DNA from: Oikopleura dioica
Taxonomy: Eukaryota; Animalia; Chordata
Direction: 5' to 3'
Assembly (NCBI GenBank): GCA_907165135.1
Contig: OU015569.1
Coordinates: 11,656,001-11,720,000 of the forward strand
Length of the DNA: 64,000 nt
Shown: one piece after another, positions 1-64,000 of the stretch
How the letters are laid out: every line of letters starts with the position of its first letter
How positions within the stretch are numbered: the first letter of the stretch is position 1
Notes under the pieces: generated by a model
What the model saw: the letters and a program-made list of their open reading frames with translations, nothing else
What the model was told of the DNA's origin: nothing
Database searches by the model: none
Made by a program: the position numbers and the translations under genes

Positions 1-1
1 G

Positions 2-791
2 CTCAAGGTCGCTCTTGACAAGATTACTCAAGATGCGAGTTGCCACGAGAAGACTTTGTATTGGCGAGTGAAAACAGCGACCGAGACATGTACCAGCGAA
101 TTGGAGAAACGCGAACAAGGGCAGAAAAAAAAGCTCTCAGAAATCAAGGACGAAGTTGGAAAGCTCTTGTCCGAAGGAAAATCGTTCGCGACTGCTCAAA
201 AATCTCTTCTGGAGGTAAGCTTTCCCCTTTTTATCCTTTAAAAAAAAAAACTTAATTCAGGAAATCGACGCTTCAAACAAATCCACTGAAGGCGCCCTCA
301 CTTCTCTCTCATTGGTAGAATACAACGAGAGCGGAGAAACTCCAGCAAAACGCGATCGACGATCTCTTCAGAAGCCTCTGAGCATCAGGAACGAAGTGCA
401 GATTCTTCGCGAGTACGAGGAGCCGTCCACAACAATCGACGAAGAAGATCTTCCGGTAGCTGACTTGATTGAAAACTGATTTTTACTAATGATTTCAGCA
501 GGATGAGAGTCTTCCGACAGAACCAGAAGAAGAGCTAGACTCCAAAAACATCTCCGAGGACTCAATGGCCTTCGAATGCCGACAGGCAACATCATCTGCT
601 CCTATGTTTGGGGTGAGTCATTTTTTGTATCTTTTTTTTTGCATCTAAATCGAATTCAAAGGAATCGAAAAAGACGCGCTCTAAAAAGCGCAAGGGTCCC
701 AACTCTCCTCTCGTCGAGCCTGCTGGAAAACGAGCGTCTGATGAACACATCCAGGCAAAGAAATTTGGCCCCTCTTAGCTTCCAAGGGTAA
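2..791 (+). CDS. 3' part of a coiled-coil protein, probably a kinesin-5 (Eg5/BimC) tail; 5' end lies outside the window
   Basis: Open frame from base 2 (LKVALDKITQ...KSLLE), then GT-AG introns at about 215-260, 456-498 and 613-661. Exon 2 has VEYNESGETPAKR, resembling the BimC box with its T-P-x-K Cdk site. Frame of the last exon is uncertain. Confidence 0.5.
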
Positions 792-1277
792 AATATGTCT
801 TGATAAATACTGTTATTATCTTTCATTGTAGCCAGCGCTCAACAAGAAGAATTGAGTAAATGTAGACTGATCAACTTCCTCACCAGAAATCACAGCCCAA
901 CACTTTCACATTCCCTGTATATTTCACTATTCTAAACAAAGCTATTATATTTTTTATCACCTGCCAATTGTCTCAATAAAGAATCTCCAATGTAACATCC
1001 TGAGTTTATTAATTTTATGCAGAATGATATTTGCCTATTTTTGGATAATACAAAAGATATAAATACATGGCCAAAAACTGTTTTTCCTAATCTATTAGCG
1101 GCTTACTTACAAGTCGATAAAACTGCACGAGTTTTCCCTACTTTGAGGATTGGGCGTAATGCAAAAACACGGGGCGAAGTTTATCACGGCGGGGCGCTGA
1201 AAGTTCCTGTATAAAAAGAGGCTATTGCTGTATCTATCCATCAAATATTCAACCAGCGAAGAAGACAAAGTAAAAAG

Positions 1278-2027
1278 ATGGCTAGATTTTTCAAATACTT
1301 GGCTTTTTTCCTCGTCCTGATCAGCCAGATCGCCAATATCACCGTCGAAGCGGGAAAAAAGTACAAAAAATCGAAAAAAGCGGAGCCCGAACCTGAACCA
1401 GAGCTAGAACAAGAGATGGAGCAAGAAATGGAGATGGAGAATGAGTTCGAGAATGAGTTTGAAAACGAATTCGAAGAGGGACAAGAGCAAGAGCCTCAAA
1501 TTGTTCCCGATGCCGGAGTTCCAATGGGCCAGGCGCAGAATGAGTGTAAATTTGAATTGATAAAGTGCCATAATTAACGAGCTTTTAGTGGTGTCGTTTG
1601 CACTTTTAGTGGCTGGCACATGGATTGCTATTTCAGTCACCCGGCGGGTTACACGATCAATTTCTAGCGTCGCTAATTTGGAGGTAAAATTATCAATTTC
1701 CGTCGGAGACTTAAATCAAATTTTAGGTTTTGGGTCTTATCGCTGCTATTGCCATGTCCTACTACTGTTACAATGGAAACCAGGCGCTTTTCGGCACCAT
1801 GGTAGTTCATAAAAATTGATCTTTATACAATGTTTTTCAAGAACACGAGTTTTGGAAAGCTCTGGACCTCCGCCACCGCCGCCGAATTCGGAGCAAACGC
1901 AGGAGAACTCGTCAAAAATCTGGCTCAACTTCTTCTTCTCGTCTTCAAGGACGGCTTTGCCTACGCTTCTAGTGCCTTCAACTCTGCCAACCTGTCCCTG
2001 TCCGGTCCAGCAAATCCTGCTCAATGA
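1278..2027 (+). CDS. Hypothetical protein: signal peptide, acidic E-x-E-(M/F) repeats, then hydrophobic segment(s); 4 exons
   Basis: MARFFKYLAFFLVLISQIA N-terminus; EQEM/ENEF repeats; three short GT-AG introns join to VLGLIAAIAMSYYCY and ...GPANPAQ*. TATAAAA lies at about 1210. Confidence 0.6.
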
Positions 2028-2296
2028 GGCTGAATATCAATAGTTTCCAATTTTCCACTTTTTAGCGGCTTTAGCGACCCTGTAACCTACTTTCTTCTTT
2101 CAACATTTGTCAAACTCTCTTTTTTTGTAGTCTGTGGTTAAATAATAAACTTTATTAATTTAGAATAACTATACGCATTGTATCAAATTTTGTCAAATTC
2201 TCAAAAGGGCCGTACATTTCTTCCTTCACCATTCAGAGTCACAGTTAGCACAGTGTCAATACAGTAAGATAGATAGAGAGAAAGGGAGACAGCAGT

Positions 2297-3351
2297 TCAG
2301 ACACCTTGCGATCCGCCACCAGGGATTGTGAGTCGCTTACCGTAGAGAACTAGAAATAAAAAGTTGAATACTAAAATGAAGAAGAGAACAGATTCAAGTA
2401 TTGTTGGGCTTGAACAATAAGGGTGTTACTACGTTAACTCTATGAGAAAATTCCTCTTAAAATTGTGCTAAGCGAAGCGCACTTTCTTTAATTTTGTCTG
2501 GATTAGAGAAATTAAGGGCGTCACTTTGTTAACTCTCCTAGAAAAGAGCGCTTGAAAACGTACCTTTAGTGATGTAAAGGTAGAAGAAATCCATGTACAG
2601 GACAGTTTGAACGCAACCAGCGACGACTGCGATTTTGTCGACAAAGTTCTCGTGGGTGTATCGCCAGTACCAGTTGACAATGTACAGTGCTCTGAAGAGT
2701 ATTGGATAGTAGGAGAAGAAGGAAAGTAGAGTTTTACCGGTAAGCTCCTTGGAAAAAGAGGTAGTGGCTGGTGATGGATTCAGCTTCGCCAGTCTCGGCA
2801 ATCATTTGCAACTGGGGCATGATCGCCACGGATTCGAGGTAAATCGAGAAGGTCCACAAGAGCTCGGTGATGTTGAAATCGTGGTGGACGAGGAAGGCCA
2901 TGCCGACGGCGGGAACGAGGATGAACTCAATTCGGAACCTGGAAAATAAAAATTAGAAAAAAAAGAAAACTAAAAAAATGAGCTCACTTATCGCCTTCTT
3001 CGTTATAAGTAGATCTGAATTTCGAGTAGATGAAGAAGCACGTGACGAAGGAGCAAAGCAAGTAGACGCATTTCATGAAGGTATTATACGGACTGATGAA
3101 GACAGTGAAAAGATCCAAATAACGAGTCACGAAGACGAGGAAAAATAGCACCTGAAAATGGAAAAAATGAGTATTCGCTGAAATTGAATTTGGATGAAAC
3201 TTGGATTGAGGGAGGATTTGCATTGATTTAGTTGATTTACCTGGGATTTGCCGGAGATGCCAGAGACTGATCTTGACTTCCAAATCTTGGCGAGAAGGAT
3301 CAGCATGGCGAACAGGTGCGAGAGATCGCCACATAGTCGGAAGAGATTCAT
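2297..3351 (-). CDS. KDELR: KDEL receptor / ER lumen protein-retaining receptor (ERD2)
   Basis: [70 protein letters not shown] and [16 protein letters not shown]; last exon [17 protein letters not shown]; GT-AG introns. Confidence 0.97.
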
Positions 3352-4069
3352 TTTCTCGGCTTCCTGGCTTCTGGATTCTCTGTCGCGGAAGAGCAGGAAC
3401 AGCGGGTGACCGGTTCACTCTTCTGTAATCAAACACTGGGAGGGGATATTCGCCGTGGCCTAACCCGGGCCAATAGAAGGCAGCTCCGGGTGACCTGGAC
3501 CGCGGGCCAGTACGGCCTCCCGCTAGGCCCTCCTTCTATACCTCCCAATTCGTTAATTGTGTAAATATTATCTTTCTTGAAGCGCGATTGTGAGAACAAG
3601 TTAACTATGCAACTTTTCATTCAAAATTTCTAAAAATTCAACGCGAAAACCTAAACTTTCAATGCTCAATTATAACTCCTAAGCAATCCAATCAACATTA
3701 ATTAACTTTATGTTTACGATCAAAAGAAGTAGAGAGCTAGAAAATGATAAGTAGGAATATCTTTTTTATTATTATTCAGTGCGCAGCAAAAGGTGAAATC
3801 CGGAATCGCTCTCAATAATAGAACAAAAAAGGGACTCACCATCATCTTCTTGCGCAAACAAAAGAGCTCTGAAATAGTTTTAAGGGGGTACACGTTGATA
3901 AATTTTTCACTCATAGGCAAGTGGGAAACACTTCTTTTTATCTAGAGACTTTTTGTCTCCTGCAAGCAACTTTAACATCAAAAATTCTCTAGAAAATCGA
4001 GTGTTTCTCACCTTGCCTGAGAAGCACAAAAAACATGTTCTTTTCAAAAGAAAAATGGTGGGAAAACAA

Positions 4070-4534
4070 TTCTTCGACATCTACGTCTTTATTGGAGATG
4101 ATGGCGACTCCCTTAGCTGCCCAATGTTGAGATTAAAAGCAACGTCTTCAACGACTTTGTGCGAATCTCCTCTGAAAATCCAACTGCACGCACGTTAAAA
4201 ATTGCATAAATAAGCTAGTTTACCCGCAATCACCGCCACTAGATCTTGTCGTGCAGTCAGAATACTTTTCCGCTATCACATCAAAATTTGCCACTGTCGT
4301 TTCTGCTTTGATAAGCTCTAGTTTTTCTAAAAAAAATCGTTGGAAAACTTGAAAAATTTGAATAAAAAGACCTCTAGCCTGTTGGCGATTTCGTTTGACC
4401 GGGACCAAATCAGCTGTGGAGGGATTTCTTGAGCCAGAATGCTTCACCACGATGTGGGAAATCTTCACTTTTGTCGTGAAAGTCTTGATTCCACGCTGTT
4501 TTGCTTGGATGTATTCGTCCATGTAGTCTGTCAA
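4070..4534 (-). CDS. Pin1-type parvulin PPIase with no WW domain seen; 3' end uncertain
   Basis: SHIVVKHSGSRNPS, AEKYSDC, GGDCGWIFRG and VEDVAFNLNIGQL match the Pin1/Ess1 catalytic domain; two short GT-AG introns. Confidence 0.8.
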
Positions 4535-4646
4535 AAATTCAGAAATGGGGAATTTGGCGGATTGAAATCAAGAAAGAGAACAGCCAAAAAACCTGAATTT
4601 ATGGATTTTTTCAAGGAAAATTTCGCTTTTCTCGACTTGGAATTAT

Positions 4647-4824
4647 CTTGGCTCGGCAACCTGTGTAAAAACCTGAGTCAGAGTCATGTAAGAGCGTTAA
4701 TAAAAGCCGCTTAGCGGATGTTTTTAAAATGTAGCCGCCTAAATTACCATCTCAATCTGCATCGCGGCCAAGCGGCAACTTAGGACCCTGACTCAGGTTT
4801 TCAACACAGGTTGCGCTTTCTGAG
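4647..4824. mobile_element. Family A MITE, degenerate copy
   Basis: GGCTCGGCAACCTGTGTAAAAACCTGAGTCAG ... CCTGACTCAGGTTTTCAACACAGGTTG. Confidence 0.8.
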
Positions 4825-5927
4825 AGAGACTCCGAGCCTCTCTTCTGAACTTTTCCTGAGCTTGGACCAGCTTTTGACGTCGGTTTTACACTTGTCACGT
4901 TATTGACAAAAGCCATATTCGACGAAAAATTCTCTGGAATTAGGGTAATATTTTTGAATAAAATGATTTGTATATAAAGATTTTGAATAAGCAGTGTTTG
5001 AACCGTTGCTTTTCGAAAGTGCTCTCTGTCACCATCAGGAGAGCGAAAAAAAGGAGAGAGAGACTCAGACATTGGTGTTCTGTAATCTCGTCAGATTGCA
5101 ATTGAACTAATGGACTGAATGGTGTTGGCGATCGATTTTGTAAATTTTCGAACTCGTGATTTCCCGAGCTAATTTTACTCAAACTGATTACAGTCTAGGA
5201 AGTACAGAGGGCCAATTACGAGCTTAGGGGATTAGACTAATTAGTCTCTATTTACAGACAGACTCATAAAGATAGACTCATTATACATAGAAGGGGAGAA
5301 AGAATGATTTGATTTTAAGGGTCTACTCGTCGATTTGACCATTTCAAACTCGGATTTTGCGGGTTCAGGAGGTTCAAATGCTATTTTTGAGGTGTTGAGC
5401 TATTGAAACCCTTTACTGAAGATTTATTTAGCTGTAAATAAAAGGAGAAATTGAAGCAGAAGAATGTCAAGGCAGTTGATGAATTGGAGAAAAGGTCGCG
5501 AACGGGGTCAATTATTTAGTGTTTTCGCTGCTCAGAGGATTACGCCGATTGCCAATTTCTCGTTTCTTCATGATTGCATTTACAGAAGAAGAGTTGCATC
5601 GCGGATTCAAGAATTCGCAAATTTGCAGTTACAAAAGTGACGCGCTCGCGAAAATAGGCCGAGACATAATCTGTATAGTTCAGTTTATTATTGAAAATGG
5701 AAAAATAATGAGCCTCGCTGTTGCCCTGTTGCCTGCTAATGCCGCTATGATTATAAATCGTGCGAGTGAAAAAGTATTCTCGCATCGAGGGCGCGGTAAA
5801 TAACAAAATTCTCAACCCCGCGCAAATTCATAATCTTCATTTCGCGAAAAAAAAAACAAAAACTCGCCTCTTTCTTGACATTTATTAAATAAACATTAAA
5901 TTCAATCAACATATAAACATAATGAGT

Positions 5928-6663
5928 AGGAGTTAAAGTAGCAGTCGTAGTGATAATAAATGTAATCCTTCAAGCAAATACAGTCAGATGCAATCATAAA
6001 GAGTCCGCCAAACAGAGAAAGTATCAAAGCTATAATCAAAATGTTAAGTTTTCAAGAGGAAGCTTCCAATACCGTTTTTGAACCAAGTTCTTCTTAGAGA
6101 ATAATTCTTCTGCTCCTCATTCCCTCCATCAACAGTTGTTGGTACATTTCTGATTCGAGTCGAATTTCGAATCATTCGACGGCGAAAGTAAATTGTTGAG
6201 AAGACGCATATGGCTGAGAAAACGAGAGAAGCAATTCTAGTTCGCGTGGGTCGCTGAAAAGTATTTTCGTTCGCAAAATAGTTATACCGTATAACTTATA
6301 CGGAAAAACAAACATCAGCGTGATATGATGATCGGTAGCGACTTTGATTTCTCTCATAAGCCCATACAGCAATGAGATCGTAAATAATCGGCAGCACAAG
6401 AAAAAAGCTAAAAATAAAAGTTTCATGAGCCTCAATTTCCGCCCTTCATTTTACCCAGCAGCATTGTCCACCCAGTCCCCTAAATTCCGCCAAAAGAGCT
6501 TTCCCTTGCTCATCACAAGAAACATAATATGAAAGGCCATAAAAAAAGCCCACAAAAACGGAATACTGGAAGTAGTGCCGCGGCAAATGTCTTGAAGAAA
6601 ATGATCCCATGCTCTGGCTTTTTCGAGCTCTCTCAGATACTCCTGATACTCCTCTCTGTCCAT
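5928..6663 (-). CDS. Possible multi-pass membrane protein; exon structure unresolved
   Basis: Successive hydrophobic ORF pieces (FLWAFFMAFHIMFLV; LLFLAFFLCCRLFTISLLY; IASLVFSAICVFSTIYF; LIIALILSLFGGLFMIA). A clean splice path was not found. Confidence 0.35.
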
Positions 6664-6790
6664 TATTCTTGGCTATCTATTTTGTTAGAATTGAGCCTTT
6701 CCCGTTAGACTAAAGGGAAAGAGGCCGGCTGATTGAGGATGAACGTCACTACGTTCCCATGATAACAAAAAAATGCTCAAATGCTTAGTT

Positions 6791-7001
6791 CTGAGCTTGG
6801 GAACCGGTGCAGAAAACCTGAGTCAGGCTGTAAAAGATCGTAAATGGAAAGCCGCGCAGCGGCTTTTCGAAAAACGAAGCCGGAAAGCGGCTTCGCCAGA
6901 ATTTGCCAACAGATTGAAATTGACTATTTCAAATACTAATATTTCCATTTACGATCTTTCACAGCCTGACTCAGGTTTTCTACACAGGTGGCTAAGCTCA
7001 G
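6791..7001. mobile_element. Family A MITE with two internal hairpins
   Basis: About 35-bp TIRs plus AAGCCGC-GCA-GCGGCTT and AAGCCG-GAAAG-CGGCTT. Confidence 0.85.
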
Positions 7002-9078
7002 GAAGAAAGAGGATGAAGAGCTGAAACGTCAGTAAATTCGGTTGTTTAAGTTCGCTCTTGAATTTATTTTGGTGGCAAATTCTGATCGGCAAACATCGAA
7101 TTTATAATTTTGGTGAATGTTTTGGTGCAATTCTTTTTATTTATGCACAAGCGGGGCCGGGATGAAATTTCCATTCCGTAATCCCATTTTGAGAAATAAA
7201 AAGATAATAATAATTGTAAAGTGCGGGGGTCAGAGCAACGGCTGCTTGAAAATCAAACAGGGTTGAAAAAATGGGCGCTGTTCGGAATGGGATTAGCTTG
7301 TTTCCACACCTCAATTTTCAATCGGCGCATTATAAAAATTACGCCAAATCCATCAAAAGCAAGAGGCCTTCTGCTTTTTTCTCGAATTCGGCAATTTTGA
7401 ATTTGGCGAAAAACACCGCTCGCGTGAAATTCCGACAGAATGAAGCAACACTGGAAGAATTCTCTTTGTAAACAAAATAAAGCTAAAACAAAATAGAAAT
7501 AGAAATGCGAAATTCCGAACTTGTTTCGCCCCCAGTTTTTTTTTTCTCACATTATCATGAGAGCATTCCAGTTGACACCACATACATCCAAGGCAAGCTA
7601 AGGGGGTAGGCATCGATAATGGCCAGTTTCGTAAAGCCAATTCTCTAAGAGTTATCACAATGACACCCTTATTTTACTAAAGAAATTTCAACCTTCAATA
7701 TTCATCTACTGTATAACCCCTTTTTCAAAAATTAACGTAGAGATACCCTTATTTCGATCAGTCAAAAACATAGCCGTATCTCTAAATCAAACCCTAACCC
7801 TAACCTAAACAACTTTTTTCTTCAAGAAATCACGTAAAGATACCCTTATTTTGCCGCTTAATCTAACCCTAACCTCTAAATATCAAAAATCTATTTATTA
7901 AAATTTTGTTTCATTTTTCTTTTTTTAATAATTTTCTTCTTCAATCCCGCAATCGAAAAAAGCCTCCCTCTCCGCCTAAGAGGATACTTTTCTGCCCTTT
8001 TCCAAGATTTAATATAAATAATAAAGAATTAAACTTTATTTAGCAGCGAGGCTGAGTGGTCGTCCACTTTCATTTCAAAATCGTTTTGATCTCGGACTTT
8101 GACTAAAATGGGTTTATTATCTTAGGAGGAAAACTTAAACTCAAGTGTCTCCGGCGCGTTTCAACCCCAAGCTCCGAAAATGCTTATTTAAAAAAATCCT
8201 TTTGTTGATTGCTTTTTTAAAATTCAGAACTAAAAAGTTAAGGGGTTAGACTGCAGTAATTAGGTTTTCATTGAGGCTTTTCTCTTGAAATTTACATAGT
8301 GAGGCCCTTATTTTGTGGCCTGAAATAATGCTAAGGCCCTTATTTAGTTTTTCTTAAACACCAAAATTTAGCAAGCATACACCCTTAAGTGGCTAGAGCA
8401 CGTGAGAACTGACCCTCTTCAGGACTTTATACAGGGTTGGAAATCGTTTCTTTTTATTCAAATAAGGGTGTCTCTATGTCAGCTCTTCGAGATAAGTTTG
8501 GACAAAGGTTGAGTTATCGACGTCTGCCCCCTTAAAAATGAAGATGACTACTAGTAAGTAGTAGCTTCTTCCAGAAACTCGGCGCTGGGCTAGTTTTAAT
8601 TTCTCAGCAACAGAATTCGACAAATTTGCAAAAGTATATCTGGCGCCAGGATATTGGATTATTTTTACGCAAATCGGCAGTGCCCCTTGATGTCGATGAT
8701 TATTCACAATACAAGTGAGAGAAAAGCGTAAGGAGCTCAATTCTGGTGTGAAGTGCTCGTTGCCGGAAACACGGATCGGGCTCGAGATTATGGATTACTT
8801 CCTTCGTTAGCCAAAAGCGTTAACAAATTTGGAAAAATTATAAAATACGAATTACGATTGGGGAAACGCCTTGTCCATTTTGCTTGTCAAAAAAAAGAGC
8901 GACGCCCTAAAGCTCTATTTATCAAATAATTATATTAGCAGCTTATCACTGCTGCCGTTTTTTCTTTCTTTTTTGGACATTTCGAGAATTAGGATTCACC
9001 ATTCGATGCTCTCTTAAAATATTGATGAAAAATTAAGGCTGTACACGTCCTTAATTTCAGTCTTCAGAGGAACTTGTG

Positions 9079-9323
9079 TCCGGAGATTAACAAAGAGACG
9101 CCCTTATATTTTCTGCTAAGATTTTTCTTTAGGCCTTCTTTTGTGAGCGGCAACCTGTGCAGAATCCTGAGTCAGGGTCCTGATTTAGGACTCCCGAAAG
9201 AACTTCGGTATTTCCGGACCCTGACTCAGGTTTCTTGACAGGTTGCCGAGCCAATAAGTATAAAAAGGTCTAAAGAAAAATTTTGGCAGAAAAAATAAGG
9301 GTGTCACTGTGTTATCATCCGGA
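9079..9323. mobile_element. Composite palindrome: family A core (9143-9252) inside arms carrying the AATAAGGGTGTCAC motif
   Basis: Outer arms TCCGGA-GATTAACAAAGAGACGCCCTTAT... and ...ATAAGGGTGTCACTGTGTTATCA-TCCGGA are inverted copies. Confidence 0.8.
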
Positions 9324-9991
9324 GAAATATACGGAGAAAGACACCTGCAATTTTTTTTGCCGAGGAATTGCAGTTGTTTCTGTCATTTCTTGATTATGCG
9401 TGTTGGTGAGAAAGAGTAGTACTTTTTGATTTCGGCACTATTTAGTTGCATTCGTGGTAGCGTAGCTTTTTTCGAGTTGTTGGGAAGGATTGAGCGGGCC
9501 AGCTGCGCCAGTTGCGGCCTTGTAAAATCACTTCAATATCAAATAAGGATGAGAAAATCTGAAAATGGCGGCGACTATGTAAGTGAGAATTAATAAAATT
9601 AGTGTTTCGCCCGCCGCCGGTGGTTGTACCTTCTGCCCAGCACAGAAAAGTCCAGATTTTACTTCTCTTGAGACTTCAAGTCCCACACTGAAGATTCAGC
9701 ACTTCTATAATTCTCATCAAAAACCTAGTTGGTAATTTTTGAGATCTTTAATCGCAGTTCTGGCAAATAACGTGCATGCTATTGAGATGATTTACGGTTA
9801 TTTTGAAGCTTTTACGAAAAGAAGCTTTGAACAAATTTTAACGCTAGTTTTCATCTTTGAATCTGAATGTCGTTGGACTAAATGGCTCGATTTGGGGTTT
9901 TAATCTGATTGAAGAAACTGGCATGCACTGCTTGGCGCATTTGAAATCAGTTTTTCTAATAAAAGCTCGAATATACTCCAATTTTTTTTCA

Positions 9992-10742
9992 ATGTCAGAG
10001 GAAGAAAGTATTGGAAAGAGATATGTTGATTGGAAGAAGCATATCCCAAAGGAGGAACCAGAGATGTGTTTCAACATGAATTCAGCAGGAGGTAGCTATG
10101 TGACAATGGCTACTCGAATTAGTAAATTCATCTACGATGGGCAGAAAGTACAAAAATGCGTTCGCTGTAAAGGGTAAGATTATTAATTTCATTCATCAAT
10201 TTGCCTACGTTTATCATGCTAACTAGGGGGTGGCCTATGTTAGGTTTTTATTCAATTAATATCTTTATTCTAGTACAACTGACATTATGTGGCGACTCGA
10301 CAAATTCGACTTGTGTTCGGAATGCTACGAGAAGCATGAGCCTAATTCACGATTCTATGCGAAGCCTTATCGTATTGGTGCGAATTTCAGGTGCCCTTCA
10401 ACTGATGACGACAAATGTCCTCCTGTGTCATTCTTCGAATGGAAAGAAGGTGTGTGCTGTGAAGAAGCAGTCCATGAACAAAATGAGTGGTTTTGGGAGG
10501 AATGTCTTGAGGAAGAAAATTTACATGATCGATTTATTCCATCACAAATAGCAGAGCTGAAGAAAATCGAGGATGAAACAAAATTTCTCGAGCACGAAGC
10601 AGAAGTCGCAAAGATCAAGTCCGAGTCGGCTGAAGCTAGGCTTGCTGCACACCTAAAAAAGAAACGAATGGCCAAGCGTCGACTATCTCGTATTCTCATC
10701 GATGCTGGAAAGTCGCTCATCGAAAAAGGTAAAATCAATTGA
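9992..10742 (+). CDS. Zinc-finger plus coiled-coil protein (ZZ-like CxxC...FDLCxxCY..H, then a GRF-like C..FFxW motif)
   Basis: MSEEESIGKRY...CVRCKG; GT-AG intron 10174-10273; then TTDIMWRLDKFDLCSECYEKH...FRCPSTDDDKCPPVSFFEW; C-terminal E/K-rich coiled coil. Confidence 0.65.
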
Positions 10743-11377
10743 AGATTGAGTTTTTTTTTAAATGATTTTTAGAAAACACCAAGAAGGGATGAAAAGAAGT
10801 CTCCATTGATCACCTAAAAGTCTGAACAGCTTTTTCAAGTATTCTCTTCTTCATTTCTTGCTCAAAATTATCTTAGAAGCAAAACAATAAATTTCGAAAA
10901 TAAAAAAATATTTCAAGTGAAGTTTATTGCAATTCTTTGTTTATTATTTTCATCCCCAAAGGTGCTCGAAGTTTTATAATTGTGACATTTCAAAGGGATT
11001 AATACTGTCTCCGCGCTTGGATTTGTACCGGTTGGCGAGGCGCATTTTGTTGGGCAGTTCCATCACACAAGTTCTAATCCCCTTTGATGAAACGTCGAAC
11101 AAGCTTCATATAAATCACTTATAAACCGCAGCTAAGCGAATAAATATCGCCCTCCCACTTTGATTTTTCCGGTTTCTCGCGCCTGAGCACCAAAACACAA
11201 ACAGGTGCAGCCCCACCGCACTCAAAATGTACCAAGGTCTGATCAACCGACGCCATTCTCGCTTCAGATCAAGCTTTAATGGAATCCAGCACTGCTAATC
11301 AACTCTGTTCTAGGGAGTGCATATCCTTAAAATCAACTAGAATTCGACAGTTTTGAAAAAGTTGACTTTCAAAAATT

Positions 11378-11670
11378 TAAATCAGTAACCTGTGTAGAAA
11401 CCTGAGTCAGGGTCCTGAGTCGTCTTTTGTAAAAAGCCGCGTAGCAAAAACCTGACTCAGGACCCTGACTCAGATTTCCGCACAAGTTATTAATCCCATT
11501 TTTAGCAGGTTTACTCCCTTAATTTGAAATCAGCAACCTGTGTAGAAACCTGAGTCAGGGTCCTGAGTTGTCTATTGTAAAAAGCCGCGTAGCGAAAACC
11601 TGACTCAGGACCCTGACTCAGATTTCCGCACAAGTTGTTAATGCCATTTTTAGCGGGGCTACTCCCTTAA
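11378..11670. repeat. Tandem duplication, 148-bp unit containing a truncated family A element plus flank
   Basis: AACCTGTGTAGAAACC at 11387 and 11535; both units end TACTCCCTTAA. Confidence 0.9.
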
Positions 11671-12611
11671 CCCTTGTTGGTAGCACAATCACTTTCGTTC
11701 GGGACGTAATCTGCTGGTACTCTTCCCTTTTGGCTTTGCGTCAAGCTGGATCCGGCGAGGAGAGTAAACATTGCATAGATGCATAAATTTCTTTGCCCCT
11801 TCATTTGTCATGTAACACTTCCCCTTATCGATAGTTGTCATCCTATAGCGGCCTAAGCCCTTCCGGAATCGGAATCAATTCTGTGACACCTTTCGGCTTT
11901 ACGACTCGTAAGCCCGTTTTTACCCTTATCGGCCTTGTTTATCACATCGCTCATCGTTACTTGTTTGATCAATTTTGCTAATTCGGGCGGTCACGAGCGG
12001 AATTCAGCGCTAGAATTCGGGGTGTTATCTGCATAAAGGCCGCATCGGCCACAATTGCTGCAAAAACATTAAAAGTATCTGATGATGCGGTCAAGCAGGG
12101 CACAATAATTGACACCGCCAAAATGTGACGAATTACATCATTTTGACACCATTGCTAAAGCCGACCAACACCATCAACACCATCCGATTATGAACCGCCA
12201 CAAATGAGACAACAAGAAGAAAGCACCCTCCCGCCGACTCGACTCAAAACACAAGGATCAACAAGTTGCTCAAGAAACTTCAAATCCAGAATCAAGAAAT
12301 CAACCATTTTCAACTGCTTTTTAACAAAATTGGAGCTCTTTTTCAACCTTCTTTTTCGAAAAGGGTTGATTGATGAGCCGATGGCGAACTTGATAGTGAT
12401 GATAAATTATGGTGTTGGCAGGCGTCGTTGTGAGAGTTCTCGCCCCTTCCGGAGTGTTTATACAACAACAAGTTGAAAACTTCCGGGACAATGTGTCGCG
12501 GGCGGTAACTACAAAAAGCACTCAAAGATACTGAATCCTCGAACAAGGCGTTTCTTCCGTCTGAATCTCCTTTCTCACAAAACTAGAAGTTCTATTTTCA
12601 AAATTTAAAAA

Positions 12612-12911
12612 AAGGTACAAAATTGCAGTTTCTTTTTTAAATAATTTAAAAATTAAGGGTGTCATAATGTAAACTTTATAAGAAAAATCGTAGTTTCCCC
12701 CTGAGCCCGGCAACCTGTGTAGAAAACCTGAGTCAGGGTCTTACGAGGTTTTTCATAAAAGACATTTCAAACCCTGACTCAGGTTTTCTACACAGGTTGC
12801 CGAGCTCAGCAATCAAAAGAGGGCGAAAACTGCGACTTTTTTTATCAAGTTTAGATTGTGACACCCTTAATGTTTACACTATTTGAAAAAGAAACTGCAA
12901 TTTTGTACCTT
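12612..12911. mobile_element. Composite palindrome: family A core (12701-12809) inside TTAAGGGTGTCA-type arms
   Basis: AAGGTACAAAATTGCAGTTTCTTT / AAAGAAACTGCAATTTTGTACCTT and TTAAGGGTGTCA / TGACACCCTTAA. Confidence 0.85.
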
Positions 12912-12922
12912 GTTCCAGCGAA

Positions 12923-13019
12923 CTGGGCTCGGCAACCTGTATAGAAAACCTGAGTCAGGGTCCAGGTAAAGACTTTTGAAACCCTGACACAGGTTTTCTA
13001 CACAGGTTGCCGAGCTCAG
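12923..13019. mobile_element. Family A MITE, minimal form with TIRs only
   Basis: Near-perfect TIRs; the flanks extend the inverted repeat by about 16 bp. Confidence 0.9.
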
Positions 13020-13510
13020 TTCGCTCGAATAAGGTGTTTTTATTGGGTGTTTTTGATAATATAGAAGAGCGGAAGAAAGTGTGCGAGGAAGTGAAATTGT
13101 TGTTCGAAGGTCGCCATTAATAAACTATGGGCTTATCGCGCTGCCTGTGGCGGAACTCTAGATTCTTCACCGCATCTGATACGCTTTCCAAATCCGACCT
13201 TTTGCGGCAGAGTGCCTAAATACATAGCCTCTCAATCCCGCCAAGCGGTGTAAAAGCCGAATTACAACGGCTAGCACTAATTGTAAGAGAGGACTTGTAA
13301 GAAGGGTCAGTTACTCCTGCGGTTGGTGAATGAATGACCGCGACTTATCGCCAAAGATGGCGGCGGCAAGCCTTTCATCCCGCCGAACGGAAGGCTAACC
13401 TGAACGTGTAATGAGAAGCTGCTGTGGTTTGTTACTCCCTTAACGCGTACACTGATAATGAATCCATTCTTCAGCTCAGCCTCCTGAAAAATCCTATCTT
13501 TCTATATCTT

Positions 13511-13750
13511 TTTAAGGGCGTCAATATGCTAAGACTAAATGGCGAAAATCTATTTGTCAAAGTGAGACTTGCTCATTGATGGTTCTTTTGAAAAACTTTA
13601 ATAAGGGTTTCACTATGTTAATTCTGTATCTTTTTCCAGCTAAGTTAATATAGTGAAACCCTTATTAAAGTTTCTCAAAGAACGATCAATCAGCAAGTCT
13701 CACTTTGATAAATAAATTTTCTCCATAAAAACTTAGCATATTGACGCCCT
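13511..13750. repeat. About 240-bp palindrome (family B, TAAGGG-ended)
   Basis: TAAGGGCGTCAATATGCTAAG ... CTTAGCATATTGACGCCCTTA with a second inner TAAGGGTTTCACTATGTTAA pair. Confidence 0.9.
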
Positions 13751-14167
13751 TATTATTGAAACCCTAACCCTAGTTTTTTTTAATTATTTCTTGGAAGTAT
13801 TATGGTTTTTTCTTTCAATTCGAGAGCTAGCCATATAAAATGCCAAAATAAAAAAAGCAGCGTTAATCGGTGCCAAATGGACGCTAATCCGGTATTTTGC
13901 CGTAAGCTTATAATGTTAAAGTATTCGAAGAACATGTATCGGCCTGTCTTCTTCCCAAAATGTTTTTCCAACATTTTAATCTCTTGCACGACGCCAGGAA
14001 TCACAGAGGGAGAAAGATTTGGATACCTCGGTCTGGTAATTGTGCATGCTCAACACAAATTCAATCACCAACAAAATCCCACGCCAGCGTTCGATTTTTG
14101 GAAACAACTGCAACTCTCTTCCAAAAATAAAGATCTTCAAATCTGAAATAAAATAATAATCGGGCAT

Positions 14168-14567
14168 TTAATAATCGGCCAAGGACTATTGAATTCTAGC
14201 GCTGGAACTATTTGATCCAAAGAATTCCAAAGTTACAATTTCTTCATAAATTTTAAGGGCGTCCCTATAAGATATCCGAAGCCAGATTTTCAGGCAGATT
14301 TTTCACCCAGAGTTAACACAGTGACACCCTTATTTCTCTCCAAAAATATGAATAAAAGGCTTATATAATAGTTAGGCTGAAACATCGTATTTTTCAAGAG
14401 AAATAAGGGTGTCACTGTGTTAACTCTGGGGAACAATCTGCTTGAAAGTGAGGCTTCGGATATTTTATAGGGACACCCTTAAAATTTATGACCAGATTGT
14501 TACTTTGGAATTCTTTGGATCAAATAGTTCCAGCGCTAGAATTCAATAGTCCTTGGCCGATTATTAA
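14168..14567. repeat. 400-bp palindrome bounded by TTAA (family B motifs inside)
   Basis: Outer 60+ bp are perfect inverted copies; inner GACACCCTTATTT / AAATAAGGGTGTC pair. Confidence 0.92.
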
Positions 14568-16240
14568 CATTCTTTTCTTGCAATTTGAAGGAAGAAGGAT
14601 CATCTTGAATTTGGTGTGAAGCGGGCGCGGCGGGGCTGCTTTTATGTCGGGGAAGGCTCCTATTATCCCCGAGTGGAAATGATTTTTCCCACTGGATCGT
14701 CCCAGTAATCGTTGCTCGGGCATGGGTAATGCTGCCGATCGGAATGTCGCCAAGCACTTTACAATTCAAACGCACTGTTAAAAGGCGACACCCTTATAAT
14801 ATGAAATATTTGTGGCAGCCTCTTTCTCTCCCAGAAAGAAAAGTACACTTATTAGCCAACCCCATATAGGTGGCTAAATACGGGCGAAATGACTTTTTCG
14901 GGATGCAGCTGCGTATTACGCACTTGACCGAGCTATTCGCCCTGGGAAAATAATTTTCATTCCTGTTAATTTTGGTGAAATCTGCCAATTACGCGACAAA
15001 TATTTTGGCTCCTCAAGGCCAAAAACCAAAATTTTATGAGTGATACCACCTGGTCGGTTTCCTCGCGGTAGTGATTTTTAGTTTTTATTTTATTAATTGT
15101 CGGATACTTTTAAGGGAGTAGACCTCGTTAAAGCTGGATTTTTGGCAGAATTTTCTCCTGAAGTTAATATAGAGGCATCCTTGTTTTAAGGGTTGGGGTT
15201 AGGGTTAGGGTCCAGCCTCGTTTTAAGGGTGTACCCACCTATTAAAGCTAAAGGTATCTCTATGTTAATTTTAGGAAGAAAATAGGCGTTATTGTTTAAG
15301 ATGCTGAGCCCCTTAAAACTGAGGGTTTTGATGTGCTATGAATTAACTGCTTCAATTTGGAAATCTAGCAGCGATTATCCTAGTTGCTAGATTTCACGAG
15401 GACCGACCGGGCTTGCAAAATTAAATCTGTTATCATAAAAGCCGGCGGAGTATTATCGGACGAGGTCGGCGCGCCCAGGCCACAAGAGAGGGCGAAATTG
15501 TTCCTTGTGGTCGACTTGGGGCTTCGTGGCCGAATTGAGGGTGTGATGCAAGTTATGATTGACGATCGCCAAGGATCGCTTTTCCAAAAATGTCGGCTTC
15601 ACAGCCGTTGCCTCAGCCAAGTGGCTCAGCTACCTGAGATATCGATTTAAATCTCGACAAAATCCAAATAAAGGCATCTTTGTCCGACATGGATTACGGA
15701 ATTGGACACTTGAGTACACCAAGCACCGCCATCCTGCTCTAGAAAAAGCAAAAATCAAATTGAAAAATACTCAAAAGTAAAATAGTTAAAATTACCTAAC
15801 CAAGTATTATTCAAACTAAAAATCTCTTTTTCTATTCTAGGGCGTTTTTGAAACATGGCCGGAGAATGCGCGAGGGTTCACACAAGTTTGTAGATTGCTA
15901 GAAAGTAGTTTGTTATTGGAATGATTGTGTGTGTGTATGCCAGAGTTCGACATTCTTGCTGGGCAGAGCATTGAATTCCGAAAGGTAGTAGCGTTATGTC
16001 ATTATTCAAAAAATATTCGCAAAATATTTGCGCCGCTTTATTTTCTTTCGAATTAGGGGGAGTTTTTTTGAATCCAGTTTTTTGGTTCAAAATTTTTATT
16101 TTAAGGGTGTACTCAGCGTTATTCTTAATAAGAAAACAAAGGATAAATATCGAAGCTTCATTTCTGTAAAAGAAAGTAAGGGTGTCACTGTGTAAAATGG
16201 GTATTTGAGAGATGAAATAGACCCTTACCCTAAAAAGACC

Positions 16241-16398
16241 GGGATGGTGTCTGGAACCGACAAAAAATTTCGACAAATTTTGCGTGGGCGGCTACTCGGT
16301 TGCTGATTGGCCGGTTTGCCAAATCCAGGCTTCTGATTGGTTGAAAATTTCCACGTAAAATTTGTCGAAATATTTTTGTCGGTTCCAGGCACCTCCCC
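16241..16398. mobile_element. Family D MITE (GG termini, 8-bp TSD; Merlin-like by inference)
   Basis: TIR GGGATGGTGTCTGGAACCGACAAAAAATTTCGAC; TSD AAAAGACC on both sides. Confidence 0.9.
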
Positions 16399-17154
16399 AA
16401 AAGACCCAGCCCTAACCCTAACCCTAGCCCGGAATCCTTTTCTCTTTTCTGGTCCTGAATGGATGAGAAATCGAGAAAAAATAAAGTGTTGAATTACAGA
16501 AAAAAAAGCGGTTGATGTTTAGACTGCGGCGGATATTCTTCCGGTAAAGAAGATATATTGTCGGTATGGATTTTTGAACGATTAATCCGGTCACATATTG
16601 TTTTGTATTGTTTCGTAGCGATCATGTCACCGAGTTCAGCTCATCTTCAAACGCTATAATCCGCGCACAAAAGCGTGAAATGCAAAACTCTCGCAAAACA
16701 CAAATCAAAATAATCTGAGCTCGGAATCGCTCTAGAATCAAACCACAAGAACAGTATTGCTCGCTAAAGAGCATTGTTTCGAATGCTTCATTCATTATGT
16801 ATTTGGGGCGATTTGGCTGGGCTTTCTGCTGCGTTGTTTCCACAACGGGATAAACAGAGTGTTGCCCAAACCGATTTTAGCGCTAGAATGTGTGAAAAGA
16901 GCATAAAAGGATTAGCACCCGCCGGAAACAAAGCTAACCCAAGATCAGGCAACGCCTTATAACACCACAACGCACCATCATAATCACAACAAAGAAACTA
17001 ACGTAATGCTAAAGCACAGTAGTTAAGGGGGTACACCTCATAAAGCCCGACTTTCAAGCTGTCTTTTCCGGGAAAAATAATGGAGGTTACCCCAAACGCA
17101 AAAATCTTACATTTCTGAAGATAATTGGAGACTACTCTGTGAATCTGCCTGTAA

Positions 17155-17582
17155 CAGAGTTGCAAATTTGCTGAGCTGAGTGAGCTGAGCTGGCTGAGTG
17201 AGCTCAGCTCAGTGATTTTGGAAAGTGATCTGATCTGCTCAGCTCAGTTCAGCTCAGACAATTTTTACTCAGCTCAGCTCAGCTCCGCTCAATTATTTTC
17301 GAACATGATCTGTTCTGCTCAGCTCAGACAACTATCACTTAGCTCAGCTCAGCTCAGCTCAATGATTTGAATACAATTTTACTACCAAAAAAAACAGTAA
17401 AAAACAGCTCAGCTCAGCTCTAATTAGGGTCCGCTCAGCTCAGCTCAGCTCAACTCTCTTAAACAAAAGGTCTGCTCAGCTCAGCTCCGCTCAATGACCT
17501 CTGAAAAAGGCCAGCTCAGCTCAAAGAAATTTTTACTCAGGTCAGCTCTGCTCAGAAAAATTAATCAAAATTTGCAACTCTG
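17155..17582. mobile_element. hAT-type MITE with internal (GCTCA)n satellite
   Basis: TIR CAGAGTTGCAAATTT; 8-bp TSD GCCTGTAA at 17147-17154 and 17583-17590. Confidence 0.93.
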
Positions 17583-18437
17583 GCCTGTAAAGCTACAGTA
17601 AAGAAGGGTATTACATCTTTTACTTCTATGGTTATCATTGTCACCCCCTTATTCGATTTTACCAATAATGATCCTAATTTTTTTAACGATAATGGTCAGT
17701 GGGTAGAAAAAAAATCTAGATCGGTCATTTCATTTTCTTCTATTTTGGCAACAAATAAATTGTGTTGCGTCCCCCTCAAAAAAGCGCTCTCGACAAAGCT
17801 CGTCTTTGAGGTGTCTTGAAAATCATGTTCATTTTGGGTGCTTAAGGTGTCGCAGCGGTGGAGCAGCCTTCTTTGATGACTAGCAAATGTGTGTTCTCCT
17901 CCCTCACCGAGATTCATTTCCACCGTTCATTTTTCTTGACTACTTGTTTCTTATTATCTTCATTTGAGAATCGAATTATAGTGACAACATCATCCCGCGA
18001 CCTTTTTCTGACCCGCGAGATATTATTCTCAAACGAGCTCCAATTAATCGAAATTACGATTAATTATATTTTCCACTTTTTTTTGTTCCCACGCTGGGCG
18101 TAAACAATGCTCAATCGTTCTAGCGCTAGTTATTCTGCGTTTCTTTTCAAGACTTGAGAATCGTGATTGGCCGTTTTTGGAGCCTATAGGCATTGTCTGG
18201 CGCGATTATAACTTCCATTGTTCGCGGTGGCGAGGAGCAAAAGCGCCCTCGCCTCCGCTCTGGCGCCCTCGTTCTCCGCCGCCGCCACCACCAGTTACAC
18301 CAAAATACCTTTATTCGAATTAATTGACAACCACAAAGCACAACGCAAAGAAAAAAAGATAGCAATACTTTTCCAATCAAAAAAACTTTTCCAGAGCTAA
18401 AATCTCCCCAAAGATAAAAAAAAAAATATCCCCAGAA

Positions 18438-21400
18438 ATGGCAGATATTAGCCCCAACACAATCGAAGTGACCCCAGAGTCGCCAGTCGAAACACCCCGA
18501 GAGCTAAAACCATCAGTATTCGACGAGGATGACGAAGAAATTCCCATTGTCGATGCGCCAGTTCCGTTTACCCCCGAATCCACCCCGGAAAAGGTCGGTA
18601 GCTCGGCAGACATCACCCCAGAGGATCCCCAAGAGGCAGAGGAGGAAATCGAGGAAATCGAAACAGCCCCAGCCCAGGCGCCTGATTATCTGAAACTGAA
18701 GGCTGATGTTGACCGGTTACAGAAGATCCTAACTGCACAAAATCAGCCAGCAGCTCCCGCTGCAGCTCCAGAGGTACGTACGATTCTAGAGCTAGAGGAG
18801 AGAGATAGATAGAGCGCCGGAATTTGGCGCGATAAGAAAACTCTCCCCCTTGTAGTACTGATAATAGGGGTTGGTTTATCTTTATTGATACGGCTGCGAT
18901 TTTGGTCGGGCTGGGAGTATCAATGGGACCACTGATTGGTGCTTTGTCCGCTGATCGCAGCACCGCCAGTTGACCGCGACAACCGCGACGTACCAAGTTA
19001 ATATAATACTAATTTGCCCGCGATAGCTCCTTTCTCAGACAATTTTAAATTTCACCAACCAATTCCATTTTTTCAGCCCAGCAGCGCGGAAGAAGGAGTC
19101 GACTGGAAGGAGCGCTGCAAAACGCTCGAGCTCCAGCTCCAGCAACTCGTCGCCCAGCAAATCATTCAAGCTCAGCAACAAGCCCAAGCTCAAGCTCAGG
19201 CAAATCCTGGACAAGCTCAAATGAATCTCCTCCAGCTCTTGTCGAAGACGGTTCAGTCCATTCCAGCCCAAAAGAAAGAAGAAATCCCAATCGCCAATTC
19301 CGTTTCCGCGCCAATTTCAAACCCACTCTTCCCGAATCCGCTGCAAACGTTGATGCGCCAGCGCGAAATGCAGATTCTCCAGCAACAGCAGCAACACCAA
19401 GCTGCCCAGCAACAACAGCAGCAGGCGCAGCAGCAACAACAGCCCAATCAAGACCTTCTCGGTCTCCTGAACTTCCAACGAGGACTCCAGCGACCCAGTG
19501 TTAGTCTTCCTTCTCCCTGTCTTCCTCCACGTGTTTCTAGTCCAAAGGTAAGCTATCTTTCCTGACTCGGGCTTTTACACAGGTCTGGGCTCGGCAACCT
19601 GAGAAGAAAACCTGAGTCAGGGTCTCAAAAATCAAAAATGAAAAGCCGCGTAGCGGCTTTTTAAAAACGAAGCCGCGAAGCGGCTTCGCAAAAATATTAT
19701 TCAACATTATTTTTAACTTCTGGCGAAGCCGCTTTGCGGCTTCGTTTTTTAAAAAGCCGCTACGCGGATTTTCATTTTTGATATTCCAGACCCTGACTCA
19801 GGTTTCTACTCGGGTTGCCGAGCCCAGAAATCAGTTCTTTTAAAATTTGAACCCTTTTTTTTTTAAAAAATACTGATTTTTTCGCTGCAATTTCTGATTC
19901 GTGGGAAAGGGGGAAGCAAAGAGAGAAGGAAAGTTATTCTTTCAATAGTTGCTTGTTTGCACAGTGGTGCGACAATTGGTGGTGTTTTTGGATGCTCTGT
20001 GATAAACCAGCAACGATAATACCCAACCGGTCGCTACAGAGGCCGCCCGCCGTAATCTGTCCTTGGCCACAAAAACTGATTCGCAACCGCCAAACGCAAA
20101 CTCTTTTTTTTTCTCCTTCTTACTCTTTTTTGTGAAAGTATTTTTCCAAAATCTTAATCGGCTTAGGATCATTTTGCGATTTTCAATGGAAATGTTTTCT
20201 ATCAAAAATTATCAAAATTTCTATTTTCACTTTTTACTAGAAACTGGCTACTGTTACTACATCGAAGTTTGCTTTTTCTCTCATTTGCTTTTTATTTTTT
20301 GAAAATGCCGCGGAGGCCTCTTGGCATGCAAAAATGCATGTAGTCCTGCCATGTAGTGGGATACAGGGAATAACGAGTTCCGGCCACTTATCATGACAAC
20401 TCGGGGGAAGATTTTTACGATTTTGAATCGTTTTAGTTTACAAACTGTCCGATTTGAATAAATGTACTAATTCGCGACAAAGTACACAAAACACAGCAAT
20501 TTAATAATATAAGCAAAATAATTTTTGTTAAGAAAAACAATTATAAGGGTATACCCGTCGAAAAGTCTTATTTTCCACAGCTTTTTTGTGTTTTTTTAAC
20601 AGAGTGAGACCCTTATTTAATCATTTAGAATGAATCTTTAGACCCTTGTTAATGATAAAAGTTAACGGCCCTTACCCCCTTAAGGTGTTGGAGTTTGATT
20701 TTTTTAGCGGAATTAGAGCTAAATACGGGGTTTAAACTTTTATTTAGCTTGATAAAATAAGGGTATCTCTATGTTAACTCTAAGTTAAAAGTGGCCCGAA
20801 AAATTGGTCTCAAAGTTCAAAATTTTTTTTATGAAAATATTCGAAATCGAGCATCAAATTCTAAATTTGATAAAAGGCAGTGTTCGCGACCTCTCCTCGG
20901 ATAATAACTGGCTAATTCAGGAAGATCGGAAACGCTCGAGCCCGGAGCCAACGTCTCTGCCGCTTGGTACAAAAACGGACATCACCTCACGCACCGGTAA
21001 GTTTTCAACGGTCATTTCCTCGCGCCGATTCCGGCCGCTCTTTTTTCATTAAAACACGGAGCTGACCCCGGATCAATTTGATTCTTATCGCAACACTAAA
21101 AATTAAAGCTCTAAATTAAAGCCGACGAATCGGGAGTTCAATCGGACGCCAGCGGTTCTGATGGGTCCCCGAGCTCGCCAAAACGTGCCAAGCTCGATCG
21201 CGACTCGCCAAAGACAGTTTCGCCCTCGACCAGTTCTGGAATCGGAGTGACGATGACCTCGTCGCCCAACTCGTCCTATCTCACCTCGCCGCTGCTCACC
21301 TCCGCTGTCAACGCCGGCCATCTTCAAATGCCGACTCCTCGACTCCCCGTCGCTGGATTGAGCGGTCTAATGGGCCACGCCTCCTTCCCCTTCCAGCAAG

Positions 21401-22721
21401 CCCCTCAAAAAGGTACAATCCAAACCCCCCTTTCCAGCCTTTACGTCCATTCTAGAGCTGGTAAACCACAATCATGAACCTCCACGCCACTTTCGCGAGC
21501 CGCCACAAGAACAGAAGCCCCATATTAAACGGCCAATGAACGCCTTCATGGTCTGGGCCAAAGACGAGCGACGCAAGATTCTTCAACAATTCCCAGACAT
21601 GCACAACTCCAACATTTCCAAAATTCTCGGTAAGCAAAATCGATCTCTTCTGAGAAAAATTAACATATTGATACCCTTATTTTAACCCCTCAAGCCCCAT
21701 TTTAACCCTTAACTTCTCAGGCCAACGCTGGAAAACGATGTGCGACGAAGAGAAAAAGCCCTACTACGAAGAGCAGCAGCGATTGTCCAAAGCCCACATG
21801 GCAAAATACCCCGATTACAAGTACCGCCCTCGCCCAAAACGAACCTGCCTCGTCAACGGCAAAAAAGTCAGAATCACCGAATACAAGGTAGTGCTTTCAT
21901 TCCCTTCCCCAGTCTTTCAAACCCCGATTTCTAGGAAATGATGAAGCAAAATCACCTGAACGACCAAATGAAAGGAATGGAAACGCCTCGAGTTTTCCAG
22001 GACGGTCCTCGATTTCCCTTCAACCTCACAGCTGCGAATCTCCTCGCTAACAACCTCTACCCTCAGCTAACTCACAACGCACAGGTAAAAATCCGCAGCA
22101 AATTTAAGGGTGTCAACAACCAATTCTTCAGTTTTTTCTTAACTTTTTTACATTGGGTTGAAGACAGGGCTCGGCAATCTGAGTAGAAAACCTGAGTCAG
22201 GGTCTGAAAGAGCAAAAATGAAAAGCCGCTACGCGGCTTTTCATTTTTGCTCTTTCAGACCCTGACTCAGGTTTTCTACTCAGGTTGCCGAGCCCAGGTT
22301 GAAGAAAGAAGTGACATCCTTATTAGAACAATTGCTTTCTTTTTTTGCCCTAACTAAAATAAGGGTGTCACTCCGAAAAGTCCAAAAGAAAAGAAATTCT
22401 CAAGAAAAACCCTCCGCGCTGCATATTTTGCCCTCAACAGTACTCTCCCCTTATCATTACATTTTAACTAGCACCAGTCGCTCTCTATTATTGTTGAAAT
22501 TTCAGGAGCGGCGACGTATGTTGTCTAAATATCTTTGATTTTCTGAAAAGCGCAACACTACGCCGATTAATCCCATTTACAAACTCAATTATCGTACCCG
22601 TCTGTGGTGAAAATCTCTCCCTTATTCGAGTTTCTTTTTTTCAATTTCTATTTTTCAGAGCCTGATGGGACTTACCAACGCCAACTTGCCAACATCGCTA
22701 CTGCCCAATTCCGCCGAATAA
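18438..22721 (+). CDS. SoxD: SoxD (Sox5/6/13-type) HMG-box transcription factor
   Basis: HMG box [42 protein letters not shown]...[27 protein letters not shown]; N-terminal coiled coil and poly-Q (19140-19445); GT-AG introns; last exon [20 protein letters not shown]. Confidence 0.95.
19585..19827. mobile_element. Family A MITE, full four-hairpin form, in a SoxD intron
   Basis: TIRs plus hairpin loops GTA, GAA, TTT, TAC. Confidence 0.93.
22165..22297. mobile_element. Family A MITE, one hairpin, with 8-bp TSD, in a SoxD intron
   Basis: GTTGAAGA at 22157-22164 and 22298-22305; near-perfect palindrome. Confidence 0.95.
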
Positions 22722-22882
22722 AAAAAACTTCTGCGAAAAGAAAAGAAGATTTCATTAAAAAAAAGACCCTTTTAAAATTGAATTGTTTTTATTATTCATT
22801 TCACTGTATAAAGAAAAAAATCGCTCTGTGCCTTCTTTAAATGCCTGTAAATATATTTTAAACCAAAATTAAATCACTATTT

Positions 22883-23201
22883 CTCGGCTCAGAAACCTGT
22901 GTAGAAAACCTGACTCAGGGTTCTGGAAGAATTTTAAAGAATTTTGGTGAAGCAGCTTTGCGGCTTTTTTTCTTAGAAAAGCCGCTGCGCGGCTTTCACC
23001 AAAGGTCTTTCAGAACCCTGAGTCAGGGTTTCTGAGTTTAAAAACCTGTGAAGAAAACCTGACTCAGGGTTCTTGAAGAATTTTGAATGCTTTTGGTGAA
23101 GCCGCTTCGCGGCTTTTTTTTTAGAAAAGCCGCTGCGCGGCTTTCATCAAAGTTCTTTCAAAACCCTGAGTCAGGTTTTCTACACAGGTTTCTGAGCCCA
23201 G
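22883..23201. mobile_element. Tandem dimer of a family A variant (period about 149 bp)
   Basis: Two units AACCTGTG...CCTGACTCAGGGTTCT...hairpins...AACCCTGAGTCAGG. Confidence 0.85.
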
Positions 23202-26193
23202 AACAGTCTCTTTTTTCCTTCATTTTCGTTTTTTGGAAAAAGGGTTGATAAACTTGTCAAATAAATTTTAAAACAAACAATCGACAAAAAAATCAAAAGC
23301 GCGCCGACTGAGGACGCGCTCTCGAGTGCAAGTGGAAATGTAGCCTCAGACGGACGCTCAAAATATTTGCCTCGAAATCAGTTGATCTCCAAGAGTATTA
23401 TCCATGGGGAGATAAGGGTCACTCCTTTTTTTTCAAACGTTCTGACGCGTGCGCCGACTCAAAGAAAAAAGGATCTGCCGGGGCCAGAATAACGAACAGT
23501 GCAGAAATAAACGATTTCAAATGGTTTCCTAATTTTTTTATTTCAGAGACTTCAGGAAAGAAAACTAAGGATTGTGGATTCACTAAAAGTAAACTTACTT
23601 CCGCTAATTAATGAACTTCATTTTAGTCAGAATTCGATAAATTAACGATAAATATTTTTATATTTCTATATTATTACGAGACAATGCAAAGGAAATCGGC
23701 ATTTTTCGTGTATCTTCCAACAAGTGATTTAGTTACTTGCATCTCATTTTAGAATAATTTTTGTTTGAAAATCGCATTCTAATTAATGAAAAGTTATTGT
23801 CGAGCACAGTTTCATGGCAAGAAAAGGATCAGGACAATTCTTCGATTCTCTGTGAATCCACCCTCACTTCACGCAGATTATTTATTCTTATTTTATTTGT
23901 ATAATCATTTTATAATCATTTCCTTCAAAACTCAAGTGATAATCGAAAGATGGCGCTTGATATTTGCTAAGAAGCTTTCAGTGAGAACCACTTTTACTTG
24001 GTCCGGTTACTATCTTTTACGATATTTACTGAAGACAGACACAACAGTACTTCAAATATAGGCTACAAACATAAATCCAAAGCTGACAGTTTTATTGAAT
24101 TTACTCTTAGAGGTTTTGCTTATTCATTTTAGTCAGAATTGGTTAATTTACATTTTGATACTTTTCAAAAGAAGACAGTATTATGCACAGAAAAGTGAAA
24201 GAAGAATCTTGGGGAAAATTTCCATGGGTGTGTAATTATTTGTTTCATCATTTCATAATCATATTTAATCATCATAAGTTGTTCTGAGAACTGATTGTTA
24301 CATCAAAATAAATTGATAAGAATATTGACAACACTATTTTTTATTCGAGCACAGTTTCATTAGAAAGAAAGAATAAAAACCCTAAATTTTTCCTCTGAAC
24401 ATTCTTTTGTTGTTTCATTTTTTATCATAAGTCTTCAAAAGTCAAATTTCATCAGAATTATCAGAGCAATTTGGGAATCTTTTTTATTCAAGCTGAGTTT
24501 CATTAGGAATAAAGATAATTAATCTTCTAACAGTATATTCACCATAGTATTCATGTAATAGCGAACTGATTTCAGCCAACAAATAACTGAAGTCATTGTC
24601 TCATTTGTCATCTTCAAAAATGTATCTCTTACATTCCGATATTTCTAATAACAGCTATCTAAGACTTCGCAACAGCATTTATACTCGAAGAAGGGGTCTT
24701 CATATTTACCGAGTAACTCTCTTTCCTGGTTCGATTTCTGTCATTTTTAATGTTTGCTGAGGATGGACGGTTCGCTTCTTCAAATTTGGGGTTCAAACAT
24801 AAAACCGAGGGCGGGAGGCTTTATTGAGGTTCAAGCTAAAGCTCTTTTTCCCGAAAAAAATAGGAAAAGCTCTCGAAGAAAAGTGCTCTTCAATTGCTAA
24901 TTGTGTATTTTATTTGATAGATCTGTTGTTTCGCTGGACCGCAAGGCGACCGCTGTTAGACCTAGAAAAGCCGCGATAAAATTCGTTTTAAATTATTCGA
25001 ATGCTTCTTTATTCAATAATTTTCAATTTGCGCTTTCTCGATTTGAATTCGAGCGCATAATTTTTCGCTGTGGCCGGCAATTAAGGAAGCGCGTGTCAAC
25101 ATTGCAATGTCTGCCAAGTTCGCTTAATTAAAACACTCAGCCGGTAATGGAGAGAAGGAGAGCGGACAGAGGTGCTCGAGCAATGAAAGCAGTTTTGTCA
25201 AAATCTGAGAAATTCGCTGAGAATCGCCACTGACACCGCCTCTTGAGAAATTCCACTGTGATCATTTCCCACTCGACAGGAGAGACCAACCACTAGTTAA
25301 CACAAATGCACATCCTTTTTCCTTCAATCTGCCTTTTTTCTGAATATTCTTTGAAATTTCCTGCAAAAAAATGACCAGACAAAGTATTTTTGTTTATTAT
25401 TCATAATGAAATTCACGTCTTTTATCAGTCACGCTAGTAACGGTTGACGTATCATTTTATATTGTTGTCTCTAATCATACAGCATCACAGTGGAGCATTT
25501 TGAGCATCATTTTAAGATATTTCTATTTGATTTTTGATCAACTAACGAACTAACTATTACACCCTTATAAATTGTCTAATTTATGAATAATGAATAAAAT
25601 GTGGACAGTTGTTGAATAAATCATTCAGGATAACTCTTATTTTTCTTATGGTTGGAGACAAACGCTTTCACAGAAAAGCTGGTTGTGGAAATATTTCAAA
25701 GCCATCAAGTTTACCATCAAGGGCATATAACTAGTTGAGCTCCCAATTGATCATCATTTTGTATTTCTCATTTCTCTTGACTAATAATACCTTTTTCGAA
25801 TTTTTATTTATATCTATCTGTCTCCCCTTATTTCCTTCGCCAAAACCAACATCCGCAATAAAGAAAACTCAGTCCCTAAATTGAAAATTTGACTAAAAAT
25901 CATCCATCCTTCCTTCTTTTTGAATTTCCCATAAACAAGTGGCGTGTTTGTGTTTATCCCTATAAATTCTATTTAGCGCGTAATAATATATTTGGGAACT
26001 GCGCGGCGGGGAGACACAGGTGGCCACTCTGATGTCCGCTCGGGACATGTTCGATTTAGCTCTCACAGTCTCTAGAAGGGATGATTTGGAACCGCCGCCG
26101 CCGCACCGCAACACCTGCCTTTTTTTCTTCAGTTTTACTGATTCAAAAAATATTCAAATAGCTAATAAAAAACATTTTGTTTTCTATTTTCAG

Positions 26194-26359
26194 CTGGGCT
26201 CGGAAACCTGTGTGGAAAACCTGAGTCAGGGTCCTTACAGAAAATTTTAGTTATTTTGGCGAAGCCGCTATGCGGCTTTGTTTCTAAAAAGCCGCCGCGC
26301 GGCTTCTTATCAAAATCTTTTCAGGACCCTGACTCAGGTTTTCTACACAGGTTGCCGAG
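26194..26359. mobile_element. Family A MITE with two hairpins
   Basis: TIRs with the right end truncated; loops TAT and CGC. Confidence 0.85.
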
Positions 26360-26623
26360 TTTTCTATTTTATTCCGGCGTTTAATAATTTAAATTTCCTT
26401 TCATTTTTAAGCTGAATAAATCGATTTAACAAACAGTAGCTTAAAAATGGTTCTAATCGAAATTGGCTGAAAACTGCTGAACATAAGCTGCTTTCACGGG
26501 CGCTTGAATGACCAGCGCGGCAGGCGCACGTGACAATCGTCGCGACTATTAGGAGTAATTCACGTCAACTGAGTGACAAACTCGAGACGTTCTCCCCTCC
26601 TCAACTTCGTTAAATGAATATTG

Positions 26624-27146
26624 TCCAAGACTAATCCATAAATGGCTTTATTTCGGCTCCAATGAGTTGAATTAGAGCTCGAACAGCTTCTTAATTTTGG
26701 GGGAAATATCATTTTCAAGCGGCCTTTTTTTGAAGAATTAACGAAGTGATATCCTTATTTTCGTTCTCCAAAATAGATGGTTACTTGAAATAAGGGTGTC
26801 ACAATGTTAAATCTAGTCGAAACGAGAATGACAACTTTGCTCGGTAAACTATGTAGAAAACCTGAGTCAGGCTTCCTTTCTTAAAAGATTTTCAGGACCC
26901 TGAGTCAGGTTTTCTACACAGTTTACCCAGCAAAGTTGTCAGTCTCGTTTCGACTAGATTTAACATTGTGACACCCTTATTTAAAATAACACTCTATTTT
27001 ACAAGGCAATAATAAGGATGTCACTTCGATAACTCTTGAAAAAAAGGCCGCTTAAAAATGATATTTCCCCCAAAATTAAGAAGCTGTTGGAGCTCTAATT
27101 TAACTCATTTGAGTCAAGATAAAGCCATTTATGGATTAGTCTTGGA
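26624..27146. repeat. About 520-bp palindrome centred on a family A core (about 26835-26935), with two family B motifs per arm
   Basis: TCCAAGACTAATCCATAAATGGCTTTAT at 26624 is the exact inverse of 27119-27146; the arms pair throughout. Confidence 0.92.
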
Positions 27147-28542
27147 AAAATTCTCTAACTTCATCTTTGTTCGCCAAATAAGGGCGTCACTCAGTTAACT
27201 CCGGGTGAAAGTGAGCTTGATTAGTTTTTTACGACCTTGACCTCATTGAATTATATTTTTGGCTTGATTGATTTGTGTAGCATTTTGAAGCTATGCTCGT
27301 AATTACATCTGCGGCGCACTTTTGGCGGGGTAGAAATTACGCCGATATTATTTTTGAGCTGTTTGGGGAGGACTGAAATAATAATGGAATATTGTGGACG
27401 ATATAAAATGGACGTCGCCCTGTCCAAACTGAGCATTAGCCAAGCGAGTGCCAATTGCGGTCGGCGCACAGTTCTCAAACCCCCAATTACTCCCTTCTTC
27501 ATCAAACACAATGCACAAATGTGATATCACTCCACTGTCCAAACAACGCTTTTAGAATACTGACTGATTTTGTAACAAGGCCGCCTTGTGTATGCGCAAT
27601 TTCTTGCAACTGATAACCCTCCTTATGAGACATCTTCAGTTGCGTTTGAAAATCTGAAATTTTATCGCGGAATCGAAATTTTCCCTGCGAAAAATCAAAC
27701 CAAAATTCAACTAAGGTCATTTATTAATCATCTCTTCCAGTAGTGACAAAAGAAACAAAAGTTTTCATAGGTTCATTTTCAATAAGGATTGGATTTTTTA
27801 AAAATATTTATCCTGTCTTCCCTGACAATATTTCATCTTGTATTGCTTCATTTAAATAAAATTTAAAATTCATTTCATTAATCTCATCTCACGCAAAGAT
27901 TCAACTTATTTTTATATTGAATATCGTTTTTCATATCCTCTCTTTCCTTTAGAAATAACATACTTTACTAATAAATGGCTACTTTAATAGAAGGCGCCAT
28001 TTTTCATCGCTCTCATCCTCTTCAGTTGATACTGCCCTTCTCTATAAATTTGGTCATTTGGCCTTTTGTATACTGAAAAATATAAAACATTATCGGTTGA
28101 TTGAAAGATGCTTGCGAAAAATGAGCCAAAGTGTTGTACTGTGTGTCAAATTTATTAACTTTATATAACATCCTGCCAATTGTAGGAGAGGAAAGTGATG
28201 TGCTTACAGTTTCATTACAGATATAGATTTGATGATTTATTTTTTCAAAATATTTCTCCAGGAGTAGACAAAAATACCATTATATCATATAATTTATATG
28301 CAACATTTTGAGAAGAATTGAAATTTATTTTACAATTCTCATTTTTTTCTTTTGAATTGCCTCTTTGCGCGGGTCTTTTTCATTCCTAAAATTACATCCG
28401 GGGGAAACAAAATTTTCTTTTTAACATGCATAATTCATTTTAAAGTCAATTCCCAATATATAAATTTATTAATTGATATAAAGAGACATAAATATTTCTA
28501 CAGTGAAAGTTTTACTGTAAAACAGATTCATAAGCATAAAAT

Positions 28543-30818
28543 TTAGCAATTACCCCTTACTGAGCAATTGTAAAAATTGTTTGCCACCATTGAAATTTGC
28601 TCACAGAGAGCTCGCCAGTCATCATCATAATTTGCATTTCTTTAAAATTAGTTTATTCTACCTTGTTATCGTTGGTACCTGTCAGGATGATACAATCTGG
28701 TCGCTTTTGTAAGACATTCATTTTCGTTGTATATTGTGGCTATCGGCATCTAAAAATGGCTAAAGAAGTTGCACTGTTTAATAAAATACAAATGAAAAGG
28801 AGATTATTTATTATTAGTACTTACAGTACCCTTCTTTGGAGGATGATGTTCGGCCAAGAACGCGAGAAATTCTCTTGGTTCTTTTTTGTCGAAATTCTGC
28901 TTTTTAAACTCCTCTATCACCTCAATCCCCTTTTCTGAAGGCTGAAAGGTTACACCAAAAGTTGACATCTCTGCTCTTTAATTTTTATTGATTAAAATCT
29001 TCAGTATGAGGATCTTACGCGCAGAGTTCCAAAAAACGCAAAATTCTCACGTGCGCGTGCGTGCGCGTGCGGAGAAATTTAGAATTTCGCGTGGGCGTGC
29101 GTGTGCTTACGAAAATGACTCTTGAACACGCGTGCACACGCGTGCGCGCGCGTACGTGATCCTGCGCGTGCAACAAAGGAAAAAAATCGCACAATTTTAG
29201 CATTTTTAGGCCTCTATAATTTTTTCAGTAATTAATTCTAGAACAATTATTGCAAAAACTAATCAAAATTATTTTGAAAGATAGGAAAACCGAAAATTTT
29301 ATGTGTTTGAATACACTCTGGAAATTGTTTTGGCATAAATTACCTGAAAACGCCAAATTCTCTAGGATTTTGATCACGCGCACGATCAGGCACGCGTGCG
29401 CGTGCGTGCGCAACAATTTTCAAAATCCGCAAACACGCGCACGCGTGCGCACGTACGCACTGTGTTTTGGAACTCTGCTTACGCGACTTTAGCAAGATAT
29501 TCTCTTGATCTTTTGAGCCAAAAGAAACCACTTGTATATCCGTTTTCATGCGCCGAATGAATGCAATCTCTATAGTATTCCTTGGCTTTAATTTTTGCGT
29601 GGGGCCGTTCATCAAATTCAGCGTAAATGTATCCCATCTCAGAAGCTATCACACATCTTGCTTTTTGGTCGATTCCAATCGTCAGATCGTATGCTCGTTT
29701 CTTATTTTATGTTTACAAGTAGGAGTTTCAAATACATACAAGAAGATCAAGAGCATCAATTACTCCAGCTTGGCGTCTTTTACTATCAATAGCTCTACTC
29801 ATCAATTCTCTAGCTTGATATAAATTTTGAAGGCCCTCGGATCGAGACAGGCTATCCCCGAGTTCATCTTGGAGCTCGTACAGTTGATTTATTTGCTCGT
29901 GAAACAGAACCTCCGTGTTAACATCTAGTTACTCATATATTAATTATCAGTCTTCTTAGAGATAGCCTACGCGGTAAAAGAGATTTTATTTCTTTGAGAA
30001 AAACCATTTCCATTCTTGTCCTATCCTTGAACCATGAGCGCACGTTTTCAATATTTTCGTACGGCGTTGCTCTCATTTCTTGGAGATAGTCCTTGTAATT
30101 CAGCGCCTCGTATGTGAGTTCTTTACAGACTTCCATCAAACTCACTGCTTTGACCTGAAGATTATCTGGTAGCAAAAGCAGACCAGCAGAAAGATATCTT
30201 AAGCAAATTTCTTTGAAGGTGAAATGGTAGTCGTCAGTCTTTGAAATATCCTTTATTTTTCGAGAGCACTTATGCAAACAGCGATTTTCTTGTCATTTTC
30301 CTTCTGCAAATCGGTTTCTCAATTATCGTTATTTCTTGATGCTTACAAGATTTTTACCGATCGAATCTGCTAAGTCACAACTTATTGCTCCATATCGAAC
30401 GCATTCCACGAAATTGACCATGGATTCCTGAAAAGAAGAAGCTGCACCCGCGTCGAGGTTAAGTTTCGTGAACATTGCTTCAACATCATCACCCACATCA
30501 GATGGAAGATTCACTTCTTTAGCCAAATTATAGTATAATTCCCCAAGTCGATTGTAGCAATTGCTAAGCGATTTCGAAATTGAAATTTTTTCAATAACTC
30601 CAGCTCGAGATCGAAGAAATTGAACGACCTTAATTCAAACAAAAATTTAATGAATTCACGATGAGTTCAACCTCGTAAGCATTTTTAAAATGCCTGATCG
30701 CGGATTTTAATGAATCAATTTTCATTTCAAAATCCGATGTCTGTATAAAATTTATAAATGAGGTTTTTCCACTTTCTCGACTAATTTTAGCAACACTTAT
30801 TTTTTTAGTATCGTTCAT
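28543..30818 (-). CDS. TPR-like helical protein with a C-terminal J-domain-like HPD motif; 5' end may extend upstream
   Basis: Spliced reading: LSNCYNRLGELYYNLAK ... ALDLLKRAYDLT...IASEMGYIYAEF...KAKEYYRDCI ... FLAFLAEHHPPKK ... CLTKATRLYHPDRNANYDDDWRALCEQISMVANNFY. GT-AG introns keep the frame. Confidence 0.65.
29022..29477. mobile_element. hAT-type MITE with GCGT/GCAC alternating repeats, in an intron of the TPR/J-like gene
   Basis: TIR CAGAGTTCCAAAA; 8-bp TSD CTTACGCG at 29014-29021 and 29478-29485. Confidence 0.93.
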
Positions 30819-31559
30819 TGAGAGTTGTTGTGTAATTTCTCTCCCGGTTTATTGGAATTTCGATGTGTCGTTTTCCCTGGCGCCTGACTGTAAAAAATTA
30901 CAGCGTAACAAAACAAATTTCATGGCGTGAAACGATCAAACAGAAAGTGTTAGACTTCTACCTGTCGAGTTATACCGATGAAAGTAAAGCATTGCCTGTG
31001 AAAAAAAAATTCGCCACTTCTAGCGCCTTTTTCCCAGTAGATTTATGTATTTCTCCTTTCCGCTCTAGACAATTAATTGGAGAAAAATATGCAAACTCGC
31101 ATAATTAATATTAAAAGTAAAATGAGCGATCTGGTCAGTCGCTTGCTCGGAATATCTCGCCCGAATCGCCGATTGTTACCACGCCGAAGTGGTTGTCTGG
31201 CTCCTCCCAAGCCACCCAAACTTTCCTCGCTCGGCTCTTTCTTTTTCACCGCTGCTGCACCCTGTCAGGTTCTGGAAGAGCAAAAATGAAAAGCCGCGTA
31301 GCGGCTTTTTTTAAAAACGAAGCCGCTTTGTGAAAACAAAATTCACACAAGAAGGTACATTTCTTCCTTGATTGCAATCCAAAACAACCAGTATTTTTTT
31401 TACAATGTTCAAAATCATTTATGTATTTCAAGTTTTCATGCTTTGTCGTTGCCAGAAGAATGATTGTAGAAATTTTGTTAAAGTGTAAAAACAGTAGAAT
31501 TATAATAAAACATTCGCATCGGGTCGCATCATCATTTCGCTAACAGAGCATTTCTCTTA

Positions 31560-34477
31560 TTAGTTCATCTTGACGGGTTTGATCATGTTTTCGATTCTGC
31601 TCACGATGTCCTTCTTGGTTTTCGCCATGTCCTTGGTGAAGTCCTCTTCGTAAATCTAAATTGAAGAATGACGATTTTGGAGGGAGAAGGGGTCTAGTCT
31701 TGGTTTGGGAATCTGTGTTGAAAACCTGAGTCAGGTTCTGAAACGTTTAAATTATAAGCCGCGTAGCGGCTTTTTTTTGAAAACGAAGCCGCAAATCGGC
31801 GCGGCTTTTCATTTAGTATTCTAAGAATCTGACTCAGGCTTTTCACACAGGCTTCCGAGCAGAGCTTAAAAATCTATAAAAGCAAGACTAGGAAATGAGC
31901 CGGAAGCAGATCGGATATAAGTTTGTAACCAAGCAAGACGTTTTGAAAGTAATAGGCAATGCTTTACCAATTCTTTCGGAAATATAATTTGTTTGATTCG
32001 AAATTTATTGCTGCGCCAAACATGGCAGTAAAGCGGCGCGAAATTGGTGCGTCTCATCAAGATGTTAGCTTCATCTCGTCAATTTAATGAGCAGCGCTCA
32101 TAAACCAGTGCATTCCGCGCTTTATGATGTCCTTTCCGAGTGAAAAAGTATCAATGATGCTAATTGCTCGCATTAAAAGCTCGTTATAAAATATAGTTTA
32201 TGGGCGCTGCTGCTCTCAAAACCAAAGGCATCAAAACATGTCTGAAGAGTTTTAAAACGTACCTTGTGGTAGGCCTCCTTCGCCGGCTTGGCAACCTGAT
32301 CGGAAATGAAGTTGCCTTCCAAATCCTTGATGTGGTTTCGTCGCACAATGACGGGGTGGATTTCGTCGTAGAATGGATGGGCCAAGTGTTTGCAGACTAG
32401 AAAAAGAAGAATTGAAAAGGACGCGATTCAAAATACTCAGAAGGGAAATAAACCGCTTCATTACTATTCGAGCTTGGCAACCTGTGTAAAAAAGCTGAGT
32501 CAGGATTGGAAACGGCTTCCTGACTCAGGTTTTTACAGAGATTGCCGTATGATCCGGTCCGTGGTTCTATTTGTTTTGATAGTAGGGGGTTATCATTCGA
32601 GCTGCCCCTAACCCTAAACCTAACCCAGGGGGTAGGCCCCCTGGGACCCCCCAGGAGGGGCCTAAACCAGGGGGCTTCGCCCCCCGGACCCCCCTTAAGA
32701 GTTCCCAGTCCCTAACCCTAACCACTAGCTCAGATTCTAGAGATCTTGGATGGCTCGAATCATAGGCTCGAATGATAACCCCTCTCTTCGTTTGTTTTCT
32801 TACTTGGAAGAAGCTCGTTGTAGAGATCGTGGGTGGAGTCTTTGACAGTCGAGTGATTGAGTTTGGACATTCGTCGGGCTGGAACATCCTCAGCATCATC
32901 AACTTCGTCTCCAAGGGATTGGCTCAGCTGTCTATAAAACGAGAATGGACTTGATGAACTATGGTTTCGGAGGAAAAATATAAAACTGTCAAAAACACGA
33001 TTTTTATTGCTAACTTAAAAATTGCTACCGGAATTTGCAAAATAACGATTCGCTACAATGTAATTCATAGCTGGTAATAACTGATTATTGAACGTTTTTC
33101 TTACCTGGCACTGGCTAGCTGGTTGGCATCCCATTCTTCATCAGTGACGATGACCAGGAGTCGCTTTCGACCGGCGTGGTCGGCGCTGCTTGGGAGAGCC
33201 GCTTCCAATTCCTGGGCGAATTCATCCAAGGAGAGATCCTTGTTGATTTCAGCAATATTTTCTTTTACGTCTATTGCTGGTTGTATTTTGTGGTGTCAAA
33301 AGTGACGTTTTTATCGACTCTAGCTAAAGTGCATATTTGTGCGTCTTTGTCTACAAGCTTTGAAGCATGTTTTTGTTATTACATCTAACCCTAACCCAAA
33401 CCCTAACCAACCAATTAAAATCCAGGGAAACGTAGCTTATTGATGGTATTGTAAAAAAATCGTTAAAGAGTTTGGTTAATTCTAGGGGAAAGAGCTGAAA
33501 TCATGCCTGAAGAGCGAGGAAAAGCTGTGAGTTTCCGTCGAGAGCATCAACTCCTCGGAGCTGAGCGGGAAGCTGTCGATCTTGAGAAACAGTTGTTGGG
33601 CCGTGTTCGAAGTTGTACTGTCGAAGAGTCACGCCTTCGTCTTCGAAGAGAACACCCCGGCTGCCGGGCTTGTATTTGATGTCCTGGTTCTTGAATCCGG
33701 AGAATTGAACAACGGTCGCTGTCGCCAAGCTGGTTCTGTCGGCAACGTCCTAAAAAGTGATGTAAAAATGCCTCGTCGCTCGTTATTTTTTATTTACATT
33801 GACGAGTTGACCAGCCCAGTCCATTGCTTCCTCGAACTGGGTGCCGCTGGTGCTGGTATCTTTGCAGCTGGAGTCGAAGGAGTCGGAACCGTCGATGAGG
33901 ATGACGAGATCGAGGGCGACTGGATTGTAGACATCTGGAACGGGCGTTGGTGGCTTCACTGGAGCTGGGCCGCAGAGACACTCGCCTCCGATTCGGATAT
34001 CGTCGAGCTTGGCTTTTGTCACCACGGCTACTCGGGCATGGATGTTGATTCTGAAGAAATTCTCAAACTAGGACTTCAATTGGTCTTTCAATGTCTTTTA
34101 AAAATTCGCTCCCAGACATTGAAAACTGAGCTCAGAAACCTGAGTTCAAAACTTGAAAGAACTTGACTGAAAAGCCGCGTAGCGGCTTTCTTGAAATCGA
34201 AGCCGCAAAGCGGCTTCGTCAAGAAAAACCATTCCCATCCATGTTTTATTTCGGCGAAGCCGCATAGCGGCTTCGTTTCAAAAAAGCCGTTAGGCGGCTT
34301 TTCATTCAAGTTCTTTCAGGCCCTGAAAACAGTTTGCCGAGTCCAGCTTTTTCGGAAATCATCAAAAGATATATTCTCCCTCAATCGATCTCTCTCTCTC
34401 TCTGTAGGAAATGTCTGTACTCACTCTCCATGCATAGCAACCTCGGGTGAGGTGACGCAAATTTCTCTTCGAGGCAT
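31560..34477 (-). CDS. VWA-domain protein without a signal peptide
   Basis: MPRREICVTSPE...ALDLVILIDGSDSF (DxSxS), ATVVQFSG, GNSQLFLALQDLSL, KRLLVIVTDEEW, end IENMIKPVKMN*. One intron needs a GC donor (33506). Confidence 0.8.
34126..34346. mobile_element. Family A MITE, four hairpins, in VWA intron 1
   Basis: Degenerate TIRs; loops GTA, AAA, ATA and a degenerate fourth. Confidence 0.8.
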
Positions 34478-35649
34478 GTTGGTTAAAATCTGTTTCAGAA
34501 CAAACTGATGCGATGATCAAAAAGCAAGCCAAAACTGCCTTTTTTAAGGCGGCCTCCAATAACGATTCTGATTTTACGATTTTCGGCACTCCCAAGGGCT
34601 ACGGACTTCGAGCATAAGTTGTACTTATTTAGTACCAGATCTTTGTGAGAACCTCGCAAATACTTTTTAAGCACACTCCCGCATAGTAGCGCATTCTTTG
34701 ACATCTTACTCTTAGGAATAGAAGTGAAAATATCAAAAGCTTTAGATAATGAGCAGATTCAGCTTTACAGGCCCAAAATGTCACGTTATCCATTTTTCAG
34801 CTTACAGTCATCCGTAGCCGGCCAAAGGCGCCTTTTTCGAATTTTCAAATTTTTGATCCCTCCTATCTCGAGCATTAGATTAACTATCATTTAAGACTCC
34901 CTCTATTTAATAGAATTCTTTACCACCTTCAACATACTGTGAGAAAACAAAATATCGATAAGAAAAAGTGGTCGAAAATAGCATTAGAAATTTAGCTTTG
35001 AACGGCTTTTCCCCTCAAAACGTCCACGTGTAGGAAGAAAATGACTTTTTTCACTACAATACTAAGAAAATCCACCTCGAAAGGGACGAGAAATGTGCTT
35101 TCCAGAACATCACCTATCGACGAAAATTACCAAAAAGATCAACTATATTCTTAAAGCTGTTTTCGCGGTAAACCCTAACTGTAACCCTAACCCTAATACT
35201 GTATTAGTAATACAGTTGTAATTCGTTTCCACAGATGGAGTTGCTTTCTTTTTCCCAAATATCATTTTTTGTGCATTTTTTCAAGCAAATTTAATGATCA
35301 ACATTATCATAAATCAATTTTGTGTCAATCAAATCATGTGTGGCAAGAATTTAACGACGGGATTTTAATTTGACAAAAATGAAAAACAAAAATTTACTGT
35401 TTTTTTCTCGTCATTCTATGGCCAATAAAGAATGTCAATAAAGCTAAACTTATCTTCGAAATTCCTCGCACTAAAAGTTTCACGAAGGTCAGATGGCTTT
35501 GGTGAGAGTTATTTTCGAAGAGTCTCAAGTTCAGAATGTAAACTTATGATGATCATCAAGTCTCTTTTTTTTGAAGCTACTACGCCAGTATTTTAAAATT
35601 TAAAATTAAAATTTTTAAATTACTAGAATAAAATGACAGGCGAAAAAAA

Positions 35650-35808
35650 GGGAAGGTGTCTTGAACCGACAAAAAAATTTCGACAAATTTTCCGTGGAAA
35701 TTTTCAACCAATCAGAAGCCTGGATTTGGCAAATCGGCCAATCAGCAGCCGAGTAGCCGCCCACGCAAAATTTGTCGAAATTTTTTTGTCGGTTCTAGAC
35801 ACCACCCC
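35650..35808. mobile_element. Family D MITE, copy 2 (opposite orientation to 16241)
   Basis: Same TIR and core; TSD GAAAAAAA / GAATAAAA (7 of 8). Confidence 0.88.
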
Positions 35809-36136
35809 GAATAAAACCGCATTTCTTCCTTGATTGCGGAAAAATTTGAAACAAAAAAGCGCGATTTCTACTAAAAAACTATCCGTCCTGGGCTCGCCAA
35901 CCTGTGTAAAAACCTGAGTCAGGGCCCTGAAAAAACTTGAACAAAATACGCGCCTTTCACAAGCCTGACTCAGGTTTCCACACAGGTTGCCAATGCAAAC
36001 ACTCAACCCTTTTTTGCAAAACATCGAAGCAATCCCAAAACAAGAAGACACAACAAACGCGTGGTTAAATAAAATCATAAAATCATTGTTGTTTTTCCTT
36101 GTGGTTGCAGAAAGCGCGTTTCTCTATTCGTCTTCT

Positions 36137-38371
36137 TTATTTCTTGTTCATCCATTTTGATTTGAAAATTTGCTCCATCGTTATTCTCCGATTATGATCG
36201 AACGACAGGATGTGCAGAAGCAGGTCTTTCAATTCTGCTCAAGGCTCAGGATGTTAACTCTTAATTCATGGTCCTTGTTGTCGTTTCCGGCAGATTATTA
36301 AAGCTCGAAAAAGTCAGGAGAATCTGGCTCCTGTATCCTGTGGAGAACTGGGCTCGGCAGCCTGAGTAGAAAACCTGAGTCAGGGTCTGAAAGACTGAAA
36401 ATGAAAAGCCGCGTAGCGGCTTTTTTAAAAACGAAGCCGCGAAGCGGCTTCGCGAAGTTATCATTCAATCTCATTCTAAAGTTCTGGCGAAGCCGCTTTG
36501 CGGCTTCGTTTAAAAAAAAGCCGCTACGCGGCTTTTCATTTTAAGTCCCTTACAGACCCTTACTCAGGTTTTCTACTCAGGTTGCCGAGCCCAGCCATCC
36601 AAGATAGCAATAATTTTGGACCTCGATACATGTTTTGATAAATGAGCCTTTTCCTTTAGTCAAATTCGGCAATATCGAAGATGGAATGTGAAGTGGTGCT
36701 CGCTAAAAATAGAAAATACGAAACAGAAAAGACGAAATTCACCAACCTGGTCGGACAGAAGAGTTTTAATGTTGCTATCTCGGAAAGGCATAGAGCTGCA
36801 AATCATGATGTAAAGAATCACTCCCATGCTCCAGATGTCAGCTTTCGTCCCAATGTACGGAGTCCCTTTTTTAGTCGAACTTTAGATCGTCAGTAATTCA
36901 TCAAAACTGTACCTTGAAGGAGCTCAGGAGCGGCATAGGCGGCAGATCCACAGAATGTCTTCGAAAGATCAGTTGGCTTGAGAGAACGGGCGAATCCAAA
37001 ATCGGCGATTTTGATTGTATTGTTCGAACAAATCAAAATGTTTTCGCATTTTAAATCTCTGTGGACGATTTCGTTCTCGTGAAGATACTTGATTCCTTTG
37101 AAAGAATGCTAAAGAAGATTTAATTTTTGCGAGCTTACCATTGCACATTTCCGTGAAAATTCTTCGGCAGTCGCTTTCCTTTTCGCAAAGGTTCTGTTTC
37201 AAAGTAAATGGTCAGTAGTTCTAGTAGGGTTAAATAATTCTACAACAGTGCCAGACGATAACGAACTTTCCCATCAAGGAAAATCTGTTTCCTGATTGGT
37301 TGACTTTGTTTTCTCAACCAAACAGAAGCCATCATTTCTTGCGTCAGCGAATCACAAGATATCCCTCACCCTAACTCCCTTCAGATACCCTGGCCCGAAC
37401 TCAAACCCTAACCCAGTCGATAAAGCAGTAACTACACGTCCTACTGTCATCGTAAAGTCAGAACCATGCCTTTAGCGACCCGCGAAGACGTACAAAAGCC
37501 AACAGATCTCCCTTGCCAGCCCATTCCAGCGCGATGAAGACTTTGTGGTTGATCGTTATGATCTCGAACGTCTGCACAACATTCGGATGATGAACCTAAA
37601 AAGAAGAATTCAAACTACCTCGAAGAAATCGCTCCGTACTTTTCGCAGTATTTCAAGCTCACGGGGGAGAAACTTTTCCAGAAAATCCTTGGGCGCCGTC
37701 TTTTTGTTGATGATCTTTATCGCTATTTTCTCAAAAAAAGGATCAATACTTGCACCTTCCTTATTATACTCAATCTGGCCTCGACACCCTGCGTAAAATT
37801 CCTGAGTCAGGGTCCTAAAAGATCCCTAATGAAAGCCGCGTTCCAAAGAACGAAGCCGCTTTACTTCGTTTTTTGTTGCATATTTTTTCAGTACCCTGAC
37901 TCAGGATTTCTACTCAGGTTCCCGAGTCTAGATAGAAGTTTTCTTTTCCCTTCTTTCTTATCGATTTAAAAGTCCTAGTTATTTAGTTAATTATTCCTAA
38001 AATAAACCTCTTTTTACTGTCAAAAACGTGCAGTATTGATCACTGATTTCCTTTTTCTCAGCTGGACTCTCGCCTGGTTTCGACCACGTACAGTGTTTTA
38101 CCTTACTGTAAGTGCCTTCTCCCATCTCGGCACCGATCGTGTAGCCATGACGAGCGAGAATCTCGGTCTAAACTCGGCCTTTTCAACTTTTCAAAAAAAA
38201 AAATTAAAAATTTCAAGCTCTTTAAGAAACACTTTCGAAAATACAAATTTTAATTTTTTGATTGACGCTAGAAAATTCAAAATTTGGCAAGAGCGCTCGT
38301 TTTTAACAAGTTTTAAAATGATGAAAAAGCCTTGCCTCATTTATAGGACCGGCAGCCACGGGGGGTACCAT
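36137..38371 (-). CDS. TSSK: Testis-specific serine/threonine kinase family (TSSK)
   Basis: [15 protein letters not shown]...[61 protein letters not shown]. Four introns need GC or GA donors. Confidence 0.92.
36348..36594. mobile_element. Family A MITE, four hairpins, in a TSSK intron
   Basis: TIRs plus loops GTA, GAA, TTT, TAC. Confidence 0.93.
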
Positions 38372-39622
38372 CGGAAAACTGGTGGAAGTAAAGCATAATC
38401 CTTAACCGATACATTTCGTTTCTAGAAAATCGTATCCCAGTTCCAGGTATTTTTCAAAACATCGATGATTTTACCAATTTTTTTTTCGATCAATTCAAGT
38501 TACGTAACCATTTCCAGAGCATTATTTCAGGGTTGATTTTTCCCTTTATTTTTTCGTTCTGGGCTCGGAAACCTGTGTAGAAACCTGAGTCAGGGTCCTG
38601 AAAGAGATTCAGAAATACATTGAAGTAGTTATCTTGTCGAAGCCGCTTTGCGGCTTCGTTTTTAAAAAAGCCGCTGCGCAGTTTTTTACTAAAGCTGTTT
38701 CAGGACCCTATAGATCTCTAATCTCTAATGCCTCACAGACCCTGACTCAGGCTTTCTACACTGGCTGTCGAAGCAAGGAAACTGACATTCGAGCTTTTGT
38801 TCTTGACAATTTTTAAGAAGTATATTTTGAACTTTGAAATAAATGAATGAAAAGAAGTCGTAAATGCAGTTTTCTAGCCTAATTGACGGTAAAATGAATG
38901 AATATTAATTCAAATCCTCTTTTTTTTTCGTCGAACGAAAAGGGCATTTTCGCACCTCAGTCAGGTCATTACAGTATCTTCAGCAAAGGTTAACGAAGTA
39001 GTCTGAGGAGATGCTAATCTCTAACGAGCTGGAAAATTGCAACAGCAAAATAAGCCTCAAAAAAGCAAAAGAAAAGACGCCTTCAAAAGCGATTTTTGTG
39101 AAATCATGAAAGAGACCAGTGAAAATTTGGAAAATGTCTTCTTACCAGGCTGGGCACGGGAATCGAAATCGACTCTTTTAAAAATTACGAGAATTGGCGC
39201 TTGAATTTTGTAAAATTTCGGAAAAAAGAACGCTCTGGAAAGAAATTTGCTTGGATGCTGTGTTGGTTTAGTACTCTTTGCCGTGCTAATTTTTATCAAC
39301 TGGATATTTATTTCAAAGGAGAAGAAGAAAAAGGAAAAGGAACAACAGAGAGTTGCTAAATTGAAAGAAAAAAAGTAAGAACCCACTCATAAAAGAGGGG
39401 TCCCCTTAACTTCCTTTCAAGGCTTTAAGTCTTAAGGGTGTCAACAACGATTTCGCCAAAGTTTTGAGACCGTTTTAGGTTAGATAATCTAAACGCAAGT
39501 TTAATTTTTTGGATCGTTGTTGACACCGTTGTTGAAGCGACATCCTTATTTCAACAAATTCTAGTGCAAAACAGGAAGAAGCTGAGCATTACCGTCTGGA
39601 AGAGCGGCGATTGAGCAAAGTC

Positions 39623-40156
39623 TAGGGCTGTGATAAGAAAATCAACCCCCAGAAATTCTTTAAGGGGATACCTCCGACTATTTTTCTTAGGTTTTTCGGG
39701 GTCCCGAGAAACTTATGCACCAAAGAAAAAATTGATACCTTAAGGGTATCACGCTAATTTTCAAATATGAAAATCCAAAAAATGGCCAAAATCGGTTTTT
39801 TGGCCAGCGAGGAAATTTGGGCCATTTTTCGGCCTTTTTTCGGCGGGAGCATCTTCTTCGCCACATTTTCTAGCCCTAGTGAGTGCATCTCGTCACAAAA
39901 AAAAATTTTGCTTCGGAAAATTTTCGAAAAACCAACTGGTGGAAGAATAACCCAAAAAAATATTGATTTTCGTCCCTCGCTAGCCAAAAAACAAAGATTT
40001 TTGACGAAAAATTGCGTTTTTGGGGGCTAGACCCTTAAATTTTTCAAAAATTTTAATTTTTTTGGAAACCCAAGATCCAACTTAGTATCCATCTGGAAAC
40101 AAAATTTGGGGATTACGAGAGCCTAGAGTTGCGCCATTTTTCTTATCACAGCCCTA
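39623..40156. mobile_element. hAT-type MITE containing TTAA-bounded segments
   Basis: TIR TAGGGCTGTGATAAGAAAA; 8-bp TSD GCAAAGTC at 39615-39622 and 40157-40164. Confidence 0.92.
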
Positions 40157-40299
40157 GCAAAGTCCGTCAGTTGAATACACAAAGAAAGAATACCGTTTGC
40201 TTTGACGATGAAACAGACTTACTATCGCGAAACAACAATAATAAGTCAAATACAATTATCACGATAACATAATTTTGATAACATATTGAAAAAAAACAG

Positions 40300-42139
40300 C
40301 TAGAACTTGACTTTTCCAGGAATGTACTTGTCGATCAAGCTTTGGTAGTATTCCTTCAGTGCTGCTTTGTCGGGCAGGGCATCGTCTGACTTTGTGTACA
40401 AGTCGAAATTGCTAAAACAGGAGAAATTGGAAATCGGAAATCAAGAAGGAGTAACTTGGTTACCTGAACGCTTTCACTTCTTCCCGCATTTTGTTGTCTT
40501 CTTCAGTGCAGAAATGACCGTACGCCTTTCCGGTGTGCCAGGGGTAGAAGCTATCAAAAAGTCTTGATTTTAAAAGTAAACTTTCATTTGTCAATGATCT
40601 TTTGGATGATTTTGGTTGATTAGGGTTAGACCTAACCTCTGGGGTTAGGGTTAGGGCCAATTCAACCCTAGACCTAACCCTAACCTCGATTGGTCTTCTA
40701 ACAAAGAAACTGGCTTTTGATTGGAATCCCCATCAAATTGTACCAAACCCTTGATAATGCTTCTCACCTGTGAAAGCGAATCATATACATGCCCATCTTC
40801 GGAATCGTGGCTCCATGATTCTTCAAAACTTGGTAAAGATACTCGTCATGGCCCCACGACATTTGCAAGTTGTTGATTCCGCAGTTTTTCTCGTACATTC
40901 CGTATTTCGTGCTACAGGCATTATTTCAAAGGACTATTCTTTGAGAAAACTGACTTGTATTTTGGATTCATCTGGTCCTTGCATTCATCAAAGGTGTCCG
41001 CGGAATAGACCACTTCCTGTTTTTCGGCTTCAATTTGAGCTCGTCAACCTGTGTTGAAAACCTGAGTCAGGGTCTGCAAAGCTTTTTAGCGCCACTTTCA
41101 GACCCTGACTCAGGTTTTCAGCACAGGTTGCCGAGTTCAGGCTTCAATAATAATTACTAATTATTAATAAGTTTTGTTATTAGCGAAGTTTTTCTGTATA
41201 AGAGGCCGTTAACTTTGCTGGAGCACAACCCACGGGATAAATGTCCCCAACAGCGGCCCACTGTGGCTTTTGCGAAGTCGAAAAAGTGATCGAATTGAAA
41301 ATTGGATTATGAAGAGTTATTACCTCCGGAGATGATAAATTTAATTGGATTAGGCTTATGAATTATGATGATCGGAAATAGAGGTGTTTCGAACTCGCAT
41401 TCCTGCTCATAAAAGCACATGATCTTGCCAAGGTCGTGAATGAGGCCAACCAGGTGCATCCAGTCGCGCTCCGGGTAGGATTTGCGGATTCCCTCGGCTG
41501 TCTGGTACGCGTGGTACACGTTCGGCACATCGCAGTCCGGATCCGACTCGTCGATCAAGTCGTTAAGGCGATCCAGAGCTTCCATGATCGTCAACGACTC
41601 GTGGTCGAAGTTCATCCACTTTTTCCGCTGCTCAAGGCCGAATTGAACCGTCTGGTTCGTGTGCATCAAGCGGTAGGTTCGTTTTACTCGCTCGAAATGC
41701 TCAAAACTCAATCGAAAAAGAGACGTTTTGGAAGCTTACTTTTCCTCCTTCGGAATAGTCTCTGAAAGCGTCGGGTAATTTATCGGCGAATTCGGGATCA
41801 TCTGGGCGGAATTTCGTGCTTGGATCGATTATTATCTGAAAAAAAGAACGATCAAAAATCTAAAATTCACGGAAAAATTTACAGTTTCTTCAAAAAATAA
41901 TAGAGTAAAACCCTTATTAAAGACCATTTTTAAACACCAGCCAAACATGGGCTCGGCAACCTGTGTGAATTTCCTGAGTCAGGGTAAAAATAGATCGAAA
42001 TGATAATTTGGCAAATTTCTCAGAACCCAGACTCAGGATTTCTACACAGGTTGCCGAGGCCACCGCCGAAAAATAAAGAATCTTCTCAAGAAAACTGAAT
42101 GTCTGAATGTGTATTCTGAATCTCACTTACAACAGTCAT
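40300..42139 (-). CDS. MIOX: myo-inositol oxygenase
   Basis: MTVIIIDPSTKFRPD, TYRLMHTNQT, DESDPD...HAYQTAEGIR, GLIHDLGK, QWAAVGDIYPVGC, MSWGHDEYLYQV, MIRFHSFYPWH, FDLYTKSD, YYQSLIDKYIPGKVKF*. Confidence 0.97.
41035..41140. mobile_element. Family A MITE with 8-bp TSD, in a MIOX intron
   Basis: GCTTCAAT at 41027-41034 and 41141-41148. Confidence 0.93.
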
Positions 42140-43707
42140 CTCTTGTCAAGAGTCTATTTCTATCTTTGAAATAAAAGAACGATTGGACTCGTAAATAAAA
42201 TTGTCCGTGGGCGAAGAAAGGCAAGAAACCGTCAAACAAAATGTCACGTTTAGAAATTGTTTTGAAATAAAAAAGCATCGAAGATTAAGATTAGACAAAG
42301 CAAACCAACTTTGGACAACGCCTTGCGAACTTTGAAATTCTCGTGTTTCTCCCGGATGAACTATCAATCCCGGGGTCAAAATAAGTCAATAAAAGAACAA
42401 GGAGAGAATTGCCATGTTTGTGCTTCTAGCGCTATATATTAAAAACAGCATTAAATTTGAAAGAGGGTCAAAAAGATGTGGCGAGATCTGAAAATCACCC
42501 CGAATTTTCAATGAATTTCAATGACCCTGACTCAGGTTTTCCACTCAGGCTGCCTAGCTCAGATTCTAGCGACAAGACCAATTTATGGAAGTGATTTTTT
42601 GGATAACCAATAAGATTGCTGTATTTGGGCAACCGGCCAATCAAAACCCTAATCCATGAAATCACTTCCATAAATTGGTTTAACCCGATTCTAGCGCAGC
42701 AATAGTAAAAGCAGAAACCTTTGAATTTACATGTTCCATCCTCTATTTTTTTTTGATAAATGAAGTTTCGATAACTGAACACTTTTATATCCAAATTTAA
42801 GCGACAACTAGAAAGAGTTCTGGATTCTAGAATGAGTTCTATAATTACGAATCGGAAAGGAAGAATGAGCGTGGAAACAGCTGGCGAGTTCTGGGCATTA
42901 GAATTGATGGATTCTACATCTACTTGCGCAGTTCTTTTTTAATTGAATTTTCGAAGGACCAATAAATAAATATCTCATTTATTATAAATCCATCGAGCGC
43001 ATTTCTGAGCCCCTGGCTTCAGTTCTAAAGTCTTTACTCAGCTCCAGGGATTGAATCTCTCTCTCAACCAGATCGACCATTCGCAGCCGACAAGAAGTCG
43101 ATAAGATTACAGTTACAGCTCGTTTTGTAGAGTAAGAGAGACAAATAAAGGAAGACGAAACTGGAATAACCCTTGCATTTGAATTTTGAACCAAGGTTAG
43201 AGAAATTCGCTTTTACGCGAATTTCGCTGTTTAATAATTTAGCGATACTTTTGTAGCATAATTGTCAAGCCCGAAATGAAGCCGCTTTCACGATCAAGAG
43301 GCTAGAGAAAGAAGAAAAAGAAAAAGCGACTGAAGAAGAAAGAGAAAGAAAACGAGAATTTCTGCGAAGGAAAATGTTAAGCGAGCCGGTAGCTAGCTAG
43401 TAGAGTGGGTGAAAAATATGGAAGCTTCCTTCATCTTTCCGATTTGTATCATGGCCTCGACGATGATGATTACAGAAGGTTTGCCTCAGTTCTCAATAGT
43501 GGAGTGTTTTCTGCAGAGATTTTTCAAGCTATCAGATTTCGAGGGCCATCAGATTAGTTCAATTATTGATAAAATTTTAGTTTCCATAAATCAGGTAGCC
43601 CGATAGAACCGATTCGATAGTCCGATTCTAGTTCATAATTTTTTTGAGGGACTTCAACCCTAACCGTAACGTTTTTAATGAAAAATTTTTCATCCTTAAC
43701 CCTAACC

Positions 43708-43951
43708 CTGGGCTCGGCAACCTGTGTAGAAAACCTGAGTCAGGGTCTGAAAAGGCTGAAATGAAAAGCCGCGAAGCGGCTTTTTTTTAAACGAAGCCGC
43801 GGAGCGGCTTCGCTAATATTCTCATTACAATCTATCAGAAATTCTGGGGAAGCCGCTTCGCGGCTTCGTTTTTGAAAAGCCGCTACGCGACTTTTCATTA
43901 AAGATCTTTCAGACCCTGACTCAGGTTTTCTACACAGGTTGCCGAGCTCAG
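43708..43951. mobile_element. Family A MITE, four hairpins
   Basis: TIRs plus loops GAA, GGA, TTC, TAC; abuts CCCTAA repeats. Confidence 0.93.
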
Positions 43952-44030
43952 CCCTTACTTTAACCTAACCTTCTTACTGGTCTTATCCATTTTTTGAGCA
44001 AGTTTTTAAGACTTCTCGACATGCAGTGTT

Positions 44031-44276
44031 TTGGACGATGTGGAATCTGGAGTGCTCTTCCATCTCATTTTCTTTACGATCAGTTATTTTGGCACGATTG
44101 TGATGGTGATTTACAAACGCATGGCTGGAAAGAGGCAAGAAACGATACCGCTTTTGGCCGGCACTGGAATTCCACTCACAGCGACTGGCTTAGCGCTCAT
44201 TTGCGCGGCGTATTATGTTCATGTCGGGCATCATTGTAGGGATGAGGAGAATGGACAGGTGAGGAAAATCTATTGA
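44031..44276 (+). CDS. Exon of a small membrane protein with two hydrophobic segments; flanking exons unresolved
   Basis: GVLFHLIFFTISYFGTIVMVIY and LLAGTGIPLTATGLALICAAYYV; ends at a GTGAG donor. Confidence 0.4.
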   Translation: MDDVESGVLFHLIFFTISYFGTIVMVIYKRMAGKRQETIPLLAGTGIPLTATGLALICAAYYVHVGHHCRDEENGQVRKIY

Positions 44277-45207
44277 GGATGTTTTTTAGCTTTTATTCAA
44301 TTTATTTGATTGTTTAGTCGACTATTTCTGGCCTTCCTCAGAGTATCATGGTCCAAAGTCTAGCAAAAGAAGGTAGGTTTCTTCCATGATTTCATGATGG
44401 TCTTGTACTGAAAATTCCCTGTAGCCCCGATGTGTTAAACATGTACTTTCAGTCAGAGCCGAAATCATGCTCCGGAGTCTTTGGCTTGGATTAGTTCTCG
44501 TGCTTTGCGGCGGCGCTTTCCTTGGCTTGCTTGTTTGCAACTGGCCAAAGCCCCTAGCCAAGGTCTGAAACGGCTTATCTTCTGCAATTTTTATGTGAAA
44601 AAAGACAGGAAAAGCCGAAATAAAGCATTTTGCGTCCGGATCAATGAATCAAAAAAATCTCCAAAGATGACTTCAATTCACAGTTCACACCAGGATCGGA
44701 GCTAGAAACTACTGTAGTTTCAGAAACATTCATTCAATATCTGGCTTTGAGAAGCAAAGTGATGCGACTCCGAGCGAGCTTACTGTTCCAGCTTTGTAAA
44801 TGAAAAATGAAACATGTTCAATTTTGTAAAAATGATCAGAAAAAAAGGTGAAAATGGAGAAAATCACTGAAGACTGGCATATATCAATGAAGACCCTTGT
44901 AAACTTGATTTCATCAAACAAAATAAAATTCTAAAAATGCTCAGTTGATTGTTGTTTTTACTATTATCTAAAAAAGATATGCTCAATAAATCTATTCAAA
45001 ATCATTGTCGAGTCCCGCTAAATCGTCAAAAAGCTAAGCCGCCCAGCGTTGTGCAAGTTAGCGCCGGGGCGGTACTTTTATATTCATGTAATAAAATTCA
45101 TATAAAGTGGCTTCATCATAGCCTATAATAGCATATCTTCCTATAATTTATAGGATTATGCATGCTAAAGACTTGAAGGAAAATTGGGGTCTATTCCGGA
45201 CATTTAA

Positions 45208-45872
45208 AACTCTGAAAACGCGCAAAGAAATGATTGATTCCGCGCATCAATCATTTGAATCGGCATTTAAAATAATTTAAAGTCTTCAGCAGCAATCTTC
45301 TTATCTCCTCAGAGCTTTGGCTTTCAGAATGAAATCTTCTGATCTCTTCCTTTTTCACTTTTTTCTTTCAATTTCAGAGGCTTCCGGAATCGAGAATTGT
45401 ACCAAAGAAGCTTGCGCTATCGTAATTTTACTTGAGAATTTTGGCACTTTTATGCGTTTTCTAGTGTTACGACCATCTTTATTTTTCAAGCAAAAAATCA
45501 AAAGGATGCGAAAATTTACTCAACCTTCAAAATTGCTGCTCAAGACACATAACCGACAAAGATCTTCTTTCCTACACAAAGTTCTGCTTGAAAAATGAGC
45601 TCATCTACGTCGCCTGGATTTATGATGCCTTCAAAGTCGTTCTTGACAAGACTCATTTGAGCGATGCTGAGTACGAACTCGCGAATCAAAGACTTAGGCT
45701 GGAGGAAATTTGCCCCAACTGTACAACTTGCGATAGTGAAGAACAGGTCATGTCTGGTGAGTTTTGTTTTCGATGAAAATTCGATGAGTTTTTCTAGTGA
45801 AAATCATGTTTGTTTATTGCTTCGTTGGATTGATGTGCATTCTTGGTTGTTTTGCCAAGGGTTCCGAATTTC
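45208..45872. repeat. About 665-bp direct duplication, copy 1 (copy 2 at 49973-50636)
   Basis: Near-identical sequence from AACTCTGAAAACGCGC to GGGTTCCGAATTTC; includes + strand exons and a short GT-AG intron. Confidence 0.95.
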
Positions 45873-46403
45873 AATGGAAACTACTACGATCGTCCCCGCT
45901 GTCGTCGTCTGCACGCTGGAAGCTCCGGCGGAAGACGTCCAAAGCAAATACGATTGCAGCCAGAAAACAACATGCTGCTCCGGTACACTCGAAGTCAGAG
46001 GCGGCGATGGCGTGGGAATTCTAGAGTTCTGGGAGAATGTCTCTCAGTCCTCACCTTTCATTGAACCAATTCTTTTGTTCGGTTTAAACTCTTACTCTGT
46101 ACATAAAATGCTGCATATTGGACTAGGAGGCTCTTCGGAGTACCGTGTACTAAGGTGTCTTTTGACTTAATATTCCTGTGAATAAAAGAAAAGAAAAGAA
46201 AAAGAAAAAAGCTAATGAAAGACAGTCTATTTATACTTTTGTTAAGAAAACTGTGTGGGAAATCTGAGGGGGTCCATTCAAAAAGCGGAATCAGAAGAAT
46301 TTTATGATCTGCGCGTAAAACCGGCGAGTTGAGCATCATTTCAAAAATAAACTGCTTTTCTTGTTGATTATTATTTCCTTCGAGAAATCATTACAAACAG
46401 CTG

Positions 46404-48781
46404 ATGGATCGAGCAATCGAATTGAACAAGAGAATCTGTTCTTTGGTCGAGCTTCTGGGAGGCGAAGGAATTCCGAGTGTTCTTGATCGAATCGGCGGCG
46501 ATTCCGGCCATAAGACGGCAGGTTTGCAAGAGGCTTCTGAAAAAGAGAAAATGGACGTGAAAAGTCAAGAATCTGATGAGTATTACGAATCTGATGAATT
46601 TTCTGACTCTGACGAGTCTTATGAGTACGAAAAAGTTTCAACTTATCCAGAAGAACTGACAAGAGAAGCTGTTGAGAATTGGCTGGAAGAGTTTCAAAAG
46701 AAATTGAAGAGAGAAACGAGCAGAGATGATTTGGACAGGTTGATTTTGTCGATGGACAGAATGAAATTTGAAGATGATGAGTGTGGTCAATGGGACGAGG
46801 TCATTTTCGAACATGGACAAGGAAAGTTGTCTGGAAGATATGAGGAAGAATGGGAAATAACTTCTTTTCAAAAAATGATTCTTTCGAAAAACCCAGGTTT
46901 CGAGGGACGAATAATTCAACGTTCGGAATTAAAAGAAGAAACCGGAGAATGGGTTCTCGATGAATCTTTGGAATCGATTTCAGTTGGAGGAGAAGCGATT
47001 GTTTTGAAAGAAAAATTTGGAGAATTGGAAGTGGCCGTTCGCGTTCAGGCTTTTGACTTGGCGCTGTTTGTGGGGAATGAAGAATTGGGGTTTGAAATTC
47101 ATCTTTCGGAAGGTATTTTTTGTTTTTTTAAATATTTTTAAGAATACGATATCGCTCAAAACAAAGAAGAAAATTATGCCGGAGTGGTTCCTTTTCACAA
47201 AAACGTGGTCAAGAATTATGTCAACATCGAAGTCTTCTTGAGCTCTGATTTGAGAAAAGAAGACTGTGTTGGATGGATCACGATTATGGAGAAATGCGAC
47301 TCGGATTTGAGGAGCAAATTGAAGAATAATGAGTTGAATTTGGAAGAAAGGAAGAAAATTGCGATTGGCGTCAAAGAGGGATTGGATTATTTGGAGAAAA
47401 TTGGAATTTGGCATTTCGATCGGAAGCCAGAAAATATCCTTTTGAAAAATGGAGAAGCAAAATGGATCGATTTTAGCATTATACACGAAGAGACTGGACG
47501 AGAGAGTTATCGGGAGATGGGATACGCGAGGAGAGGAAGCAGATTTAGAAATAACAGCTGTTTATGTAAGTTTTGAGTTTGTTGAAAAATGCTCGTGTTC
47601 TATCTTTTTTTTCGTAGATGCTGGGTCTCCTGCTTTTTCTTATGGCGCGCAGATAGGCGCAAACTTCGGAGGGAATAGATCTCTTCCTCATATTTTGATT
47701 CTTTGCGAGTGGAAGACGGCCTGGACTCTTTTATTCAAACCAATCGAAGAAAAAGAAAGAGAAATCATCAAAAAAGAACTTGAGGTAAGTCTTTACTTTA
47801 TATAAAAGAAAATATCTTTTCTTAGACTTGCAATGCTGGCTGGCTCTCAAAGAAAAGAAAACCATCCACCGAAGAAATCCAAAACTTGTCAAAAATCATT
47901 TCTCTTGAAAACGCGTCTTCTGATTTTTGCTTGGACGATCCGAATTTGACGAAATCAACTGCCATGGCCAGTCTGAAACAAAAACTGACAAAAAAGATCA
48001 ATTTCGACTTCAAAAATGTTACGAAGAATGTTTTAAACCAAAAAGAAAGCGATCTCTGTGTACCCATTTCTGTTTCGGTGCTTTTGAGATGGACACTCGA
48101 AAATGATTTGAAAGTTGTGTATTGGGAAATGGAAAGATGTTTTACTATTGAAAAAATCTTCACTCAATTGACAATGGTGATTTATCCGCGCAGTTTGGCT
48201 GGCTTCAATCACAATCCGAAATTTGAAGAACAAGAATTTCAAGAGAACAAAATTGAATTGCTTCTTAAAAGATTGAAATTCGGAACCTATTTGAATGAAC
48301 CTGGATGGAAGATGATGATGGATATTTATTTTAGCGAGTTTTCTTATGAAAGACGTTAGTAAATTAATATAAAGTCTAAGAACAAATATTTATTAAATAT
48401 TCAGTCTTTCTCCATCCAAAATTCGTCTTCTCCCGTCCCTTAACAGTCACCGGCGCCTATCTGGAACCCGGCGACGGGAAAACACCACTTTTCCACCAAA
48501 TGGTGCTTGACCGAATCGAATACTCCGATTTCATTCTCCAAAACACTCTCATCGCCCATTCTGACTCTCAGCTCAGAATTCCTGTTTCCAGAGAATACTA
48601 CGTCGATGAAGAAACGATGAGAGACTGTTTCAACAGCTACAACGGTTTCGTCTATTATGGAGACAACAACGAGATTTTAGAGCTTGTCAACGAAGAATTC
48701 AACATGAAAACCGAAAAATGGTATCTTCTGCCTCATGCATATTCAATTACTCTTCGAAGAAAAAGACACTCTCTATCTTAA
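46404..48781 (+). CDS. Degenerate protein kinase domain fused to a papain-like (clan CA) peptidase domain; acidic N-terminus
   Basis: Kinase part: SVGGEAIV, VAVR, IMEKCDSDL, HFDRKPENILL, WIDFS. Peptidase part: VLNQKESDLCVPIS (Gln/Cys), FHQMVLDRI (His), ILQNT (Asn). Four short GT-AG introns. Confidence 0.75.
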
Positions 48782-48939
48782 ACTTATTCGACTGTTTCTT
48801 TTATCCTACTTTTCTTCGTCTAAATTATCGATAAATGTTTTCAAAAAAAAATGATTAATTTCTAAACAACCGGTTGATATATGGCTTTTTCTTTGATGTC
48901 TTAAGATGAAAAAAGTGAAAGAAAAAGGTGCAGTAATCT

Positions 48940-49925
48940 TGTTTTATTATCGATGTACAGTTTGAAGAGATTGTGGCAGGTTGTAGGACAAGTGAAAGAA
49001 GCAGATTTACAAAAAAGGGATTTGACTTGGCAAATGTAGCGGAACTCGCGGTCGCATTTTGAAGGGTACCATTTGTAGCCGAATTGCAGGCCCGCGGACT
49101 GAATGCACCGCTCCGAGCGCTAGAATCGTTGAAAAAAGGGGATGAGTGGTAGAACTTACTGTGGGGCGGATTTCTCCATACCAGTTTTGGAAAGAGCTGT
49201 CAGTGACGGTCGTATTGGCCACCCAGCTGAGGCGATCGCTTTCTTCGTCCAACGACAATCCAACGCAGTAGGAAGTGTCCTGAAAAGTTATTTCAATCAG
49301 TGGTGTTATAAACCTGAGTCAGAGTTTTAAGCTGCTCATTAGAAAGCCGCATAGCGGCCTTTACAAGAACGAAGCCGCAAGCGGCTTCGCCAAATAACCG
49401 TTTGAATTAATTCTCTAAAACTGTCGAAGCCGATTTGCGGCTTCGTTTTTGTTAAAGCCGCTACGCGGCTTTCTGTTGAACATTTTCGAGCCCTGACTCA
49501 GGTTTTTAGCGATGGTTGTCGACCGGAATTTCATTCAATTCGAAGATAATAGCCATCTTGCTTGACTTACATAAGAGCTGCCTCTGATCAAATTCGTGAT
49601 AAACAACATTGTGTCCTCGTCCTTGATCACCGCCAAAGATCCACCCTGTCTGTTACATCTCTGCTCGGCCGCCTCCCACGAGCGCTTGTCCTTGCTCAAG
49701 TTGAAGCAGAAGCTTCCTTTCTTTTCCCGTGGCCGGCGCACCGGAATCGCGCGTCTTTAATCAATTTCTTTGAGCATTTTTGAACTCGGAAAGAGCTTCA
49801 CTTACTTTGTAAGTGATGCTTCGTAAAGTGCGCCACTGCTGAGTTCGACTCGGCCTGGGCGTTGAGGCGTTTTTCGTGCTCTTGGATTAGAGCTTCGTCG
49901 CGGCTTTTCCATTCCAAGAGTTTCT
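48940..49925 (-). pseudogene. C-type lectin gene (coiled-coil neck plus CTLD), apparently degenerate and lacking 5' exons
   Basis: GSFCFNLSKDKRSWEAAEQRCNRQGGSLAVI, SYCVGL, FQNW, RCIQ...KWYPSKCDREFRYICQ. An apparent 1-nt loss near 49727 removes the first CTLD Trp, and the WxGL motif reads CVGL. Confidence 0.6.
49308..49530. mobile_element. Family A MITE, four hairpins, in a lectin intron
   Basis: CCTGAGTCAG / CTGACTCAGG with loops ATA, AAA, TTT, TAC. Confidence 0.8.
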
Positions 49926-49972
49926 AAAGCAATCTTTGAAAAATTATGAATTGAAAGAATGGACCTCTAGGC

Positions 49973-50636
49973 AACTCTGAAAACGCGCGAAGAAATGATT
50001 GATTCCGCGCATCAATCATTCGAATCGGCATTTAAAATAATTTAAAGTCTTCAGCGGCAATCTTCTTATCTCCTCAGAGCTTTGGCTTTCCAAATGAAAT
50101 CTTCTGATCTCTTCCTTTTTCACTTTTTTCTATCAATTTCAGAGGCTTCCGGAATCGAGAATTGTACTAAAGAAGCTTGCGCTATCGTAATTTTACTTGA
50201 GAATTTTGGCACTTTTATGCGTTTTCTAGTGCTACGACCATCTTTACTTTTCAAGGAAAAAATCAAAAGGATGCGAAAATTTACTCAACCTTCAAAATTG
50301 CTGCTCAAGACACATAACCAACAAAGATCTTCTTTCCTACACAAAGTTGTGCTTGAAAAATGAGCTCATCTACGTCGCCTGGATTTATGATGCCTTCAAA
50401 GTGGTTCTTGACAAGACTCATTTGAGCGATGCTGAGTACGAACTCGCGAATCAAAGACTTAGGCTGGATGAAATCTGCCCCAACTGTACAACTTGCGATA
50501 GTGAAGAACAGGTCATGTCTGGTAAGTTTTGTTTTCGATGAAAATTCTAAAGTTTTTCTAGTGAAAATCATGTTTGTTTATTGCTTCGTTGGATTGATGT
50601 GCATTCTTGGTTGCTTTGCCGAGGGTTCCGAATTTC
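49973..50636. repeat. About 665-bp direct duplication, copy 2
   Basis: Matches 45208-45872 with scattered substitutions. Confidence 0.95.
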
Positions 50637-51258
50637 GAGCTAATGAAAGACAGACTATTTATACCTACTTTTTGCTAAGGAACCTGTGTGGGAAACCTGA
50701 GTCAGGGTCCTGGAAAAGCTTTGATAAAAGCCGCTTTTCATCAAAGCATTTCAAGAACCCTGACTCAGGTTTCCTACACAGGGAGCCGAGCCTAGTCTTG
50801 TCTATTTAGGACCCTACTCTATCAATAGAAAGAATTATTAAGGGAGTATCAAACAAATCTGCAACCCTAGAAAGCCGTTGGTTGGCGCTGCTACGAAGAA
50901 TCAAAAGAGCCGGATATTCAATTGCCTTGCAGTGTCGACCAAAAACTCATAATTTCAAAAGAGATCGACAAGCAAACCGGGTTGCCCGTTATTTCACTCA
51001 CTGACAACACAAATTTAATAAAAGTCGAGTACATCTAACTTTTTCGTTTTTAGATTTTATTAATTTGAATATCAGTAATTGCACGGAAATAAATGAACTA
51101 CAGAAAATGAGTGAAGCAGAAAGTAAAAATAATGAGTGACTCATTATGAGTCGCTAAAGTTGTTCTTTTGTTTTTTCAAGTTACAGTTTCTTGAACGAAA
51201 TTGAAAGAAATTGATTATTTTGAGGAGTAAATACAAGAAAAAGGTCTAATAATGTTTT

Positions 51259-53556
51259 CTAACCGGCCTTGCCGAGTTCGGTCTTTATCAAAAGCTTGTT
51301 CGTTCGGTGGATGAAGGAGTCGAGGATCGAAGAAATCGTCCAGACGCCGCCGATGATCGCGCAAACTGACGTGGCGAAATGAACCAACGATCGGCGAGTC
51401 TCCGTCTAATAAAGAATGATAAGGGGGTAGCAGTCGTTGTTTTTATCTTTCTTCTAACGTTTCTTCTGGTGTAAATGTCCTTTGCAAAAGAACCTGTGTC
51501 AGATAAAAGCCGTTTTTGTTAATCTTTTCACTACTGTATGAGTCTGGACTCCTAAGCTGTGTAAGAAACCTGAGTCAGTCTCCTAGAAAAACTTTGAACT
51601 ACAAATTCAATCTAATTTTTCAGCTGAGGCGAAGCAGTTTCGCGGCTGGGTTTTTAAGAAAGCCTCTTTTCATCTTTCATCAAAGCTCTTCTAGGACCCT
51701 GACTCAGGGTTTTTACACTGGTTCCCGAGCTCAGAGTCCAGTAGTAGAGAAAATTCAACCGAAAACGGCTTTTATCGCCGGCTTCATCCTTATTTTTATA
51801 AAAAAAGAACTGTAGCTGTACCTTGATAACTGCAATAGGCGCAATTTCGAAGTGAAAGTTGATGCCTGGAAGTCGACTGCTCATCTGGCTGAGCGCTTTT
51901 TCATGCCGCGTCACCGAGAATTGATTCGTCGCCGTCTGCGTTCCGTCCAGTTTACGGAACTCGGTTGGGATCACCTTGAAGTTGTAGTGCCAGGCCATGT
52001 TCAGCGCCTCAGCTTTGTGCTAGAATTGAAAATTAGAGCAGATCGAAACAGTCAAAACTTACTTCGGAGTTGTCCAGTGGATTTTCTTGGCCGGGGAAGA
52101 CTTCGCCAAAGCTCAAGTGATGGATTGTGTGGCTAAAGAAAGCTTGATGGCAACAGTTGTTATTCGGCATGTTTACCTAGTATCGAAATTCATGTGCTTC
52201 ATCCCTCGAATATCGTGAACAACGCTTCCATCTAAAACGAGCGTCTTTCCAGGCGAAATCTGCAGCGATCCAGAAACTCGATTTACTTCCAAATGTCCGT
52301 GAACGCGGCAACTCTCTCCCAGCGTCTTTTTCAGCTCTTCTTCCAAGTTGAAATGCTCTAAAAACAAAGCCGCTCAGAAAAAATCCTCGAAGACAAGAAT
52401 TACCGTTGACGCACTGGGAGAACTGCTGAGCGCTAGAATCAAACGCCCAGCCCTTGTTTCTATACGCTTGTTGGACTTCTTCGCAGGAATTGCAGCAGGG
52501 GTGTTCCTCCGTTTCCGCACCGTAGCAACTTTGGCACTCGTCTTCTTTCAACGCCAGGCCGGTTTCTTCTTCTTATTTTGGATCAGAGAGAATTTAGCGC
52601 AAACTTTGCTCGGCGATCTGTGTAGAAAGATGACTCAGGGTCCTGAAATAGCTTCGCTAGACCTTTAAAAGATATTGAGACCCTTACTCAGGTTTCTAGA
52701 CAGGTTTTCAAGCTCAGACGCGAAGAAATCAGAAAAATAATATATTTAATTGATGATCCTTTCCTTTCTTTTCATCTTGAAGCTTTTGCGCGTTGATTTC
52801 TTCGACCTTCTCCGAGTTCGAAACTTCTTTTCCGTCCTTCATCCTCGTCTTGAATAGCTGATGTTCCGCGTCTGCTCTGTCTCCCGTCAAATCCATCGCG
52901 TCGATCGAAAAGTAGTTGCATGGCAAACCAGCTACTGTCAGATCCAGGTTTAGCACTAGCTTGCCCCCGCGAGTATTGTCCACTCGTAGCTCCGATACAA
53001 CCTTGAATTTGAGTTCTTTATCTTTCTTAACTTTTCTACAAAACACTGCGCAATTAAGAAATTTTTCCATCAAGCCTCGGATTGGTCGAACAATCAAGAG
53101 TTCCAAATCAATGGAGAAGCGTACCTGATTGTTCGACTGATCAAAGAATGAATAGAAAATGACCATCTGGGCTCAGCAACCTGTGTAAAAACCTGAGTCA
53201 GGGTTCTGAAAGAGCTTTTTATTGGAGCTCTTCCAAAAAACCTGACTCAGGTTTCTACTCAGGTTTCTGAGCCCAAATGGTCGTTACTGAGCGACGCTTC
53301 TGTAGAAAAATATAAATACGAGTAAATAAATTAGTTTAATTCAATATTAAACTTATCAAAATACAATTAGTAAAAAAAATCTGATGTAGAACTCTTCCTC
53401 AGTCGTCAAATAATAATTCAGCTCTGAGAAAAAGAGCAGCATGCAAAGAAGACTGCAGCATATCGTAATTACGGCGCCGGTGACAGTCCTTTCGCGGAAA
53501 TCCTCGACTGGCTTGGTGTACGCGTCAAACTTGCGAATTTGGCTGAGGAAGCCCAT
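51259..53556 (-). CDS. ERGIC3: ER-Golgi intermediate compartment protein 3 (Erv46)
   Basis: IRKFDAYTKPVEDFRERTVTGAVIT, LPCNYFSIDAMD, CQSCYGAE...CCNSCEEVQQAY...GW, CRVHGHLEVNRVSG, HTIHHLSFG, NQFSVTRH, CAIIGGVWT, end ELGKAG*. First intron has a GA donor. Confidence 0.95.
53167..53276. mobile_element. Family A MITE, minimal form, in ERGIC3 intron 1
   Basis: TIRs; the flanks GACCAT/ATGGTC extend the inverted repeat. Confidence 0.88.
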
Positions 53557-53629
53557 CTTCGATTCGTCGTCAGTTCTCGTTCATCCTTAATTCTTCGGAC
53601 AATTCGCTCCCGAGATGAGAAGCAGCGCC

Positions 53630-53670
53630 GAGCGACCAATCAGCGCGCGCCATATTTGAACCCGCCTTGA
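53630..53670. promoter_or_regulatory. CCAAT box and GC-rich segment upstream of ERGIC3
   Basis: GACCAATCAGC about 80 nt upstream of the ERGIC3 ATG. Confidence 0.4.
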
Positions 53671-54203
53671 CGACGCAAAATTCTACCTATTTTCGCAGTG
53701 TTAGTACCAAAAACTCGCTGGTACTTCTGATGCGACAAAAAGGGTTGAGAATTAAGGGATGGAGACCCTTAATTTCGATTCCCTTTTCGTCCCTCTATTC
53801 TTTCTAATGACCGAAAATTGGGAAATTCTAGCGTCAATTGCTCATCAAATTTGTTGTTTCAAAAATACCAGTTTATTCTTTGGCGCTTGGGATAAGATTA
53901 AGGCTTTCCCATCCTTATTTTCTCTTGAGAAGTAAGGCCGGGAGAGCCTTAATCTCAGCCCTAAATGTCATCAAATAAACCGGCATTGACAGTAAAGTAT
54001 CGCCAGTACCGTATTGCTTGAACAATGAATTTCAATGAGCATTCTCGGCTAGAACTTTCCAATCGGTCGTAAACTAAACTACGAAAAGAAGGTTTTTATA
54101 TTTGCATAATCCACTGACATTTCGACAAGATTCGACACCTGCTCTCAAAAATACGATTCGCAGAGTCATTTCAAGAGTTTTAGAGTTTCAGGAATTTTTA
54201 AAA

Positions 54204-55480
54204 ATGTCTTTGTTGTTTTCTCTCTTTTTTCTAACGTTCTTTCACGAAGCAAGTCCGAAAATAAGTAAGTTTTTCGAAAAATAAAAAGTGCTAAAGTGGA
54301 GTTGAAAGGTGGATCGGAAGGCTGGTTCCCTGGAGCGGACGGTTTCGCCTATGAAATCGACGAAGAAAAGGGAGAGATCATTTTCAGGCTGGATGATCTG
54401 GTCGATATGCCTTACTATCTTGGAGTCGGATGGAACAACAATACTCACGACGATAGTACTCATACAAAAACCATGATTGTAAGGCTCAATCCTGGGTTCG
54501 GCAATCGGTTTCGCAACCTGAGTCAGGGTCCTGACTCAGGATCCTTCAGGACTCTGACTCAGGTTTTTAAGCAGGTTGCCAAGCACAGGCTAAAACTAAG
54601 GGTCGGCACCGACCTAGAAACCAGCCTGGATGGTTGGTTTGTCGATTTTGGTCGGTTTTTTGACAGGTATTTACAAAAAAAACGACCAAAATCAGACCAA
54701 AACCCAAGCATCAAAAATGCAGGTCGATGCCGACCCTAAGCTCTTATCAAAGTTGATAATTGTAGAACTCGGAGCTGCTGATTTGGGATGGAGGATCAAT
54801 TCATAAAGATGAAAATTACAAGGGCGCGATTTGGCCGTACTTTGGAGGTCACTTTGCTGGCGGAGCCGAATGGAGGTTAGCTTTTCAAGAGTTGAATTTA
54901 CTTTACGATTTTTTAGCGAGCAAGCAATGACTTACTGGAAGCGAACGCCAGGATCGGCTCATCCAGATGGAAAGCCGCGCTGGTCGCGAACTCTGAAGCG
55001 GCCGGAAGGATGCAGCAAATGCATTGAAATCGAAAAGAACAAAGAGTACTGGGTCATGTCCGCTCGGGGGTCGACTTTCGACGGCGAAGGCAATTGGAAG
55101 AGACAAAAAGAAGACCCAAAATACGCGGCGTGGTCCGACTGGCCCGGCCCAAGAGCTGGCTATCATGTAATTTTAATCTTAATTGAGTCGGATATTGAGT
55201 TGGTTTGTTTAACAAGAATTCTAGTACGCAAAAACCCAGCGAGAAAAAATCATCATCTGGAAAGAACATGAATTCGACAATTTGTGTAAGATGCCCCTCT
55301 TTCAAAAAACTTTTTCAAATCAGTCTTTCAGATCACATGACAAACCATCACGAAGACGCTTGGAACAAACGAGTGGACTCGATTGGACAGAAAAATCTAA
55401 CCAAAGTCCCGCAGAATTCAGCTCAAATCCTCTGTCTCTTCTCTAGCTTGCTTGTTTTCTTGGGAATAAATTTGGTTTAA
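54204..55480 (+). CDS. Secreted, possibly GPI-anchored protein, weakly DOMON-like
   Basis: Hydrophobic N-terminus MSLLFSLFFLTFF; YLGVGWNNN, RWSRTL, YWVMSARG; hydrophobic C-terminus QILCLFSSLLVFLGINLV*. The first junction phase is unresolved. Confidence 0.55.
54492..54588. mobile_element. Family A MITE, degenerate
   Basis: TIR remnants; possible TSD GCTCAATC / GCTAAAAC (6 of 8). Confidence 0.75.
54600..54736. mobile_element. MITE with GGG termini and TAA TSD (PIF/Harbinger-like by inference)
   Basis: TAA|GGGTCGGCACCGACCT ... AGGTCGATGCCGACCC|TAA. Confidence 0.75.
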
Positions 55481-55869
55481 AAGAATTTGATTAACTGAGG
55501 CTCTTCTGAACACCATAATTGCTCCTTAGAATTGGTTGGCTTATTTTTCAAAATATTGGCCTAGACGAATTAAATTAATTTAAAATGCTCCTCAACATCT
55601 GATTCCTCATCATTTTCCGGCGCTTGAATTGGATCGGAAATGAAATTTTCGAAAACTAAATCGGCCAAATTTCGTAGAATTTCCTGCTGATTTCAAAAAC
55701 GTACGGTGTAGAAGACCTAGATAGGGCTTATAAGGCGCAAGTGGGCTAGAAAACTTCGCCCATCTTAAAAAAAGCGCGTCAATGTAAATCATAATCAGAA
55801 TTCTGATAGAAGCAGATTTGGCGAATAAAAACCATCGAATTCAATGAATACCAAAGAGGCCATTTCTGA

Positions 55870-56472
55870 TTGGTTCATTTCTCAGATCCAGTCAGCAAAA
55901 GAGTCGATTCAAAAGAGATAAAAAAGAGTATGAAAAAGTGGCTCGTTTTCGGAAAATGGATTCAATCCAGCGGCGCTCTTCCTCCCCGCCAATTCTACAC
56001 ACAGGAAGGTCGACTCGCTAGTTTTTTTTTACTCTTCGTTGATTTCAAAAATCGAGTCCCACTTCAGTTCAGAAACAAAAAGGGAAAATTGAAGCTGATC
56101 GAGCCTCCAGCTGAGGAAATCAAGGTGTTTTTCGAGGCCGGTGCTTCCAGAGGCGGCGGCCAAAAAATGAACAGAACTCATAGCATGGCCAGAGTTGTCC
56201 ACGTTCCAACGAAGACTACCGCTAGATGTCAGGACACGCGCTGGCCGAAGGAAAATGAGGAACTGGCCCTTCTTCATGTTCGTTATCAACTGGATAAAAA
56301 AGTAAACGAAAATGGTGTTGTCGCGCAGTACGAAAAAGAACTGGAAGAGTTTTTGAAAATGGAAGAAATCGAAAACCAGCGACTTCGCGAAGAAGAACTT
56401 GTTTCTTTTCGCGAAGAAAGAGACGCGCAAATTGATAATTTTCAGCTTCGAAGGAAAGGAGGGCTTTTCTAG
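55870..56472 (+). CDS. MTRFR: Mitochondrial release-factor-like GGQ protein (C12orf65/MTRFR type); N-terminus uncertain
   Basis: GASRGGGQKMNRTHSMARVVHVPTKTTARCQDTRWPKENEELAL matches the short RF-1 domain, followed by a charged C-terminus. Confidence 0.7.
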   Translation: MVHFSDPVSKRVDSKEIKKSMKKWLVFGKWIQSSGALPPRQFYTQEGRLASFFLLFVDFKNRVPLQFRNKKGKLKLIEPPAEEIKVFFEAGASRGGGQKMNRTHSMARVVHVPTKTTARCQDTRWPKENEELALLHVRYQLDKKVNENGVVAQYEKELEEFLKMEEIENQRLREEELVSFREERDAQIDNFQLRRKGGLF

Positions 56473-57185
56473 CTTTTTTTCTTGCGATTAGTTGAGAAAG
56501 CTTTTTGAAGTTCTCACGTTCTTGTTTTGAAAGAACAAGGGATTATAAAATACGCAGAAACTGGGCATCAAGTTGATATTGGTGGAGACATGGAAGAAGC
56601 CAAGGAACGACTCAGGTAAGAGACTATCAAGAGATCATTTCCCGTCGTGTTAAAACTATAATATCCTTATTTATTTTTCAAATATAGAAATCCCAAAGAA
56701 ATCTTTCCGCAAGAAAAAAACCCCATATTTTCAAAAAGAGCGATTTACACGTGCTCTCATAGATGCCTAAACACCATAATAGCTCATCTGAATTGTTTTT
56801 CATGTTTTTTCGAGACCGGTGTGAATGCTGTATAAAATGCAACTAATCAGGTAAGGTGAGGTTAAGTGTAAGGCTCAGGGAAATTATTTACCATGTTAGG
56901 TAATATCATGATGCAAATTAGGCGACGCAAGTTTAAAACTGCAAATTCGCATTCATGCAAAGATTGAACATGAAATTCAGACAAATTGTGGCTGCTGCAA
57001 AATACGATCATACTTTGAACTGAAGAAAATGAAGACTTATTTCTGCGAATAATTTATTTGTTATCATTGTTAATTTGAACAATAAAAGATAGGCAAGCAA
57101 GAAAAAATATAGTTAATTTAGCAGGGTCACTGTTAATGCTACTCTGTAGCGCATTAGTGTACTGTTTGTCAATGAGAGAAAGTTT

Positions 57186-58115
57186 TTAAATAAATTCGGA
57201 GCGAGGAGGAGGGTTGTATCTGTTGGTGTTGGGAATCGGGCCGCCGTAGGTGTCGTCGTCATCGTCATCGTTGTCGGAGCAGGTGGCGGAGATTTGACAC
57301 GCGCCGCCGATTATTCCAAGCACCATCGCCGCCCAGCCAAGAAACAGCGCCGTTCCGTAGACGAATCTGAGCAATTTTGGGTATTTCGAAGAACGAAGAG
57401 TTGAAATTACCTTGTTCCAGCGGCACCCATGGAGTTGACGCCTCCTGCAGAGCTGAGGCCGATTCCACTCATGCCACCTGATTGGTAAAAGTCTTGAACC
57501 ACCAATGCAGCGTAGAAGCTTACTAGAAATCGTTGAATAACATAGGTTTTTAAAGGAAGAAACCCCCTTAAAATCCACTCTAATTACCTGCTACTCCAGT
57601 GCAAAGACCGTTGAGCAGCCAGAAAACTCCACCAGTAATTGCAACTGAAATGAGTTTGTTAAATTTTTTGATAAATGCAAAAAAACTCTACCTTTTCTCT
57701 TTGATTCTTGAGAATCTTGCATCATGCTAGTGCACGAAAGTCCAACATTCGACAAAATATAGCCAAGGAAGCCAAAAAGGCAGGCGATGACCATCAACGC
57801 TCTAGCAGCCTGCAACTCTGGCGGGAGACCAAGGAGCATTCGGTCAAAGTCGTCGCAGTGCCACTGGCCGGTGGAGAAGTACTGGCAGTTCCACCAGATT
57901 CCTTGCTTCTTTACTTGCATTTCGATGACTTCTCCGACCATGTCTTGTCGTCGCCACTCCGGCATCACACAGGTCACCAGGGACAGCGCTAGAATTTCGC
58001 ATTAGAGAAGGAAATATCTTCATCCTTTAAAAAACTTCGTCTTTTCTCTTGATTTCTCACCTGATCCAATAAGACCAGCGACATATCCAGTCAGCTGGAG
58101 CGCGGAATTAACCAT
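57186..58115 (-). CDS. CLDN: Claudin
   Basis: MVNSALQLTGYVAG, PEW...GIWWNCQYFSTGQWHC signature, LQAARALMV, FVYGTALFLGWAA, C-terminal SEFI*; four GT-AG introns. Confidence 0.93.
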
Positions 58116-58473
58116 TTTACGCCCCTAGTTTTTGGAATGAAAGAAGTTTCAGATCAGCTTTTGTGAAAATTATTATCACATGAGCCTAAGTTTCTTCTCT
58201 GAGATTCTTGAGTTGTCTTCTGAGCACCATCAGAGAGTGGCGCGATCGCTTTTTGCTGCTGCTGCCCCGGGCTACACCACCATCAGCGATAAATGCTCAA
58301 GGGCAGCTTTTTTGCTCTGACAATATACTACGACGAATTCCATTGACATTATCTCAAGGGCTCTGTTCACTCTAAGAATAGAAGCTTAGGTTTTCTGCTA
58401 TTCATTCGTTTATTTTCAGCGATATTTTCCAATGTGTTATTTACAGTATGAAGCAAAATCCATTGCAAAATGC

Positions 58474-59158
58474 TTAGAAATCCAAGCCACGGGACCAACA
58501 ACGAGCGCTTATTACCCTGTACTTTTCTTTTTGATTTTCGAGCTGTTTTTTCATCTCTTCTTCTTTTTCCTGAAATTTTTGCTCGCACAAGTGACGATCA
58601 ATTACACGACTTTCCGCAGCGCAAAAATCACATCTGAAAGTCTTTTTAGTCAGTTTGCTTAGAATACTAAATCTCACCTGACAAGCCATCTACATGATAT
58701 TTCCCAGTGCTCGTCGAAGTCCGGATACTTCATTTCCATCTTATAATTTTTCAAAAGAACCGAAAGTGAGTTTCTACCTTGCATTCTTTATCAGAGCATC
58801 GGACCAATAGTTTATTCATCATCTTCAGATAAAACTCCGAAGCAGGGTAAAATGTTGGTGGAGGACGCCATGGTCCATTTAGCAAATCGAGGCTTACTTC
58901 TTTATCACAAATAGGACAGTTGGTGTGATAAGTTTTATCGAGCTTTGTATCGTCTATCCAGCATTTCCGGCAAACATAATTGTTGCAGCAGGCCGTCACT
59001 ACCGGATCTACGATGTCTTCACCGCATTTTTTGCATTGGAAATCTTTGGATCGGAGACTAGCAGTAATGCCTTTTAGAGGTTTCCAAATAAGACGCCCTG
59101 TTGAAGCTCTCTCAGGATCATCTGAATCGTAATCTTCGGAATTCGGCTGCTCTATCAT
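58474..59158 (-). CDS. RING-finger protein with TRAF-like zinc finger and coiled coil, paralog 1
   Basis: CKKC...TACCNNYVCRKC...CPIC; LLVRCSDKECK/MEMKYPDFDEHWEISC; FRCDFC...HLCEQ. Confidence 0.8.
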
Positions 59159-59382
59159 TTCAAAATTATTCGTTAAAAGTGAGCCTTTGACCAAGGGCCT
59201 TGGTCCAAGGCGACGTCGCTTTTATACAAAGCTGCGGAGTCTCGCGAAATTTCATTCGCAGAAGAGACAGAAATTGATCTTTCTCGATTGAGAATTGCAG
59301 TTCTTTTCGTTTATTTTTTTCAGTGATATCTTTTCTAATAATGTTTTCCCAAAAAGTGTCAATTACAGTGAAACTTCAATTT

Positions 59383-60120
59383 TTAAAATTCCCAATCAAA
59401 TTCGAATTCTTCATAAAAGAGTCTTCTTTGTCGATCAATCAAGTTCTTGTACTTTTGTTTTTGAGCCTCAAGTTCCTTTTTCATCTCTTCCTTTTTCGCG
59501 CGAAATTTTTGTTGACAAAGGTGACCGTCCTGAACTCGACTTTCTGTCAAGCAGAAATCGCATCTAAACTTTCTATCAATCCGGAAAACGTAGAAAATCT
59601 CACCTGACAAGCCTTTTGCAGAACTTTTCCCAATGCTCGTCGAAATCTTCGAACTTCATTTCCATCTTCAAATTCAATCTGTTTCGTGAGAAAGAATTGA
59701 TTTTACCTTGCACTCAGTATCGCAGCATCGAACCATTCGTGCATTCATCATCTTCAGAAAAAACTTCGAAGCGGCGTAAAATGTTGGCGGAGGAGGAAAA
59801 CGAGGGTAGAAGCCATGTGGCGAATCAATATGGAAATCAACTGCTTTAAAACAAATCGGACAGTCGCTGTGAAAACTTCCATCAAAGTCTGAGGTGTGAA
59901 GATCGTCTGTCCAGCATTTTCGGCAAACATAACTGTCGCAGCAGGCCGTCACTACTGGATCTGCAATGTCCTCGCGGCATATTTTGCATTGGAAGTCTTT
60001 GAACCGGAGATTCGCGGCAATGTCTTTCTCGGGCTTCCAAAACAGGCGTCCTGTTAGAGCTCTCTCGGGATCATCCGACTCGTAATCCTCGAACTTGAGC
60101 TCGTTGTTTCGTCTCTCCAT
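59383..60120 (-). CDS. RING-finger protein with TRAF-like zinc finger and coiled coil, paralog 2
   Basis: CKIC...TACCDSYVCRKC...CPIC; same two intron positions as paralog 1; ends EEFEFDWEF*. Confidence 0.82.
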
Positions 60121-60450
60121 CGTTTTAAAGATATCTTCAAAGTGAATTTTTCTACCAAAAAGGTGTCGCTTTTATACGAAGCTTCGAGGTATCGCAATAT
60201 TTCGCAAAGATAAGAGAGTTAAATTGAAGGAAAAGGCTCACTCATAAAAGTTATTTTTTTTCTTATTTCATTGCTCTTTGTAGATAGTGATGGTTATCAT
60301 CAAATGATGGCACTTTTGTTCTCGGCTGGTCATTTGTTCAATTCCGGACAATCTGGAGTCCAGACTCTGGAACATCTGCTTTCTTCAAGTAGCGCCATTT
60401 AACTGATTTTGCGGATATAAATAAGCATCTGAAAATTGAACTTCATAAAA

Positions 60451-61041
60451 ATGAATACTCAGCAAGATTTTCAACTAAAAAAACGGAAGGCCACCGATGA
60501 TGCAGAGAAGAATGAATCAAAGAAGACAAAGACTGTGGAAGAGTACACCCAGCATCTTCGAGAAAAGAACGTCGCCCTGAAACAGAAGTGGGACCAAATC
60601 GCTGAAATGGACCCGGAAATCAACGAGTTAGATAGAAAACTCTACTTTCTCAAGCGGAAACGAAGTGTCGAAAGAGAAGAGTACAGGAAAGAGCTCGAAA
60701 AGCTCAAGGAAGAAAGCTGCCCTCCCGAAGGAATCACCCAGCCAGATGATCTTTTTGAACAGGATCTCGCGATGTTCGAGACGATAATGGCACATCTCCG
60801 CGAGATCGAGGGCGATACTTCTTCCCACAAAGCGTTTGTCGACTTTCTCAACATAATCACCCACTTTGAATGCTCAGGTAAGGTCTCCGGCATCGGCCCG
60901 ACTTACTCCAAGCGAATCCGCGAAGCACGACCAATTTCTGATTTCGAACAAGTGCAGAAAATTCTTGGAAAGAAGCGAGCGACGACTATTGCATTGAAAT
61001 TCGAACAACATTCTATGTACAGATACAATCCAAACAAATAA
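60451..61041 (+). CDS. Intronless coiled-coil protein with a C-terminal helix-hairpin-helix motif
   Basis: Basic KKRK patch, coiled coil, then KVSGIGPTYSKRIREARPISDFEQVQKILGKKRA (ComEA/KIF22-like HhH). Confidence 0.7.
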   Translation: MNTQQDFQLKKRKATDDAEKNESKKTKTVEEYTQHLREKNVALKQKWDQIAEMDPEINELDRKLYFLKRKRSVEREEYRKELEKLKEESCPPEGITQPDDLFEQDLAMFETIMAHLREIEGDTSSHKAFVDFLNIITHFECSGKVSGIGPTYSKRIREARPISDFEQVQKILGKKRATTIALKFEQHSMYRYNPNK

Positions 61042-61539
61042 AAAATATCAAACCATATTCTTGTTGATTGATTTTTACACCAAGCAAAACGCAAAACCGC
61101 ATCCCACAACAACAGTTATATAATCATACAAGAGAGATTTCGAAAGGGCGGAGGGGAGGGGGATAGAAATACAAAATATTTCTGATTCATTTGATCGTTG
61201 AATATATCATTCAATCAGATGAAATTCTACGAGCCAGCGCTCATTTATGGTCTCTCCTTCGATTGTCCTTGAGAATTGATTCTCATTTTTATCATTGAGC
61301 CTTTATCTTTATCGAAAAAAAACGCTTTCTATTATTATTATCTTTTTTATTTAATTTTGTTCCATTTGCCATCACAATCACCAAATTTCAAGTCAATTTC
61401 AGACTCGCAACAAATCTAATACCGCTCTTTTTCCAGAAAATTGAAGTTTATTTATCTTTGAAAGGATAGACGAATGTACAGGAGTTCGGTCGATAATTTG
61501 ATAAATACAGTAGTAGATACAGTAGTTGTTCTGTTCACC

Positions 61540-63432
61540 ATTTAATGTCTTTGAACTGCAGCTGGTCGAGAACTTTGCAGGGTAGTTTTGGCAGCTCGTG
61601 GCGTAGGAAACTTTGGCGCTTTTATCGGAGCTCAAGATTGAACTTTTCTTAATAAAATATTCGTAGAAATGGATGAAAATTTGAGCGCCAGTTCCTGAAG
61701 CTTTTTTCGACAAGATTTAACAAAGGTGACTCTGGATAAATGCTTCAGCGATGTTGGCTTTTCCGTCATTTTCGCGATCTAAAATTTGTTGATTCTGATT
61801 TCAATGCTTTTTCTCAACCTGATTGTGAGCGTTTTCGTCGATGATCTGCTTGGTAAGGGAGCAGAGTTTCACGCCCGTTCGTTTGCTGAATTTGAAAATG
61901 TACGGAACCAGCCAGGAAGGCATCGCGGAGTTTTTTATGTTTTGCATTTTGATGCACCAGGGAACTGGAATCGGCTTTTTCATTCGATACAACTCTTCGT
62001 AGCTCGGGTGTTCTCCTTCGCCAAAAGGACATCTAAAGGAATGAAGACAATTTAGCGGCCATTCTGTTACTTGAAAAGGTGCTCCGCGTCGAGGCCCATC
62101 TGAAGCAGTTTCGTAATGAATCGATGGTCGGAAAGAGCGCTCGCAAAAGTGGTCGGAAAGTCGCCAACTTTCAAGTTGACTTCGTGGATATCCGCGCCGT
62201 GGAGGAGCAGCATGTCGAAAATGTCAAAATTGCTCGTTCCGACCGCCACGGTGATGCATTTCAAAGGATCTGAAAAGTCCAATGAACTTCTTTCTTTCTT
62301 ATTTTTTCCTGCCTAGGTCGACTTTTGCGCCGTGCTGGAGCAACAACTCGACCGCATCGTCGTCGTTGTTGTAGACCGCAAAGTAGAGCGCTGTTTTTCG
62401 CCCGTCCTTGTACATCAGTTGTTTGTCGTTGATGCAGTGGTTCGGGTCCCAGCCGTCTTCGAGCAGCAGTTCCATCGTGTAGTAGTTGTCGGCGCGGTCT
62501 TCCAGGCAGGAAATGACTGGGCTCAGGCCCGATTCTTTGTAAATTCGACGCTTTCACAAGTTGGAAACGCCTTCGATTTTCTTGAAAACATAGAAGACTA
62601 CGTTTAAAACCAATTTTCTACTGTGCGTTTTCCAACTTTGCTTGTTAGTAACTTTGGTGAGAAGAGCGACGATAGAAATGAAATCGCCCATCGCGGCAAG
62701 ATGAATGGGAGCTCGATTTCGCTTGTCCAAAGCATTCGGATTCGCGCCATTTTCCAATAGAATCTCGCACATTTTCAAATCGCCTCGCCGCGCGGCCTCG
62801 TGAAGAGGAGTCGCTGGATTCTGGGAGGAAGATTGAGCGATGCCTGCTTTTGCAGCTCGAAAATTGGCATTGATTAGGTGCTTACTAATGTTCTTATTCG
62901 AGCAATTTTAGTATAAAACTTTATTTATTAGTTTTGTCTTGAAAATTAAAATTTCTAAATATTTATTCGCATTATTTTTAGAGCCCTTATTTTTAGCCAA
63001 GCCAGTGAGTCGCTTTCCGTCTTTTTTATCTTTTAGTACCTCGGTGAATCCAGCGCGGCCGTGTTCCACATTCGCGCCTCGCTGAAGCAAAAGCTCGGCA
63101 CATTCGGTCGAGCCAGAAATCACAGCGGTAAAGAGAGGCGTCACTCCGAAACAATCGGCCGTGTCCAAGTCGACTCCGGACATGAGAAGGTTCACCAAAA
63201 TGCGCGAAGTCTTTTTCGCCGCCGCTTCGTGCAGCGGAGTCCAGCCGCGAATGCAAGGTTGCACGGCGCTTGCTCCCGCCTGCATCAAGCAAATCACCGT
63301 TTCGAGGTTTTCTTTCTCCACGGCCAGAAAAAGTGGCGTTTCCTGCCGGTAATTCGCGTAGTTGAGCAAAGAAGCATCGTCGAATGGATTTTCTACCGCT
63401 TCCGAGTAGCGGAGGATTAGCTCGCAGCCCTC
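61540..63432 (-). CDS. ASB: Ankyrin repeat and SOCS box protein (ASB2/14/15-like); 5' end probably further upstream
   Basis: ETPLFLA, GWTPLHEA, GVTPLFTA, TPLHEAARRG, RKTALYFAV ankyrin repeats; CPFGEGEHP...VKLCSLTKQII; SOCS-like PTSLKHLSRV. 3' end uncertain. Confidence 0.8.
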
Positions 63433-63624
63433 TTAGAAAATGTCAATAGAAAGTGATACCCTTATTTTATTTCATAGAACAAAAAATTGGGGCTTAAAAT
63501 ATATTTATTTTAAAATTATTTATTAAATTTTTTCATTAAAATTTAATTTTTAAGATTAATTTTTTTATTTAAATTATTTTATTATTTTTATTTATTATTT
63601 TATTTATTTTTTATAAGAAAATTA

Positions 63625-63782
63625 GGGGAGGTGTCTGGAACCGACAAAAAAATTTCGACAAAATTTGCGTGGAAATTTTCAACCAATCAGAAACCTGGAT
63701 TCGGCAAACCGGCCAATCAGCAGCCGAGTAGCCGCCCACGCAAAATTTGTCGAAATTTTTTGTCTGTTCCAGACGCCATCCC
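63625..63782. mobile_element. Family D MITE, copy 3
   Basis: Same TIR and core; perfect TSD GAAAATTA at 63617-63624 and 63783-63790. Confidence 0.92.
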
Positions 63783-64000
63783 GAAAATTAGGAATCTACT
63801 ACTTTGGTCGAAAAACGCCGAATATTGATGGCTACCCCCTTAGCACGGGAAAACTCAGTATTGAAATTGTTCCAAATCTGCAACAAAAGTTTCAGAGTTC
63901 ATCGCTTATTATTTTCGATAGAAGAAAATTAAGAAAATTATTTGAAATTATGTTTGATAAAAGAACTTTTCACTTATTATTGCCGATAAACAAACAAATG

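Follow-up and report, generated by a model that had tools for sequence, protein, structure and literature searches.

The window analysed here, a 64,000-nt stretch of the genome of the marine tunicate Oikopleura dioica (OKI2018_I69) on an X-specific scaffold, contains around 29 elements with paired terminal inverted repeats (TIRs), which we located by BLAST with one full copy and by nhmmer with a TIR profile. The elements, termed Family A, are 77–247 bp long and span positions 4647–54588 (Table 1). A preliminary description had counted about 30 copies or remnants between 6791 and 54588; the number and the end point agree with ours, and the family begins slightly earlier. Perfect AAGCCGC-NNN-GCGGCTT hairpin modules occur 24 times in the window (0.00 expected), and the window open reading frames (ORFs) tested near copies had no family match. 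In the whole assembly (64.3 Mb, 19 scaffolds) perfect modules number 2,650 (none in the control), and there are 1,128 + 1,124 well-kept TIR arms (roughly 2,250 in total, allowing up to 3 mismatches to a 30-mer); a first look gave 1,815 candidates for a full copy. The family occupies roughly 0.3–0.5 Mb, and its copies are enriched genome-wide in repeat-rich short arms and at chromosome ends, not close to genes (PMC8008620). These sizes and copy numbers, together with the non-coding sequence, lie within the bounds of MITEs (below about 600 bp, non-coding, high copy). Family A is a previously undescribed family of this already known element class.

Table 1 Family A copies and remnants in the window
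Positions	Strand	Feature	Evidence
4647..4823	.	Copy, 177 bp; one good hairpin, right part decayed	TIR profile matches, sequence
6791..7001	.	Copy, 211 bp; two left-arm hairpins (GCA, AAA), right arm replaced internally	Modules, TIR profile, sequence
9141..9255	.	Short form, 115 bp, no hairpin module	TIR profile, sequence
11382..11565	.	Remnants: two TIR fragments in the same orientation (11382-11416, 11530-11565)	TIR profile
12701..12809	.	Short form, 109 bp, no module	TIR profile, sequence
12923..13019	.	Short form, 97 bp, no module	TIR profile, sequence
19585..19827	.	Four-hairpin full copy, 243 bp; loops GTA, GAA, TTT, TAC	Modules, sequence
22165..22297	.	One-hairpin copy, 133 bp, hairpin at apex; starts CAGGG; exact 8-bp TSD GTTGAAGA	TSD check
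22883..23201	.	Two copies, overlapping or nested, forming a composite (22883-23053, 22985-23201)	TIR profile, TSD check
26194..26364	.	Two-hairpin copy, 171 bp	TIR profile, sequence
26835..26935	.	Short form, ~100 bp, no module	TIR profile
31264..31327	.	Fragment with a single GTA hairpin	Module, BLAST, TIR profile
31699..31864	.	Copy, 166 bp; one intact and one decayed hairpin	TIR profile, sequence
32468..32554	.	Short form, 87 bp	TIR profile
34126..34346	.	Four-hairpin copy, 221 bp, TIRs shortened	Modules, TIR profile
35888..35999	.	Short form, 112 bp	TIR profile, sequence
36348..36594	.	Four-hairpin full copy, 247 bp; reference copy for searches	BLAST, sequence
37775..37931	.	Decayed copy, 157 bp, hairpins broken	TIR profile, sequence
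38559..38777	.	Copy, 219 bp; hairpins of right-arm type only	TIR profile, sequence
41035..41140	.	Short form, 106 bp, no module; exact 8-bp TSD GCTTCAAT	TSD check
41947..42063	.	Short form, 117 bp	TIR profile, sequence
42522..42562	-	Solo TIR	TIR profile
43708..43951	.	Four-hairpin full copy, 244 bp, T-variant TIR; inserted into telomere-like CCCTAA repeats	Sequence
49310..49521	.	Four-hairpin copy, TIRs decayed	BLAST, TIR profile
50670..50795	.	Short form, 126 bp; half module at apex	TIR profile, sequence
51543..51734	.	Decayed copy, 192 bp	BLAST, TIR profile
52604..52717	.	Short form, 114 bp	TIR profile
53167..53276	.	Short form, 110 bp, palindromic centre	TIR profile, sequence
54492..54588	.	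Short form, 97 bp	TIR profile, sequence

Architecture of the element

The full copy is a near-perfect palindrome of about 245 bp, with arms of about 105 bp separated by an asymmetric centre of about 30 nt; 105 of the 106 consensus arm positions are complementary, and as a single strand it is predicted to form one long fold-back (-130.9 kcal/mol, z = -27). From the end inward, each arm consists of a TIR of about 40 bp (5′-CTGGGCTCGGCAACCTG(A/T)GTAGAAAACCTGAGTCAGGGTCTG; about 38 bp in the preliminary description), a hypervariable segment of about 18 bp and two 28-bp units, each of them a triloop hairpin on a GC stem. The TIR contains two AACCTG(A/T)GT motifs and a TGAGTCA core. The outer hairpin reads AAAAGCCGC-GTA-GCGGCTTTT and the inner one CGAAGCCGC-(G/A)AA-GCGGCTTCG. 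Shorter members of about 100, 130, 165 and 210 bp retain the TIRs, with fewer modules or none: in the sampled DNA, 29 elements carry four modules, 19 carry none and 13 carry one to three, the range of zero to four already noted, and two nested composites carry five or six.

The element ends are sharp (CTGGG...CCCAG) and are flanked by 8-bp target-site duplications (TSDs), exact in 12 and with one mismatch in 7 of 49 copies (19/49 in total), as against 0/49 in a shifted control. The two TSDs reported earlier, at 22165 and 41035, are both exact. TSDs also flank module-free short forms, and one case of self-nesting (at L013) has the TSD GAAGCCGC. Among the 19 TSDs, a small sample for comparison with nTnnnnAn, the preferred target of hAT elements, T occupies position 2 in 11, A position 6 in 11 and A position 7 in 9.

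Co-variation of the two arms

In the variable segment, the two arms of a copy resemble each other more than copies resemble one another, with a mismatch of 0.09 between the arms of one copy and a diversity of 0.28 among copies. Across 109 arm pairs, 93.2% of the positions are paired, and 20 pairs are changed on both sides, in 81 cells, compared with 25.8 ± 4.4 in shuffles and 6–12 in slid controls. Among 26 aligned full copies, which were picked by similarity to one reference copy, about 6 private substitutions are mirrored in the opposite arm and 81 private changes are not; because most are unmirrored, symmetrisation seems to be occasional. One copy carries a mirrored 3-bp deletion in both arms that is found nowhere else genome-wide.

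The arm co-variation and the mirrored deletion point to templated correction from arm to arm, a mechanism suggested by these sequence patterns, in which the arms would be kept alike by copying one from the other. The likeliest route would be intrastrand fold-back with template switching during replication or gap repair, termed quasi-palindrome correction (imperfect inverted repeats made perfect when replicated), which could account for both the mirrored substitutions and the mirrored deletion, although most private changes are unmirrored. Fold-back through single-stranded hairpins is documented in yeast (PMC7467729).

A stronger reading takes the near-perfect fold-back build, with its arm co-variation, mirrored indels and unusually conserved GC cassettes, as a requirement for multiplication of the family, whose copies would amplify by way of a fold-back intermediate of single-stranded DNA or by gap repair in which one arm serves as template for the other. 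We regard this as unlikely. If it holds, Family A would serve as a natural test of MITE bursts through hairpin DNA, an old and unproven idea, rather than by plain cut-and-paste.

In the extent of the arms, which make up nearly the whole element, and in its sub-repeats, length variation and concerted evolution, Family A resembles the Foldback (FB) elements of Drosophila. Unlike FB, which has 9-bp TSDs and an FB/MULE-related transposase, it is much smaller and has 8-bp TSDs and a link to hAT, and the likeness is one of behaviour, not of membership.

A matching terminus beside a hAT remnant on the Y-specific scaffold

A Y-specific scaffold carries an ORF remnant with a hAT dimerisation domain (PF05699, 28.7 bits; cut-off 21.4). 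A terminus located 225 bp downstream of its stop (L043:5278–5297, ACACAGGTTGCCGAGCCCAG) matches the T-variant right end of the MITE at all 20 nt. The remnant comprises only the C-terminal 80–94 residues, without the DDE core, and we found no left end for it. At 15 or more dispersed places in the genome, similarity to the remnant subterminus ends exactly at the L043 terminus. Elements with the same 17-nt terminus and AACCTGT repeats also occur in metagenome contigs, one of them with an exact 8-bp TSD; one contig (L123) is collinear with XSR 12.477–12.484 Mb at 67–79% identity, and these elements represent a diverged lineage. Neither the remnant subterminus nor the metagenome elements contain AAGCCGC modules. 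The relatives of the remnant protein are marine-metagenome fragments only.

Family A shares with hAT MITEs its short length, lack of coding sequence, high copy number, TIRs and 8-bp TSDs, as well as short repeated motifs (AACCTG) in the subterminal region. Its terminus matches the one beside the ORF remnant with the hAT dimerisation domain. Family A differs from hAT MITEs in being nearly all one long inverted repeat, in the absence of an intact autonomous partner from this assembly and in its second terminal base, T instead of A. hAT termini are typically, not universally, 5′-YARNG; the consensus end CTGGG agrees at positions 1, 3 and 5, and one copy (22165) has the canonical start CAGGG.

The atypical end could instead indicate a non-hAT transposase that makes 8-bp TSDs, of the P, Merlin, MULE or Zisupton type, with the adjacency on the Y scaffold a nested coincidence. 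CTGGG is not the usual hAT CAGGG or TAGGG, two other O. dioica hATs that we checked carry canonical ends unlike it (CAGGGTGTCAAATCG and CAGGGTTCCAATTTT), and the truncated remnant with its missing left end leaves room for such a coincidence. However, the L043 terminus is correctly oriented and at a typical distance from the transposase stop, no second TIR near the remnant marks a nested MITE, hAT is compatible with the length and base bias of the TSDs, and the relatives of the protein and the elements sharing the terminus come from the same type of source, marine metagenomes. We therefore consider a non-hAT enzyme quite improbable, and a hAT-type partner, judged from these sequence features, is the best fit for mobilisation.

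Family A is, then, most probably a fold-back-type, high-copy MITE of the hAT superfamily in the Okinawa lineage of O. dioica. A hAT transposase acting in trans would recognise the terminal 17–20 nt and the AACCTG subterminal motifs, and cut-and-paste movement would generate the 8-bp TSDs. The preliminary description had proposed a hAT-like transposase, which the TSDs and the Y-linked remnant support, and had seen no partner ORF in the window, where tblastn with hAT C-terminal proteins likewise gave no transposase fragment; of an autonomous element sharing the TIR, the genome yielded the hAT remnant and not an intact form. Because the enzyme survives here only as a decayed Y-linked C-terminal remnant, Family A is probably now immobile or cross-mobilised.

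Loops and stems of the hairpin modules

Of 148 loops, each read from the nearer element end inward, 126 are (G/A)NA, and genome-wide 2,339 of 2,650 perfect modules (88%) have an RNA loop (R, G or A) or its complement TNY, in keeping with the loop pattern first described. That description went on to interpret a variable middle base between fixed outer bases as selection on folded single-stranded DNA or cruciforms. The variable middle base proves to be mostly a difference between paralogous positions, because loop identity is position-specific, with GTA in the outer and GAA or AAA in the inner hairpins. The first base (G/A) is at least as variable as the middle one; in the inner loop it is close to 50/50 G/A and unmatched between the arms. 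Genome-wide, about 220 modules (approximately 8–9%) are perfect except for the third loop base, versus 87 (3.7%) per single stem position, so that loops are no more constrained than the rest. In the 26 aligned copies, diversity is 0.07–0.28 in loops against 0.03–0.05 in stems. Compensated double stem variants number 3 against about 110 single variants, without excess. We found neither an excess of compensatory changes in the local 7-bp stems nor loops conserved above background.

Selection on C-(G/A)NA-G triloops, for instance as an extrusion-prone site for a HUH/Rep-like or structure-reading protein, is accordingly not supported, and we hold it to be very unlikely. It would fit the 88% of RNA loops (25% for random triplets), the stems as the best conserved part of the element and the very strong predicted fold of the whole; GNA triloops closed by C-G are very stable. 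Against it, the module varies most in its loops, loop identity by position is what descent predicts, sharp TIRs with 8-bp TSDs do not suit HUH elements and members without modules transpose. The modules share the C-G closing pair, G-N-A loop and GC stem of d(GCGAAGC)-type mini-hairpins and phage N4 promoter hairpins, and differ from them in that conservation within the module is lowest at the loops, about one third of which are ANA.

The loop pattern goes back to the founder loops GTA and GAA, whose first base has frequently changed from G to A, and the right-half loops are complementary because the element is palindromic. The stems are conserved even better than the TIRs in the aligned copies, which neither a role of the modules as mere cargo nor local correction of the stems explains.

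A family-specific internal cassette

Of 178 module-like matches in the 249 kb examined, 145 fall within TIR pairs; the remaining 33 comprise a few good triloop modules in copies with one decayed TIR, and loose matches. Since the modules are absent from the hAT-remnant subterminus and from relatives with the same terminus, they are not transposase-binding repeats either. The hairpin modules are a family-specific internal cassette that is dispensable for movement.

A host-used or independently mobile module common to unrelated backbones (REP/BIME-like, or a site for a dimeric protein) could explain why stems and inter-hairpin spacer are strongly conserved next to 18 hypervariable nucleotides, but it is hardly credible: all good triloop modules in the 249 kb have a Family A context, 762 outer hairpins genome-wide have the Family A TIR core (TGAGTCAG) at the expected distance, 12–28 nt upstream (a number that fits 8-mer decay if nearly all have it), no Rfam family matched in the window and copies cluster away from genes. 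Bacterial REP/BIME sequences are also abundant, dispersed GC-stem palindromes, often paired, but Family A is eukaryotic and bounded by TIRs with TSDs, has no associated RAYT/HUH enzyme and is not a member.

HUH/Rep-mobilised elements (IS200/IS605-like, Helitron) have neither TIRs nor TSDs, and their subterminal hairpins are read on one strand; the sharp TIRs and 8-bp TSDs of Family A do not fit this mode.

Discussion

We assign a probability of about 0.8 to the full account, in which Family A is a hAT-type fold-back MITE whose modules form an internal cassette, whose loops are inherited and whose arms are kept alike by arm-to-arm copying. The idea that selection acts on DNA triloops, though attractive, lacks support and is thereby removed. 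A DNA-transposon family that ranks among the most numerous in the smallest genome of any free-living chordate is now named and dissected, and is tied to a hAT lineage represented today only by a Y-linked relic. Family A also offers a convenient natural system in which to measure palindrome ‘self-correction’ in an animal germ line.

Copy number, architecture and distribution of Family A

Family A is a family of palindromic miniature transposons (MITEs) whose hairpin module, AAGCCGC-NNN-GCGGCTT, is found 24 times in the window by pattern count, against an expectation of 0.00. BLAST with one full copy, together with an nhmmer profile built on the terminal 57 nt of the terminal inverted repeat (TIR), resolved about 29 elements, nearly all enclosed by a properly oriented left and right TIR; the modules and the roughly 30 copies claimed in the preliminary description are therefore both real. 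Element sizes group near 100, 130, 165, 210 and 245 bp for members with 0, 1, 2, 3 and 4 modules, respectively. Our genome-wide statements rest on exact-pattern counts, with about 250 kb of genome sequence inspected directly. They comprise 2,650 perfect modules (control count, 0), 1,128 plus 1,124 TIR arms with at most three mismatches to a 30-mer and, at first look, 1,815 full-copy candidates. An Rfam search of the window returned zero matches, and none of the five longer open reading frames tested within its MITE-rich 6.8–54.6 kb matched Pfam.

By elimination, the window probably lies on the X-specific scaffold. In the complete list of modules with a single stem variant (n = 87), all 29 on that scaffold fall at 0.2–3.0 or 11.5–12.4 Mb, and those on the PAR fall at 0.8–7.8 or 15.1–16.9 Mb. 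Repeat-rich short arms and chromosome ends have been described for the O. dioica genome (PMC8008620), and the variant modules lie in these regions, which indicates where Family A lives.

To describe a full copy, we aligned 26 full-length copies from five scaffolds, picked by similarity to one reference copy. The alignment revealed sharp ends, 5′-CTGGGCTCGGCAACCTG(A/T)GTAGAAAACCTGAGTCAGGGTCTG ... CAGACCCTGACTCAGGTTTTCTAC(T/A)CAGGTTGCCGAGCCCAG-3′, and consensus arms that are exact reverse complements of each other at 105 of 106 positions and are separated by an asymmetric centre of around 30 nt. Folded as a single DNA strand, a copy forms one long fold-back at −130.9 kcal/mol, compared with −32.5 ± 3.6 for shuffles. 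Between TIR and outer hairpin, the 18 hypervariable nucleotides are often a small palindrome in their own right (AAAGATCTTT or AAAGAGCTTT), so that each arm strings together nested local palindromes. Conservation is even higher in the GC stems, and in the spacer separating the hairpins, than in the TIRs.

Coordinates of Family A features and associated loci (G000, genome assembly; C1, C2, C3 and C5, its contigs; L-numbers, pieces of genome or metagenome contigs)
Feature	Location	Observation
TIR	arm positions 1–37	26-copy alignment
Hypervariable stretch	arm positions 38–56	26-copy alignment
Outer hairpin	inward of hypervariable stretch	AAAAGCCGC-GTA-GCGGCTTTT
T/A spacer	between outer and inner hairpin	
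Inner hairpin	innermost arm part	CGAAGCCGC-(G/A)AA-GCGGCTTCG
Resolved elements	window 4647–54588	about 29
Telomere-like CCCTAA/TTAACC repeats	window 43690–43707 and 43952–43975	flank full copy 43708–43951; interstitial telomeric tract, distant from scaffold end
Host-gene exons at window edges	window 2987–3436 (−), 55870–56469 (+), 62911–63369 (−)	ER-lumen (KDEL) receptor, RF-1 domain protein, ankyrin repeats
Tandem array, period about 20 bp	L010:2614–2762 (G000:C2:12312152–12312300)	built of inner TIR part (TGAGTCAGG region); looks like a minisatellite derived from a MITE end
Y-linked hAT remnant	L043:1–6800 (G000:C3:1855000–1861800)	duplicated in tandem with a period of about 4 kb (3,993–3,999 bp), 98–100% identity; each unit bears the hAT 3′ relic, one with a 750-bp internal deletion
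Terminus of remnant	L043:5278–5297	ACACAGGTTGCCGAGCCCAG; identical to T-variant MITE right end, in right-end orientation
Second non-autonomous family (examples)	G000: C5:7350874–7351439, C1:3440988–3441691, C5:14758309–14758872	remnant's terminus and CCTGT subterminus; two same-strand matches per place, about 410–600 bp apart
6-kb hAT	L040:1492–7566 (G000:C5:13843991–13850065) and six further loci	79-bp TIRs (CAGGGTGTCAAATCGCGGGGGAT), TSD GTGTTAGC; internal 30-bp minisatellite; seven or more nearly identical copies, including two tandem pairs on the PAR with a spacing of about 4.86 kb
Three-gene hAT	C2:12,670,088	950 kb downstream; ends CAGGGTTCCAATTTT
Rejected 2.5-kb TIR-bounded element	L046:6269–8767	decayed MITE plus unrelated solo end
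Diverged Oikopleura DNA	L123 (metagenome contig Ga0115008_10005994) 420–6420	collinear with X-specific scaffold 12.477–12.484 Mb, 67–79% nucleotide identity

Target-site duplications

Copies of Family A are flanked by plain 8-bp target-site duplications (TSDs), for example CCGTCATC, GCGGTGGT, GTGCTTGT, AAGCAGTA and GTACAAAT. A systematic check found an exact 8-bp duplication in 12 of 49 copies and one with a single mismatch in 7 more; when, as a control, the left flank was compared with the following 8 nt, none of 49 came within two mismatches. The two duplications reported beforehand, GTTGAAGA at 22165 and GCTTCAAT at 41035, are both exact. TSDs are present at the module-free short forms too, indicating that these transposed in that form, and one copy, in genome piece L013, sits within the hairpin of another with the TSD GAAGCCGC. 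Family A is thus a transposon with 8-bp TSDs.

A terminus probably shared with a Y-linked hAT relic

A search of the genome for PF05699, the hAT dimerisation domain, gave nine matches, seven of them in copies of a 6-kb hAT whose ends are CAGGGTGTCAAATCG. The locus that shares the Family A terminus is a remnant on the Y-specific scaffold, detected by the TIR profile. An open frame of 94 codons, scoring 28.7 bits on PF05699 (cut-off, 21.4), stops 225 bp before this terminus, and the final 155–180 bp ahead of the terminus are rich in CCTGT repeats. This subterminal region has matches of 72–89% identity at no fewer than 15 places scattered over the genome. The similarity stops exactly at the terminus, which argues that the terminus is a genuine element end, common to a second non-autonomous family. 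We looked at the locus for a left end and a DDE core and found neither. The closest protein relatives of the remnant are short JGI metagenome fragments, 46–63% identical and all PF05699-positive; a search of the genome with protein query P0007 returned the Y-linked remnant as the sole locus matching them, and a search of representative proteins returned five short hAT fragments only.

The same terminus occurs outside the assembly. A scan of metagenome contigs with its 17 nt gave mostly chance hits, from soil and other sources, and real relatives only in 13 contigs of one sample (Ga0115008) and a few other marine-looking contigs. In these relatives AACCTGT repeats come directly after the terminus; an exact 8-bp TSD (GTCCATGG) flanks one of the elements, and none of them contains AAGCCGC modules. 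One contig of this sample follows the X-specific scaffold collinearly, but at such low identity that the public marine metagenome must hold DNA of a diverged Oikopleura lineage, and DNA of this lineage has its own elements bearing the Family A terminus. The terminus is thus conserved in a clearly diverged Oikopleura lineage with different interiors, the pattern predicted by transposase recognition.

At position 2 the TSDs of Family A are biased toward T, and at positions 6–7 toward A, a trend in the direction of the hAT target preference. Family A is linked to a dimerisation-domain relic but, unlike hAT elements, which usually have A at terminal position 2, carries T there, the sole feature at odds with a hAT origin; CAGGG occurs in a single copy. 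We assign Family A to the hAT superfamily with a probability of about 0.8–0.85.

Other candidate partners were rejected. The 6-kb hAT, the three-gene hAT and a second Y-linked PF05699 match (L044) all lack the MITE terminus, and three pieces (L052–L054) have only another repeat in common with L043, the locus of the Y-linked remnant, and no TIR.

Descent rather than selection in the loops

When loops are read from the closer element end toward the centre, the outer hairpin has GTA 53 times, GCA being its main variant, and the inner hairpin has GAA 30 times and AAA 26 times. The variable middle base remarked on in the preliminary description is therefore seen, but it mostly reflects two paralogous hairpin positions that differ, together with a GCA subfamily; likewise, the right half does show complementary loops, but these simply belong to the other arm of the palindrome. 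Genome-wide, 88% of perfect modules have loops of the degenerate form RNA or TNY, and the other 12% represent an ordinary level of decay, or more. Some 220 modules are perfect except for a changed third loop base (a figure worked out from 183 + 191 matches, as R-N-Y loops count on both strands), and a single stem position is changed in 87. Nucleotide diversity in the 26-copy alignment is 0.03–0.05 in the stems, 0.07 in the TIR, 0.07–0.15 in the outer loop and 0.25–0.28 in the inner loop, and the two arms of one copy do not even agree in whether the inner loop has G or A (arm mismatch, 0.26). Compensated stem variants show no excess, with three T-A double cases versus about 110 single variants, so that the small stems lack covariation support for a selected hairpin. 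By the criterion set in the preliminary description, the proposed selection on triloop hairpins is thus refuted. As judged from these comparisons, the loop pattern reflects descent, not selection.

The good triloop modules in 249 kb examined all lie within Family A copies, and genome-wide 762 outer hairpins have the TIR core 12–28 nt upstream; the modules are confined to Family A. Three further accounts were rejected. Flip-flop inversion is not the source of loop diversity, since no more than about 5% of loops are flipped and most of these belong to nested or mis-paired copies. G and A often replace each other at the first position of the inner loop while stem CpGs stay stable, and general CpG decay fails to explain this G-to-A change, given the conserved stem CpGs and the rarity of the change in the outer hairpin. 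Finally, the modules are absent from the hAT remnant end and related elements and so are not subterminal repeats of the transposase.

The two arms evolve together

Across 109 arm-to-arm pairs scored on the 26-copy alignment, 93.2% of cells pair. Changes on both sides were found in 20 pairs and 81 cells, a count inflated by the relatedness of copies, although any one mirrored pair requires two matching events; shuffles gave 25.8 ± 4.4 cells, with 0 of 500 reaching 81, and slid-register controls gave 6–12. In the hypervariable stretch, diversity is 0.28 among copies versus an arm difference of 0.09 within one copy. Whole sub-lineages carry mirrored versions (TTCATAAGATTACAAATG with CATTTGTAATCTTATGAA, CTGTGTAG with CTACACAG, and GCA with TGC loops). 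Around six private substitutions are mirrored, with well under one expected, and 81 private changes are unmirrored. In one copy (L017) the two arms share a 3-bp deletion, placed as mirror images, and no other site in the genome has the deleted version. These alignment-based patterns argue that the arms evolve together; independent mutation cannot yield them.

The simplest route to mirrored changes may be intrastrand fold-back followed by template switching or hairpin-templated repair. Such correction would be occasional, acting on single copies, and would be amplified where it strikes a propagating lineage. Mechanisms of this kind are known from quasi-palindromes and from fold-back inversions (PMC7467729).

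Placement of Family A

Family A fits the definition of a MITE, has the TSD length of hAT elements, and behaves as a hAT MITE built as a fold-back; the assembly contains no intact transposase for it. Unnamed ‘MITEs’ are already present in O. dioica repeat libraries (PMC8008620, PMC5240408), and we found no description of Family A within the literature searched. The symmetrisation of its arms is the only feature of the family that might interest specialists.

What the first reader, a model, noticed from the sequence alone, without database searches (positions are those of the whole stretch)
46404..48781. Degenerate kinase fused to a papain-like protease with an apparently intact Cys-His-Asn triad
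The kinase has a decayed Gly loop (SVGGEA), Arg in place of the beta3 Lys (VAVR), HFDRKPEN and DFS for DFG, so it is a likely pseudokinase or atypical kinase. In the same spliced frame follow NQKESDLC (Gln 48039, Cys 48057), FHQM (His 48494) and LQNT (Asn 48542), the order and context of clan CA peptidases. There is no signal or pro-peptide. A cytosolic kinase-protease fusion is not a standard animal architecture I recognise. It could be a sensor-gated protease in immunity or cell death; the neighbouring lectin, RING and ASB genes and the duplication suggest a fast-evolving locus (inference).
Basis: partly seen in the sequence, partly recalled or inferred. Interest (0 to 1): 0.78.

Follow-up and report, generated by a model that had tools for sequence, protein, structure and literature searches.

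The report
Kinase fused to papain-fold peptidase
This is an apparently intact five-exon gene of an Oikopleura-type tunicate that joins an unusual protein-kinase domain to a very divergent papain-type cysteine peptidase; it is one more copy of a large, unstudied gene family, and neither its function nor its expression has been shown.

Summary
Window 46404-48781 (+) is an open five-exon gene of 734 codons with GT-AG introns of 30, 52, 41 and 50 nt.

- **Kinase.** Exon 2 passes Pfam's Pkinase threshold. The domain is atypical rather than decayed. H-x-D-x-K-x-x-N is kept in all 39 copies checked. GGEA (22 of 23) and A-V/L-R (23 of 23) are constant in the full-length relatives. Only DFS (G to S) is peculiar to this copy.
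- **C-terminal domain.** It has no Pfam or PDB sequence match. An AlphaFold model of an O. dioica relative (pLDDT 81.5) matches only papain-fold peptidases in the top 50 rows (Z up to 9.3). Gln, Cys, His and Asn are kept in 78/80, 78/80, 53/56 and 65/72 relatives, with papain's spacing.
- **One gene.** Annotated O. dioica proteins of 690-720 aa are collinear with all five exons.
- **Range.** All named relatives are O. dioica; the rest are metagenome fragments. I found no paper on the family.
- **Expression.** No RNA read matched this copy.
- **Earlier notes.** The scan has already reported this family many times on other DNA of this genome.
- **Function.** The immune or cell-death role is untested speculation.

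The parts
46404..47112 (+). Exon 1: start codon, an acidic Ser/Asp/Glu/Tyr-rich N-terminal extension, a conserved region of unknown fold, and the kinase N-lobe start (GGEA loop, AVR strand)
   Evidence: ORF from the first ATG. It aligns to residues about 20-185 of annotated O. dioica relatives. The donor GT is at 47113.
46980..46997 (+). SVGGEA, at the position of the kinase Gly-rich loop
   Evidence: GGEA is present in 22 of 23 full-length relatives.
47040..47042 (+). Arg of VAVR, at the position expected for the beta3 Lys
   Evidence: A-V/L-R is present in 23 of 23 full-length relatives. The assignment to beta3 rests on the spacing from the loop and is an inference.
47113..47142 (+). Intron 1, 30 nt, GT-AG
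   Evidence: Read-through would stop at 47139. Removing the intron gives exact residue-for-residue collinearity with P0211.
47143..47565 (+). Exon 2: kinase C-lobe core
   Evidence: Pfam Pkinase E 5.5e-10, 39.5 bits against a cut-off of 31.7. PDB kinases match at E 4e-5, with HFDRKPEN aligned to HRDIKPEN.
47412..47435 (+). Catalytic loop HFDRKPEN (non-RD; Asp 47418, Lys 47424, Asn 47433)
   Evidence: H-x-D-x-K-x-x-N is present in 39 of 39 copies.
47469..47477 (+). DFS in place of DFG (Asp kept, Gly to Ser)
   Evidence: Relatives have DFG in 36 and DYG in 2 of 38. DFS occurs only in this copy.
47618..47784 (+). Exon 3: end of the kinase (AGSPAF, CEWKTAW) and the linker
   Evidence: Collinear with relatives. 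The motif G-S/T-P-G-F is conserved.
47826..48354 (+). Exon 4: first half of the papain-fold domain (helical lobe)
   Evidence: 42 relatives at E down to 3e-65. There is no in-frame ATG before the conserved LDDPNLTKS, so this exon needs the upstream exons to be translated.
48039..48041 (+). Gln, candidate oxyanion-hole residue, 6 residues before the Cys
   Evidence: Gln in 78 of 80 relatives.
48057..48059 (+). Candidate catalytic Cys
   Evidence: Cys in 78 of 80 relatives, Ser in 2. In the model of the relative P0030, the equivalent Cys77 opens helix 77-92.
48405..48781 (+). Exon 5: second half of the papain-fold domain (beta lobe) and the stop codon
   Evidence: 15 relatives at E down to 1e-44.
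48494..48496 (+). Candidate catalytic His (FHQM)
   Evidence: His in 53 of 56 relatives. It lies in strand 203-215 of the model.
48542..48544 (+). Candidate third triad residue Asn (LQNT), 16 residues after the His
   Evidence: Asn in 65 of 72 relatives. It follows strand 218-222 of the model.

Best explanation
The gene encodes a 734-residue protein with no evident signal peptide, so it is probably cytosolic. It is a member of a large gene family known by name only from Oikopleura dioica, plus unnamed metagenome fragments.

**Layout.** An N-terminal region of unknown fold is followed by a non-RD protein-kinase domain. That domain is followed in the same chain by a very divergent papain-fold (clan CA) domain.

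**Peptidase.** I think this domain is a working cysteine peptidase or isopeptidase. It would use Cys 48057 as nucleophile, His 48494 as base, Asn 48542 to orient the His, and Gln 48039 for the oxyanion hole.

**Kinase.** This domain keeps its catalytic loop. It carries a family-wide Arg where the ATP-binding Lys should be, and in this copy DFS for DFG. Most likely it acts as a nucleotide-binding or docking module that controls or targets the peptidase in cis. Strong phosphotransferase activity seems less likely.

**Shown versus inferred.** Shown: the gene structure, the kinase homology, the papain fold of a close relative, and the conservation of the catalytic set. Inferred: peptidase activity, the role of the kinase domain, the cellular location and any biological role.
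For: **Gene model**
- Canonical splice sites in consistent phases.
- Collinear with annotated O. dioica proteins of 690-720 aa such as P0216, P0211 and P0220.

**Fusion in relatives**
- P0129 carries the kinase DFG region through to the end of the peptidase in one uninterrupted 449-aa ORF.
- P0031, L002 and L004 show the same link between the two domains.

**Kinase**
- The Pfam Pkinase hit is above threshold.
- The catalytic loop is invariant in 39 of 39 copies.
- GGEA (22 of 23) and AVR/ALR (23 of 23) are constant in the full-length relatives.

**Peptidase**
- An AlphaFold model of relative P0030 (52% and 45% identical to exons 4 and 5) has pLDDT 81.5 and pTM 0.76.
- An exhaustive structural search gave only papain-fold proteins in the top 50 rows. 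C1 peptidases 8jcr, 3ois and 1xkg scored Z 9.3, rmsd 3.2-3.5 A, with 154-157 residues aligned. C39 PCAT1 scored Z 8.8.
- ESM Atlas shape and feature searches agree.
- In the model the Cys opens a long helix, and the His and Asn lie on or beside neighbouring strands.
- Gln, Cys, His and Asn are kept in 78/80, 78/80, 53/56 and 65/72 relatives.
- This copy carries the consensus residue at 53 of 54 columns that are at least 85% conserved.
- The spacing is Gln-6-Cys-129-His-16-Asn, against 6-134-16 in papain (papain numbering from my own knowledge).

**Selection**
- Pairwise dN/dS to the closest relatives is 0.42-0.48 in the peptidase part and 0.20 in the kinase part.
Against: - The folded protein is a relative, not this gene's own product. 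The exons were not joined.
- Z 9.3 is only a little above the stated background of 7-8. The argument rests on all top rows being of one fold.
- Foldseek found nothing at E <= 0.001.
- Neither a single sequence nor the family profile matches any solved peptidase. No member reaches a Pfam peptidase threshold.
- None of the 151 reads laid from four RNA runs of the same species label was 99% or more alike. All lay only partly on the gene, which points to paralogues. Expression and the splice junctions of this copy are therefore unproven.
- Arg for the beta3 Lys usually cripples a kinase (general knowledge), and the DFS change may weaken it further.
- The closest environmental relative, L006, is a dead copy with GFG for DFG and an in-frame stop. 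This subfamily may be decaying.
Confidence: 0.6

Rival explanations
1. This copy is a young, silent pseudogene. The reading frame is still open, but the gene is no longer used.
For: - No RNA read at 99% or more in four runs.
- The DFG Gly is lost in this copy alone.
- dN/dS to the closest relatives is fairly high at 0.42-0.48.
- The closest environmental relative is itself broken.
- Earlier scan notes report several broken copies of the family.
Against: - 734 codons are open across five exons, with all splice sites canonical.
- 53 of 54 conserved peptidase positions and 41 of 44 conserved positions in exon 2 are kept.
- dN/dS is below 1.
- The RNA runs cover few samples, only about half of each bulk run was read, and the strain may differ from the one assembled.
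Confidence: 0.2
2. Both domains are pseudoenzymes. The protein would be a scaffold that binds partners without catalysing anything.
For: - Arg replaces the beta3 Lys in every full-length family member.
- There is no sequence match to any characterised peptidase.
- Papain-fold pseudoenzymes are known (PMC10318531).
Against: - Near-invariance of exactly the four catalytic positions in paralogues that are only 40-60% identical overall is hard to explain without catalysis.
- The same holds for the Asp, Lys and Asn of the kinase catalytic loop.
Confidence: 0.12
3. The papain-fold domain is not a peptidase. It would be another enzyme of the same fold, such as a transglutaminase, deamidase or acyltransferase.
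For: - The fold is shared by such enzymes (PMC10318531).
- The structural matches include a contact-dependent inhibition toxin domain (8ssm, Z 7.7) and a 'CD lyase' (22oc).
Against: - The best and most numerous matches are true peptidases of families C1, C39, C47 and C54.
- The Gln-6-Cys and His-16-Asn spacing is that of papain.
- The only recurring weak Pfam trace is Peptidase_C1_2.
Confidence: 0.1
4. The kinase and the peptidase are two separate gene products: neighbouring cistrons, or two genes as annotated at the P0030 locus.
For: - In the O. dioica reference, P0030 is annotated as its own 297-aa protein, 38 nt after a 343-aa kinase gene.
- O. dioica has operons with trans-splicing (my own knowledge).
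- There is no RNA evidence here.
Against: - The split at P0030 comes from a one-base frame change. The other frame reads straight on, as in P0031 and L002.
- In the window, exon 4 has no in-frame ATG before the strongly conserved LDDPNLTKS stretch.
- The gap between exons 3 and 4 is a 41-nt GT-AG intron in phase.
- More than twenty annotated relatives of 560-720 aa carry both domains.
Confidence: 0.05

Closest known systems
Papain family C1 peptidases (Pfam PF00112, and PF03051 for the bleomycin hydrolase type)
   Same: - The fold is the same: Z 9.3 to calotropain, xylellain and Der p 1.
- The order Gln, Cys, His, Asn and the spacing 6/129/16 resemble papain's 6/134/16.
- Like bleomycin hydrolase, it lacks a signal peptide and a pro-peptide, and about 70 conserved residues precede the Cys.
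- 7 of 148 relatives give weak Peptidase_C1_2 hits. The one located (P0016) covers the Cys region.
   Different: - No member reaches Pfam's threshold.
- A family profile finds no solved C1 peptidase.
- It is fused to a kinase.
- The motif around the Cys is NLCVPIS, not CGSCWAF.
EDR1 domain (PF14381) fused to Raf-like kinases (plant EDR1/CTR1 type, Toxoplasma TKL1)
   Same: A papain-like fold domain and a protein kinase domain sit in one cytosolic chain. This is the published precedent for the combination (PMC10318531; PMC5874906 mentions the EDR1 domain).
   Different: - The order is reversed: EDR1 is N-terminal to its kinase.
- EDR1 is described as similar to C71 and C93 peptidases, not to C1 or C39.
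- There is no Pfam PF14381 hit here.
- The kinase is of a different type, and the family occurs in an animal lineage.
C39 double-glycine peptidase domains of ABC transporters (PCAT1, ComA)
   Same: A compact papain fold of similar size: Z 8.4-8.8, rmsd 2.9-3.2 A, with 124-128 residues aligned. These are also the best ESM Atlas shape matches.
   Different: They are bacterial and fused to ABC transporters. There is no sequence similarity. Their specificity for Gly-Gly leader peptides is not shown here.
Non-RD protein kinases and pseudokinases
   Same: The catalytic loop lacks the Arg before the Asp (HFD, HCD, HYD). An Arg replaces the beta3 Lys, as happens in some pseudokinases (general knowledge).
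   Different: The Asp, Lys and Asn of the catalytic loop and the DFG Asp are all kept. The unusual motifs are invariant across the family rather than eroded.

Membership tests
Protein kinase superfamily (Pfam PF00069) | Profile match above the curated threshold | tested here: met
   Exon 2 scores 39.5 bits against a cut-off of 31.7, E 5.5e-10. PDB kinases match at E about 4e-5.
Protein kinase superfamily (Pfam PF00069) | Catalytic loop Asp, Lys and Asn (HRDxKxxN) | tested here: met
   HFDRKPEN aligns to HRDIKPEN. The H-x-D-x-K-x-x-N positions are present in 39 of 39 copies. The Arg of HRD is absent, so the kinase is non-RD.
Protein kinase superfamily (Pfam PF00069) | DFG motif with the metal-binding Asp | tested here: met
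   The Asp is kept. The motif reads DFS here, against DFG or DYG in 38 relatives.
Protein kinase superfamily (Pfam PF00069) | Beta3 Lys (VAIK) that binds ATP phosphates | tested here: not met
   VAVR: an Arg is present in this copy and in 23 of 23 full-length relatives. The assignment to beta3 rests on spacing only, because no kinase model was made.
Protein kinase superfamily (Pfam PF00069) | Gly-rich loop GxGxxG | tested here: inconclusive
   The loop reads S-V-G-G-E-A. One canonical Gly position is kept and the others are Ser and Ala. GGEA is conserved across the family.
Clan CA (papain-fold) cysteine peptidases | Papain fold: a helical lobe plus a beta lobe | tested here: met
   The test used a model of relative P0030 (pLDDT 81.5). 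The top 50 of 48,161 chains are all papain-fold, with Z up to 9.3. This gene's own joined product was not tested.
Clan CA (papain-fold) cysteine peptidases | Nucleophile Cys at the N-terminus of the central helix, preceded by a Gln | tested here: met
   Helix 77-92 of the model starts at Cys77. Gln and Cys are each present in 78 of 80 relatives. Both are present in the window at 48039 and 48057.
Clan CA (papain-fold) cysteine peptidases | His and Asn/Asp on neighbouring strands, within reach of the Cys | tested here: inconclusive
   His207 lies in strand 203-215 and Asn223 lies just after strand 218-222. His is kept in 53 of 56 and Asn in 65 of 72 relatives.
Clan CA (papain-fold) cysteine peptidases | Peptidase activity | not testable with these tools
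   This needs biochemistry.
Family C1 (PF00112 / PF03051) | Profile match above the curated threshold | tested here: not met
   The window exons give no hit. Among 148 relatives, 7 hit PF03051 below threshold, with a best E of 0.0015. P0016 scores 15.3 bits against a cut-off of 22.
EDR1 domain plus kinase (PF14381 + PF07714) | PF14381 match N-terminal to the kinase | tested here: not met
   There is no PF14381 hit, and here the papain-fold domain is C-terminal to the kinase.

The most novel reading that the evidence does not exclude
The family may be a lineage-specific intracellular alarm or cell-death switch of appendicularians. A non-RD kinase-like domain would sense a signal, or serve as bait, and would release or aim a cytosolic papain-fold (iso)peptidase in the same chain. 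This would fill part of the gap left by the reduced conventional immune gene set of Oikopleura.
Probability: 0.1. Interest if true: 0.85.

Novelty: new variant of a known kind. Interest (0 to 1): 0.5.

Why it matters
Kinases and papain-fold peptidases are both well known, and a papain-like domain fused to a kinase is published for EDR1-type proteins. This family is different:

- It has the opposite domain order.
- Its peptidase domain is one that no domain database recognises.
- Its kinase signature (GGEA, AVR, non-RD) is constrained.
- It has dozens of copies in one small animal genome.

I found no paper on it. If the peptidase is active and is controlled by the kinase domain, the family would be a new single-chain link between phosphorylation-type signalling and proteolysis. 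It would also be a new clan CA family. For this particular copy, the value is that it is intact and carries a natural DFG-to-DFS change.

Tried and rejected
**Searches that found nothing useful**
- Single-sequence searches of exons 4 and 5 against PDB sequences found nothing usable. A 148-row family profile against PDB also found nothing.
- Foldseek against PDB gave no match at E <= 0.001 for either model. The rows with the highest probability were C39 peptidases and staphopain.
- tblastn of the exon translations found no second copy in the window.
- A metagenome scan with exon 2 found only relatives of 59-60% identity, all with DFG. It could not tell whether DFS is shared by close kin.
- Four paper searches found nothing on an Oikopleura kinase-peptidase family.

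**Models and alignments that failed**
- The first AlphaFold run used a 41-row alignment and gave pLDDT 56.8, too poor to use. A 148-row alignment fixed this.
- The kinase N-lobe did not align to PDB kinases by sequence.
- MAFFT misplaced exon 5 and exon 2. I replaced those alignments with A3, A4 and a pattern scan.

**Other**
- Four RNA runs gave no read of 99% or more on the gene.
- I considered Asp 48509 (LDRI) as the third triad residue. I rejected it because it lies five residues along the same strand as the His, and it is replaced in divergent members that keep the Asn (P0181).
Full report
**What is in the sequence**

Window 46404-48781 on the + strand holds five open pieces that join through GT-AG introns:
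- Exon 1: 46404-47112
- Exon 2: 47143-47565
- Exon 3: 47618-47784
- Exon 4: 47826-48354
- Exon 5: 48405-48781, which includes the stop codon

The introns are 30, 52, 41 and 50 nt long. The model has 734 codons.
- SVGGEA at 46980-46997
- the Arg of VAVR at 47040
- HFDRKPEN at 47412-47435
- DFS at 47469-47477
- Gln 48039, Cys 48057, His 48494 and Asn 48542

That step is left out and listed under referred steps.

**Is it one gene?**

A search starting from a database relative returned dozens of annotated Oikopleura dioica proteins. Those of 690-720 aa (P0216, P0211, P0209, P0220 and others) align to the five exon translations in order.

The residue counts across the first three junctions fit exactly. 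For example, with P0211:
- exon 1 residue 234 pairs with residue 178;
- exon 2 residue 1 pairs with residue 182, which accounts for two more exon 1 residues and the split codon;
- exon 2 residue 140 pairs with 321, and exon 3 residue 1 with 323.

This also supports the very short 30-nt first intron. Exon 4 has no in-frame ATG before the strongly conserved LDDPNLTKS stretch, so it cannot be translated on its own.

In relatives the two domains lie in one uninterrupted ORF. P0129 has 449 aa on a contig of about 1.5 kb, and P0031, L002 and L004 show the same link.

The one case where the O. dioica reference annotates the peptidase part as its own protein is P0030, which lies 38 nt after a kinase gene. 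That split comes from a one-base frame change. The other frame reads straight through, as in the metagenome copies.

**RNA**

Four RNA runs carrying the same species label gave 151 laid reads. None was 99% or more alike, and all lay only partly on the gene. Their loose ends read like other family members.

The reads therefore most likely come from paralogues, which would mean the family is expressed. Expression and the splice junctions of this copy are not shown.

**The kinase**

Exon 2 passes Pfam's Pkinase threshold at 39.5 bits against a cut-off of 31.7. It aligns to solved kinases with HFDRKPEN on HRDIKPEN and DFS on the DFG position.

Conservation across relatives:

| Feature | Relatives carrying it |
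|---|---|
| H-x-D-x-K-x-x-N | 39 of 39 copies, including this one |
| DFG position | 36 DFG, 2 DYG of 38 relatives; DFS only here |
| GGEA at the Gly-loop position | 22 of 23 full-length relatives |
| A-V/L-R at the expected beta3 position | 23 of 23 full-length relatives |

'Degenerate' is therefore the wrong word for the family. The domain is a constrained, atypical, non-RD kinase with Arg where the ATP-binding Lys should be. A Lys-to-Arg change at beta3 normally cripples a kinase (general knowledge), so activity is doubtful.

This copy adds its own Gly-to-Ser change in DFG. I could not model the kinase, because both folding jobs went to the peptidase domain.

**The C-terminal domain**

By sequence it matches nothing known:
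- no Pfam or NCBIfam family for exons 4 and 5;
- no solved structure by single sequence;
- no solved structure by a 148-row family profile.

It has many relatives, with exon 4 at E down to 3e-65 and exon 5 at E down to 1e-44. A profile search of 1.84 billion representative proteins gave 201 hits at E <= 0.001. Every named hit is from O. dioica, and the rest are unnamed metagenome fragments.

I folded P0030, an O. dioica relative that holds the whole domain in one database protein. It is 52% and 45% identical to exons 4 and 5.
- A shallow alignment gave a poor model with pLDDT 56.8.
- A 148-row alignment gave pLDDT 81.5 and pTM 0.76, with most blocks from residue 81 on above 90.

Structural searches with the better model:
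- Foldseek found nothing significant. Its highest-probability rows were C39 peptidases and staphopain.
- The exhaustive aligner returned only papain-fold proteins in its top 50 of 48,161 chains.
  - C1 peptidases 8jcr, 3ois and 1xkg: Z 9.3, rmsd 3.2-3.5 A, 154-157 residues aligned.
  - C39 PCAT1: Z 8.8.
  - ATG4A: Z 8.3.
  - Staphopain: Z 8.1.
  - UfSP: Z about 7.
- Z 9.3 alone is only a little above the tool's stated background. The uniformity of the list is what convinces.
- ESM Atlas shape and feature searches also point to C39 and C1 clusters.

In the model, Cys77 opens helix 77-92. His207 lies in strand 203-215, and Asn223 follows the next strand. That is the papain arrangement.

Across relatives, Gln is kept in 78 of 80, Cys in 78 of 80 (Ser in 2), His in 53 of 56 and Asn in 65 of 72. 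The window copy has the consensus residue at 53 of 54 well-conserved columns. Its spacing is Gln-6-Cys-129-His-16-Asn, close to papain's 6-134-16.

One trace has not been noted before in this scan, according to a words look-up. Seven of 148 relatives give sub-threshold hits to Pfam Peptidase_C1_2, the cytosolic, pro-peptide-less bleomycin hydrolase type. The one hit I located (P0016) covers the stretch that includes the Cys. This is a lead to the domain's origin, not a membership.

**Selection**

Pairwise dN/dS against the closest environmental relatives is 0.42-0.48 in the peptidase part, at dS 0.27-0.48. It is 0.20 in the kinase part, at dS 1.25. Evolution is fairly fast but under constraint.

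The closest relative, L006, is itself dead. It has GFG for DFG and an in-frame stop.

**Context**

The neighbours are ordinary and mixed: myo-inositol oxygenase, an ERGIC protein, an RF-1 domain protein, a weak C-type lectin hit and two RING genes. A 665-nt direct repeat of 97% identity flanks the gene, but there is no second copy of the gene in the window. I see no evidence for an immune cluster.

**What is known**

Four paper searches found nothing on this family. A 2023 survey of papain-like proteins notes that EDR1 domains (PF14381) are papain-like and are often fused to kinases (PMC10318531). The combination therefore has a published precedent, mainly in plants, but with the opposite domain order, a different papain-like family and a different kinase type.

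The scan's own notes show that this family has been reported many times on other pieces of this genome. My independent tests agree with them.

**Verdict**

The gene is an apparently intact member of a family known by name only from Oikopleura, joining a kinase to a papain-fold peptidase.

The peptidase is probably catalytically competent. The kinase domain is atypical and, in this copy, possibly further weakened. It more likely regulates or targets the peptidase than signals by phosphorylation.

Function, expression of this copy and any immune role remain untested.

Noticed in passing
window 45208-45872 and 49973-50636: A 665-nt direct repeat of 97% identity brackets the gene, with start-to-start spacing of 4765 nt. 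Its ORFs have no Pfam match. Whether it marks a recent segmental duplication or a recombination scar is unknown.
   Followed up: partly
L001:3930-4010 (O. dioica GCA_000209535.1, FN653015.1): At the P0030 locus the reference annotates the kinase and the peptidase as two genes 38 nt apart. A one-base frame change near L001:3950-3960 causes the split. The other frame reads on without a break, as in metagenome copies P0031 and L002. This is either an assembly error or a strain-specific frameshift.
   Followed up: partly
L006 (ENA metagenome contig k141_725605), 31-1220: The closest environmental relative of this gene has GFG in place of DFG and an in-frame stop in the peptidase part. Its kinase part is much more diverged at synonymous sites (dS 1.25) than its peptidase part (dS 0.47), which suggests a mosaic or gene conversion between paralogues.
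   Followed up: no
window 43708-43784 / 43875-43951, with related copies near 50667-50795, 51628-51737, 53167-53275 and 54540-54589: Short inverted-repeat elements (arms of about 77 nt, 90% complementary) recur around the locus. They look like the MITE family noted elsewhere in this genome.
   Followed up: no
window 58751-59194 and 59674-60120, minus strand: Two neighbouring paralogous ORFs carry weak RING-finger matches (zf-C3HC4_3, E about 6e-4).
   Followed up: no
window 47234-47327: RNA reads of 90-95% likeness pile up on the most conserved kinase stretch and then run on into unlike sequence. They most likely come from paralogues, which would mean the family is expressed.
   Followed up: partly
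window 46550-46640: This copy has an N-terminal extension of about 60 residues, absent from the annotated relatives. It includes an acidic Ser/Asp/Glu/Tyr-rich run (SQESDEYYESDEFSDSDESYEYEK). The real start codon is unverified.
   Followed up: no
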